A DNA stretch of 42,828 nt, taken from the IMG/VR virus record IMGVR_UViG_3300017447_000003, positions 1 to 42,828 of that record; one strand, given 5' to 3'. Under the pieces are notes generated by a model. The model saw only the letters and a list, made by a program, of their open reading frames with translations. It searched no databases and was not told where the DNA came from. Within the stretch, counting starts at the first letter, position 1. Each line of letters starts with the position of its first letter. This stretch comes from a virus. Both the position numbers and the translations under genes were made by a program. Positions 1 to 42,828 of the stretch are shown piece by piece.

Positions 1-123
1 ACGGCCCTCGCAGCCCTCGCCGCCGCGCTCGCGCCGCATATCGCCACCGAACTGGCCAAGCTGAATTCGACCGGTGGCGGCGTACAGACGCAGCAGGGCG
101 GCGGCTTCGGCGCGGCGCAGAAC
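1..123. repeat. Terminal direct repeat, left copy (identical to 42706-42828); marks circular closure of the contig
   Basis: Read base by base, 1-123 equals 42706-42828. The repeat is bounded exactly by both window ends and lies inside an ORF, so the unit genome is 42,705 bp. Confidence 0.9.
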
Positions 124-510
124 AACGGCGCGCAGTTCGGCGGGCAGGCCGGTGGCCTCGTGAACCCGCAGGGTACGCAGCAGCAGCAGCAGGGCGGTAC
201 GATCCAGCAGGGCGGCGCGGCGCAGCAGAACATGTTCGGCGGCAATACGAACGGCCAGCAGACCGGCGGCGCAGCCGCGACCGTCACGCCCGACATGATC
301 CAGACGCTGATTACGCCGCTCGTGCAGAACGAACAGGTCAAGGCGGCCCTGACGGCGCAGATGCAGCAGATGGGTATCCAGAACCTGCCCGACGCCCGCC
401 CCGACCAGTTGACGGAACTGTACCAGCGGTTCCAGAACGTCGAACAGCAGGCACGCGCGGCCGGGCTGATCGGCGGCCAGCAGCAGGGCGGCGCGCCCTC
501 CATCATCTGA
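1..510 (+). CDS. Gln/Gly-rich low-complexity protein, 5'-truncated by the window start (the full gene runs 42688..42828 joined to 124..510, about 175 aa)
   Basis: Frame 1 is open from base 1 to TGA 508-510 and is in phase with ATG 42688 across the repeat. The track ORF 160..510 is only the C-terminal part. The N-terminal half is Q/G-rich with GFG, QFG and NMFG; the C-terminal half looks helical. No family recognised. Confidence 0.6.
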   Translation, partial: TALAALAAALAPHIATELAKLNSTGGGVQTQQGGGFGAAQNNGAQFGGQAGGLVNPQGTQQQQQGGTIQQGGAAQQNMFGGNTNGQQTGGAAATVTPDMIQTLITPLVQNEQVKAALTAQMQQMGIQNLPDARPDQLTELYQRFQNVEQQARAAGLIGGQQQGGAPSII

Positions 511-560
511 CCTACGTGGGGCGGCTCCGGTCGCCCCACTCATTTAAAGGACGTGGTTGC

Positions 561-815
561 ATGGGCCAACTTATTGGTATTCAGGGTAAGGTAGACGAAC
601 ACGTACAGCGTATGCTTGCGGAGGAAACGCAGCTACACGACCGTATCGAACGCCTGTCCCGCTTCATTGCTACGCCGCGCTTCGGGCAGTTGTCCGAAGT
701 CGAGCAATCGTTGATGGCTTCGCAGCTTTTCACGATGCAGGCGTACAGCGCCATTCTCGGTACGCGGCTACAGCTTGCCACCGCGACCGGGGTTACGATC
801 CCCGGCAAGCAATAA
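561..815 (+). CDS. Small helical (coiled-coil-like) hypothetical protein, 84 aa
   Basis: ATG 561 has AAGGA 9 nt upstream. The track start GTG 516 has no SD. A TTTAAA motif lies at 543. No family recognised. Confidence 0.55.
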   Translation: MGQLIGIQGKVDEHVQRMLAEETQLHDRIERLSRFIATPRFGQLSEVEQSLMASQLFTMQAYSAILGTRLQLATATGVTIPGKQ

Positions 816-828
816 GGGAGTACGGCAG

Positions 829-1380
829 TTGAGCAAACTCAATTCAACCGACGTGGAAAACCTGCTGTCCGACAGCAAGGCCCCGCGCATCACCGACAAG
901 CATATCGATAGCGTCATCAAGGGCGAGACGTTCGCGCACCGGTTGACGGGTACGCTCACCGTTTGCATACTGACGCTGGCAAATGGTTTCACCGTCGTCG
1001 GCAAGTCGGCTTGCGCTTCGCCGGAGAACTACAACGAGGACTTGGGCGAACACTACGCCCGCGAGGACGCCAAGCGCCAGATTTGGCCGCTTGAGGCGTA
1101 CTTGCTGCGCGAGAAGCTGGCGCTTGCCGATAGGGCGGTTGTTCCCCCTTCCGTATCGATGCAGCGGTATGTCGGGTCCAAGGTTGTCAACGCCCGGCCT
1201 ATGTCGCGTGGCGCGTATGTCAGCTTGCGCGGCTGGGAGTTGCCCGCAGATGAAAACGCCATGGACGATGGCTACCTGATCGAATATGCCGACCGGTTCG
1301 ATGAAAACGTACCGGGCTTCCTCGGTTATATTTCGTGGTCGCCTGCCGACGTTTTCGAACGTGCATACGGACGCATTTAA
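829..1380 (+). CDS. Phage_gp49_66-like protein (N4 Gp49 / Sf6 gp66 family), hypothetical function
   Basis: TTG 829 has GGGAG 8 nt upstream; the track start at 775 would overlap the previous gene. The segment TLTVCILTLANGFTVVGKSACASPENYNEDLGEHYAREDAKRQIWPLEAYLL matches my memory of the Gp49/66 signature. The gene ends in the ATT TAA ATG junction. Confidence 0.5.
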   Translation: MSKLNSTDVENLLSDSKAPRITDKHIDSVIKGETFAHRLTGTLTVCILTLANGFTVVGKSACASPENYNEDLGEHYAREDAKRQIWPLEAYLLREKLALADRAVVPPSVSMQRYVGSKVVNARPMSRGAYVSLRGWELPADENAMDDGYLIEYADRFDENVPGFLGYISWSPADVFERAYGRI

Positions 1381-1382
1381 AT
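1375..1382. repeat. ATTTAAAT octamer (dispersed motif family)
   Basis: Forms the stop(TAA 1378-1380)/start(ATG 1381) junction. Full 10-mer CATTTAAATG. Confidence 0.9.
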
Positions 1383-2607
1383 GCTGTCCACCACCGCCCT
1401 AACGCCTGTAGGCAAAGCCCACGCTAAGACGCGTCCGCCTTCAAGCGCGGGGCGGTGGATACCCTGTCCCGGTTCCGCCACCGTATCGCCGCTGTACCCT
1501 AATGAGAGTAGCAGCCATAGCGAAAAAGGCGACGCCGCGCACCTTCACCTAGAAGACGGAATAGTATTCGGCATACGCCCTAATACTCAAGACCCCGATA
1601 TGGATATGAATATCTATACCGTGCTGGATTGGGTAGACGCGCGCCGAAAGGAATATGGCGATTGCCAAGTATTCGCAGAACAGCGGTACAACATACCGGA
1701 AACCGGGGAATTTGGTACGTGCGATATCACGTTCGTTACCCCCGCCATGCTGCATATTGCCGATTATAAGAACGGCTTTGTACTTACCGACGCAGTTGAA
1801 CAGACGATGACGTACCTGCTAGGCGCTATCGCCAAGTACGGTGAACGGCCGTCGTATCGCGTGACGGTAATACAGCCGAACCATAACCATATCGATGGCC
1901 CTATCCGTACCAGAGAGGTAACGAACGATGACGTATCCGCGTTTAGGCGGCAAGTCGAAATGGCAGTCGCTAGTACAGAGTTTCGAGCGGGAGCGCATTG
2001 CAAAAAGACGTACTGCGATCACCGGGGCAGTTGCATTACTTTCCTCGAATGGTGCCGCACTACGGGTGAAGACGCGTGGTACCCCCACGAAGTCAATGCT
2101 ATTGACGACAACGCGCTATCAGTCGCACTCGATCATGCCGACACCCTACACGGGGTACGCGACAGCTATCGAAAAGAGGCTATGCGACGTATTGCGCAGC
2201 ATGATCGACGCATCCCCGGATACAAGCTTGTCAAGTCGCGACAGCAACGCGACTTCGCTGGCGAGAGTGGCAGAGAGGCTTGCTATACCGCCCTACTAGC
2301 GATAGGGTACGGGCCGGACGACTTGTACGAGAAGAAACCTTTCAAGGTTGGTGCGCTTACTTTGCATGAACACACCGCCCTAACGGTCGCAGGTGTCGAA
2401 CGCATGGTTAAGCAAAAGTATAAGACGTTCGGCGCGGGCCGGTGGAAGAAAGTATGGGATGAACACTTCCGCCCCCACGTACGCGAGTTCTCCGGCTCCC
2501 TCACACTAGAGAGGGATACGGACGGGAGGCCGTCTCACACGCGCGGTAGTGAGTTTACGGCTTTGATTACCCCCGCGCATACTGCACAAGTTACACAAGT
2601 TTTATAA
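1381..2607 (+). CDS. PD-(D/E)XK nuclease, DUF2800 / Cas4-like (recombination or replication exonuclease)
   Basis: The N-terminal HAK..PSSAGRWIPCPGS is typical of DUF2800. It has IADYKNG (D/ExK) followed by EQTMTYLLG (QxxxY), and a C-terminal Cys cluster CKKTYCDHRGSC. It sits in the usual DUF2800-SSB-PolA arrangement. Confidence 0.75.
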   Translation: MLSTTALTPVGKAHAKTRPPSSAGRWIPCPGSATVSPLYPNESSSHSEKGDAAHLHLEDGIVFGIRPNTQDPDMDMNIYTVLDWVDARRKEYGDCQVFAEQRYNIPETGEFGTCDITFVTPAMLHIADYKNGFVLTDAVEQTMTYLLGAIAKYGERPSYRVTVIQPNHNHIDGPIRTREVTNDDVSAFRRQVEMAVASTEFRAGAHCKKTYCDHRGSCITFLEWCRTTGEDAWYPHEVNAIDDNALSVALDHADTLHGVRDSYRKEAMRRIAQHDRRIPGYKLVKSRQQRDFAGESGREACYTALLAIGYGPDDLYEKKPFKVGALTLHEHTALTVAGVERMVKQKYKTFGAGRWKKVWDEHFRPHVREFSGSLTLERDTDGRPSHTRGSEFTALITPAHTAQVTQVL

Positions 2608-2627
2608 GTTAGAAAGGTAGCCAAGTT

Positions 2628-3548
2628 ATGAAGCCGTATGCGAACAATGGCGGTAAGCCGATTTTCAATGAGGGCATTTCGCCCGTCGGTACCATCGTGC
2701 ATCTGTACCACGATAAGCCGCAACTCAAAACGTCCGACCAGTACGGCAAGGTGCCGGATATCGACCCGGATACGGGCGTTCAGAAGGCGGAGTACAAAGG
2801 TACTCTTGCATGGGACAAGTCGCGCGGTGGCGAATTGCAGGCCATGGTTGCGGACGCGCTCAAGACGCAAGAGGAAGGGTGGCCGGGCAGTTCTGCGCCG
2901 GGCGCGCACTTCGCGTTGCAGCCGTTTTTCCGCGACGGCGACAACCCGGAACATAATACGGAAAACCGCGACTACCTGCGCGGCAAGTACTATCTAAACT
3001 TCAAGAAAAAGGCCAAAATCGAAGCGCGCGATAAGTCGCTGCCGATTAGCCCACAGAACTACGTCTACACCGGCGCGCCGGGCTTGCTTGGCCCGTACGG
3101 GCCGGAAGACAAGATTATGTACGCGGATATCTGGCCCGGCTGCACCGGCCGTATCAGCTATACCATGTTCGCCACCGAATACATGGGTAAGCACTTTATC
3201 AGCGTGCGTATGCAGAACTTGCAGAAGTACGATGAAGGCAACGGCGTACGTATCGGCGGCGGCGGTACCCCGGCGGCGGAAAAACAGTTCGGCGCGCTCA
3301 TGCAGGGCCAGCCCCCGGCGCAGCAGCAGCAGAACATGTTCGGCATGGGCGCGGGTACGCCCCCGGCGCAGAACGGCGGCTTCAACTCGCCCGGTGCGGG
3401 TTCGCCACAGGGCCAGCAGAACCCTTTCGGGCTTGGGGGTGCTTCGCAACAGGGCAACATGTTTGCCCCTGCGCAGAACCCTTTCGGTGCCGCGCAGCCT
3501 GCCCCTACTAACAACCCGTTCGGCACCACGCCTAACCGCATCCTGTGA
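2628..3548 (+). CDS. ssDNA-binding protein (T7 gp2.5 / DUF2815-like) with a long Q/G/P-rich NxFG-repeat tail
   Basis: ATG 2628 has AAAGG upstream. The call rests on its position between the DUF2800 nuclease and PolA and on an N-terminal 230 aa globular domain resembling gp2.5-type SSBs. The C-terminal ~80 aa is low complexity with NMFG, NPFG, NMFA, NPFG, NPFG. Confidence 0.55.
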   Translation: MKPYANNGGKPIFNEGISPVGTIVHLYHDKPQLKTSDQYGKVPDIDPDTGVQKAEYKGTLAWDKSRGGELQAMVADALKTQEEGWPGSSAPGAHFALQPFFRDGDNPEHNTENRDYLRGKYYLNFKKKAKIEARDKSLPISPQNYVYTGAPGLLGPYGPEDKIMYADIWPGCTGRISYTMFATEYMGKHFISVRMQNLQKYDEGNGVRIGGGGTPAAEKQFGALMQGQPPAQQQQNMFGMGAGTPPAQNGGFNSPGAGSPQGQQNPFGLGGASQQGNMFAPAQNPFGAAQPAPTNNPFGTTPNRIL

Positions 3549-3604
3549 AGGGTAGGGCCGGGGTACCCCTCAAGTACCCCACTTCGCGAAGTACAATGGA
3601 GTGC

Positions 3605-3612
3605 ATTTAAAT
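3605..3612. repeat. ATTTAAAT octamer (dispersed motif family)
   Basis: Overlaps ATG 3611. Full 10-mer CATTTAAATG. Confidence 0.9.
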
Positions 3613-3913
3613 GGCAGACGTAAACGAACAGATCGCGCAGATCAAAGCCAACTCGCGTACGTTCATGTCCACCACGGCGCGGCAGGTTCTCGGCGGCTAC
3701 GTCGTCAACGGGCAGACGCAGTACATGGACAAGTCCACCGGCGGCGTGGTGCTGTCCGAGAACGCGGAAGGCGTCGCGCATACGGCGGAAGACGCCGCGC
3801 AGATGGGCCTCAACTTCCTGCGTTCGGGCAATTTCGACGGCAATATGCCCGCGCCCGCTCCGGCGGCCGATACCGGTCAGCAGAACATGTTCGGCAACCC
3901 GGCGACCATCTGA
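3611..3913 (+). CDS. Hypothetical protein, 100 aa, ending in QQNMFGNPATI
   Basis: The start reads GGAG-TGCATTTAA-ATG. It carries the same CAGCAGAACATGTTCGGC 18-mer as the two genes listed above. Confidence 0.6.
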   Translation: MADVNEQIAQIKANSRTFMSTTARQVLGGYVVNGQTQYMDKSTGGVVLSENAEGVAHTAEDAAQMGLNFLRSGNFDGNMPAPAPAADTGQQNMFGNPATI

Positions 3914-3914
3914 C

Positions 3915-6167
3915 ATGATTACCCTTGCCGCCCCTAGTATCGGCCACAACGGCGGGCCGTCGCTACATGGCGGCAAGGCACCGCGCATACACGTTGACTT
4001 CGAGTCGCGTTCCATCGTGAACATACGGCTTGGTGCTGACGTGTATGCGCGGCACTTTTCTACGTCACCTACTATGCTGTCTATCGTCGCCCCTCATGTA
4101 GGCGTGGCGTACGTTGAAGACTTTCTACTAGGTACCCCCGGATACCAGCGGAGTATTTACCCTTTCGCGAAACCCGGCGACTTGAATTTCCGCATGATTA
4201 AGCCCGCCTGCCCGCCTGTGATCCTACAAGCGATCCGCGAAGGGTGGACTTTTGTTGCGCATAACGCCCGCTTTGAACAAACGCTGTGGTATCATATTTG
4301 CCATATGCTGTGGGGCTGGCCAATGCCTTTAAATTGGTCCTGTACCGCTGCGCGTTCCCGGTATTGGGGTATCCGTGCGAGCCTTGAGGGTTCCGGTAGC
4401 GACTTGGAAATAGTATTCCAGAAGGACGAAAACGGCAAACAGTTTATCAATGACTTCTGCAAGCCGCGTAAGTGGAAGGGCGCGCAGAAACTAGGCGTCA
4501 TCAAAGAACTGTGGTACGAGCCGCAAGATAACCCGGAAGGGTGGCAACGCGGCTTGCGGTACTGTCTTACCGACAGCTACGCGGAAAAGGAAATTGACGA
4601 TATCTTGCCCGACTTGCCAGAGTTGGAACAACGGATATGGGATTTGGACTTCAAGATTAACGTACGCGGGTTGCCTATTGACCTACAGTCCGTTAACCGC
4701 GCTATCCAGTTCTCCGAACATTATACGGCCGTCAACTTCAAGCGGTTTGACGAGATTACCAGCCTGCGCCCGACGCAGCGCCAGAAGGTACTAGAGTACT
4801 TGCAGCAGCGCGAGGAAATAGACGAAATAGGCGACATGAAAAGCAAGACGATCAAACGTCTTGTTATGGACGACTTCCCGCCCGACTTGCGCGAAGTAAT
4901 TACTATCCAGCAGGAAAGTAGCAAGGCGTCCGTTAAGAAACTGTACCGCATGGAAGAATGTACGGATGACGACGGGCGCGCCCGTGGTGGCCATCTGTAC
5001 TACGGCGCGCATACCGGCCGCTGGTCGCACAAGCGTATCCAGACAGGCAACATGACGCGGCCGGACGCCAGCAAGCCGCAAGAGTACATGTTTGACTTTC
5101 TCGCGCACCCTGCGTGGCAGGAAGACGGCCCTAAAGTCGATAGCGCCAGCGTGGCGGGGCTTACGCATGAAATGCCGTATCAACCGGCATGGGTGCGGGA
5201 AGCGGGCGTACGCTTTATCCGGCCGCTCGGTTACTTGTCTACGTCTATGCGTGGTTTCATCAAACCGGAGCCGGGTAAAAAGCTAGTCGTTGGTGACTAT
5301 GCGCAAATCGAAGCCCGCGTACTTACGTGGCTGGCGCGCTGTATGTGGTTGCTTGAAGCTTTCGCGCGCGGCGATGATACGTACACCCGGTTCGCAGCCG
5401 ATCATATGTATCCGCACGAAATGGGGGGCTATGAGAACTGCATACAGGTAGTAAACGGCAAGCATAAGGTACTAAAGATATGGGTACCGCATCGCCAGAA
5501 AGCGAAGTCAGCGCAGCTAGGTTGCGGCTTCCAAGTTGGCGCACGCGGCTTTATGATCTACGCGGATAATATCGACCTTACTATAAGTGAGGAGGAAGCT
5601 ACAGACATTGTCCGCAAGTACCGCGACGCGCACCCGGAGATCGCGGACCCCGCGCTAGGCTTGTGGACCCGGATGAATAAGGCGTCCATACTTGCTGTCA
5701 ATAATGAGGGCGAAGTAATTGGCCTTGCGAATACCGGCATAACGTTCCACGTACACCGGCTAGACGCGGTGCGCTATTGGCTGATTATGACGCTGCCAAG
5801 CGGACGCCACGTTGCGTACTACAGGCCGAAAGTGCGTCGGGGCGTCAAGTGGGGCCGCACGGTCGAGATACTTAGCTTCCGTACCGAGTGGAACGGTAAA
5901 TCTTACCGGGAAGATACGTACGGCGGCAAACAGACCGAGAACGCAGTACAGGCCATCGCGCGTGACGTTTGCGGCATAGGTGCTTTAAATGTAGAGGCCG
6001 CTGGGTATCCCGTCATCGGGCTAGTACATGACGAATGCATAACCGAAACCGATATCGACTTCGGATCGCCGGAAGAAATGTGTTCCGAAATGTGCCGCCT
6101 ACCCCCATGGATTACGGACTTGCCAGTCGAGGCCGAAGGCGGTACGATGATGCGGTACGGTAAGTAG
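3915..6167 (+). CDS. polA: Family A DNA polymerase with 3'-5' exonuclease domain
   Basis: Exo motifs: HVDFESRS, HNARFEQ, YCLTDSYAE. Pol motif A is DYAQIEARVL, motif B is RQKAKSAQLGCGFQVG, motif C is LVHDECITE. Confidence 0.9.
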   Translation: MITLAAPSIGHNGGPSLHGGKAPRIHVDFESRSIVNIRLGADVYARHFSTSPTMLSIVAPHVGVAYVEDFLLGTPGYQRSIYPFAKPGDLNFRMIKPACPPVILQAIREGWTFVAHNARFEQTLWYHICHMLWGWPMPLNWSCTAARSRYWGIRASLEGSGSDLEIVFQKDENGKQFINDFCKPRKWKGAQKLGVIKELWYEPQDNPEGWQRGLRYCLTDSYAEKEIDDILPDLPELEQRIWDLDFKINVRGLPIDLQSVNRAIQFSEHYTAVNFKRFDEITSLRPTQRQKVLEYLQQREEIDEIGDMKSKTIKRLVMDDFPPDLREVITIQQESSKASVKKLYRMEECTDDDGRARGGHLYYGAHTGRWSHKRIQTGNMTRPDASKPQEYMFDFLAHPAWQEDGPKVDSASVAGLTHEMPYQPAWVREAGVRFIRPLGYLSTSMRGFIKPEPGKKLVVGDYAQIEARVLTWLARCMWLLEAFARGDDTYTRFAADHMYPHEMGGYENCIQVVNGKHKVLKIWVPHRQKAKSAQLGCGFQVGARGFMIYADNIDLTISEEEATDIVRKYRDAHPEIADPALGLWTRMNKASILAVNNEGEVIGLANTGITFHVHRLDAVRYWLIMTLPSGRHVAYYRPKVRRGVKWGRTVEILSFRTEWNGKSYREDTYGGKQTENAVQAIARDVCGIGALNVEAAGYPVIGLVHDECITETDIDFGSPEEMCSEMCRLPPWITDLPVEAEGGTMMRYGK

Positions 6168-6180
6168 GAGGTTGCAAACC

Positions 6181-6615
6181 ATGGACATTGAACAGGGCGC
6201 TATGACGCTCGCCGGGAAGTCGTGCCTGATCGAAGTGGACGAGGATTACTGGCTATCCCTCCCCGACGACCGGCAAGTCTACTGCAAAGAGGTATGGACC
6301 GAGAAGGCCCGCCAGCAGCCCGATACGGCCCGCGTGGTGCTGCGTCTGATCCCCGACGCCCTTTTCCCCATGCACGGCCACGACAAGCCCTATATCGCGT
6401 GGCAGGCCGATATTGACCGGCCCCCGGAATGCGGCTTTACGGTCGATACCGTCGTAACGATCACCGTTAACACGGATAGTAAGTACGTAGACCCGGTTAT
6501 GCGCGCAGATATTTCCGGGCGGCTTGCTGGCGTACGCGTACAGGCTGTAACGTACGGGGCCACGTTCCGCATCGTGAATGCGCGCGGCGACGTAATCGAA
6601 CACGGCAGGCTGTAG
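6181..6615 (+). CDS. Hypothetical protein, 144 aa
   Basis: ATG 6181 lies 10 nt after GGAG (6167-6170). The track start TTG 6172 is too close to the SD. Confidence 0.55.
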   Translation: MDIEQGAMTLAGKSCLIEVDEDYWLSLPDDRQVYCKEVWTEKARQQPDTARVVLRLIPDALFPMHGHDKPYIAWQADIDRPPECGFTVDTVVTITVNTDSKYVDPVMRADISGRLAGVRVQAVTYGATFRIVNARGDVIEHGRL

Positions 6616-6812
6616 TGTTCAACCCGCTACTAGATACCGTCGTACGTGAACGTACATGGTACGATATAGCGGAGTGGTTACAGAACCATATTGAGTACGG
6701 CGTTAGGCGCGGCAAGCCTGCATTTAAATGGCTTAACGTCCTAGACCTGATCGATAGCGAAGCTGCCGCGTATTGGCGCGGTGCGGCATGGGAGGTATAC
6801 CCGCGTGCTTGA
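6615..6812 (+). CDS. Hypothetical protein, 65 aa
   Basis: GTG start overlaps the upstream TAG (TAGTG). Contains an in-frame CATTTAAATG (A-F-K-W). Confidence 0.45.
   Translation: MFNPLLDTVVRERTWYDIAEWLQNHIEYGVRRGKPAFKWLNVLDLIDSEAAAYWRGAAWEVYPRA
6722..6729. repeat. ATTTAAAT octamer (dispersed motif family)
   Basis: Inside ORF 6615..6812, read as GCA TTT AAA TGG. Full 10-mer CATTTAAATG. Confidence 0.9.
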
Positions 6813-7197
6813 GAGTGTAGTAGAGGGCAAGCTTAAGCGGCTTGAGGGCTTCGGGTTTAAGTCGCTCAAGCTGCGTACGCCGGGGTACAACGGTACCAAA
6901 GACCGGCTTATACTGTGGCCTACTTGGTCGCCCGGCCCGCGTGGCCCTGTCATGGTCGAGTGCAAGGCCCCCGGTAAGCACGAACGTGCGCTGCAAGAGG
7001 CCGTACGCAAAGACTGGATAGCGCGCGGTTGCGACGTACGCGAAATGGTGGATACGCCCGCCAAGGTAGATGCTCTTTGCGGCGCGCTGCTGATAGAGGC
7101 TGTAGACCGCTTACCGCTGTTCGAACGCCCTGCGCTGCCCGTTCATATTCAAAACGCGTACTTCGCGGCTGTCAACAGTTTGGTTGTATCTGCATGA
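6805..7197 (+). CDS. VRR-NUC domain nuclease
   Basis: GTG 6805 has GGGAGG 9 nt upstream. The segment GTKDRLILWP....VMVECKAPGKHERALQEAVRKDWIARG fits the VRR-NUC PD-(D/E)XK core (D...ExK...Q). Confidence 0.7.
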   Translation: MLESVVEGKLKRLEGFGFKSLKLRTPGYNGTKDRLILWPTWSPGPRGPVMVECKAPGKHERALQEAVRKDWIARGCDVREMVDTPAKVDALCGALLIEAVDRLPLFERPALPVHIQNAYFAAVNSLVVSA

Positions 7198-8891
7198 TTA
7201 CTCTAGCCGCCGCGCCGTTGCTTGATTACATTTCGCCGGGGTACCACCTGACAAAGGGGTACACGATGCGGAAGTATCAAGTGCGTGCGGCGCAAAAGAT
7301 ATTTGAAGGAACCCCGACCCGTGACATACAAACAGGCTTATATATTGGCCCTGAACGCGATGGTACTAATGTTCATATCGATATGGGCTTGGGTAAGACC
7401 ATCATTGGACTCACTGCTATTGCTGATTGGTACCGGTGGGGTGTATGTAGCCGCCCCACTCTTGTACTGGCACCAATCAAAGTATGCGAGACTGTATGGC
7501 GACAAGAGGCTGCGCAGTGGTCACACACTAATCATCTGCGTATCGGCCATTTGCTTGGTAACGAGCGTGATCGCGCATTCACTCTAGCGCGGGCGTACAA
7601 CGAGCAAACAGGCGTACGCGGGTATGATATCATACTTTGCAACCCCGAGAAGCTAAAGTGGTTGATGCGCTACCTGCGCGACAATTGGGGGTTTTTCGAC
7701 GCGCTGGTAATCGATGACGTGGGCCTGAAAGACCCGAAGTCCGGCCAGTTCAAGATTATTACCAACTACGGCAAGCACGTTGCCAAGGTGGACCCGTTCA
7801 CCGGTAAAGCTGCTGTGCCGCGCGAGTACCTAGACGTACCGCCGCACCGCTTTAAACGTGCTGCCAAGTTGACCGGTACGCCAAGTACTTCCGGCCTGCA
7901 CAACCTGTGGGCGCCGAACTACATCATGGATCATGGGGCGCGGCTCATGTCCAATCATGCCAGCTTTGAAGGGCGGTTCTTCCACAAAGGCCACCAAGTA
8001 GCGGAGCATGTCACCAAGCTAGAACTAAACGCAGAGGAAGGGGAGAGTAGGCCCGCGTACATCGCACGCGAGGGCGCACCCGAACGTATGCACGAGTTGA
8101 TAGCGGACATTACTATCGAACTTAACGCGGAAGACTACGGCGTACTACCAAAGGTGCTAGGTGACGCCAGCAAAGGCAACCTAGACGTTACTACGCCCAC
8201 GCACGTACATCGCGTAGAACTACCCGGCGAACTGCGCGCAAAGTACGACGTGCTAGAGCGCGACGCCATCATAGAATTGTCGGGCAATACGGCTATGGCG
8301 CAGAACGGCGGCGCAAAGTCCATGATGTGCTGGCAAATAGCTAACGGCGCAATGTACGTGCAAGACGCGTTCGGTGTAAATGAAGCGCAGCCGCTCCACG
8401 ACGCCAAGCTAGATAAGATGGTAGAACTGATCGACCGTATCAATTCCACCGTTATCATTCCGTACTACTTTCAGCACGACTACGCCCGCATCGTTGCGCG
8501 GCTCGAAAAGGAACAAATGGCGTGGGCGTCATTAAAGGGCCGGAATACGGAACGCATCGTAAATCAATGGAACGAGGGGCGTATTCCTGTACTGTTGTTG
8601 CATCCGCAAAGCGCCGGGCATGGGTTGAACTTGCAATTTGGGGGCCACCACTTCATTTGGTTTACCCTCCTTTGGTCGCTAGAGCGGTACTTACAGACCC
8701 TTGCGCGGCTCGCGAGGTCGGGACAAGTTGGCGTGGTGCAGAACCACCATATCGTTACCTCGCGAACGACCGATGAACTTATGCTGGCCAACCTGCGCCA
8801 GAACGGCGACGATCAAAGCCGTTTCCGCGCAGCATTGCGCGAGTACCAGCGGTTGCGCGGTATCGACTACATTACGCAGGGGGCGTTATGA
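7194..8891 (+). CDS. SNF2/RAD54-family helicase
   Basis: ATG 7194 overlaps the upstream stop (ATGA). Motif I is DMGLGKTIIGL, motif II region is DALVIDDVG, motif V is LLLHPQSAGHGLNLQ, motif VI is LARLARSGQ. Confidence 0.85.
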   Translation: MITLAAAPLLDYISPGYHLTKGYTMRKYQVRAAQKIFEGTPTRDIQTGLYIGPERDGTNVHIDMGLGKTIIGLTAIADWYRWGVCSRPTLVLAPIKVCETVWRQEAAQWSHTNHLRIGHLLGNERDRAFTLARAYNEQTGVRGYDIILCNPEKLKWLMRYLRDNWGFFDALVIDDVGLKDPKSGQFKIITNYGKHVAKVDPFTGKAAVPREYLDVPPHRFKRAAKLTGTPSTSGLHNLWAPNYIMDHGARLMSNHASFEGRFFHKGHQVAEHVTKLELNAEEGESRPAYIAREGAPERMHELIADITIELNAEDYGVLPKVLGDASKGNLDVTTPTHVHRVELPGELRAKYDVLERDAIIELSGNTAMAQNGGAKSMMCWQIANGAMYVQDAFGVNEAQPLHDAKLDKMVELIDRINSTVIIPYYFQHDYARIVARLEKEQMAWASLKGRNTERIVNQWNEGRIPVLLLHPQSAGHGLNLQFGGHHFIWFTLLWSLERYLQTLARLARSGQVGVVQNHHIVTSRTTDELMLANLRQNGDDQSRFRAALREYQRLRGIDYITQGAL

Positions 8892-9220
8892 GTTGGCTAA
8901 GTTTCGTCCAGTACGTCACGATGCGCGAAATGGGGCAATCGGACACTGTGCAGCGCAATTACGACGTAGGTAATTTAAATGGCTCTAAGCCGGGCGTAGT
9001 GTTAGACCGCGCGTATAAGCTTATGGGTTTCGATCAAGCTAATACGGCACGCCCGTTTGTACTACCTAGCATACGCGCGCATCTGTTTAACGTAGGCTTC
9101 AACGCCCCCGACGACGCAGCTTTACAGCTTCTAGTACGCGAGTGGTACAACTGGCACCGCATCCGATCCGGGGCGGTGGAGCGATGGCCCCGGATCGCGG
9201 TCTACAACCCCCTCCTATGA
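8888..9220 (+). CDS. Hypothetical protein, 110 aa (last gene of the plus-strand unit)
   Basis: ATGA overlap with the SNF2 stop. Followed directly by the terminator hairpin. Confidence 0.55.
   Translation: MSWLSFVQYVTMREMGQSDTVQRNYDVGNLNGSKPGVVLDRAYKLMGFDQANTARPFVLPSIRAHLFNVGFNAPDDAALQLLVREWYNWHRIRSGAVERWPRIAVYNPLL
8973..8980. repeat. ATTTAAAT octamer (dispersed motif family)
   Basis: Inside ORF 8888..9220, read as AAT TTA AAT (N-L-N). Confidence 0.9.
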
Positions 9221-9252
9221 AAAAGGCCCTAGGAGCGATCCTAGGGCCTTTT
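9221..9252. terminator. Bidirectional rho-independent terminator between the convergent units
   Basis: AAAAGGCCCTAGGA-GCGA-TCCTAGGGCCTTTT forms a perfect 14 bp inverted repeat. The GC-rich stem is flanked by A4/T4, so it reads as stem plus U-tract on both strands. Confidence 0.75.
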
Positions 9253-9316
9253 GGCTATCCGGGTAGCCTGATCGCATAAACGACGCCACAGCCCCCGTTT
9301 CACGGCGTTTCACGGG

Positions 9317-9709
9317 CTATGAGGCGGCCACCACTAGCGCCCCGACAGCGAAGCGAACCGCCGTCCCGACCGTCACCGCCTGCGCTCCCCCGGCGAGGGC
9401 GGCCGATGCCAGCATGTTGCCCCCGGCCGCCGCGTCGTACAGCGCGAAGTGCGAGAACTGCGTAGCTTGTGCCGCATTGCCGTAGTCCACAACCGCGCTA
9501 TTCGCGATGGACTGCAACGCGGGCGCAGCGAACGTAGCAACAGGGCGACCCGCCGCGCGTACCTTTACGGTGTTCTCGGTACCACCCGTACCCGCGTCCG
9601 TAGGGTCGCCATCGAACAGGGCGACGTACACCGTAGGCGGCGCAGCGAACGCGGCACCACGGAACCAGTTAAGGGCCATGTTCTCAAGATAGGTGGACAT
9701 ACCGGGCAT
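9317..9709 (-). CDS. Hypothetical virion / tail-fibre-associated protein, 130 aa
   Basis: The start reads AGGAGTAATTTAAATG. It is the last gene of the late unit, downstream of the fibre genes. Ala/Gly-rich. Confidence 0.55.
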   Translation of the reverse strand: MPGMSTYLENMALNWFRGAAFAAPPTVYVALFDGDPTDAGTGGTENTVKVRAAGRPVATFAAPALQSIANSAVVDYGNAAQATQFSHFALYDAAAGGNMLASAALAGGAQAVTVGTAVRFAVGALVVAAS

Positions 9710-9715
9710 TTAAAT
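9708..9715. repeat. ATTTAAAT octamer (dispersed motif family)
   Basis: Overlaps the start codon of 9317..9709 (minus strand). Confidence 0.9.
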
Positions 9716-9720
9716 TACTC

Positions 9721-10242
9721 CTATAGCACGCGTAGGCACGACATTGCGGACGCAGTAACGGTTCTTTCGCCCCCGTCCACGTAGCAGTACATGCGTAGTT
9801 GATCCCCTTGGTTGAGCATCATCATACGCGAGTTGAGCGCGCCCTGTCTCGCTGTACCCGGCGCATTTGATGACGTATACCACTGAAATTCAGGGTTATC
9901 GGCGTTCGTTTTGTCCATACCCAAACCGTACCCAAATATGGTGTTTTGGTTATCGGCAAACCGTATTTTACCTATGACTAGGTATACGCCGGTTTCCGGT
10001 ACCACGTATATGTTCGTACCGGTGTTGAAACCGTTCTTATTGTCTACAGCGACCGTTGACAGTGCTACAGTAGTAAACGCAGCCCCGATATTTTGACCGC
10101 CGCCCGATACCTGTAAAAATGGTCGTGACAGTACGGGGTACAGTTCGTCAAAGTTCCCCTTTGCCTTAGTGAAGGCGTCGAACAGGGTATCCCCGGTGGA
10201 GGCGTCGCCAGCGGTGCCTACGTTGATGACTTGCTTTGCCAT
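9721..10242 (-). CDS. Short tail fibre / receptor-binding protein candidate
   Basis: The N-terminus INVGTAGDASTGDTLFDAFTKAKGNFDELY is the common tail-fibre N-terminal signature (G..GDxL..AF.K.N.NF..L). The C-terminal half is beta-rich and knob-like; a C1q/TNF-like fold is a guess. Confidence 0.55.
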   Translation of the reverse strand: MAKQVINVGTAGDASTGDTLFDAFTKAKGNFDELYPVLSRPFLQVSGGGQNIGAAFTTVALSTVAVDNKNGFNTGTNIYVVPETGVYLVIGKIRFADNQNTIFGYGLGMDKTNADNPEFQWYTSSNAPGTARQGALNSRMMMLNQGDQLRMYCYVDGGERTVTASAMSCLRVL

Positions 10243-10808
10243 TAGTTGCTACTCGCTTTGTACGTTGTGCTGCTGGCGCGAATGGTTGTACTGCTGGCGC
10301 GTACGTTTGCGGCTCCATCTGCCGTTATGGCCCCGGTCGCAGTAAGCGCCATCGTTGCGGTACCGGCCACGCTGGTTAGGCGCGTGACTATACCGGTAAC
10401 ATTTAAATTAAACGCCGTGCTGCCCGCCAAGTTCGCCGGGGCGTTCATCGTCACTACGCCGCCGATGGCCAACGTAATGGCCGTGGTTCCCGATATCTCC
10501 CGTGCGAGCGCAGCCGTAACCGCGCCCTGTGCGGACAGGGATAGACGAACCACGCCTAGTAGTTCGGTCGTCTGCTGTACGTAGGGGTACCCTAGCAACT
10601 GTAGGCCAGTGCGCGCCGTACCGAACAGTTCGCCCGTACCTATGTCGGCAAGTGTATCGATATCGACATTAGCCGTAGTACAGAAGAACGGCCGCCCCTC
10701 GCGTTTGCTGCGTAACTCGCAATAGTACGGCGCGCCGCGCGAGGGCGATAGACAGCTATCAACCCCCGCACGGCCGCGCAACGCGCATATATTGGAGTAC
10801 GCGCCCAC
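10242..10808 (-). CDS. Hypothetical protein (possible fibre component); start uncertain
   Basis: GTG 10808 follows the upstream TAA directly and has no SD. The first ~45 aa are Cys/Arg-rich and atypical. The C-terminal part is Thr/Ala/Gly-rich like fibre proteins. Confidence 0.4.
   Translation of the reverse strand: MGAYSNICALRGRAGVDSCLSPSRGAPYYCELRSKREGRPFFCTTANVDIDTLADIGTGELFGTARTGLQLLGYPYVQQTTELLGVVRLSLSAQGAVTAALAREISGTTAITLAIGGVVTMNAPANLAGSTAFNLNVTGIVTRLTSVAGTATMALTATGAITADGAANVRASSTTIRASSTTYKASSN
10401..10408. repeat. ATTTAAAT octamer (dispersed motif family)
   Basis: Inside 10242..10808 (minus), read as AAT TTA AAT (N-L-N). Confidence 0.9.
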
Positions 10809-11633
10809 TTAGCTGGCGCGGGCGCGGTAGGCGATAAGGGCGGCACCGAGGATGGACAGTACCGCGCCGGTACGCCCCGTACCCGTGGCAAAGGCCGTCG
10901 TTACCCTGCCAAGCATGGCCGAAAAGTTCGGATCGACCATGAGGCCGCCCACGATGGCCGCCGCACCCGCCGCGTTACCCTGCCAGCCGCTAAGGGCCTT
11001 CTTTACCGCCGTAGCCGTCGTATTCGGCTCCACGATAACCGTAGTGATCGCGGCGGGCGTGGCGGTAACAGTCTTCCCGGCGGGCGGCATGGCCTCAAGG
11101 GCGGCCCGGTTGGCTTCCGCCGTTTCGTCCACCGTATCGACCGGCTCCACCACGGGAACCAGTACAAGTTCGGGCTTCACGGGTGCGGTGCCGCGATTGT
11201 ACTGGTACAGCTTTGACTGCCGCATGATCGTGCAAAGCATTTCGCCGTACTTCGGGTCCGTCGCATAGACGCCAGTAAGTGCGTGCGCGAACGCTTCGAT
11301 ATCGGGCAGGCACTTACGCGCTTTGGCGTACTGCGGACGGGTACCCAGCAATTTGCCGTGCTGGTCGAAAGCTTCCGTAAAGTCCTTGAACTTACGGAAT
11401 GGCGCATTGATGTAGTACGAGCGGCCGAACTTATCGACTTCGCGCGTACGCACCTTTACGGCGGGCTGATCGCCCACGGCCTTGATACCGAAAGGATTGA
11501 AGCTGTCCGGCGGCATACGCTTGCCCCACGCGCTTTCAAGCCCGAACTGCGCCAGCGAAATGGACGCCGGGATACCGTACTTGCGTTCCGACGCTTGCGC
11601 GGCCTCGATTACCTTGGGATCAATTTTTGCCAT
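10809..11633 (-). CDS. Peptidoglycan hydrolase, FlgJ-type N-acetylglucosaminidase domain, with a hydrophobic C-terminal tail (endolysin candidate)
   Basis: The N-terminus ASISLAQFGLESAWGKRMPPDSFNPFGIK matches the glucosaminidase (GH73/FlgJ) signature. The C-terminus has AAGAAAIVGGLMV and GAVLSILGAALIAY hydrophobic stretches. TAATG coupling to the upstream gene. Confidence 0.75.
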   Translation of the reverse strand: MAKIDPKVIEAAQASERKYGIPASISLAQFGLESAWGKRMPPDSFNPFGIKAVGDQPAVKVRTREVDKFGRSYYINAPFRKFKDFTEAFDQHGKLLGTRPQYAKARKCLPDIEAFAHALTGVYATDPKYGEMLCTIMRQSKLYQYNRGTAPVKPELVLVPVVEPVDTVDETAEANRAALEAMPPAGKTVTATPAAITTVIVEPNTTATAVKKALSGWQGNAAGAAAIVGGLMVDPNFSAMLGRVTTAFATGTGRTGAVLSILGAALIAYRARAS

Positions 11634-12007
11634 TACCCTAACCCTCCTAACTGCATAAGCCTAAGTATGGCGGCTGCACCGCCTACGCCTACAGCGCCAA
11701 GTACCGTGTATAGTACTTTTGCCAGCGCAGCCGCACCCTTGCGGCGCTGCTCCAAGTCTTCCAACGCGGACAGACGGGCGTGTACTTCGGCCTTCTCACC
11801 ATCCGCTACACGTATGCGTGCAGGTAAGTCCATCATTATAATCGGCGTAATCTCATTACGCAAATCATGGTTGCTTTGCCGAAGTAGTACCATATCCTGT
11901 TCGTGACGGCCTACGCGGTCGCCAAAGCGGTCAAGCTTGGCCTCCATACGTACTAGGATGACTTCTAGGTTGCCATTACTAGGATCGGACATGTTTTCAA
12001 CTTCCAT
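11633..12007 (-). CDS. Tail-anchored membrane protein with a coiled-coil N-domain (possible lysis accessory)
   Basis: 124 aa. The single C-terminal hydrophobic segment is LAKVLYTVLGAVGVGGAAAILRLM. The SD is weak, and Met6 is an alternative start. Confidence 0.5.
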   Translation of the reverse strand: MEVENMSDPSNGNLEVILVRMEAKLDRFGDRVGRHEQDMVLLRQSNHDLRNEITPIIMMDLPARIRVADGEKAEVHARLSALEDLEQRRKGAAALAKVLYTVLGAVGVGGAAAILRLMQLGGLG

Positions 12008-12039
12008 GCTGTTTACCCGCGCCCTGCCCTAACGTCCCT

Positions 12040-12462
12040 TTAAAGGTTATTGACGTTATCGCCTTGCGCTTCAACTGTCACGGTAAAAGTGCGTTCCACA
12101 CCGTTGGCCCGCCCGGTGACGTTCCAGCTACCCGAACGGGGTTGACGATTACCGGGGCTACCAGCGGTGCGAGCCGAGAAGACTATACGCGAAGTTGTGC
12201 TACCACTGGTAGTATTGACCGATGTACCTAAGCCACCGCCAGAGTATGTCCATACCGCTGGCTCGCTACAGGTCAACGCGACTTCGGCATAGTCTAGGCC
12301 GCTACTGTATTGATCGCCACCATCGGGCGAAAACTGCACCGATAGATTACGCCATGTCCCGGCTATATTCTGCCAAGTGTTGCAACGCTTCCAGATACCG
12401 GCGACATTCTGCCACCAATTACCCGCGCGCCACGTCCCGCCGATGTTCTGCCAAGTAGCCAT
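12040..12462 (-). CDS. Trp-rich repeat protein (three TWQNIxGxWR-type repeats), fibre-associated
   Basis: TAATG coupling to the tail fibre gene. N-terminal repeats are ATWQNIGGTWRAGN / WWQNVAGIWKRCN / TWQNIAGTWRNLS. The stop lies inside CCTTTAAAGG. Confidence 0.55.
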   Translation of the reverse strand: MATWQNIGGTWRAGNWWQNVAGIWKRCNTWQNIAGTWRNLSVQFSPDGGDQYSSGLDYAEVALTCSEPAVWTYSGGGLGTSVNTTSGSTTSRIVFSARTAGSPGNRQPRSGSWNVTGRANGVERTFTVTVEAQGDNVNNL

Positions 12463-14816
12463 TAGCTGTACTGGAAATACATATCGCCATCCGAACCGCC
12501 GGACGGTGCCGAAGTACCCCGCGACATACCGCCGGACAAGCCCGGCTGCGTCTGGTACGTCATCATGCCGAAGCCGTACTTATACGCGGTTGGCATGTAG
12601 ACGGACCCGCCGCCCCGGTTAATATGCAAGTCCGCCCACCCGGCTAGGTTGGCATCGTGCGCGCCGATAACCGCGACGCCCTCGTACTGCCCGATGACAG
12701 CCCGCGCGCCCGTAGCATCCCCGAACGCCGCCGCAATCCACCCCTGCGCTACCGTGGCGCTGCCGCCGTTGTACTGCTGAAAGTGATTACGGGCGTTCGT
12801 CTGCGTGCTACCGAGGAAGCCCGTATTAGCGAAGCGCGGCGCGGTAACGTCGCCAGTGAACGCCGCGCCCGAACGGGCCGCGTACGCAGCAGGGTTTAGG
12901 TTGCCGGTATGGTACACCTGCTGCCCGTTCTGCGTAATAGCGCCAGTTGCGTTGAAGGCACCGCCCGCGTTCAACGTACCGCTGATAATAGACAGCCGGT
13001 AATCGAAGTCGCTAGGGGGCGCACCGGGTACATGGAAGTCGATAATATGCCCGACTTCTACAACGCCGTCCGTCTTTACGACAGGAACCCATGGTGTACC
13101 GACTTGTACCGCGTTCGCGCTGTTCGGCAAGATACCCGCCAGCTTGGCACTATCCGCCGCCTGCCCCGTATTGCTGACGTAGTTGTTCGGGTTGAAGTTG
13201 CCCGCGTGCCACACCGCATTACCGGCGATATACATAGCGTTACCCGCATACACGGATACCTGCGCTACTACGTCGCCGGTATTCTCGATACGGAAACGTT
13301 CGGTACCGCTGCCGTAATTACCGCTGTAGAAACGTAGCGATCCATCACCGGGCGTACCGACGTGGTAGTTATTCTGCGGTGCAGTTGCGTTGCCGAACTG
13401 CATAAACCCGTTACCGGTGCCGTTCTGGGCGATACGCAAACCAAGCGCGTCTACGCTTGGGTTCATCCGCGTAAGGCCGTTCAACTGTGAGTCCGTGGGG
13501 GTACCAGCGCCGGGCGTAAAGTTGCCTGCGTGCCACACTTGGTAGCCTTGCTGCGTCAAAGCCCCCGTAGTATTGAGCGTGCCGTTTATCGTGGTCGCGC
13601 CAGCGGCGAACGTACCAGCTACCGACGCGTTACCGCCTACCGCTACGTTACCGGTTGTATTCAACGCGCCTTGAAGGGCTACAGCCGTAGCAGTATTGAT
13701 TTTGATACCGCCGCCGGTACCGATTACTATGCCCTGTACCCCGTCATTAAGCTGCAAGTACGACGTGGGGAACGGCGCGCTAACAAACTTACCGGTACCG
13801 TCAATCGACATGTCACCGGTAAAGGCCGGGCTTGCTTTCGGGGCCGGGTTGATGTTGCCCGCGTGCCATACCGCATTGCCGTTGTACGCGAACGACGTTC
13901 CGCCCACCTGTAGGCGTTCGATACCGGAGCCGTAGTTGCCCTGATAGACGCGGAACAGGCCGTCGCCGCCCGTGCCGAGGTGGAAGTTATTGGCGGGTGC
14001 GGGATGCTGCCCGTACTGAATATAGCCGTTACCGTTGCCGTTCTGCGCGACGCGTAGGCCGTACAGGTCCGGGCTATTGATCGAAACGAACCCCGTAAAG
14101 GTATCCCCGGCGCGGTTGGCGGGGGTGTACCCTAGGGCAGTCTGGTACGACGCGGGATTTAAATTGCCTGCGTGCCATACCTGATTACCGCCCTGCGTCA
14201 TAGCGCCGGTAGTGTTAAGGGTGCCGTTTACCTGCGTTGGCGTATTGAGCGTACCGAGAGCGTCGGTAAGTACTAACCTCTCTACGCCGTTTACTACCGC
14301 CCCGAAGCGGCTACTACGCGTTTGTAGCGGTAGTAGCCCCGACGTTGAACGGTTGTACGAACCGACAATCGATACGTTTTCGGTAGGCGAGTACGACAAT
14401 TCCATGCCGGAACCTGTCCACCCATCAAACGACGTACCTGTAATCTGCTGCGACTGCGCCCGTAGCGACTTCACGGCAGTTACGTTGTTATTGTTTATTT
14501 CGAGAGCCTTACCGCCACCGGCTGCGAAGCCTAGGCGGCCGATACCCTCCAAGTACATACCGGCGGACGGGTCATCCGCGAAACGTAGCGGGACCGCGCC
14601 GACACTACCGGCGGCAAGGCCGGTAATCGAATTCTGCCCCATGTTGATGTTACCCGACATGGGTATGAGGCCGTTACGGAAAAATACGGCGTTCATGGCA
14701 CCAGCGAAGTTATCGAACTCGCCATCCATCTTTGACGCCAGTATTCGGATACCGTTGTCGCGATCCGACTGCCACGAATACAGCCGGGAGAAATTGCCGC
14801 TACCGTCGAATGGCAT
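12462..14816 (-). CDS. Long tail fibre protein with an internal duplication
   Basis: 784 aa, with five (Q/A)V(W/Y)H(A/T)GN(L/I/F)(N/T)P repeats. There are two ~125 aa paralogous modules (LNTTGA.TQ.G.QVWHAGN ... YGLRVAQNGNGNGYIQYG ... GNYGSG.ER). Confidence 0.8.
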   Translation of the reverse strand: MPFDGSGNFSRLYSWQSDRDNGIRILASKMDGEFDNFAGAMNAVFFRNGLIPMSGNINMGQNSITGLAAGSVGAVPLRFADDPSAGMYLEGIGRLGFAAGGGKALEINNNNVTAVKSLRAQSQQITGTSFDGWTGSGMELSYSPTENVSIVGSYNRSTSGLLPLQTRSSRFGAVVNGVERLVLTDALGTLNTPTQVNGTLNTTGAMTQGGNQVWHAGNLNPASYQTALGYTPANRAGDTFTGFVSINSPDLYGLRVAQNGNGNGYIQYGQHPAPANNFHLGTGGDGLFRVYQGNYGSGIERLQVGGTSFAYNGNAVWHAGNINPAPKASPAFTGDMSIDGTGKFVSAPFPTSYLQLNDGVQGIVIGTGGGIKINTATAVALQGALNTTGNVAVGGNASVAGTFAAGATTINGTLNTTGALTQQGYQVWHAGNFTPGAGTPTDSQLNGLTRMNPSVDALGLRIAQNGTGNGFMQFGNATAPQNNYHVGTPGDGSLRFYSGNYGSGTERFRIENTGDVVAQVSVYAGNAMYIAGNAVWHAGNFNPNNYVSNTGQAADSAKLAGILPNSANAVQVGTPWVPVVKTDGVVEVGHIIDFHVPGAPPSDFDYRLSIISGTLNAGGAFNATGAITQNGQQVYHTGNLNPAAYAARSGAAFTGDVTAPRFANTGFLGSTQTNARNHFQQYNGGSATVAQGWIAAAFGDATGARAVIGQYEGVAVIGAHDANLAGWADLHINRGGGSVYMPTAYKYGFGMMTYQTQPGLSGGMSRGTSAPSGGSDGDMYFQYS
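14157..14164. repeat. ATTTAAAT octamer (dispersed motif family)
   Basis: Inside the tail fibre gene (minus), read as AAT TTA AAT in WHAGNLNP. Confidence 0.9.
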
Positions 14817-16924
14817 TATTCGCCCCCTACCTGATCCGTAAACACCTGCTGGCCCGCCTTGCCCGCCAGTCTCGCGCGCCGCCTATTTCCGACCGCTCGC
14901 GCCTTCTGATAGGCCGCTGCACCTTCCGTTCCCTTAACTAGGTTCTCGCCCTTGGACAACAGGATTTTAGCAATTTCCTCTTGCGTGACGCGGCTAGTAC
15001 CCGTGGCGATATTACCGATACCGCGTACTGCGCTAGATACCGCGCCAGTAACGCCGCCGAAAGCAAATCCCCGCATAGCATTTGAAAGTACGCCGCCTAC
15101 GTTCTCTTGTGCGTCGCCTTCCGCCATAGCGAAGCGCGCTGTTTCCGACTGCCGCCCCGGCGCGGTCAATACGTCCGCGCGCGTCGCGCGTACTTCACGG
15201 TTCACCCACCGGTCGAAACGGCCAAGGTTCCCCTTACCGCCGAAAGCGAACTCCATTACTTCGCGCTGCGCCGGGTTGCGGGTAAGACTGCGATAGTACG
15301 CTACCGGGTCCGCTTTCGTATCCGCGTTGATTAGCGCGTCTATGATGCCGATACGCGCGTCCTCGATTTGATGCGGTTCCATGGCCTTTAAATCGCGCAT
15401 AACCATACGCGGGTTATTCATGCGGCCTAGTACCGACTTACCGATATCAAGCGCGTTCTGCTGCTGGAAGGCGTCGCGCTGCGATTTGAGAAGCGCCGCG
15501 TACTCCGCATTATTCGGGTTCGCGTCCGCCAGTACGCCTTTCAGCTTGTCAAGCTGATACGAAAGCCCCTGTGCGGTGGACTTATCCCCGGCGCGTATTG
15601 CCTGCCCTATCTGCGTATTGAACGAACGCTTTACGTAGTCGAACGTACGCAGGTTCGGTATATGCGTGAATATGCCATCCGCCCCGACATAATCCGCCGG
15701 GTTCTGGTCGCGTAGTAGCATTTCATCGTACGCCCCGCGCATAGCGCGTTGTACCTGTTCCGGGGCCTCTTTAAGGTACGTCTGTAGGGCGGGCGTCGGG
15801 GCGATAGCGGTATCCATGATACCCCCGTCTGCGTACCCGGATTGGCCGTCCGCCTTACGTGCCGACGCCAGCGCATCGCCGCGCGCTAGTGCATCATCGC
15901 CCGCCGCCGGTATATCTGCGTCGCGCCGGATTTGGTCGCCAAAGCGCGCCCGGCGGCCTTCGATACGGGACGCGCCCCGTTCGATAAGTTCGTTCGATCC
16001 CGATACGGTCGGCTTGCGGCTGATAGCGCCCGCCTGCGCCCGTAGCGACGGTAGTACGTCCTGTACCATAGCGTCGCCACCGCGCGCGTCCGTAACTGCT
16101 ATCTCGCGCTCCACCTTATTGGCGGTAGTCTTACCGCTGTCCAGCAGTTGCGCGATACGCGAGTACGCCGTACGTTCGGCATTTTGCGGCCGGGCGTCGC
16201 TGATTATCTGCGCGCCCCGCTGTACGCCATTTGCGACTACGCCAAGCGCGCCGCCCGCCAGCGCACCGATACCCGCGCCCCCTAGCGCAGCGGTCGGTAC
16301 GTCCGATAGGTTATCCGCGTTGCCCGCTGCATTTAAAGCGCCTTGCAGGCCGCCCGCCGCGACGCCCTGCGCAATAGGCCCGCTTGCCGCCAGCCGCGAT
16401 CCCCCGCGCGACAAGGCCCCGGCCGCCTTAGTGAGGCCAACCGCTTCCGCACCACGCGCTAGGGCCTGTACGCCCCGTGCGCCAGTCCCTACGGGGTTGA
16501 CGACGGCCCCGCCTAGTTCGCCCACGGTAGAAGCTATCGGGGAGCGATCCCCGGCGATGCGGTCGCGCTCCCGCTCTACGTCGCGCGTCTCCCGGTACGT
16601 CTCACCAATGCGCGAAACGTCACCATCGCGCACGGCGCGGAATACGCCACGAGTTGCCGCATCAAGCCCGCCCGCCAGTTCGTCCGCGAAGCCGAACGTA
16701 AGGCCCTTGATAACGCCGCGCTGTACGTCGCCCATGGTACCCGTACCCGCGTCAAGCTGGCGCGCCTTTCGGCTAATACCCTGCTGGCGCGCGTCTACTC
16801 GCGTCGCCGCCTGTTTCGGCGGGGCGGCCTTGGCGTAGTTGGCCTGTATACGCTGCAACGCTTCCGGTGCAATGTTATCGGGTACGTCTACAACTTCCCC
16901 GTTAGGCATCGTTACAAGGCCCAT
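14816..16924 (-). CDS. Large Ala/Gly-rich virion protein (internal/ejection protein candidate)
   Basis: 702 aa, TAATG-coupled on both sides, located between the M23 protein and the tail fibre. No catalytic motif seen. Confidence 0.55.
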   Translation of the reverse strand: MGLVTMPNGEVVDVPDNIAPEALQRIQANYAKAAPPKQAATRVDARQQGISRKARQLDAGTGTMGDVQRGVIKGLTFGFADELAGGLDAATRGVFRAVRDGDVSRIGETYRETRDVERERDRIAGDRSPIASTVGELGGAVVNPVGTGARGVQALARGAEAVGLTKAAGALSRGGSRLAASGPIAQGVAAGGLQGALNAAGNADNLSDVPTAALGGAGIGALAGGALGVVANGVQRGAQIISDARPQNAERTAYSRIAQLLDSGKTTANKVEREIAVTDARGGDAMVQDVLPSLRAQAGAISRKPTVSGSNELIERGASRIEGRRARFGDQIRRDADIPAAGDDALARGDALASARKADGQSGYADGGIMDTAIAPTPALQTYLKEAPEQVQRAMRGAYDEMLLRDQNPADYVGADGIFTHIPNLRTFDYVKRSFNTQIGQAIRAGDKSTAQGLSYQLDKLKGVLADANPNNAEYAALLKSQRDAFQQQNALDIGKSVLGRMNNPRMVMRDLKAMEPHQIEDARIGIIDALINADTKADPVAYYRSLTRNPAQREVMEFAFGGKGNLGRFDRWVNREVRATRADVLTAPGRQSETARFAMAEGDAQENVGGVLSNAMRGFAFGGVTGAVSSAVRGIGNIATGTSRVTQEEIAKILLSKGENLVKGTEGAAAYQKARAVGNRRRARLAGKAGQQVFTDQVGGE

Positions 16925-18972
16925 TACTTCACCCTCTTACCGTTGGCGTCGAAACGGGGCCGGGACGCGCGCCATTCCGAATAGCTTACGGGCTTGTCGT
17001 TCGCACCGGTCGCGTTGCCGTTCTTATCGTACATGACAACCGGAGTACTTTGAGCGAACATCGCCCACTCTTTTTGGAACTGCGCCGCCGTACCATCGGC
17101 CTGCGCGTTGGCGAACTCTACTAGGTAGTCGTTCTTCCGACGCATAGCGCCAATCTTTGCGCGGGCGATGTTCTGGTTAGCAGTACGCGGCTTGTCGAGG
17201 CCCACGTTACTTTCGCTGATAAACCGCCGGTCGCCGTCCGAGATAGCAACGCCCAAGCTGCCGCCAAGGTTAGCCAACGTAGTATCGTTTTGTAGCGATG
17301 CCATTTCGGCCTTGCCGCTATCGATCCAGCCGTACACGCCGGTACGGCCTAGGGTATTCTGCGCAAAGCCGCCGGTACTTTCCTTCTCGTTCAAGTCTAG
17401 GAACCGCTGGTATTTCGCAATACCATCGTTGTTTGCGTTGATCTGCTGCCCGGCTTCCTGCTGCATTTTGAGGCCCGTGGGCGTGCTAAAGTACGCGTTA
17501 CGGTTGCCCTTGGCGGCCTGCGCTGCCGTGGCCAATGATACTTGATTGTCGCGGTTCTTCTGGTTCTCGCCAGCAGTAAAGGAACGTTCGGAAGCCGCCT
17601 GCGCCGCCTGAAATGCGCGCTGCGCTGCGTTCTCGCCCGCTTGGAACTGCTGCTGATCTTCGCGTGCCGAAGTATCGTACTCGCGCTGTACTTGCCCCTG
17701 CCCGGCTTGGAACGTCTGCGCGCCAAACGTCTGTTCCCGGTTAAAGTTACGCTGCGTCGCGTCGCGGCTAGTGGTGACAGCGGCATTACGCGCAGTACTG
17801 CGCGCGTCGCCATAGTCGTTAAGCGCAGCAGTATACCCCGTCTGGCCCTGCTGCTGTTCCTGCTGCGATGCCAGCGTACGCGCGGCGTTTTGTTCATCCA
17901 AGCCCTTGTCAAGGTACGTCTGCGCTATTTGCATTAGATCGGGGTTGCCCGACTGCATTAGCGATTGCGCCATGGCGATACGGCTTGATTGTACTTCCGC
18001 CGGGCGTTCCGGTGCCGCCGGGGCCTGCGTAGGCGCTTGCGGCAGTTCGGGTACGGCCTCCATCGTGGGCGCGACGATACCGGCCGTGGGGCCAGTCATG
18101 GCGGGAGCGGCGGGGGCGGACTGTTCGCCGTACTTGAGCGTGGACGGGTCCACCTTGCGGCCGGACGGGTCCGTAACCGTAAAGTGCAGATGATTACCCG
18201 TCGAACGGCCGGTACTACCTACCGCCCCGATGACTGCACCACCGGCTACCGCCTCACCCGGCTTTACGCCCGGCGCATCCTTTAAATGAGCGTACCCCGT
18301 AATCGTACCGTCCGCGTGCTTGATACGCACGAAGTTACCGCTACGGTTGTTAGTACCCGCGTTGAGTACCACACCATCGCTTGCCGCCATAATCGGGGTA
18401 CCGCCCGGCGCTGCGTAGTCGATACCGTTGTGGTTGCGCTTGCCACCGAACGTATCCGACGTGCGCGAAGCCGCGCCGCCTAGCGGGTTGATGAACGAGG
18501 GCGCACCACGACTAGGGCCGGTGCCGCCCGGCATAGGGGGCATGGCACCAACCGCCGCTGCCATGCCCGCCATGGGGCCGCCTGCGCCGCCCTGTGGGGC
18601 CATTTGAGCGGGCGGGGCCATGGGGGGTGCTACCGGGGCCATTTGGGGCGCTGACGGGCCGCCTAGCGCGCCTGCCGCTGCCGCCATCGGATTGGCCGGA
18701 GGCTGCGCCGTCGCAAGCTGCGCGGCCTGCGCCATCCCGTCCGTGTACGCGGCTTCGCGGGCGGCAAACTTTTTGTCCTGCCCCTTCTGCATTACCGCGC
18801 CTAGTACGGCCTGCGCGGCGCGTGCGAGGCCATCCGTTATAGCCCACCCGCCTTGCGCGACCGGGGCCGTAGACGTACCCAAGGCCAGCGCGGACTGCGC
18901 AAGCTTGTTTTTCGGGTCGTTCTGGTACGCCTGCTGAATACCGGGTATCGAACCGTAGTACTGCCCCGCCAT
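16924..18972 (-). CDS. Virion-associated M23 peptidase (peptidoglycan endopeptidase, ejection protein candidate)
   Basis: The segment HNGIDYAAPGGTPIMAASDGVV ... GNFVRIKHADG ... GSTGRSTGNHLHF matches the M23 motifs HxxxD and HxH. There is a Pro/Ala/Met-rich linker. I prefer ATG 18972 in a TAATG overlap over the track GTG 18978. Confidence 0.8.
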   Translation of the reverse strand: MAGQYYGSIPGIQQAYQNDPKNKLAQSALALGTSTAPVAQGGWAITDGLARAAQAVLGAVMQKGQDKKFAAREAAYTDGMAQAAQLATAQPPANPMAAAAGALGGPSAPQMAPVAPPMAPPAQMAPQGGAGGPMAGMAAAVGAMPPMPGGTGPSRGAPSFINPLGGAASRTSDTFGGKRNHNGIDYAAPGGTPIMAASDGVVLNAGTNNRSGNFVRIKHADGTITGYAHLKDAPGVKPGEAVAGGAVIGAVGSTGRSTGNHLHFTVTDPSGRKVDPSTLKYGEQSAPAAPAMTGPTAGIVAPTMEAVPELPQAPTQAPAAPERPAEVQSSRIAMAQSLMQSGNPDLMQIAQTYLDKGLDEQNAARTLASQQEQQQGQTGYTAALNDYGDARSTARNAAVTTSRDATQRNFNREQTFGAQTFQAGQGQVQREYDTSAREDQQQFQAGENAAQRAFQAAQAASERSFTAGENQKNRDNQVSLATAAQAAKGNRNAYFSTPTGLKMQQEAGQQINANNDGIAKYQRFLDLNEKESTGGFAQNTLGRTGVYGWIDSGKAEMASLQNDTTLANLGGSLGVAISDGDRRFISESNVGLDKPRTANQNIARAKIGAMRRKNDYLVEFANAQADGTAAQFQKEWAMFAQSTPVVMYDKNGNATGANDKPVSYSEWRASRPRFDANGKRVK

Positions 18973-21125
18973 TACCACACCTTCCTATAGTCTACGGCCA
19001 TGTACCCGCTGGGCGTATGTATGACGGCATCGGGCATGATCGCCATAACCTCCTGCGCCATAACGCCGAACTGGCGGGCCGTCGAACCGATATAGCTAAA
19101 CACGTAGGTTGCCAAGCCATTGGCGAGCGTGCCGATACGCCGCACGTCATGCTTTAGGCGACGGTCGGACATGATCGCGGCGCTACCAAGCGAACCCGCC
19201 AACCCGAATAGGCCGCCTAGGCCCTGCGACCGCGCCTGTTGCGCCGCCTGATACTGTTGGTTGGCGGCGTTGTAGTTGGCGTACACGGCCCCCTGATAGT
19301 CCGGCGCAGCTACACCAACTTGGCTGACGTTCTGGAACGTCGGGTTTTGCACGCCGCCGCCCGTACCAAGCAATGCGGCAATGTCGTTAAGCGGCAGGTT
19401 ACGCAGGTACGACGCTTCCTGTATTTGCTGCTGACGTGCCGAGTTGTTAAGCGCGGCGTTCGCGCCCGCTTGGTTAAAGGCTTGGTTCTGCGTCTGGTTA
19501 TTGAGTACCGCGTTCTGCTGCGCCTGCCCGAAGTTCTGCGCCTGCGCCGCATTGTACAGGCCAGTACTCGCTAGGTTCTGCTGGTACCGCTGATCCTGCG
19601 CCGCGTTGCCGAAAGTAGCCTGCTGCAAGTTCTGCGCGTTCTGCTGCGCCTGCGCGGCGTTACCGAACTGCGCGCTAGCTTGGTTCTGTCCGAACTGCTG
19701 CCCCTGTGCGGCGTTGTTAAGCTGCGCGTTCTGCTGCCCCTGTGCGAACTGCTGCCCCTGCGCGGCGTTAAACGCGGCAAGCTGCTGCGCGTTCTGCCCG
19801 AATACTTGGCCCTGCGCGGCGTTGTTAAGCTGCGCGTTCTGCATCCCTTGATTGAACTGGCCCTGTACCGCGCTGTTGTACGCGTCAAGCTGCGCGGCGT
19901 TCTGCCCGAACTGCTGCTGCTGCGCGGCGTTGGCGAAACTGCCCTGCGCCAAGTTCTGTTGGAACTGCGCGGCAGTACCGGAGTTCTGCGCGGCAAGCTG
20001 CTGCGCGTTCTGCCCGAATACTTGGCCTTGTGCGGCGTTATTGAGGGATGCGTTTTGCTGCCCCTGCTGAAACTGTTGGTTCTGCGCAGCGTTGGCAAAG
20101 TTGCCCTGCGTAGTAGTTTCGCCTACCTGCTGCTGACGAGTACCAAGCGCCTGCGTATAGCCCTGCTGCTGCGCCGCCAAGCCCTGCCCGTACGCGGTAT
20201 TCTGCGCCTGCCCGTAAGCATCGGTGCGCGACCGCGCGAAGTTATCCATTTCGCGGCGGTAGGCGTCGCTGTTCTCCGCAATGCCAGCATTTGCCAGCCG
20301 CGTACGCATGTCGCTTTCCTGCTGCGCGAACTGCGGGTCCAGCCGCGCCGCTGCTGCCCTGTACGCGCCGTCGCTGGCCTGCTGCGCCGCTTGCGTGAAG
20401 TCGCCGGGGTTGAATTGCTGCCCGAAGTTTAGGCCGCTTTGCACCTGTCCGGCCTGTACGTTACGCGTCACGTCGCCTGCGCCCGCGATCTGCGTACCGT
20501 ACTGTCCGCCCTGTACGCTGCCCTGAATACCGCCAGCGGGGGCAATCTGCCCCTGATACGTACCGCCCTGTACGTTCGACGTAACGCCGCCCGCCCCGGC
20601 TATCTGGTTCTGTATCGCACCGGCTTGCACGTTCGACGTAAGGGGGCCTCCCGTGCCGAACGATGACTGAATACCGCCGCCCGCGTTGTACCCCGACTGC
20701 ACTTGCCCGGCCGGTGCTACCTGCCCGATTGCTTGCGGGTTGGCGGTACCGTACTGTAGGCCGCCCGCCTGTACGCCCGTCTGCAATGGCGTCATGCCAT
20801 CGAACGTAAAGGGCTGCGACTGCGCCGCCTGCACCCGCGCCACGTTCTGCTGCGCCAGCCCGCCTAGGGACTGTGCAATCTGGTTCTGCTGGTTGTATAG
20901 CGCCTGCTGTTCGGGCGAATACGATTGCGTCTGTGAGTACTTCGGCGTTCCGTCCGCGTTCGTACCCGTCTGGTTGTACGTGATACTGCCTTGCGGCGTG
21001 TACTGATCGATACGGTTTAAATTAGCCTGCGTAATCGCGGCTTGCGTATTGGCCTGCGCCTGCGCGTTTGCAGTCGCTACCGGATCGGGAGCGGCCGGGG
21101 CTGCTGGCGTTGACTTCTTACCCAT
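18972..21125 (-). CDS. Gln/Asn/Ala/Gly-rich repetitive fibre-like protein with a C-terminal peptidase S74 intramolecular chaperone domain
   Basis: The C-terminus MSDRRLKHDVRRIGTLANGLATYVFSYIG...FGVMAQEV...PDAV fits the S74 autoproteolytic chaperone (SDxxxK). The remaining ~640 aa is low complexity with repeats such as LNNAAQGQVFGQNAQQLAA. Confidence 0.75.
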   Translation of the reverse strand: MGKKSTPAAPAAPDPVATANAQAQANTQAAITQANLNRIDQYTPQGSITYNQTGTNADGTPKYSQTQSYSPEQQALYNQQNQIAQSLGGLAQQNVARVQAAQSQPFTFDGMTPLQTGVQAGGLQYGTANPQAIGQVAPAGQVQSGYNAGGGIQSSFGTGGPLTSNVQAGAIQNQIAGAGGVTSNVQGGTYQGQIAPAGGIQGSVQGGQYGTQIAGAGDVTRNVQAGQVQSGLNFGQQFNPGDFTQAAQQASDGAYRAAAARLDPQFAQQESDMRTRLANAGIAENSDAYRREMDNFARSRTDAYGQAQNTAYGQGLAAQQQGYTQALGTRQQQVGETTTQGNFANAAQNQQFQQGQQNASLNNAAQGQVFGQNAQQLAAQNSGTAAQFQQNLAQGSFANAAQQQQFGQNAAQLDAYNSAVQGQFNQGMQNAQLNNAAQGQVFGQNAQQLAAFNAAQGQQFAQGQQNAQLNNAAQGQQFGQNQASAQFGNAAQAQQNAQNLQQATFGNAAQDQRYQQNLASTGLYNAAQAQNFGQAQQNAVLNNQTQNQAFNQAGANAALNNSARQQQIQEASYLRNLPLNDIAALLGTGGGVQNPTFQNVSQVGVAAPDYQGAVYANYNAANQQYQAAQQARSQGLGGLFGLAGSLGSAAIMSDRRLKHDVRRIGTLANGLATYVFSYIGSTARQFGVMAQEVMAIMPDAVIHTPSGYMAVDYRKVW
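19600..20100. repeat. Degenerate in-frame tandem repeats inside the Gln-rich fibre gene
   Basis: A 38 nt perfect duplicate, GCGGCAAGCTGCTGCGCGTTCTGCCCGAATACTTGGCC, occurs at 19774-19811 and 19990-20027 (216 nt, or 72 codons, apart). Many shorter GCGGCGTTGTTAAGCTGCGCGTTCTGC-like copies are present. Confidence 0.7.
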
Positions 21126-21564
21126 TCAAACCCCCGAAAAACTGGCAGTCTTCCGCCAGTAGACCATAGATTAAGGCGTCCTTCTCCCCGTCATATCCTT
21201 TTCGGATATTGCCTTCAAGCACGAAGTTTAAAGCCTCTAGGAAGGCGCGGGCCTTAGTATTGTTCTTACGCGTAATAGACGTACATCGGACGCACTTAAG
21301 CTGCCCGAATACATACAGAAATATGGCGTCGAATACGTGGTCGCGCCACGCCATCGCGGTTTCGCTAGCGCACGACAACTCACAGTTTACGGCGCGGCCG
21401 TTGCTGTACGTAATGTTGCTGACGATGACAGCGCCGACAAAGCCGTTTGTATCCGATAGGATAGCGAAGCCCTGACATTGCGCCGGGTCGAATACTGCGT
21501 CTGTTTTCTCGCGCAAGTACTCGCATATCATCGGAAGCTTATCGCCAGCAGGAACGGCACGCAT
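21118..21564 (-). CDS. GNAT-like (RimJ/RimL-type) acetyltransferase fold protein embedded in the tail operon
   Basis: The C-terminal NNTKARAFLEALNFVLEGNIRKGY...DALIYGLL resembles the GNAT C-terminal region. The acetyl-CoA loop Q/RxxGxG/A is not evident. Its GC looks lower than its neighbours by eye. Confidence 0.45.
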   Translation of the reverse strand: MRAVPAGDKLPMICEYLREKTDAVFDPAQCQGFAILSDTNGFVGAVIVSNITYSNGRAVNCELSCASETAMAWRDHVFDAIFLYVFGQLKCVRCTSITRKNNTKARAFLEALNFVLEGNIRKGYDGEKDALIYGLLAEDCQFFGGLNG

Positions 21565-23156
21565 TATATCAGCAACCCTTTAGTTTTCTCCATGATATAC
21601 TGCGTTGCGTACCATCGCAAAGTCAAGCCCTGTAGAGAGGCGCGCAGCCATAGGGAGCCGGTCACGCCGCCTTTGTTAAGCGTGACGATGAAACGCTGCG
21701 TCCGGCCGTCGTCTCCCCACGTACCCGCATCCCACGCCGCCAAGTCCCATTCCGCGCCAGCAGACGGCGCTAGCTGGTTCACGTAGCCGGGCGTATCCTC
21801 CGAGTAGTCTACGTTGAACTTGCCCGATAGCGGGGGTTCACCGTCGCAAGATACCAGCAGCGCCGCCCACTGAAAGTGCTTTTGCAGAAACGCCATACCG
21901 CTACCGTCATCGAAGTAGTTGTACGCCTGTTTGATATCGCAGCGAACCGGTACGCCATCGTCAAAGCGGCCTTCATCTGCAAGCATAACAAAGCCATCAA
22001 AGCGACCGAAATACAGCCGCTTATTGAATACGGTAAACGTAAGCCCGTTCCAGCCCGTGAAGCGGCACCAAGCGTTAGTCGTCGTATTCATTACGTAATG
22101 ATGGTACTGTCCGCTGATAGACGACGTAGCCGGAACATTTAGCAGCAGCCAGCCCCCGCCGCCGCTATACTGCACGCCCTGCCACCCCGGTACGCCTGCG
22201 TTAGCGTTGAAAGCGGACAAATAGTTGCCAAGCTTTGACGTTATCGCGGAATAGCCCGCTCCCGCTACCCCGGCCGCCTGCGCGTCGCCCGCACGCCGTA
22301 TTTCCGAAAACGGTAGCGCGCCTTCCTCCGTTAGCAAGATTAGTTCGGTGCCGTAGTTTAGCGTACACTTCGGCCCGATAGGCGCGGCTGCGTAGTAGCG
22401 CCCTACTAGCGCCCACCCGGCTACGCTTGAGGGATCGTTACCAGCGTAGACGATCATTTCGCCTTTGTTCGTAATAAATACGATGTAGTCATTAGGCGTG
22501 CTGCCGTTGCCGCTTTCCGAGAACGACGCAATCGCGACCAAGTAGCCGCCCCGGCGCGCTACCTGCCCTAGATCGAAGTACGACAGCGCACCTTGAATAG
22601 CGCCCACCGGGAGATAGTAGAACCCTAAGCGGTCACGCTGCCCGAAGTACAGACGTGATTTAAATGCAAATACCGTATTGAGCGTATTCTGCGATCCGGT
22701 CATGCCAGTAAGGTTTAGCGTCGATAACGCTGTACCATCGTAGCGGCGCGGCTGATCGAAACCGCTTACGATGATTAGATGCTGCGCGTTATCCGCCGCG
22801 TTACTAAACATCGTAGTAACCACTAGATTACTTAGCAGCCCGCTAGTTAGCTGTTGCGGTATCGGCGTACTTACGTCATACACCCGCCCACCCGCCCACG
22901 CTAGCATACGGTCGCCCGCGCCACCCGCGTACACTTCAAGCGACTGCACAGGCGCGCCTAGCGACGCGTTGCTATACTTGATAGTACCTTTGCGGCTGTC
23001 CACCGACGCAGTACCGGGGAACGCGTTGTCCATCAAATAGGCGTCTTGAGGGGCCATAGAGGCCAAGGGATCGCGGCCGTTCAACCCGCCGATAGGGGCC
23101 GGGACCGTGATAGGCTGTGATGTTTGCCCGGTGCGGACGCGCGGTGTAGGGATCAT
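21564..23156 (-). CDS. Virion structural protein, 530 aa (tail tube/nozzle candidate)
   Basis: Called on position and size only. TAATG/ATGA coupling on both sides. Confidence 0.45.
   Translation of the reverse strand: MIPTPRVRTGQTSQPITVPAPIGGLNGRDPLASMAPQDAYLMDNAFPGTASVDSRKGTIKYSNASLGAPVQSLEVYAGGAGDRMLAWAGGRVYDVSTPIPQQLTSGLLSNLVVTTMFSNAADNAQHLIIVSGFDQPRRYDGTALSTLNLTGMTGSQNTLNTVFAFKSRLYFGQRDRLGFYYLPVGAIQGALSYFDLGQVARRGGYLVAIASFSESGNGSTPNDYIVFITNKGEMIVYAGNDPSSVAGWALVGRYYAAAPIGPKCTLNYGTELILLTEEGALPFSEIRRAGDAQAAGVAGAGYSAITSKLGNYLSAFNANAGVPGWQGVQYSGGGGWLLLNVPATSSISGQYHHYVMNTTTNAWCRFTGWNGLTFTVFNKRLYFGRFDGFVMLADEGRFDDGVPVRCDIKQAYNYFDDGSGMAFLQKHFQWAALLVSCDGEPPLSGKFNVDYSEDTPGYVNQLAPSAGAEWDLAAWDAGTWGDDGRTQRFIVTLNKGGVTGSLWLRASLQGLTLRWYATQYIMEKTKGLLI
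22658..22665. repeat. ATTTAAAT octamer (dispersed motif family)
   Basis: Inside 21564..23156 (minus), read as GCA TTT AAA TCA. Confidence 0.9.
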
Positions 23157-23863
23157 AGCCCGAACCCGTCGTTACGGACGTAGCCGGGAGCAAGTTCACA
23201 CCTACGCCGCCCGCCGATGGTTATTTCGCCCTGCGCGGTATAGCGCGCGTACTGCGCCTGTATGGTGGCGTTATACTCCGCTAGTTCGGCGCTAAAGTCC
23301 AAACCCTTGGCGCGGCGGAAACGCCATTTAACGCCCATTTCGATATACCGTTCGGGTACCTTCGAAACGTCGTCATCGTTCATATACATAGCTGCGCCCG
23401 CACCCTGCGCGGTACGTACGTATTCGTCGCTGTAATACACCGCTACCAGCCCTTGCACGCCTAGCGGCGCGGGGGTAATCTCGATACCGGGCGTACCCAA
23501 CGGGTAGACCACACGGAAGCGGGGGCGCTCTACGTTGGCCAGATGGCCGAACTTAAGCATTTCCCAATACTGCAAGCCCGTACTGCCACGTAGCGCGAAG
23601 TATTGGTTTTTGTTGAATACCGAGTCCGGCGCTAGTACGCGGAAGTCACCCGGCCACAAATAGATGCCCTGCCCCGGCACGGTCGGGAAGCTGTATTCGA
23701 CTTCCAAATGAGGCCAGTTGAATTGTTCGGATAGCGCCTGCAACTCCGTATTGCAGATGGCGAATATCTGCTGCGCGGTTGCGTCGCTGTTGCTTGCTAC
23801 CGTGCTTAGTACTGGCCAGCCTGTCTCCGCTAGCACTCGTTTGCAGATAGAAAGCAATGACAT
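23153..23863 (-). CDS. Virion structural protein, 236 aa (head-tail adaptor candidate)
   Basis: The start reads AGGAGGACATTTAAATG, directly after a terminator. Function is inferred from position. Confidence 0.45.
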   Translation of the reverse strand: MSLLSICKRVLAETGWPVLSTVASNSDATAQQIFAICNTELQALSEQFNWPHLEVEYSFPTVPGQGIYLWPGDFRVLAPDSVFNKNQYFALRGSTGLQYWEMLKFGHLANVERPRFRVVYPLGTPGIEITPAPLGVQGLVAVYYSDEYVRTAQGAGAAMYMNDDDVSKVPERYIEMGVKWRFRRAKGLDFSAELAEYNATIQAQYARYTAQGEITIGGRRRCELAPGYVRNDGFGL

Positions 23864-23869
23864 TTAAAT
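23862..23869. repeat. ATTTAAAT octamer (dispersed motif family)
   Basis: Overlaps the start codon of 23153..23863 (minus). Full 10-mer CATTTAAATG. Confidence 0.9.
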
Positions 23870-23880
23870 GTCCTCCTACT

Positions 23881-23907
23881 AAAAAGGCGGGAGCCGAAGC
23901 CCCCGCC
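23881..23907 (-). terminator. Rho-independent terminator on the minus strand
   Basis: The minus strand reads GGCGGGGGC-UUCG-GCUCCCGCC-UUUUU: a 9 bp stem with one mismatch, a UUCG loop and a U5 tract. It lies between 23934..24791 and 23153..23863. Confidence 0.7.
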
Positions 23908-23933
23908 CTGTAGTACCCGTAAAGGCCCGTCGT

Positions 23934-24791
23934 TTAGATCAACGGGCGCGGCGCGTTGTCGGGCTGCGTATTCTGCCCGGTGGCCTCCGCTGCCGCCTTC
24001 GCGCCGTCCTTCGCTTCGCCCTCGCCGGGGGTAAGCGGCGACGCGCTGCCGCCCGACATGTTCGCGAACGGGTTCGGCTGGCTGATCGTACCCGGCCCAA
24101 GCGGGTCATTGAGCATGGACGTATTGTTACCCTGCGTACTGCCCGGCGCGGGCGGCGGGGCGGGCTGTCCGGTACGGACGGCACCGAGTTCTGCCAGCGT
24201 GGCGGACAGCCGTTCGTTGAGGCTGTTGTTCTCGTTTTGCAGCCGTACGTTTTCCTCGCGCAGCTTGGCGAGGTCCGCGCCCATCTGCATGGATGGGATA
24301 CCGAACTGGCGCGAGTTGATGAACGCGTTCGCCTGATCGCGCAGTACCCGGCCGCCCATGCCGAGATTGGGCAGATGCGTATCCTGTACGCCCGCCAGCA
24401 TTTCGACGGTATGGATACCCGCCGCCTTGAGCGTCGCGGCCGTACCGGTATCGATGTTCGGCCATTGGCTGATCGGAGTACCCGACGCCAGCCCCACGCC
24501 GTTCTGCGCCTTGTAGGCTTCGACCTGCGGCTGATACTGCACGTACTTGGGCGAGCGTTCGACCAGACGGTTTCCCGCCGCGTCCTTGCCCGCTTCCTCG
24601 CAGTACGTCCGTTCGACTTCGAATTCGGGCGTACTCTCCCGGCTACCCGGTACCATGACTTCGACCAGCAGCGAAGTATCGAAGATCGGGCGGCCGTTCT
24701 TTTCCGACTGAAAGTTATTTTTCGTCGGGCGTTCGAAGAACCGAAGGGCGGTACCGTCCGGCCCCTGATAGATTTGATCCGTTCCGTCCAT
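23934..24791 (-). CDS. Hypothetical protein, 285 aa, with an HhH-like segment, a coiled coil and a Pro/Gly-rich tail
   Basis: AGGAG SD. AATLKAAGIHTVEMLAGV looks like a helix-hairpin-helix, and LAKLREENVRLQNENNSLNERL looks like a coiled coil. Followed by a terminator. Confidence 0.5.
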   Translation of the reverse strand: MDGTDQIYQGPDGTALRFFERPTKNNFQSEKNGRPIFDTSLLVEVMVPGSRESTPEFEVERTYCEEAGKDAAGNRLVERSPKYVQYQPQVEAYKAQNGVGLASGTPISQWPNIDTGTAATLKAAGIHTVEMLAGVQDTHLPNLGMGGRVLRDQANAFINSRQFGIPSMQMGADLAKLREENVRLQNENNSLNERLSATLAELGAVRTGQPAPPPAPGSTQGNNTSMLNDPLGPGTISQPNPFANMSGGSASPLTPGEGEAKDGAKAAAEATGQNTQPDNAPRPLI

Positions 24792-24822
24792 GACGGGTAC
24801 TCCTAGAGAGGGTTAGAAAGTT

Positions 24823-24857
24823 GGCGGGTACTGCGAAAGGGGAACACAGTACCCGCC
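24823..24857 (-). other. Stable stem-loop between the decoration-like gene and the next gene
   Basis: GGCGGGTACTG (24823-24833) pairs perfectly with CAGTACCCGCC (24847-24857) around a 13 nt loop. There is no clear U-tract. Confidence 0.5.
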
Positions 24858-24882
24858 CCGCGCAAGGGGCCGATGAACCCCC

Positions 24883-25395
24883 TTACGCGATCTGCGATTG
24901 CACCGCCGGGCGGGTCAGCGTAAGGTACGCCTGCCCGGCCGCCGGGACGCCTGCCGCCGATGACAGACGCGCGCCCAAAAGCTGCGCCCCCGCCGTCGCC
25001 GCACTGGCCAACTGGCCGGGCGTTGCCGACAGATGCGCGCGGCCCGCGACCGTACCGGCTACCACGTTCACGATGGCAACGCCGCTGATCTGGAACCAGC
25101 CGAACGAACCGAGGGGGACGGGTACGAGCGCAACGGCCGTGGGGAACCCCGTATTGGCCGCCGTACCGGCCGTCGAACGCGCCGTGGTAGCTGCGCCGGG
25201 GAGCAAGTCGAAAACGACATGATCGCCCGCCAGCGTACCCGCGACGCCCGGCAGATAGATAAATTCACCTTCGCCCAACAGGTCGTCAAACCCGCGCTCG
25301 ATACGGCCGATTGCGACGCGTGCGACAGTATCGACACCCGCCAGATTGAACGCAGGCTGTCCGAGGGCCGCGTTATAGGAAGTCTTGAACGGCAT
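24883..25395 (-). CDS. Capsid decoration/cement protein candidate, 170 aa
   Basis: Lies immediately downstream of the major capsid gene. The start reads GGGAGTACATTTAAATG. Gly/Ala/Val-rich beta-type sequence. Function is inferred from position. Confidence 0.4.
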   Translation of the reverse strand: MPFKTSYNAALGQPAFNLAGVDTVARVAIGRIERGFDDLLGEGEFIYLPGVAGTLAGDHVVFDLLPGAATTARSTAGTAANTGFPTAVALVPVPLGSFGWFQISGVAIVNVVAGTVAGRAHLSATPGQLASAATAGAQLLGARLSSAAGVPAAGQAYLTLTRPAVQSQIA

Positions 25396-25401
25396 TTAAA
25401 T
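25394..25401. repeat. ATTTAAAT octamer (dispersed motif family)
   Basis: Overlaps the start codon of 24883..25395 (minus). Full 10-mer CATTTAAATG. Confidence 0.9.
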
Positions 25402-25413
25402 GTACTCCCAATA

Positions 25414-25438
25414 GAGTAGGGGCCGAAGCCCCGTACTC
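25414..25438 (-). other. UUCG-tetraloop hairpin just after the major capsid gene (attenuator or mRNA-stabilising element)
   Basis: The minus strand reads GAGUACGGGGC-UUCG-GCCCCUACUC (5+5 bp with one bulge). There is no U-tract, so it is not a canonical terminator. Confidence 0.5.
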
Positions 25439-25440
25439 GT

Positions 25441-26409
25441 TTAGCCCTTGAGAACGCCCTGAAACTTCCGGCCGGAAGTCGTCATGTTCCCGGCCCACCC
25501 GATCAACTTGACCATGGCGTCCTGATTGGTCGAGAACCGATCCGGCGACAGCGGCACGTACTCACGCTTGGAGTGCGGACGCATGTACAGATAGTCCGTA
25601 TTCAGGAAGTACATGTGATTGATCGGGGCCGCGCCGCCGATACCGCCGTCGAATACCACGTCCGCCGACATGAACTTGAGGCTTTCGAACCCGGCCTGCG
25701 CCATGTCCGTGGACGTGAAACGCTGCTGCGGCTGCAACGCTTCCATGTACAGACGGTAGTAGTTGTTGTCCGCCACGATCAAGTCGGGCTTGTCGGTGCC
25801 GCGCACCAACTGTAGCCAGACGCGATCCATGTAGGATACGATGTTCGCGGTGGAGGCCGCTGCGCCGCCGTCTGCGATTGCGCCGAATACGACGTTACGC
25901 CAGAAGTTCCACGTTGCCGCGTTGATGCCGCCCACAGTACCGAGGCCGGTATCCGATACCAGAAGCTGCAAGCCGCCGATGGACTTGCCCGCACCCGCCG
26001 TACCGTCGCCGTACACCGCGTTCGCCATCTGGTTACGCATCGTGCGTTCCGCGTTGGCGATGCGGCTTTCGAGTAGGTCGATCATGGCGGCGTCGCCGTT
26101 GTTCTGTAGTTCCTCCAAGCCGGAGATACTGACAGCGACGGACGCCTGCTTGATATCGAACAGTGCGGCCGTGAACACGTCGGACGGGCTGATATTCAGC
26201 GGGTCGTAACCGCTGTACCAGCCGAACGTCGAGTTTTCGCCGTATTCGAGTTCCTGCATGATCTGGCGTCCGCCCGTGAAGGGCTTACGCTTGCCCTTAC
26301 GCTCCAGACGCGCCAGCAGCGCGTTATTGTTCGAAACGTTGTCCGCAAGCTTCTTGCTGCGGTTGTACATCGTCGTCGTGACGATTTCGGAAAGGTTCGG
26401 CGATGGCAT
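25441..26409 (-). CDS. Major capsid protein (HK97-fold type), 322 aa
   Basis: Called on its position after the scaffold, its size, and the hairpin downstream. The N-terminal TTMYNRSKKLADNVSNNNALLARL and WYSGYDPL regions resemble podovirus-type coat proteins as I remember them. Confidence 0.7.
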   Translation of the reverse strand: MPSPNLSEIVTTTMYNRSKKLADNVSNNNALLARLERKGKRKPFTGGRQIMQELEYGENSTFGWYSGYDPLNISPSDVFTAALFDIKQASVAVSISGLEELQNNGDAAMIDLLESRIANAERTMRNQMANAVYGDGTAGAGKSIGGLQLLVSDTGLGTVGGINAATWNFWRNVVFGAIADGGAAASTANIVSYMDRVWLQLVRGTDKPDLIVADNNYYRLYMEALQPQQRFTSTDMAQAGFESLKFMSADVVFDGGIGGAAPINHMYFLNTDYLYMRPHSKREYVPLSPDRFSTNQDAMVKLIGWAGNMTTSGRKFQGVLKG

Positions 26410-26429
26410 GGCTTGAATACCCCAAAAGG

Positions 26430-27734
26430 TTAAATGGCCCTCGCGTCGGCAAACCCGGCTTCGAGTTCTTCGCGCAAGGTACGATTGGCGTTGTTCGGGG
26501 CGGCGCTTTGCGAACCTGCCGGGCCACCGGCTACGCTGCTACCAGCGGCACGCGCTGCCGCCGTACGTGCCTGTTCCGCCGCCTGCTGTTGCGCCTGCTG
26601 CGCCTGCTGCAACTTCCCGCGTACGGCGGGGTTCGACCAGCAGGCGTTATCATACGCCTTTTGCAGTACTTCGGTATTCGGCATGTTCGGATTGGCATTA
26701 CGTACGGCGGTAATCTGCGTCGCCCAATCGTCCATGACTTCCGTAAGATACGGACGCGCGGGCGTCCCGTCTGCCGCCTTTTCGGTGGCAAACGCATTTA
26801 CGGCGTCATAGTTCGCTTGCTGCGTCTGCTGTACTCCCGCCTGCTGGAACTGCTGTACGGTCCCGGTAAGCTGCTGTACTTGCCCCTGCAACTCCCGCAC
26901 CACAGGATCGACGTTCTGCGTTGCCGCGTCGCGTGCGTCTAATAGTGCGTCGAGGTCAAGATTGCGCTGCTGGGAGAACCACAGTACGAATTGTCCGGGG
27001 TCGCGTCCCGCAAAGTCCGACATAGCGAACAATTGATTGAGGGCTACGGCGGGCGTCATACCCTCCGCTTGCAACGCCTGACGACGCGGCCCCAAAATCG
27101 ATTGCTCGATTAGGTCGTACTCGCTATACCTTGATGCTCGGGTATTCAAGTCCTCCATTGTACGTCCAACATACTGTTGGAGTTCCGCCGGGAGCGACTG
27201 AAACTGTTGTGCCTCCGTCGCTGTCATCTGCGCCGTATAGGGCGATGCCTGCGTTGTGGTGGCCTGCTGCTGCTGCTGCGTATTCTGCGCAGCTTCGAAC
27301 GCTGTTACCTGTTCCTGCGATGCGAACGTACCATCCGCAAGGCGGTACTTGCCTTCCCCGTCCTTTGTAAGCGCGGGTACTTCGGCCGGGGCCTGCGCCG
27401 TCTGCGCGTTGGCCTGATCGGTCGGCTTGTCATCGGTGCCTTTAAATGCACTCGATAGCTGTTCCCGCAAAGTAGGCTCTTTGGCCGGGGCCTGCGCTTC
27501 GCTGCTGTTCGCGGGCTTGGCATCCCCGTGTACGGGCTGCGTACCCGGCGGGGTTTGCATCTGCGTATTATCGGCCTGCCCGTTGTACGGCCGGTCGCCT
27601 AGCGCGCCATCGCTGCCGTCCGTCAAGTCGGACGTGATATCGATATCATGCCCGTTCGGGTCGCGCATGGGCTGGCCATGCTTGCCGAGACGTACGGAAG
27701 GGCGGAAGGCACCGAGGCGGCGGGCGTACTTCAT
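26430..27734 (-). CDS. Scaffolding protein candidate, 434 aa
   Basis: Lies between the portal-proximal gene and the capsid gene. Gln/Ala-rich, helical, low complexity. ATGA overlap with the upstream gene. Confidence 0.6.
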   Translation of the reverse strand: MKYARRLGAFRPSVRLGKHGQPMRDPNGHDIDITSDLTDGSDGALGDRPYNGQADNTQMQTPPGTQPVHGDAKPANSSEAQAPAKEPTLREQLSSAFKGTDDKPTDQANAQTAQAPAEVPALTKDGEGKYRLADGTFASQEQVTAFEAAQNTQQQQQATTTQASPYTAQMTATEAQQFQSLPAELQQYVGRTMEDLNTRASRYSEYDLIEQSILGPRRQALQAEGMTPAVALNQLFAMSDFAGRDPGQFVLWFSQQRNLDLDALLDARDAATQNVDPVVRELQGQVQQLTGTVQQFQQAGVQQTQQANYDAVNAFATEKAADGTPARPYLTEVMDDWATQITAVRNANPNMPNTEVLQKAYDNACWSNPAVRGKLQQAQQAQQQAAEQARTAAARAAGSSVAGGPAGSQSAAPNNANRTLREELEAGFADARAI

Positions 27735-28000
27735 CGGGAACGTAACTCCTGTATCGAACGTTGAATATCCGTCCGTACGCTCCCCATCGGCGCACGGTCG
27801 GGGCTGCTGGTACGCATAGGCATGTCGCCCGCTTCCGTTACGCCGTGGCGTTTCATGTGTTCGCGGTGCGCCGTACGGCCCTCCACTACTGTACGGTCGA
27901 GTGGCGAAACGTACCCGGCCTTGTCACCAATGATGGTAACGCGGCCCTGATCCGCAATCGCCTTACCTCGCGCCCCGTACAAATCGTGAAGGAAACTCAT
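27731..28000 (-). CDS. Hypothetical protein, 89 aa
   Basis: GAGG SD 7 nt upstream of ATG 28000. Lies between the portal and the scaffold. Confidence 0.5.
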   Translation of the reverse strand: MSFLHDLYGARGKAIADQGRVTIIGDKAGYVSPLDRTVVEGRTAHREHMKRHGVTEAGDMPMRTSSPDRAPMGSVRTDIQRSIQELRSR

Positions 28001-28052
28001 TTCCGCGCCTCGCTAACAATGCTGCCCTTATCGCCTGATAGGGCTTTAAACG

Positions 28053-30323
28053 TCAAGCGGGTTTATTGGCCTTGGCGGCAGTTGCGGCGGCCTCCCGGTC
28101 GGCTTCCTGCTGCTCCACGCCCGTCTGTGCGTCTTCCCGGCTGGCTTGGAACCCGGCCGCGTCCATGGCCTGTGAGTGCTGCTGATCGCTTGCCGCTAGT
28201 GCCGCGTCGGTTTGCGCCGTCTGTTGCTTGATACCTAGTTCCGCTTCCTTAACGGCTACTTCGCGCTGACGTACTGCAATTTCCGCCATACGGAATTCGT
28301 GGTCCATAGCCATCTGTTCGCGCTTTACGGCCGCGTCCGTATCAATCTTGTACTTCGCCGTATCCGCGTCCATCTGCGATTGCGCTTGTGCAGTCTGCGC
28401 CTTTATCTGTTCGCCCTGTACTTGCGCCTGCGCTGCCGCCGGGTCCGTACCGCCGCTACCCTCGCTACCGGGCGGGGCTTGCGGCGGGGCCGCCTGTAGT
28501 TTCTTTGTGAATTCCTCGAATTCCTTTTCCAGCGGGCGCGACGCACGGAAAGTACGAATTGTGAACATCATAATAGCGCCAAGTAGCCCACGCATGTCGG
28601 GGAACTGTAGCGCCATCGGCCCGGCCTGCTGTAGGAACGCACCGGCGGACGCTAGGAACTGCATACGGTCCTCGCGTTCCGCCGCTTCATCGGGCATGAT
28701 CGTACTATCGGTTTCGATACCGATAGAAGCCGCGCGCTCCTTTTCCTTTTTGAGTAGTTCGACGGTAGCGGCGAACGTCTGCATAGCCTGCTGCCGCCCG
28801 GTCGGTCCCGGCTTTTGCGGGGGCTGCATTGGCGGCGTACCCGGCTGCTGCGGCATCGTAAGCGACGCTTGGTACTGCTGCATCGCCACGACGTACTGCC
28901 CGGCCGCCGCCTGTTCTTCCTCCGTCACTTCGGGCGGGTCGAAACCGGCGTACAAGGCTAGGCTTGTCTCGCTAAAGTGTTCCGACATAATTTCGGTCAT
29001 GATGCGGATAAGATCGCGGCAGAAGCGTTGTACTTCCTTCTGCATGTCGCGTAGACGGCCGCCCGCCCAATCCGATTTTATCTTTTGCGCGCCAAGCGTC
29101 TCCGACGCCTTACTAACGCCGCGTACGATATCCGAGAAACCGGTAATTTCGTATATTTCGGCCTTCACTACGTCCCGCTGCTGTAGCAGGTTCATTAGTA
29201 CTTCGGCAATCTCTTTGATCGGTACGAACAGTACCGAACCCTGTACGCCGCCCTGCTGCGCAAATAGAGTCCAATTGTCGAGCGGGATAAGCTTGTTACC
29301 CTTGCCCTCCAAAAGCTTGGCTAGCGCAGTCTGCGAACCGTCGTACACGCCCGCCAGCCGTAGTGCCTGCGTAAGATAGCGCACGCGTTCGGTGATATTG
29401 TCGAGTTCTTCCGCCTGCGCCTTGTACTGCCCGTAGAACGCCTTAGGGATGAACGTACGGGTAGTCCACACGGCACGAATGGGTTCGGGACACGGCCAGA
29501 AGCCCTTTAAACGCAGCGGGTCCGGCAGGGCGTCTAGTACGTCTTCCGAGTAGTCCGCCGTGTACCAGACTACTTCCCGCTTATCCTTATCCCATATCTC
29601 CCATATGATCGCCTGCGCGCCGCCGTTACCCGCAAAATCGCGGTTACCGTTGCCGTCGTCATCCGGGTTGTACGAGAAGGTCAGCTTATCGGCTTTTTCC
29701 TTACCGAAGCGCGCTTCCGCTTTCTTACGGTTGAAGTACACCCGCCGCGCCACCCACGGCAGTTCCTTCCACGTACGGCCTACGCCCGTGATGAAGTCTT
29801 TATAGTGGACGTAATCAACGTCCAGCCCTTCGGCGGCTAGTACTTCCTCCCCGCCTTGGCCGTTATCATTCGCGCCGCGACGCTCGAATACTGGCGAGTA
29901 GCGCACCCATGCGCAACCCATGCCGGGCAACAGGAAGTCCTGTACTACGTTCTTCATCACGCCATCGAAGTCTACTTCCTCCATGGCGTACTGCCCGGCG
30001 GTTTCGATCAATAGGGTTGCAAGCGTGACGGTTTCGTTCTCGCGGTCGCGGTGCCGCTTGGTCGCCTGTACTTTGGGGGTAGTGGCGTACAGGGATGGCT
30101 TAGTTGTCTCGGTTGACGAATACAGGATATTGTACCTATCCTGATACAAATCATTATCCGAGTTCTCGCGTTCCAGCCTGTAGCGATCCTGTACGTTGTT
30201 ACCGTTGCGCTGAAACAGGCTGTACCGCTTTTCGGCCTTGGCGATTTGATCCGCCCAATACGTACGACGGTTGGCCACGGGCTTTTCGTCTTTGCGGTCC
30301 AAGTACGTAGCGCGCTTCGCCAT
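28053..30323 (-). CDS. Portal protein with a long Gln/Ala-rich C-terminal extension
   Basis: 756 aa. It starts at the TAA-ATG junction with the large terminase. The call rests on size and position. The C-terminal ~200 aa is coiled-coil/low complexity. Confidence 0.75.
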   Translation of the reverse strand: MAKRATYLDRKDEKPVANRRTYWADQIAKAEKRYSLFQRNGNNVQDRYRLERENSDNDLYQDRYNILYSSTETTKPSLYATTPKVQATKRHRDRENETVTLATLLIETAGQYAMEEVDFDGVMKNVVQDFLLPGMGCAWVRYSPVFERRGANDNGQGGEEVLAAEGLDVDYVHYKDFITGVGRTWKELPWVARRVYFNRKKAEARFGKEKADKLTFSYNPDDDGNGNRDFAGNGGAQAIIWEIWDKDKREVVWYTADYSEDVLDALPDPLRLKGFWPCPEPIRAVWTTRTFIPKAFYGQYKAQAEELDNITERVRYLTQALRLAGVYDGSQTALAKLLEGKGNKLIPLDNWTLFAQQGGVQGSVLFVPIKEIAEVLMNLLQQRDVVKAEIYEITGFSDIVRGVSKASETLGAQKIKSDWAGGRLRDMQKEVQRFCRDLIRIMTEIMSEHFSETSLALYAGFDPPEVTEEEQAAAGQYVVAMQQYQASLTMPQQPGTPPMQPPQKPGPTGRQQAMQTFAATVELLKKEKERAASIGIETDSTIMPDEAAEREDRMQFLASAGAFLQQAGPMALQFPDMRGLLGAIMMFTIRTFRASRPLEKEFEEFTKKLQAAPPQAPPGSEGSGGTDPAAAQAQVQGEQIKAQTAQAQSQMDADTAKYKIDTDAAVKREQMAMDHEFRMAEIAVRQREVAVKEAELGIKQQTAQTDAALAASDQQHSQAMDAAGFQASREDAQTGVEQQEADREAAATAAKANKPA

Positions 30324-31946
30324 TTAAACCCCCGACTGCCCCAAGTGGGCGAAATGATCGTCCCAAATGTCATTAAGTGTTGCGTCTTGCAACAGTAGAA
30401 TTTCACCGCTGCCCTTTTTCGACGGCTTAGGCTTAGTCCACGGCCGCCCCATGAGGCCGTAGCGCAACGCGTCGGGGGCGTGGTCTTCCCCGTCCGTATC
30501 GCAGTCTTCCGGGTCCGTCATATCGTGCTGTAGGGCTGGCAAAGTACGTATAAGAGCTACGCACGTCTTGAAACAGTACCACATAGGCGTACCGACCATG
30601 TTTTCGTCGTCGGGCAGTACGTCGATATCTGTAGGTGCAGGAATGGCGTTCTTTTGCGCCATACCTGCTAGTACTATTTCCTCTAGCGTACCAGATACGG
30701 GAGCCATGATCTTATGCGCGGCTACTGCCGCTGCTGACGCCTGTTTCGGCTCCTTAATACCGCAAAGCCTATCGCGTATTTGATCCCACCCGGCTAGACG
30801 GTTATTGTCGCCTTTCGCCCACTGTGCGCCTACCTTGGCCATGTTCTCCGCGTGCGACGGGCCGCCATCCCATTTGAACATACTAGGATCGGCGCGGGCA
30901 AAAGACATACGTTCGCCCCGGTCGCGCTGCACAATACCTTTACCGACCTGCGCGGAAGTCCACTTAAGGCCCTCGTTTACCTTGCCGGGTACACAGCCAT
31001 ACCACTCGCGATAAGTAACAACAGCACCGCTAGGAATAAAGGGGCCGTCAGGTACTTGGTAGCCGTCTGATACGGCGTGCCAGAGAACGCAGAATGGGCT
31101 AGTGCTGCCCCAATCCATAGAACGAAACCTAGTCCAATGATTGGGTATAGCGAAAGGCTCAAGCACGTGCTTAGTACTAGAAAATTCAGGAAAGTACGCA
31201 CCTGTAATGACATTCCAGTCGCCCTCAAGCCATGCTTTGACAAGTTCCGGTGAACCAATCTCGCGCAGACGCGCGATGTATTGCGGATCGTTCGCCAGCA
31301 GGATAGCGTTATCGTACACCCGCGACGGGATGAACATACGCGTAGTTATCGTGCCGTCTTCATCGATGGACTTGATAAGTTCCATACCGAGGGGCGACGG
31401 GTCGATAAAGTAGTTCTTTACCGCGTGGTGGCCTACGCCGCCGGGGTTCGCGCTACAACGGATACGCTTGTTAGGTACCCCGTGCGCCGAACGCAGACAG
31501 GCTTTCAGCTTTTTATACGCGTTTAAATTAGGCCAGTTACCGAGTTCGTCCCAGCCAATCCACGTATATTGGTGGCCTTGGTATACATCGGCGTCCGCCT
31601 CCGTCTCAAGGTGACGCAGCTTGAGCGTAGCACCAGACGGGAATATGAACGTACGATCCGCAACCTTATAGATCGCGCCTAGCGGCAGGTACATTTCCTT
31701 CGCACGCGCTAGTAGTTCTTCTAGCTGGGGGTACGACTGCCGAAATATGATACCCCGCCAAGCCGCGCCTAGGCTAATATCCTGTAGGAAGTCACCTAGC
31801 AGGAAGTCGGACTTACCGCCCCCGCGCGCACCGCCGAAAAGTAGTTCCCCCACGAACGGCGCGCCTACAGCCAAGGCTTGCGGCCCCGGCTGCGGTTCCC
31901 ATATCGAAAAGCCTAGGCGCTCTAGCTGTCCGTCACGTAATGCCAT
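30324..31946 (-). CDS. terL: Terminase large subunit
   Basis: Walker A is GGARGGGKS and Walker B is WIGWDELGNW. The C-terminal nuclease region has MDWGSTSPF and CDTDGEDHAPDALRY. Confidence 0.9.
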   Translation of the reverse strand: MALRDGQLERLGFSIWEPQPGPQALAVGAPFVGELLFGGARGGGKSDFLLGDFLQDISLGAAWRGIIFRQSYPQLEELLARAKEMYLPLGAIYKVADRTFIFPSGATLKLRHLETEADADVYQGHQYTWIGWDELGNWPNLNAYKKLKACLRSAHGVPNKRIRCSANPGGVGHHAVKNYFIDPSPLGMELIKSIDEDGTITTRMFIPSRVYDNAILLANDPQYIARLREIGSPELVKAWLEGDWNVITGAYFPEFSSTKHVLEPFAIPNHWTRFRSMDWGSTSPFCVLWHAVSDGYQVPDGPFIPSGAVVTYREWYGCVPGKVNEGLKWTSAQVGKGIVQRDRGERMSFARADPSMFKWDGGPSHAENMAKVGAQWAKGDNNRLAGWDQIRDRLCGIKEPKQASAAAVAAHKIMAPVSGTLEEIVLAGMAQKNAIPAPTDIDVLPDDENMVGTPMWYCFKTCVALIRTLPALQHDMTDPEDCDTDGEDHAPDALRYGLMGRPWTKPKPSKKGSGEILLLQDATLNDIWDDHFAHLGQSGV

Positions 31947-31947
31947 G

Positions 31948-32163
31948 CTACAGCTTGATACCTACGGTTACGCCCGGCAAGGTCACGCCTACGTCGATAA
32001 TGGGCGTGGAGGGCGACGGGGCGGGAGTAGTACTGGCGTTGCTGCCATCCGCGACGGGCGTATACTCGATAAACCTGTTCGCTAAACACCGCTGGTTTAC
32101 CGACCGAAGCGCGCAATTTAAATGATTTACGCAGCGCCGCCCGCCGTGAAGTTCGCAAGCCAT
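31948..32163 (-). CDS. Hypothetical protein, 71 aa, with a Cys-rich N-terminus
   Basis: GGGAG lies 8 nt upstream of ATG 32163. The stop is 1 nt before the terL ATG. The competing ORF 31922..32158 lacks these signals. Confidence 0.45.
   Translation of the reverse strand: MACELHGGRRCVNHLNCALRSVNQRCLANRFIEYTPVADGSNASTTPAPSPSTPIIDVGVTLPGVTVGIKL
32116..32123. repeat. ATTTAAAT octamer (dispersed motif family)
   Basis: Inside 31948..32163 (minus), read as CAT TTA AAT (H-L-N). Confidence 0.9.
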
Positions 32164-32175
32164 ATTACGTACTCC

Positions 32176-32568
32176 CTAGATTACTACGCCTTCATCCCAC
32201 CGGCATTCGTCGCCCTTCAACACAGGCGAACGTAGCGTACTGCTAAGGTACTCCATCGCCCCGGCCGGGTACGGCGTGCTGCTATTCAGTACGATAATAT
32301 GCGTGAACTGCTGCCCCGCAAGCTTGAACTGATCTAGTTCGCTATCGACCAGATAGAAACGGATGATAGCGCCCCGTTCCAGTTCGAACGCGCGGGTAGT
32401 CCACCGCATACGCTCGATACCGAGGCTAGACGCGGTAATCAGCGCCTTGGCTTCATCCCATGCCACGCCTAGCGTATTCTTATTCGGCGCGATGATTGCC
32501 GTACGCCAGTCCTTACCGTGCAAGTACACGTTACGGCGTAGTACCTTCAATGCCTGTTCGAACGTCAT
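32176..32568 (-). CDS. Hypothetical protein, about 130 aa
   Basis: ATG 32568 has GGTGGAG 10 nt upstream. The alternative ATG 32598 has a poor SD. Confidence 0.5.
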   Translation of the reverse strand: MTFEQALKVLRRNVYLHGKDWRTAIIAPNKNTLGVAWDEAKALITASSLGIERMRWTTRAFELERGAIIRFYLVDSELDQFKLAGQQFTHIIVLNSSTPYPAGAMEYLSSTLRSPVLKGDECRWDEGVVI

Positions 32569-32740
32569 GGCTTCCAAACTCCACCTTAAGCCAACCATTT
32601 GCCCTAAATAGGTCTATGTCGTCAAGGTGCTGCGTCACCTTGGAGGGGCCACACCAACAGATTAGAGCATCGCCGGGTCCATATACATACAGTACCCAAT
32701 GATGCTCTAGCGGTGCATACGGCACGCGTACCAGTTTCAA
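32531..32740 (-). CDS. Possible small overlapping gene, 69 aa
   Basis: TTG 32740 overlaps the upstream TGA (TTGA) and has GGAGGG 6 nt upstream. Its 3' end overlaps the next gene by 38 nt. It is part of track ORF 32531..32887. Confidence 0.3.
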   Translation of the reverse strand: MKLVRVPYAPLEHHWVLYVYGPGDALICWCGPSKVTQHLDDIDLFRANGWLKVEFGSHDVRTGIEGTTP

Positions 32741-33282
32741 AGTAGGCCCTCCAAGGCTGCTAAGGGGCGGGGTGTCACGTCGATATAATCCCCTTGCAAA
32801 ATAGTCGGGACGGCCGGGGCTGGTAGGCTGGAAGCCGCCTTTGCTGCGTCGCGGTCCTTTAAAGTGGTCTTTTTCATTGCAAGCCATTCGTCGTATGTCT
32901 CCGCGCGCGGCATGATATTGATTTGAGTAGGGCCATTAAACGTGGCTTGGCTGGCTTCGCCCTTTTTGAAAGCTGTAACCCGCGCTTCAAGTAGCTTTCC
33001 TAGAAGGGCGTCCGAGTACTGCGTTTCTGTGCCAACTACTTCCCCCTTATAGTACACCGCCTTTTCGACGCCATGTACGCCACGCTGAATAGCTGCGCTT
33101 TCAAGGCCCATGTAGCCGACGCGCTGCGCTTCCTCGATCTGGCGGGCGGCCTCCTGATCGTCTTTGATCCAGTTGGTTACAAAGTCCACCGAGACGCCCG
33201 CCCGGCGCGAGGATACGTGCAAGTCGCCGTAATTCTGGCGCAACTGATCGCAGATTTCCTTGAGGGTTTCGTCTGTACGCAT
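32737..33282 (-). CDS. Terminase small subunit-like DNA-binding protein
   Basis: ATG 33282 has GAGG 7 nt upstream; the track start 33336 adds an implausible N-terminus. It has an HTH-like N-terminus (SSRRAGVSVDFVTNW) and a ..YSDALLGKLLEA.. pattern seen in small terminases. It is the first gene of the late unit. Confidence 0.5.
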   Translation of the reverse strand: MRTDETLKEICDQLRQNYGDLHVSSRRAGVSVDFVTNWIKDDQEAARQIEEAQRVGYMGLESAAIQRGVHGVEKAVYYKGEVVGTETQYSDALLGKLLEARVTAFKKGEASQATFNGPTQINIMPRAETYDEWLAMKKTTLKDRDAAKAASSLPAPAVPTILQGDYIDVTPRPLAALEGLL

Positions 33283-33552
33283 GTCAGGGCCTCGCGTGTT
33301 CACGCACGCTTTAAAGCATGTTCGATAGGGGCGCAAGAGTTAATCTGTGACGGCTGGTCGGGGCGGGATGGCGCTATATTCAATATGCGCAGTATTCGGC
33401 ACATAATGTACTTATTTGATGGAGTACTATTTTGATGCTGTATTTTTGAAAATTTTGCGTGCGTCAGTATCCTGTACAAGTACACCCCCGCCTGCCGCTC
33501 GACCCGGTGGCCTCCCTGTACATTCCGTGAACAAATACGGAACAAACGACGA

Positions 33553-33618
33553 ACGTGTTATGATACACCATCACATAGTATAATGTATTCGGGCATAGCT
33601 TAACATAATACGTGTTAT
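33553..33618 (+). promoter_or_regulatory. Candidate early promoter: TATAAT (33579-33584) bracketed by two ACGTGTTAT direct repeats
   Basis: ACGTGTTAT occurs at 33553-33561 and 33610-33618. There is a perfect -10 hexamer, but the -35 is weak (GTGTTA/TGTTAT). Confidence 0.3.
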
Positions 33619-33681
33619 CAAGCATACTAGAGGCCAGAAGCGGAGTACGAACGGCAGAACCAGAAGGCCAGCCAAGAGAGC

Positions 33682-33696
33682 GTGACAGCATGTCAC
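33682..33696. promoter_or_regulatory. Operator-like inverted repeat GTGACA-gca-TGTCAC
   Basis: Perfect 6 bp arms with a 3 bp spacer, inside the control region. Confidence 0.35.
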
Positions 33697-33734
33697 AGCA
33701 CAGATTGGGCCATCATACTCCATCAAATCAGTAC

Positions 33735-33742
33735 ATTTAAAT
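33735..33742. repeat. ATTTAAAT octamer (dispersed motif family)
   Basis: Intergenic, in the divergent control region. Full 10-mer CATTTAAATG, flanked by GTAC on both sides. Confidence 0.9.
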
Positions 33743-33797
33743 GCGTTCAATGTACTTAGCCTGACATAGCCTCCCCTTTCTGTTACATATACCTATG

Positions 33798-33809
33798 TAT
33801 GTATACATA
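33798..33809. repeat. 12 bp AT-rich palindrome TATGTATACATA
   Basis: Perfect palindrome in the most AT-rich part of the control region. Confidence 0.6.
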
Positions 33810-34051
33810 TACAGAAATTACACCTATTACAGTATATAGCCCCTCCTATCCGGTCGTACCGTTATATAGTAAGTCCAGCTTTGCCGACTAGGAAAGTCGG
33901 GGCTATTACCGAGAGGCCGCCACGCAAAACCGCCACTTTCCGCATTTGCAGGGCTATTGCCATCGTAAACAGACGCGCCTATCAGGAACGATAGCCAACG
34001 ATATCCGTTTTTAAATTCAGGCCATTTTACGAACAGGGAATAGGACCAGTT

Positions 34052-34621
34052 ATGGCACAGCGTACTAGAAAGACCGCAATGCCCTTCCGAGAGGGCCTAA
34101 CGACATACTTGCAGGACCAGATATGCAACCGCGTCACGCTGCACCTTGACGTATGGCTTTACCAGCAGCCCGACGACCAGATGTATTTCGTGGCGCGTGC
34201 TGCTACGGCTGGCCACGACGTAATCAACGTCATGACGTGGCGCGTAGACCGCGACGGCCTGTACGCAGTAGCCAACATACAGGACATAGAGCGTACGGGA
34301 CTGGCACGGCATATAGATGGCCCGTGGGCGCGCAAACATGCACCTTGGCTACGTGCTAGCTTCCAGTCGCATCTATTGCCCCTAGCGCAGGCACAGCTAC
34401 CGTACGGCTTCAAGCGGCGTTCGGTGCGTCTGTGGTGCGTGTACACTAACAGGGCCATCAATGATCCCCTTGAGGGTATCGACAACTTGTACGGCACGAC
34501 GGGCAGGGCTGCGCGGGATGATGCGTTTGTGACCGAGAAGCCCGAAGCGGCGCGTACTGCGTCACTATGGACTGCGCGCGAACGGTCTATGCTGCGTACG
34601 TTGCAAAAAATACTGTCATAG
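34052..34621 (+). CDS. Hypothetical early protein, 189 aa
   Basis: AGGA lies 6 nt upstream of ATG 34052. It is the first gene of the plus-strand unit. Confidence 0.6.
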   Translation: MAQRTRKTAMPFREGLTTYLQDQICNRVTLHLDVWLYQQPDDQMYFVARAATAGHDVINVMTWRVDRDGLYAVANIQDIERTGLARHIDGPWARKHAPWLRASFQSHLLPLAQAQLPYGFKRRSVRLWCVYTNRAINDPLEGIDNLYGTTGRAARDDAFVTEKPEAARTASLWTARERSMLRTLQKILS

Positions 34622-34701
34622 GGAACGAACCCGCTTGCGGGACGCTTTAAATGATGTATGCAGGCTGCAACGCAACGCAACGCGGTTAGGGACAACGCAT
34701 C

Positions 34702-35322
34702 ATGGCTACCAGCAACTACCAGTACGAGACGCGCGAAGCTTGGCTTAACGCCTTTGTCACCCTCGCGCGCCCGCACTTTGACCGCGTTGGCGCGCCGCTA
34801 CCTGAAAAGCTGCGCGTATCGGTAGGGTTCACGTCGCATGGTGTACGCTCCAATGCGGTAGGCGAGTGCTGGCAGGACAGCGCAAGCGCAGATGGTCACT
34901 TTGAGATATTCCTAAAGCCGACTACCGAGACGGACGCGCGCATAGCCGACATACTTACGCATCAACTGTGCCGCGCTGCCGTAGGTATCGACGTAGGCCA
35001 CGGTCCCGCGTTCCGTAAGATCGCAACTGCCCTTGGCCTCAAGGGTAAGATGACTTCCACCACGGCTAGCAGCGTATGGTATGAGTGGGCCTTGCCCATT
35101 CTGGATATCATCGGGCCTATGCCGTACGCCGCACTCATGGACGGCAAGTCCACCGCCAAGCCGAAACAGCGTACTAACCTACTCAAGGTGTACTGCCCGT
35201 CGTGCGGCTTCACGGCACGCATTACGCGCAAGCATATTATTCCGCATACTCATTTAAATTGCCCTGTACCCGACTGCGTAAGCGTGCTACATACTGACAA
35301 CGACAACACGGAAGCGGAGTAA
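34702..35322 (+). CDS. SprT-like protein with a C-terminal Zn-ribbon and a degenerate metalloprotease motif
   Basis: ILTHQLCRAAVG sits where SprT-type proteins carry HExxH. The C-terminal YCPSCGFTARITRKHI....LNCPVPDCVSVL is a SprT-type zinc ribbon. Confidence 0.45.
   Translation: MATSNYQYETREAWLNAFVTLARPHFDRVGAPLPEKLRVSVGFTSHGVRSNAVGECWQDSASADGHFEIFLKPTTETDARIADILTHQLCRAAVGIDVGHGPAFRKIATALGLKGKMTSTTASSVWYEWALPILDIIGPMPYAALMDGKSTAKPKQRTNLLKVYCPSCGFTARITRKHIIPHTHLNCPVPDCVSVLHTDNDNTEAE
35252..35259. repeat. ATTTAAAT octamer (dispersed motif family)
   Basis: Inside the SprT-like gene, read as CAT TTA AAT (H-L-N). Confidence 0.9.
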
Positions 35323-35329
35323 TTTAAAT
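35322..35329. repeat. ATTTAAAT octamer (dispersed motif family)
   Basis: Bridges stop TAA 35320-35322 and ATG 35328. Part of GGAGTAATTTAAATG. Confidence 0.9.
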
Positions 35330-36665
35330 GAACCGGGATGCAGTCAACGATGCGCTTACGACGCTCGCAGGCACCGGCCGCGTATGTACGCCGCTTCGCA
35401 TGAACCAGCGTATCGGCCTGTGCGCGCTGCTACACGGCTATCAACCGGATATGAAGCCGAACGATATCAAGCTTGTCGGGGAACGCGACCTGTGCGCGCT
35501 GTACGACAACGCCTGTATCAGCATTGATCGCGGCTTGCCCGTCTCGCAGAACATCGCGCGCAAGTATCAGCCTAACCCGCTGCTGGATACGCCCGCCGCT
35601 CCCGTCATCAACCCGGTAACGCTCAAGCCCGCGCCGTTCACGGTGGATGAACTGGCGAAGCCCGCCCCCGCTGCTGACATGTCGCAGTACGCCAAGCGTT
35701 CGTACGTCGATCAAAAGGCGTCGGACCTGTCCACCGAGTACCGGGGCAAGGTGCGCGAGTTGCAGACGGAAGCGAACCAGCATCAAAAGAACCTTACCGA
35801 GACGTTGCTAAAGTTTACCGACGCGCTGCCCGAAGTCATCCGCGCGGAAGTAGTCGCATCGCTCAAGGCTCTTACGCCCGTTACGCTTACCGTCGTACTG
35901 CCGAATGAAGCGCCCGCCGCTATCGGCATGGTACACAACAAGCTGCCGCAACTTATCAAGATGCTCGCAGCCGGTGGCCATGTCTATCTGCACGGCCCGG
36001 CCGGTTCGGGTAAGACGACGGCCGCCAAGCAATGCGCAGACGCCTTTAAGCTGCCGTTCTACTTCGCCGCCAAGGTGGAAAGCGAATACATGCTGCTAGG
36101 CTTTAAGGATGCGCGGGGCGAGACTGTACGTACGCAGTTCCGCGAAGCGTACGAGCATGGCGGCGTATTCCTCTTTGACGAATTGGACGGCTCTAGCCCT
36201 AGCGCAGTAGTCGCCATGAACGCCGCGCTCGCTAACGGTATCTGCCCCTTCCCCGATGGCATCATTAACATGCACGCGGACTTTAAGTGCATCGGTGGCG
36301 GCAATACCAAGCTGTCCGGCGCAACGCGCGAGTACGTGGGCCGCAACCAGCTTGACGCAGCGTCCGTTGATCGGTTCGACTTCCTCGAATGGGGGTACGA
36401 TGACGCTCTAGAGTCCGCGATTGCCACCAACGCTAACTGGTGCGCGTACGTACAGTCGGCACGCAAGGCTGTAGCTGACCGCTCGCTTAAGCATCTGGTT
36501 ACGCCGCGTGCGACGTACCGGGGCTGCAAGCTGCTGGAAGGCGGCCTTACTTGGGAGGAAACCGAGACTGCCGTACTGTGGAAGGGGCTTGACGATGAAA
36601 CTGTATCGCAGCTAAAGCGTAGTATGCCGGTGAAGGCACCGAAGCCGGTTGAAGGGATACTATGA
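35328..36665 (+). CDS. AAA_5 (MoxR/CbbQ/dynein-related) ATPase with a ~200 aa N-terminal extension
   Basis: Walker A is HGPAGSGKTT and Walker B is VFLFDELDGS. A sensor region follows. The start reads GGAGTAATTTAAATG. Confidence 0.8.
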   Translation: MNRDAVNDALTTLAGTGRVCTPLRMNQRIGLCALLHGYQPDMKPNDIKLVGERDLCALYDNACISIDRGLPVSQNIARKYQPNPLLDTPAAPVINPVTLKPAPFTVDELAKPAPAADMSQYAKRSYVDQKASDLSTEYRGKVRELQTEANQHQKNLTETLLKFTDALPEVIRAEVVASLKALTPVTLTVVLPNEAPAAIGMVHNKLPQLIKMLAAGGHVYLHGPAGSGKTTAAKQCADAFKLPFYFAAKVESEYMLLGFKDARGETVRTQFREAYEHGGVFLFDELDGSSPSAVVAMNAALANGICPFPDGIINMHADFKCIGGGNTKLSGATREYVGRNQLDAASVDRFDFLEWGYDDALESAIATNANWCAYVQSARKAVADRSLKHLVTPRATYRGCKLLEGGLTWEETETAVLWKGLDDETVSQLKRSMPVKAPKPVEGIL

Positions 36666-37504
36666 TGCAGTACGTGCGCGACGGCGGTAAGCACTTCTAC
36701 CAGTTCGATAGCATGGCGGAAATGCAGCGGTACGTTGATACGCACCCGCAAACGTGGAAGGACGGGGATAGCAGCCGTACCATAGGCCGCGCCCCGTCGT
36801 GGGATATGAATGTCGGCTATGATGGCGCGGTACGTATGGCGCGCGACGGCTGGCTAGAGGGCGCACGGCGCGCACAGAAGGCCCTTGAAGTGTTTGTACC
36901 CCGTGACCCCGCCCCGGCGACGCGGAACGACTTCTACGGCCATCTGCCCCACGTCCCGCGCTTCTGTGCGGGTGCGCCAGATAGCATGATCCGGTATGCG
37001 CCCGACCCTCTTAGCGGTACGGGCCGCGTCGTTACCGTATACGTAGCCATATCGACCGGCGCGGGTTCGGACGCGGACTACATGGCTAACTACGGCGTAG
37101 CCATTGCGCAGTACGTCAACCAGCTTGAACAGGCGGGCAAGCGGGTTGAACTGTTCGCGTGCAAGTATTCCAGTGACTACCCCGGCAACGAGGAACAGGG
37201 CATAGCGTGGCGCGTGAAAGCGGCAGACCAGCCTATCGACTTGGCGGTACTGACGTTCGCCTTTCACCCCGCGTGCTTTCGCCGCATCGTCTTTGCCATG
37301 CTGGAACGTTCGGCCGTCACCCGCAAGCCGTACGGCTACGGCATCCCGTCCGAACTCACCGAAAAGTGCGTTATCAACCCGCCCGTGGGCGCGTACTACC
37401 TTAACGGCATGAAACGCGTTAACTCGTTTGCTAAGACGGTCGAAAGCGCACTTGAGTACGTCTCTAAGCAAATCGGCATCGCTGCCGATACGGAAAGGGA
37501 GTAA
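36662..37504 (+). CDS. Hypothetical protein, 280 aa; possible vWA/Rossmann-like partner of the AAA_5 ATPase
   Basis: ATGA overlap with the ATPase gene. The strand-loop-helix-strand pattern VVTVYVAISTGAGSDADYMANYGVAIAQYVNQLEQAGKRVELFA resembles a vWA core, but the MIDAS Asp is missing. Confidence 0.5.
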   Translation: MMQYVRDGGKHFYQFDSMAEMQRYVDTHPQTWKDGDSSRTIGRAPSWDMNVGYDGAVRMARDGWLEGARRAQKALEVFVPRDPAPATRNDFYGHLPHVPRFCAGAPDSMIRYAPDPLSGTGRVVTVYVAISTGAGSDADYMANYGVAIAQYVNQLEQAGKRVELFACKYSSDYPGNEEQGIAWRVKAADQPIDLAVLTFAFHPACFRRIVFAMLERSAVTRKPYGYGIPSELTEKCVINPPVGAYYLNGMKRVNSFAKTVESALEYVSKQIGIAADTERE

Positions 37505-37511
37505 TTTAAAT
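37504..37511. repeat. ATTTAAAT octamer (dispersed motif family)
   Basis: Bridges stop TAA 37502-37504 and ATG 37510. Part of GGAGTAATTTAAATG. Confidence 0.9.
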
Positions 37512-37665
37512 GACGTACGACGATGAACGCGACGTACTGCCGCTTGACGAGATACCGACGCCTTGCTACCAGCCTAGCAGGCAAGGGGACGAGTATTTTT
37601 GTCGCAAGTGCGGTATGCGGTGGGACGTACGCGAGGAACGCCCGCCCTGCCCGAAGGGAGTATAG
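37510..37665 (+). CDS. Small Zn-ribbon-like protein, 51 aa (below the ORF-track cutoff)
   Basis: The start reads GGGAGTAATTTAAATG. Translated by hand: MTYDDERDVLPLDEIPTPCYQPSRQGDEYFCRKCGMRWDVREERPPCPKGV. It has four Cys residues (C19, C31, C34, C47). Confidence 0.5.
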   Translation: MTYDDERDVLPLDEIPTPCYQPSRQGDEYFCRKCGMRWDVREERPPCPKGV

Positions 37666-37669
37666 TACT

Positions 37670-37819
37670 ATGCTTAAGCGGTTGCTTTGCTGGCACAAGT
37701 GGGGTAAGTGGGCGTACAGCCGTACTCACTCGCACGAGAAGCGCGGCCATTATGACAGGAAGACGTGCCGTAAGTGCGGCCACGTCAAGTACAGGAAGGA
37801 ACGCCAGTGCGCTTTCTAA
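37670..37819 (+). CDS. Small Cys/His-rich protein, 49 aa (CWHKWGKW type)
   Basis: GGGAG lies 9 nt upstream of ATG 37670. The sequence is MLKRLLCWHKWGKWAYSRTHSHEKRGHYDRKTCRKCGHVKY... The upstream part of track ORF 37523..37819 overlaps the previous gene. Confidence 0.5.
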   Translation: MLKRLLCWHKWGKWAYSRTHSHEKRGHYDRKTCRKCGHVKYRKERQCAF

Positions 37820-38001
37820 TCAACGTCGTGGCGGTATCGGCGGTAGCTGGCGCGATCATCGCGGCCATGTATCTTTTGATGCTGGCAATTGGCGGCTTCG
37901 CGTTCGTCGTGCTGCTGGCGGCGGCCCTCGTTATCGGCGGCTTCGGCGGCTACATGGAAGAACGGGCGCTGGATCGCCAGTACAGGGAGGATATGAAGTA
38001 A
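37807..38001 (+). CDS. Small two-TMD membrane protein with a charged C-terminus (holin-like architecture)
   Basis: GTG 37807 is in frame with track ORF 37774..38001. The sequence is VRFLINVVAVSAVAGAIIAAMYLLMLAIGGFAFVVLLAAALVIGGFGGYMEERALDRQYREDMK. Confidence 0.5.
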   Translation: MRFLINVVAVSAVAGAIIAAMYLLMLAIGGFAFVVLLAAALVIGGFGGYMEERALDRQYREDMK

Positions 38002-38327
38002 TGTACGCTGTAGCTTGGAGGCACAACGCCCGCTGCCCGTGGAACATTATGGCCGAACCGCTCCCGTCCGAACAGGCGGCGCGTGACGCTATCAACAAGC
38101 ACGGCAAGTACGACATGGCGCACCGAGAATACCGCATCATCCCGCTTGGTGACGCGGATACGTGGAGCGACCCGCACGCGGAACAGGCCGAACGCTTGGG
38201 CGTGGAACTGCCGACCGTACGCGAGGTTAAGCCGCGTGCTAGGTACTGCGATTGCGGCGGGCCGTTCGTGGGCAAGCCGGAGAACTATCATCTGGATACG
38301 TGCGATATGCGGAACGGTAAGCCGTGA
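38001..38327 (+). CDS. Hypothetical protein, 108 aa
   Basis: ATG 38001 lies in a TAATG overlap. It is the 3' part of the 242 aa track ORF 37599..38327, whose upstream part overlaps three better-supported genes. Confidence 0.55.
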   Translation: MYAVAWRHNARCPWNIMAEPLPSEQAARDAINKHGKYDMAHREYRIIPLGDADTWSDPHAEQAERLGVELPTVREVKPRARYCDCGGPFVGKPENYHLDTCDMRNGKP

Positions 38328-38761
38328 TCGCGGCCGAAGTGGCGCTAGCGTTCAACGCCATTAACGAACGCAAGTCATGGGTAGCCCGGCCGCACGCGTC
38401 GGACGGGCGCGAGGCCGTACACTTTGTAGCGGCTAGCAATCTGGTTACGTTGGTACTTGAGTGCGATACGAAACGCTTTCAGGTGCGCTTTAACAAGGTT
38501 CATGCGGCTTGGGGCGATTATAACCGCGCCATCGCCCGTAGCCTGCTGATCGTGCTTACTACGCTCAAGGCGGCGGGCCTGCCGTTCGACGCGCCGGAGG
38601 ATATCGACGGTATCCAGATAACGACGACCATTGCCACGGACGCGACCGTTTACGTTGCGTTCCCCGGTATGGTCCTGCTGACGGCCGAAGCGGCTACTAT
38701 GCCAGAACTGCGCGAACCGGCCGGTACGATCGGTGGCGCGCAGATTGTGGGCGACGACTGA
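38324..38761 (+). CDS. Hypothetical protein, 145 aa
   Basis: GTG start in a GTGA overlap with the previous stop. Confidence 0.55.
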   Translation: MIAAEVALAFNAINERKSWVARPHASDGREAVHFVAASNLVTLVLECDTKRFQVRFNKVHAAWGDYNRAIARSLLIVLTTLKAAGLPFDAPEDIDGIQITTTIATDATVYVAFPGMVLLTAEAATMPELREPAGTIGGAQIVGDD

Positions 38762-38855
38762 AACTATTTTGCCGTCCGTGCATTTTCAGTATTGACCGGT
38801 AAGCGACGTACTATACACCGGACGCACCAACCCGAACCAACCCGGAGAAACTACA

Positions 38856-39674
38856 ATGCGTATCGCGACTTTCGGCCTGCTGGCCAGTGCAATGCCCCTG
38901 ATGATGGCCACCAACCCCGACGCGCTCGGCGGACTCGGCGGCGCGACGCTCGGTACCGGCGGCCTCACCGCGCCGAACGACATGTCGCCCACGGCCGCCG
39001 GACTGCCCGCCCCGACCGGCGACGCACCCGCCCCGGCCGCCGACAATCCGAACGCGTTCGCGTTCCGTATCCCGAACACGGAAACGGATATCGGTATCGA
39101 TATCGCGCAAATCCCGGCCGAAGTCCGGCTCGACTTCCTGAAAAAGGGGCTGCGCGACTACATCACCAACGCCGTCAATCAGGCCAACATCCGCACGACC
39201 AAGGCCAACGCGCCGCACGACGCGTACGACGAAGCCATGAAGGCGGACGCGATGCAGACGGCCGTGGCCAAGCCGACCGGCGAACGCGGCAAGGCGGACC
39301 TGATCGGTACGGCCGCCGCCGCGCGCGAACGCCTGTACAAGGGCGAAGTGCGCCGGCAGGGCGAGGGCGGCGCAACGCCGCGTCAGACCGTGGACCCGCT
39401 CACCAAGCTGGTTACGGAAGCCGTCGTGCGCGAACTGCACGAGAAGGACAAGGCGGCGGGCGGCAAGCGCAAGTACACCGAGTTTACGGCCGAAGTCGCC
39501 AAGGCGGGCGGCGGCGTCAAGTATCTGGAACAGAAGATCACCGAGAAGGTGGCGGCCGGTACGGATGAAGCGGTCCTCCGCAAGTTCATGGACGACCGGT
39601 ACATCAAGCCCGCACAGATGATGCTGGGCCAGAAGACCGGCAAGTCCACGGCCCCGGAAAACTCCATCCTGTAA
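38856..39674 (+). CDS. Hypothetical protein, 272 aa, with a hydrophobic N-terminus and a Lys/Glu-rich C-half
   Basis: GGAG lies 8 nt upstream of ATG 38856. The competing Arg-rich ORF 38792..39568 is in another frame and looks spurious. Confidence 0.6.
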   Translation: MRIATFGLLASAMPLMMATNPDALGGLGGATLGTGGLTAPNDMSPTAAGLPAPTGDAPAPAADNPNAFAFRIPNTETDIGIDIAQIPAEVRLDFLKKGLRDYITNAVNQANIRTTKANAPHDAYDEAMKADAMQTAVAKPTGERGKADLIGTAAAARERLYKGEVRRQGEGGATPRQTVDPLTKLVTEAVVRELHEKDKAAGGKRKYTEFTAEVAKAGGGVKYLEQKITEKVAAGTDEAVLRKFMDDRYIKPAQMMLGQKTGKSTAPENSIL

Positions 39675-39678
39675 TACG

Positions 39679-39700
39679 GCGGGTTCGTCGCACGAACCGC
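39679..39700 (+). terminator. Terminator-like hairpin just after the 38856..39674 stop
   Basis: GGTTCGT-cgc-ACGAACC with flanking GC pairs, followed by UGUGUAU. Confidence 0.4.
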
Positions 39701-39705
39701 TGTGT

Positions 39706-39741
39706 ATGGCGGGATACTCTAGCCACGTAGTATCCCGCCAT
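39706..39741 (+). other. Perfect 13 bp stem-loop in a non-coding segment
   Basis: ATGGCGGGATACT (39706-39718) pairs with AGTATCCCGCCAT (39729-39741) around a 10 nt loop. Confidence 0.7.
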
Positions 39742-39831
39742 TACGCCCCGTACGAGAAAGGGGCGGCAACACGGGGCAACCCGAAAGGGCAGTCGCATGA
39801 TAAATCGGCGAACTAAGTACGGACAGCTTGA

Positions 39832-39942
39832 GGTGCGGTCACGGCTTGGTAGATAGTCAAAGCGCGATAGAAACGGCAACCCGTGACGCCCGGTTACTCT
39901 AACCGCACCCCGCCAGCCGCTTCCGCGAAGTGCTAGGCGGGG
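39832..39942 (+). other. Nested long-range stems (candidate structured RNA or origin element)
   Basis: GGTGCGGT-CACGG (39832-39844) pairs with CCGTG (39881-39885) and ACCGCACC (39902-39909). CCCCGCC (39908-39914) pairs with GGCGGGG (39936-39942). Confidence 0.45.
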
Positions 39943-39974
39943 TGTACTGTATCTAACTTAGGGAGTGAGTTGCA

Positions 39975-40145
39975 ATGGTACGTGAGTTCGAAGGCCCCGA
40001 CGCGGGCAAAGAGGCGTACGACTTCTACAAGCGCCGCCGTAGCGCCCTCGCACGGCCGTACAACGGCAAGTGGCTCGTGGCGTCGCCTGCCTGCGCCATC
40101 ATCGGCCACCCGTCGTGCGAAGTGCGAAAACCCCGCTTGACGTAG
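39975..40145 (+). CDS. Possible small gene, 56 aa (below the ORF-track cutoff)
   Basis: GGGAG lies 9 nt upstream of ATG 39975. Translated by hand: MVREFEGPDAGKEAYDFYKRRRSALARPYNGKWLVASPACAIIGHPSCEVRKPRLT, with stop TAG at 40143-40145. Confidence 0.4.
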   Translation: MVREFEGPDAGKEAYDFYKRRRSALARPYNGKWLVASPACAIIGHPSCEVRKPRLT

Positions 40146-40213
40146 ACGACCGACCTGATAGGAGGGGGCCGGGCATTGCAACCGCCCTCCTTCCACGGCC
40201 CTAGGCCGCCCCC

Positions 40214-40247
40214 GAAGCCCGCCAGCGCCCTAACGCTGGCGGGCTTC
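40214..40247 (+). terminator. Strong hairpin (terminator/attenuator) upstream of the primase gene
   Basis: GAAGCCCGCCAGCG-ccctaa-CGCTGGCGGGCTTC has a perfect 14 bp stem. The pyrimidine tract after it is weak (CUCGUU). Confidence 0.55.
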
Positions 40248-40314
40248 CTCGTTATAGCGATCAACGGTTTAGGCCCTTGACAGCGCATCCTAGACAGCCC
40301 TAGGTGGCATCCTC

Positions 40315-42624
40315 TTGACGGACGTACCGCATAGGCCGCGCGCCAGAGGCTTAGGGGCTTCGCGCAGCTTGGACGTACTGGCGAGGCATGGGGATGGCTA
40401 TTACGTGGACCTTGATTACCACCAAATACACAATGCACTGACTGCGATAGTACCCCCCGGCGCTGTCTTTGAACTGCGCTTGCTTGGGTCGCGTAAAGGG
40501 CAGATCGATAGCGGCTACTTTGATAGCCCGGCGCTGGCGGCGAACGCCATTGTATCCGCTAGCGGGTACTACAAGGGCATGTACTTTACGCCTAACCCGG
40601 TCATGTCGGACGCGCTGGCGCGCAGCTACAACCGCGTAACGCCGTGGTCGCAGCATACGACGCAAGACCCGGAAGTTACCCGCCGCCGCTGGCTTATGGT
40701 CGATATCGACGCCCGCCGCCCGGTAGGTATTTCCAGCAGCGTGGCAGAACATGCAGCTACTTTAAATTGCGCGCACGCCATCGCCGCCGTGCTTACCATG
40801 ATGTACGGTTTCCCCGATCCAATGATAACGGATAGCGGCAACGGTGCATGGCTAATGTACCGGGTGGATGAAGAAAACAGCGATACGGTACGGGATGAAT
40901 TCCATACGTTCCTGCGCATCCTGAAAAAGCAATACGATAGCCCGCTGATCGACATGGATACGACCGTGTACAACGCGTCGCGTATCAGCCGTATTCCGGG
41001 TACGTGGGCGCGTAAGGGCGATAGCACGCCCGACCGGCCGCACCGTAGGAGTTCTATCGTACGCCATGCCGACGCGTTTAAGACGCTATCGGTAATCAGC
41101 ATCATGCGGTTTAACGCCGCTAATCAGCATCTTTTGCAGGGCGAAGCCAGTAAGCCGGGGGGCGTTAAGAAAAACGCTAATGAATACCCGCAGGATGAAG
41201 CTTTGTATAAGCGTCTTAATGAGTACGCCATGCGTAATCTTAAGACATGGGTTCCGCATTTCTTCCCGACTGCCCGCGAATACAAAGAGGGCTACCGGGT
41301 AATGAGTGTAGACATAGGACAGACCTATGAGGAAGACCTAACTATTCACCCATGGCCCTTGGGTATTAAGTACTTCGGGGCGGGCGATCAAGGCGACAGT
41401 ACGGAAGGGCGGCGAACGCCCGTCGCGACCATTGCGGAGTACGGCTTACAGACGACCGACAAGGGCCTAGCCGCTCGCAAGCTGTCCGATGTACTTAGCT
41501 TCCCGATCAACGAAATGGGGGCTATCCCGCCACAGACGCAGCTTACCACGCTTACGGCTGGCTTGTCCGCTGCGCCGGGGGCTGGCATGGGGGCGCTACT
41601 AGGCACTAAGCCGACTTTCTCATTTAAAGGCATCCGCAACATAGCGGACCTGAATAAGAAAGAGTTCAAGCAAATTACGTGGGCCGTCAAAGACGTACTG
41701 CCCGCCGGGAACATACTGCTAGCCGCGCGCCCTAAGATGCGTAAGACATGGCTAGCCTTGCAGCTATCGCTAGCCATCGCGCGCGGGCGGCCGTTCCTAG
41801 GTTGGGAGTGCGAGCAAGGCGACGTACTGTTCCTAGGGCTAGAGGATAACGAGCGCCGCGTACAGAACCGTATCAAGACGCTACAGAAGTTTGAGATTGA
41901 TGGCGGCGACTTGTCGGGCTTTCGGTATTGGACGGGCGGCATGGACTACAACGGGGCGGGACAGCTTACGCTTACCAACCCGGAGGAAGAACAGGCGTTG
42001 CTATCCGCCTTCCCGCGTGGGGAGGCTGGCGTAGACGCACTTGAACAGTACTTGGAACAGTTCCCTAAGACAAAGCTTGTAGTAGTCGATACGCTTAACC
42101 ACTTTCGCGGCGAACGTACCAGCCGGGACATATACCAGTCCGACTATGATGCTATGATGCCGATTACCAAGCTTGCGAACCGCAAGGGCGTATGTATCCT
42201 GCCCGTCACGCACGAAAAGAAAGGCAACGCGGATAGGGGCGTCGGTGGCGACTTTCTAGAGGACGTGACCGGTTCGGCGGGTATCAGTGGCGGCGCGGAT
42301 GGCGTTATGTCCATCAAGGGCCGCCGGGGTGTACAAGAGGAAAACGAGAGCCGTAAGCTGTACCTGTCCGGACGCGACGTACCTTTCGACTATGAAGTCG
42401 ATATTTCGTTTGACGCGGAGCGCGGAGGATGGCTAAAAGCGGCGAAGGAAGACGTTAAGGTTGCAATTCGGGCGCTTCTCACGACGCACCCGTTTCTTAA
42501 CCAGAGAGATATTCAGAATTTGCTCCCTAACGCGGGGCAGGCCCGCCTGTATCGGGCGCTAACCGACATGAAGTTGGAAGGCGAGATCGATCAAGGCAAG
42601 TTCGGGTACTGTCTCAAGCGATAG
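40315..42624 (+). CDS. Primase-helicase fusion: N-terminal AEP-type primase-polymerase domain plus C-terminal RepA/DnaB-like (AAA_25) ATPase
   Basis: TTG 40315 has AGGTGG 7 nt upstream. AEP motifs are WLMVDIDA (DxD), DSGNGAWLMY and ASRISRIPGT. The ATPase has Walker A-like ARPKMRKTW and Walker B LVVVDTLNHF. Confidence 0.75.
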   Translation: MTDVPHRPRARGLGASRSLDVLARHGDGYYVDLDYHQIHNALTAIVPPGAVFELRLLGSRKGQIDSGYFDSPALAANAIVSASGYYKGMYFTPNPVMSDALARSYNRVTPWSQHTTQDPEVTRRRWLMVDIDARRPVGISSSVAEHAATLNCAHAIAAVLTMMYGFPDPMITDSGNGAWLMYRVDEENSDTVRDEFHTFLRILKKQYDSPLIDMDTTVYNASRISRIPGTWARKGDSTPDRPHRRSSIVRHADAFKTLSVISIMRFNAANQHLLQGEASKPGGVKKNANEYPQDEALYKRLNEYAMRNLKTWVPHFFPTAREYKEGYRVMSVDIGQTYEEDLTIHPWPLGIKYFGAGDQGDSTEGRRTPVATIAEYGLQTTDKGLAARKLSDVLSFPINEMGAIPPQTQLTTLTAGLSAAPGAGMGALLGTKPTFSFKGIRNIADLNKKEFKQITWAVKDVLPAGNILLAARPKMRKTWLALQLSLAIARGRPFLGWECEQGDVLFLGLEDNERRVQNRIKTLQKFEIDGGDLSGFRYWTGGMDYNGAGQLTLTNPEEEQALLSAFPRGEAGVDALEQYLEQFPKTKLVVVDTLNHFRGERTSRDIYQSDYDAMMPITKLANRKGVCILPVTHEKKGNADRGVGGDFLEDVTGSAGISGGADGVMSIKGRRGVQEENESRKLYLSGRDVPFDYEVDISFDAERGGWLKAAKEDVKVAIRALLTTHPFLNQRDIQNLLPNAGQARLYRALTDMKLEGEIDQGKFGYCLKR

Positions 42625-42687
42625 GGGTAAACCGCATCCCGTTACGGTACCGGGTTATGTACCGCCTTTGCAAAGGAAAGTACTACC

Positions 42688-42828
42688 ATGAACGATATCA
42701 ACGGAACGGCCCTCGCAGCCCTCGCCGCCGCGCTCGCGCCGCATATCGCCACCGAACTGGCCAAGCTGAATTCGACCGGTGGCGGCGTACAGACGCAGCA
42801 GGGCGGCGGCTTCGGCGCGGCGCAGAAC
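42688..42828 (+). CDS. 5' part of the Gln/Gly-rich protein gene, cut by the window end (continues at base 124)
   Basis: ATG 42688 has AAGGAAAG upstream. 47 codons are open to the window end, in phase with 1..510. Confidence 0.6.
   Translation, partial: MNDINGTALAALAAALAPHIATELAKLNSTGGGVQTQQGGGFGAAQN
42706..42828. repeat. Terminal direct repeat, right copy (identical to 1-123)
   Basis: Same 123 nt as the window start. It is preceded by ATG 42688 of the ORF that continues at base 124. Confidence 0.9.

Follow-up and report, generated by a model that had tools for sequence, protein, structure and literature searches.

Conserved, evenly spaced TTTAAA palindromes in a clade of ~42-kb podophages: a selected DNA signal

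The cyanobacterial palindrome HIP1 is over-represented and positionally conserved, with no gene-level function found (PMC5861425). It is the closest analogue of the TTTAAA element described here, which likewise combines excess with positional conservation.

The window, i.e. the whole stretch of 42,828 nucleotides analysed, derives from an uncultured phage; its unique length is 42,705 bp, and the 123-bp overlap of its ends is an artefact of circular assembly by MEGAHIT (k=141). At a GC content of 59.0%, it carries 36 copies of TTTAAA where base composition (zero order) predicts 3.2, an 11.3-fold excess that ranks first by z-score among all hexamers (Table 1). Our recount returned the same 36 starts as the first-pass annotation, together with 15 copies of ATTTAAAT, six of CATTTAAATG and ATTTAAA or TTTAAAT at 29 of the 36 sites. 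Other non-overlapping AT-only hexamers are present in at most seven copies each, and the one-mismatch variants of TTTAAA (0.16–1.35x) are not enriched. Both transcription arms, early and late, carry the motif equally. Short palindromes (restriction sites) have mostly been purged from the phage, and TTTAAA is retained at about one per kilobase.

Table 1. Positions and contexts of the TTTAAA sites and of the candidate reader gene in the window
Feature	Position	Strand	Context and occurrence in relatives
TTTAAA	543..548		inside 516-815 (+), TTT AAA, flank cA..Gg; L191 site 1 nt off
TTTAAA	1376..1381		TAA of 775-1380 / ATG of exonuclease gene 1381-2607; CATTTAAATG; exact in L191
TTTAAA	3606..3611		SD-ATG spacer of 3611-3913; GGAGTGCATTTAAATG; exact in L191
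TTTAAA	4328..4333		within polA, xxT TTA AAx; exact in L191, L196
TTTAAA	5984..5989		within polA, xxT TTA AAx; exact in L191, L193, L197
TTTAAA	6723..6728		small ORF 6615-6812, TTT AAA; CATTTAAATG; exact in L191, L194 9 nt off
TTTAAA	7851..7856		SNF2-family helicase gene, TTT AAA; exact in L191, L193, L194
TTTAAA	8974..8979		ORF 8888-9220, xxT TTA AAx; exact in L191
TTTAAA	9709..9714		SD-ATG spacer of fibre gene 9317-9709 (-); GGAGTAATTTAAATG
TTTAAA	10402..10407		poorly coding stretch 10242-10808
TTTAAA	12039..12044		overlaps stop of ORF 12040-12462 (-), else intergenic; CCTTTAAAGG
TTTAAA	14158..14163		12462-14816 (-), xxT TTA AAx
TTTAAA	15387..15392		14816-16924 (-), xxT TTA AAx; exact in L111, L191, L194
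TTTAAA	16332..16337		14816-16924 (-), xxT TTA AAx; exact in L111, L191, L193, L194
TTTAAA	18281..18286		16924-18978 (-), xxT TTA AAx
TTTAAA	21016..21021		18972-21125 (-), xxT TTA AAx; -1 = G, non-consensus; not kept in L111
TTTAAA	21227..21232		21118-21564 (-), xxT TTA AAx; exact in L111, L035
TTTAAA	22659..22664		21564-23156 (-), TTT AAA; exact in L111, L039
TTTAAA	23863..23868		SD-ATG spacer of 23153-23863 (-); AGGAGGACATTTAAATG; exact in L111
TTTAAA	25395..25400		SD-ATG spacer of 24883-25395 (-); GGGAGTACATTTAAATG; exact in L111
TTTAAA	27441..27446		26430-27734 (-), TTT AAA; exact in L111, L002; L001 = TTCAAA
TTTAAA	28045..28050		intergenic, 3 nt past portal stop; TTGACGTTTAAAG; exact in L111, L001, L002
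TTTAAA	29506..29511		portal gene, xxT TTA AAx; exact in L002; 6 nt off in L001, L033
TTTAAA	30323..30328		terminase-large stop / portal start; GGGGGTTTAAATGG (- strand); exact in L111, L001, L002, L033
TTTAAA	31522..31527		terminase large subunit gene, xxT TTA AAx; exact in L111, L001, L033
TTTAAA	32117..32122		between terminase-large gene and ORF 32176-32598
TTTAAA	32858..32863		terminase small subunit gene 32737-33336 (-), xxT TTA AAx
TTTAAA	33310..33315		terminase small subunit gene 32737-33336 (-), TTT AAA
TTTAAA	33736..33741		divergent control region; CATTTAAATG
TTTAAA	34010..34015		control region, 36 nt upstream of ATG of 34052-34621; -1 = T, non-consensus
TTTAAA	34646..34651		intergenic, 24 nt past stop of 34052-34621
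TTTAAA	35253..35258		34702-35322, xxT TTA AAx
TTTAAA	35323..35328		SD-ATG spacer of AAA ATPase gene 35328-36665; GGAGTAATTTAAATG
TTTAAA	37505..37510		right behind stop of 36662-37504; GGAGTAATTTAAATG; ATG at 37510
TTTAAA	40761..40766		AEP primase-helicase gene, xxT TTA AAx; exact in L191, L193, L194, L195
TTTAAA	41623..41628		AEP primase-helicase gene, TTT AAA; exact in L191
AEP (PrimPol) primase and RepA-like helicase fusion	40405..42624	+	candidate motif reader

The excess goes far beyond chance, as initially proposed: dinucleotide-preserving shuffles (n=500) gave a mean of 7.3 TTTAAA (maximum 17) and of 0.37 ATTTAAAT (maximum 2), and synonymous-codon shuffles with gene junctions fixed (n=1000) a mean of 18.1 TTTAAA (maximum 25). 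TTA accounts for 38 of 971 leucine codons, 14 of the 38 being in the context T TTA AA, and Phe-Lys is spelled TTTAAA in 8 of 25 cases, against ~7% predicted by codon usage. The division of intragenic sites first given, 16 read as xxT TTA AAx and 5 as TTT AAA, has to be corrected to ~14 and 7–8 with our gene calls.

TTTAAA is under purifying selection at the nucleotide level. In a comparison with four relatives of 72–78% nucleotide identity (L191, L111, L193 and L194), a test that the first-pass annotation had named as able to refute its view, it is the most positionally conserved hexamer of all: 29 of 39 sites are kept (11/12, 10/12, 4/7 and 4/8 per relative), the baseline being 0.206 (P 9e-13). 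Restricting the comparison to positions with conserved amino acids leaves 15 of 20 and 7 of 11 kept against 0.33, and conservation extends to sites read as TTT AAA and to intergenic sites. Together with the codon-shuffle null and the TTA counts, these values strongly support the view that selection on the nucleic acid itself maintains the motif in the face of codon preference. In more distant relatives, site positions turn over and density is maintained.

The sites had been described as dispersed. They are spread, but not merely dispersed: their spacing is significantly more even than random (CV of window gaps 0.63, P about 0.0004–0.0009), the largest gap reaching 3.3 kb. Most relatives share this evenness; the gap CV is 0.34–0.76 in 12 of 13 loci (P<=0.05 in nine, 0.054 in a tenth), and the pooled gaps include too few short and too few long intervals. 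In L191, 23 sites are spaced 417–1616 bp apart irrespective of gene borders. The phage needs TTTAAA roughly every kilobase over the full length of its chromosome. The higher density claimed for the divergent control region is weak (two sites in a 716-bp intergenic stretch); a repeat, AGTACAT (33728-33734) and ATGTACT (33749-33755), flanks one control-region site (33736..33741) off-centre.

Among 205 sense-oriented intragenic sites (129 read as xxT TTA AAx, 76 as TTT AAA), A or C precedes the motif in 87–90% (-1) and T or G follows it in 72–90% (+6). This preference is mirror-symmetric in both reading frames despite their differing codon positions, and the real element is therefore the 8-bp palindrome MTTTAAAK. 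Extension to ATTTAAAT is particular to the lineage of the window, CTTTAAAG predominating in relatives, and TTTAAATG is unbiased in orientation (14 sense, 12 antisense). MTTTAAAK is a selected cis-acting DNA signal that is read with two-fold symmetry, be it as duplex or alike on each of the two strands. The specificity for TTTAAA is sharp and symmetric; generic unwinding or bending, one of the roles first considered, clashes with its all-or-none character (AAATTT 1 copy, TATAAA 0, TTTTAA 1). Were the sites nicked, the palindrome would lead to double-strand breaks.

In MCP and polA trees, the trait is limited to one clade of ~42-kb podophages; a sister lineage is wholly devoid of TTTAAA. The nested lineage L036 has switched motif and iterates ATTAAT in place of TTTAAA (31 vs 4.0 expected), Ile-Asn being written ATTAAT in 21 of 22 pairs. 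It also avoids a different set of palindromes which, together with the switch, suggests a different host. No gene turned up whose presence follows the TTTAAA trait.

Which protein reads the motif, and in what process, is a matter of inference. Our main reading, a low-confidence guess to which we give a probability of about 0.3, is that the sites may be priming or entry (loading) sites for the phage AEP primase/RepA-like helicase. This protein carries invariant DxD and SGNGAH motifs; in its AlphaFold model (pLDDT 81), the N-terminal domain folds as an AEP PrimPol, with cyanophage S-2L PrimPol and RSF1010 RepB' as best Foldseek matches, and the C-terminal part matches RepA and Pfam AAA_25. Priming by RepB' is confined to specific ssi sites, which lie on opposite strands, and ORF904 of pRN1 needs a GTG template motif. 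The primase-helicase would enter or prime at MTTTAAAK, and lagging-strand primers would then be laid at Okazaki-scale intervals on either strand; where a compact genome leaves no room for other palindromes, a palindromic site would be the cheapest way to serve both strands. Selection at the nucleotide level, even coverage, sharp symmetry and lineage restriction count for this reading. The Okazaki-scale sites envisaged earlier are still viable and fit the even ~1 kb spacing, and the protein does have the primase-helicase architecture. Against the reading, the relative L199 encodes orthologues of the primase-helicase (56% identity), polA, SSB, exonuclease and SNF2 protein although it lacks TTTAAA altogether and iterates no other word; the replisome family as such can do without the motif. 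Nothing directly couples primase and motif, palindromes are not intrinsically expected of a monomeric protein that reads single-stranded DNA, and the ATTAAT sites of L036 are uneven (CV 0.96) and sense-biased (G next in 22/31). The primase signals known to us are short (3 nt) and asymmetric.

That two palindromes, TTTAAA and ATTAAT, occur independently speaks rather for a dimeric binder of duplex DNA. A two-fold-symmetric protein of phage or host that lands on the sites and organises, coats or globally regulates the chromosome is a real, if tentative, possibility. HIP1 itself, the KorB operators dispersed over plasmid RK2, and ParB/parS, where the loaded protein spreads for a kilobase or two, would be comparable cases. 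An 8-bp palindrome with M/K outer positions has the form usually seen where a dimer reads DNA directly, the all-or-none specificity and even spacing agree with it, the TTAA core shared by ATTAAT is what a specificity switch would leave, and HIP1 has the same pair of signatures (PMC5861425). Against this, no window protein was found to contain an HTH, ParB, RHH or similar domain, no gene was seen to track the trait, and those alphaproteobacterial nucleoid-associated proteins that prefer AT-rich DNA lack a sharp motif (GapR: PMC13408042). A protective coat is also hard to reconcile with the extreme avoidance of restriction sites.

That TTTAAA marks preferred terminase cuts in headful packaging is improbable, but a live alternative. 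A nuclease needing the motif would have to find it within the capsid tolerance (~2–4% of the genome, roughly 1–1.7 kb), which would select even coverage. TerS and TerL are encoded, the circular assembly closes within a gene, as circular permutation would allow, most gaps are below 2 kb, and paired nuclease domains cutting both strands might favour a palindrome. However, window gaps reach 3.3 kb, and headful cutting is, to our knowledge, sequence-independent in all phages studied.

We consider it equally doubtful that the sites are targets of a methyltransferase or restriction-modification-type enzyme of the usual host, the phage using the mark or the enzyme, e.g. for epigenetic timing or as a self signal. 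Sharp six-base palindromes that differ between lineages are a hallmark of Type II systems, and TTTAAA and ATTAAT match the specificities of DraI and AseI, respectively. The motif switch of L036 goes with different avoided palindromes, and HIP1 is reported to be methylated in cyanobacteria (PMC6105098). However, no real gene of the window carries methyltransferase motifs, and the targets of a matching endonuclease ought to have been lost like all the others. We know of no benefit from carrying many such targets.

An RNA or translation signal (AU-rich start enhancer, TTA pause, RNase E site or U_UUA_AAN slippery heptamer) is very unlikely as the general cause. The frame xxT TTA AAx prevails, and 7–10 window sites, overlooked at first, are GGAG-N3-4-(A)TTTAA-ATG initiation regions or TAA-ATG junctions, three of them with the identical 15-mer GGAGTAATTTAAATG; L191 has four. 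This covers a minority of sites, and at most one of the 59 in L040 and L042 is of start type. Such use of the RBS-ATG spacer or stop-start junction is a lineage-specific economy and not the cause of the excess: sites are put where their cost is least, i.e. in Leu-Lys/Asn and Phe-Lys codon pairs, RBS-ATG spacers and TAA-ATG junctions. The mirror-symmetric flanks in both frames, the unbiased orientation of TTTAAATG and the conserved TTT AAA-read and intergenic sites largely refute an RNA-level cause; two palindromes in two lineages would be unlikely for an RNA signal and, with AU-rich one-mismatch variants not enriched, the RNase E role once suggested is disfavoured.

A non-functional by-product of odd composition (TA-/GTAC-rich codons through restriction-site avoidance) or biased repair is refuted, although the trait is accompanied by enrichment of GTAC, by a TA odds ratio of 1.35 and by the disappearance of about half of the palindromic hexamers that contain G or C: L199 shares the GTAC excess (4x) and palindrome loss with zero TTTAAA, codon-preserving shuffles yield ~3–4 coding sites vs ~21 observed, composition yields neither positional conservation, also at amino-acid-conserved positions, nor even spacing or symmetric flanks, and TTTAAA offers no cytosine to very-short-patch-type repair.

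A phage that has shed most of its short palindromes keeps TTTAAA at conserved and even positions, and TTTAAA thereby stands out as a DNA signal under selection.

TTTAAA is the most over-represented hexamer of the window relative to base composition, with 36 copies against 3.2 expected (z = 18, 11.3-fold over the zero-order expectation). The first-pass annotation had listed these sites from a manual scan, together with 15 copies of ATTTAAAT, 6 of CATTTAAATG and 29 heptamer-bearing sites among the 36; a recount confirmed every start coordinate and all of these tallies, and the GC content that it had judged by eye at about 60 per cent was computed at 59.0 per cent. Dinucleotide-preserving shuffles (500) averaged 7.3 copies and never exceeded 17, which leaves a 4.9-fold excess. 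Synonymous-codon shuffles (1000), in which synonymous codons were permuted within each gene of our own GC3-based gene calls and junctions and intergenic DNA were left unchanged, gave 18.1 ± 1.7 copies and at most 25; from this result about 3–4 coding sites would be expected, against about 21 seen (about 6-fold). Among 971 leucine codons TTA is the least used, with 38 occurrences, 14 of which lie inside T|TTA|AA; Phe-Lys is spelled TTTAAA in 8 of 25 cases in the window. The earlier suggestion that the motif is kept against codon preference is thus borne out, the excess going beyond the nulls and TTA being rare outside the motif. A tRNA explanation for the TTA codons was dropped, as no tRNA genes were found in the window.

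One-mismatch variants of TTTAAA occur at only 0.16–1.35 times expectation, the other non-overlapping AT-only hexamers of the window reach at most seven copies each and AAATTT is present once, which argues against the generic unwinding or bending role proposed at first. The ATTTAAAT extension is peculiar to the lineage of the window: the metagenomic relatives L040 and L042 carry 59 sites and no ATTTAAAT, with flanks that are mostly C...G. Flanking bases were read along the sense strand for 205 intragenic sites, drawn from 15 genomes. In the frame xxT TTA AAx, position −1 is A or C in 90 per cent and position +6 is T or G in 90 per cent of cases; in the frame TTT AAA, the values are 87 and 72 per cent. 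This mirror preference is seen although the two flanking positions are different codon positions with different backgrounds, and the element is therefore better described as the 8-bp palindrome MTTTAAAK (M, A or C; K, T or G). By our own count, 28 of the 36 window sites match it, against approximately 0.8 expected.

Several sites are built into translation starts of the form GGAG-N3-4-(A)TTTAA-ATG, seven of them firm (Table) and up to three more possible; about 26 other window sites lack the combination of GGAG 8–9 nt upstream and a real gene whose ATG overlaps the motif. Such use of the motif was seen at four genes in the relative L191 and is nearly absent from L040 and L042. We read the start-region sites as an obligatory DNA word placed where no codon is spent, not as the origin of the excess; at gene starts the motif may help initiation in GC-rich mRNA. 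One 15-mer, GGAGTAATTTAAATG, recurs unchanged at three window sites, and an exact scan of IMG/VR with it returned a single GC-rich match, locus L210, with 15 TTTAAA. L210 was rejected as an unrelated carrier, since all A/T runs are equally common in it, the flanks are non-consensus and the coefficient of variation (CV) of its gaps is 1.37.

Conservation was assessed in four metagenomic relatives with 72–78 per cent nucleotide identity to the window (L191, L111, L193 and L194), the relatives being fragments of about 5–22 kb. Window sites were retained exactly in 11/12, 10/12, 4/7 and 4/8 cases, respectively, against 15–28 per cent for background hexamers. When all hexamers were ranked by retention, TTTAAA came first (29/39, or 74 per cent, versus 20.6 per cent; P = 9e-13), counts whose independence is inflated by the common ancestry of the relatives and whose baseline comes from the same alignments; the next words in the ranking were only ones that overlap TTTAAA. 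At positions with identical amino acids, 15/20 and 7/11 sites (22/31) were kept against a baseline of 33 per cent, and two intergenic sites were also conserved. These results agree with the first-pass view that the motif is held at the nucleic-acid level. At larger distances, individual positions turn over, at times by a few bases, and density is kept throughout.

The sites had been described as merely dispersed, but their spacing is more even than random (gap CV of 0.63 in the window, P about 0.0004). In L191, which has 23 sites and a CV of 0.34, every gap falls within 417–1616 bp, and the CV is 0.34–0.76 in 12 of 13 loci with the TTTAAA excess. In the pooled normalised gaps, short ones make up 5.9 per cent (18 per cent expected) and long ones 2.6 per cent (8.2 per cent expected). 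The spacing is independent of gene borders, polA having three sites in L191 and two in the window, and site density is equal in both transcription arms.

In both the capsid and the polA tree the trait marks one clade, all sampled members of which show a 3.5–15-fold TTTAAA excess (0.8–2.4 sites per kb). L199, from the sister clade, has replication genes in common with the window (primase 56 per cent and polA 60 per cent identical) and a similar background, with GTAC 4-fold enriched and 17 palindromic hexamers absent, and it contains zero TTTAAA and no other iterated word. The motif is thus neither a by-product of the GTAC and palindrome background nor required by this replisome family as such. 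Just one ORF, 100 aa long, follows the trait, occurring in every trait-positive locus and escaping detection in L199; its product is acidic, has only five detectable homologues and does not look DNA-binding, and it was dropped as the trait gene.

L036 (Ga0247676_1000054, 1–18229), which is nested in the clade, has seven TTTAAA and 31 ATTAAT in 18 kb, against 4.0 ATTAAT expected; 21 of its 22 Ile-Asn pairs are spelled ATTAAT, and it lacks 33 other palindromic hexamers. G follows ATTAAT in 22 of 31 cases, several sites being SD-ATTA-ATG start regions, and the sites are unevenly spaced (CV 0.96). ATTAAT stands at TTTAAA positions of relatives in 2 of 12 mapped sites against 0.3 expected, a weak correspondence, and is mostly at new positions. 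The two words have a common TTAA core and differ in the outer base pair only, and the replacement looks like a specificity switch of whatever reads the sites.

The assembly of the window (a MEGAHIT k141 contig, ENA ERZ27250601) is complete and circular, with a 123-bp overlap of its ends and a unique length of 42,705 bp. The genome is podophage-like, with two divergent arms: an early or replication arm (AAA ATPase, DUF7192 protein, primase-helicase, PD-(D/E)XK exonuclease, gp2.5/Enc34-type SSB, PolA and SNF2 ATPase) and a late arm (TerS, TerL, portal, major capsid protein, tail and lysis genes). Neither an RNA polymerase nor a methyltransferase gene was found in the window; no real window gene carries a (D/N/S)PP(Y/F) motif or gave a Pfam, PHROG or NCBIfam match to a methyltransferase. 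In the trait-positive relative L197, an N6/N4 DNA methyltransferase gene occupies the place of an unrelated 147-aa ORF of the window. A blastn search of the polA–SNF2 region against GenBank phages gave no match, and tblastn with the portal found only remote relatives of at most 30 per cent identity (Brucella Tb, Mx8 and BUCT555); metagenomes contain many relatives of about 41–43 kb. Among named records, the closest is a contig assigned to an alphaproteobacterial MAG, the sole hint to the host. P0121, the database version of the primase-helicase (739 aa, 100 per cent identical), begins 30 codons downstream of the TTG given by the ORF finder, and the gene probably starts there. A 140-aa ORF between TerS and TerL, perhaps an ATPase fragment that arose by duplication or was left as a remnant, matches positions 191–291 of the terminase-large-subunit profile phrog_979, the same stretch that is matched by the full TerL. 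Tandem repeats in another gene account for a clustered excess of CAGCAG/CTGCTG (113 versus 27 expected, CV 1.5–2.1).

Features of the window, and one gene of the relative L197, by position
Position	Strand	Feature	Remarks
1376, 3606, 9709, 23863, 25395, 30323, 35323		Firm start-region TTTAAA sites	Two, 1376 and 30323, double as TAA-ATG stop/start junctions
9709, 35323, 37505		Identical copies of the 15-mer	37505 is one of the possible start cases
28045, 30323		Intergenic TTTAAA sites	Kept in 3–4 relatives
29506		TTTAAA site	Shifted by 6 nt in the relatives L001 and L033
3611–3913		100-aa ORF
4002, 7408, 13489, 23622, 29267, 36411, 38932		GANTC sites
6172–6615		147-aa ORF
9653–10414 (L197)		N6/N4 DNA methyltransferase gene	Directly 3' of polA
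18972–21125	−	Gene with tandem repeats
19641–20066		In-frame tandem repeats	54/108 bp, CTGCTGC-rich
30324–31946		Full TerL
32176–32598	−	140-aa ORF
33380–33830		Divergent control region	Locally AT-rich; many short inverted repeats containing GTAC and TATA
33728–33755		Inverted repeat	AGTACATTTAAATGCGTTCAATGTACT
Near 33801		Inverted repeat	GTATACATATAC
34702–35322, 38856–39674		Queries of PDB sequence searches	No matches
40315–40404		Stretch upstream of primase-helicase	Probably outside the gene
40405		ATG of primase-helicase	Probable start

Seventeen palindromic hexamers, each with 6–28 copies expected, are fully absent from the window: CCCGGG, CCGCGG, GGGCCC, CTGCAG, GAGCTC, GTCGAC, GGATCC, AGGCCT, CAGCTG, CTCGAG, GACGTC, GTGCAC, GCATGC, AGCGCT, TGATCA, AGATCT and ACTAGT. 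Overall, 19 of 32 well-expected GC-containing palindromes are essentially absent, against 6 per cent of non-palindromes; CCWGG, GDGCHC, CTNAG/CCTNAGG and CTGGAG are essentially absent as well, and the list recurs in relatives. GANTC, the CcrM/HinfI word, occurs seven times against about 95 in shuffles, with zero GAATC/GATTC, as would suit an alphaproteobacterial host or restriction of the HinfI type; in trait-positive relatives the depletion is just as strong. The avoided sites may resemble the enzyme set of acetic acid bacteria (AatI/AatII, ApaI/ApaLI, GsuI and others). In the more distant L054 (Ga0181352_1000475), CTCGAG is enriched (29 versus 4.9), and CTGCAG, AGCGCT and CAGCTG are also 4–6-fold enriched, all of them words absent from the window. 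This profile probably reflects ordinary codon-pair usage without restriction pressure, and zero-order expectations accordingly understate the strength of the avoidance in the window. GTAC is present in 514 copies (3.3-fold); the self-complementary dinucleotides are all over-represented (TA 1.35, CG 1.36, GC 1.27, AT 1.09), GTA is the preferred valine codon (42 per cent) and CTA makes up 22 per cent of leucine codons, which is unusual at 59 per cent GC. GTAC is conserved mildly above other tetramers (45 versus 34 per cent), and its excess is common to the clade and to the trait-negative L199 and is not found in L036.

HIP1 (GCGATCGC), the highly iterated palindrome of cyanobacteria, is the closest known counterpart of the TTTAAA element. 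HIP1 is positionally conserved, and no peptide, RNA or expression role has been found for it (PMC5861425). Both are short exact palindromes, many-fold over-represented (for TTTAAA also over composition-aware nulls), present about once per gene inside and between ORFs, and kept in position between genomes, for TTTAAA above background in both compartments; from such conservation it follows that sites of this type are maintained by selection. However, HIP1 is GC-rich, 8 bp long, methylated and located on cellular chromosomes with a reported periodicity of 10–90 kb, whereas the TTTAAA element is AT-only in the GC-rich DNA of a lytic-type phage, is evenly spaced at about 1 kb, stands in a genome otherwise purged of palindromes and has switched its word to ATTAAT within the clade. 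In the literature on TTTAAA in phages and on evenly spaced over-represented palindromes, HIP1 was the sole analogue to emerge, and we found no such phage element described.

The data demand a reader that is symmetric or acts on both strands equally, is sharply specific and lineage-specific, and is needed about every kilobase irrespective of genes. With a probability of about 45 per cent, we would regard TTTAAA as a genome-wide cis-element of a kind not described before in phages: an exact palindrome at ruler-like intervals of about 1 kb that offers landing sites to a symmetric protein, switchable in its word, with the whole genome co-evolving with the reader and other palindromes purged under restriction pressure. 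Such a reader would belong to the site-dependent enzymes of replication or packaging rather than to the transcription factors.

Our best guess for that reader, a tentative one, is the AEP primase-helicase of the phage, for which the sites would be priming or loading signals, as the first-pass annotation had also considered. Its N-terminal domain carries invariant DxD and SGNGAH motifs, and the AlphaFold model of this domain (pLDDT 81) best matches the PrimPol of cyanophage S-2L and the primase RepB' of RSF1010; the C-terminal half is similar to the RSF1010 helicase RepA. RepB' and some PrimPols are strictly site-dependent. A genome served by such a primase would need sites at Okazaki spacing on either strand, and a palindrome would supply both strands at half the coding cost. 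The fold and the even spacing fit this role, but the orthologue in L199 belongs to a genome without TTTAAA. Known primase signals, such as 5'-GTC for T7 gp4, GTG for pRN1 ORF904 and ssiA/ssiB for RepB', likewise are cis signals that set primer starts, as proposed here, on an Okazaki scale; they differ in being asymmetric trinucleotides or 40-nt hairpins, with neither even spacing nor positional conservation known. To our knowledge there is no palindromic primase signal, and this, together with L199, weakens the priming guess.

A dimeric DNA-binding protein is an almost equally likely, and equally tentative, candidate for the reader. In the dispersed operator sets of mobile elements, such as the KorB OB sites of RK2 and the C1 operators of P1, one protein reads at least a dozen short, often palindromic sites across the genome. 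Those sites, however, are 13–17 bp long, lie at promoters and are unevenly spaced, whereas TTTAAA sites are mostly mid-gene, and no operator-binding protein like KorB or C1 was found in the window. That the terminase reads the sites, cutting headfuls with a sequence preference, seems improbable.

We give equally little weight to a host methyltransferase or a reader of the restriction-modification type. DraI (TTTAAA), SwaI (ATTTAAAT) and AseI (ATTAAT) recognize the identical words with the same all-or-none palindromic specificity, but Type II sites are under-represented in exposed phages, at least 19 being avoided in the window, whereas TTTAAA is enriched 11-fold and conserved. Nicking had also been raised in the first-pass annotation. 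T5, phiKMV and tf/LUZ24 have single-strand interruptions specified by asymmetric motifs, from a few to about 14 per genome; like TTTAAA, these motifs are short, dispersed in podophage or siphophage genomes, conserved among relatives and devoid of an expression role. TTTAAA is more frequent, and both motif and flanks are palindromic where one nicked strand per site calls for asymmetry; nicking both strands of a 6–8-bp AT palindrome would break the chromosome.

A signal at the RNA or translation level, although suggested by the start-region sites, is highly improbable: the flanks are mirror-symmetric relative to the sense strand, which disfavours any mRNA-level signal and speaks against the RNase-type processing sites first envisaged. 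Transcription signals, frameshifting, RNase sites, CtrA boxes and generic binding of AT-rich nucleoid-associated proteins (NAPs) each fail at least one requirement for the reader. As a promoter element (a sigma-70 −10 box or the T4-late-type TATAAATA) the motif was rejected, about 60 per cent of sites being intragenic with no orientation bias; the site logo has no information upstream of −3, a promoter scan did not rise above its shuffles, no sigma-70-type promoter above shuffles was seen in the control region and no terminators were found in 31.8–35.5 kb. The slippery heptamer U_UUA_AAN, which must always lie within a gene in the frame X_XXY_YYZ, does not fit either, since TTT AAA is the reading of as many as 76 among the 205 intragenic sites and many further sites stand between genes; the alphaproteobacterial CtrA box (TTAA-N7-TTAA) has no match in the window, and GapR or AT-rich NAP binding has no sharp motif in the literature. 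That the sites are a by-product of composition or repair is scarcely credible given the nulls and L199.

Short palindromes are normally expected to disappear from phage genomes, and most have gone from this one. That one palindrome is instead enriched about 10-fold, kept at even intervals and held by purifying selection points to a demand on the DNA itself along the whole chromosome, one for which the annotation of phages at present has no place. With 42.7 kb and 36 sites the system is small, and it comes with natural controls, a word-switched relative and a sister lineage without sites, so that the question raised by HIP1, that of the role of highly iterated palindromes, could become directly testable in this phage. 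DraI digestion would serve as a diagnostic for the clade, with a ladder of about 1 kb. If the reader is the AEP primase-helicase, it would be the first replication enzyme to subject an entire genome to a long sequence code.
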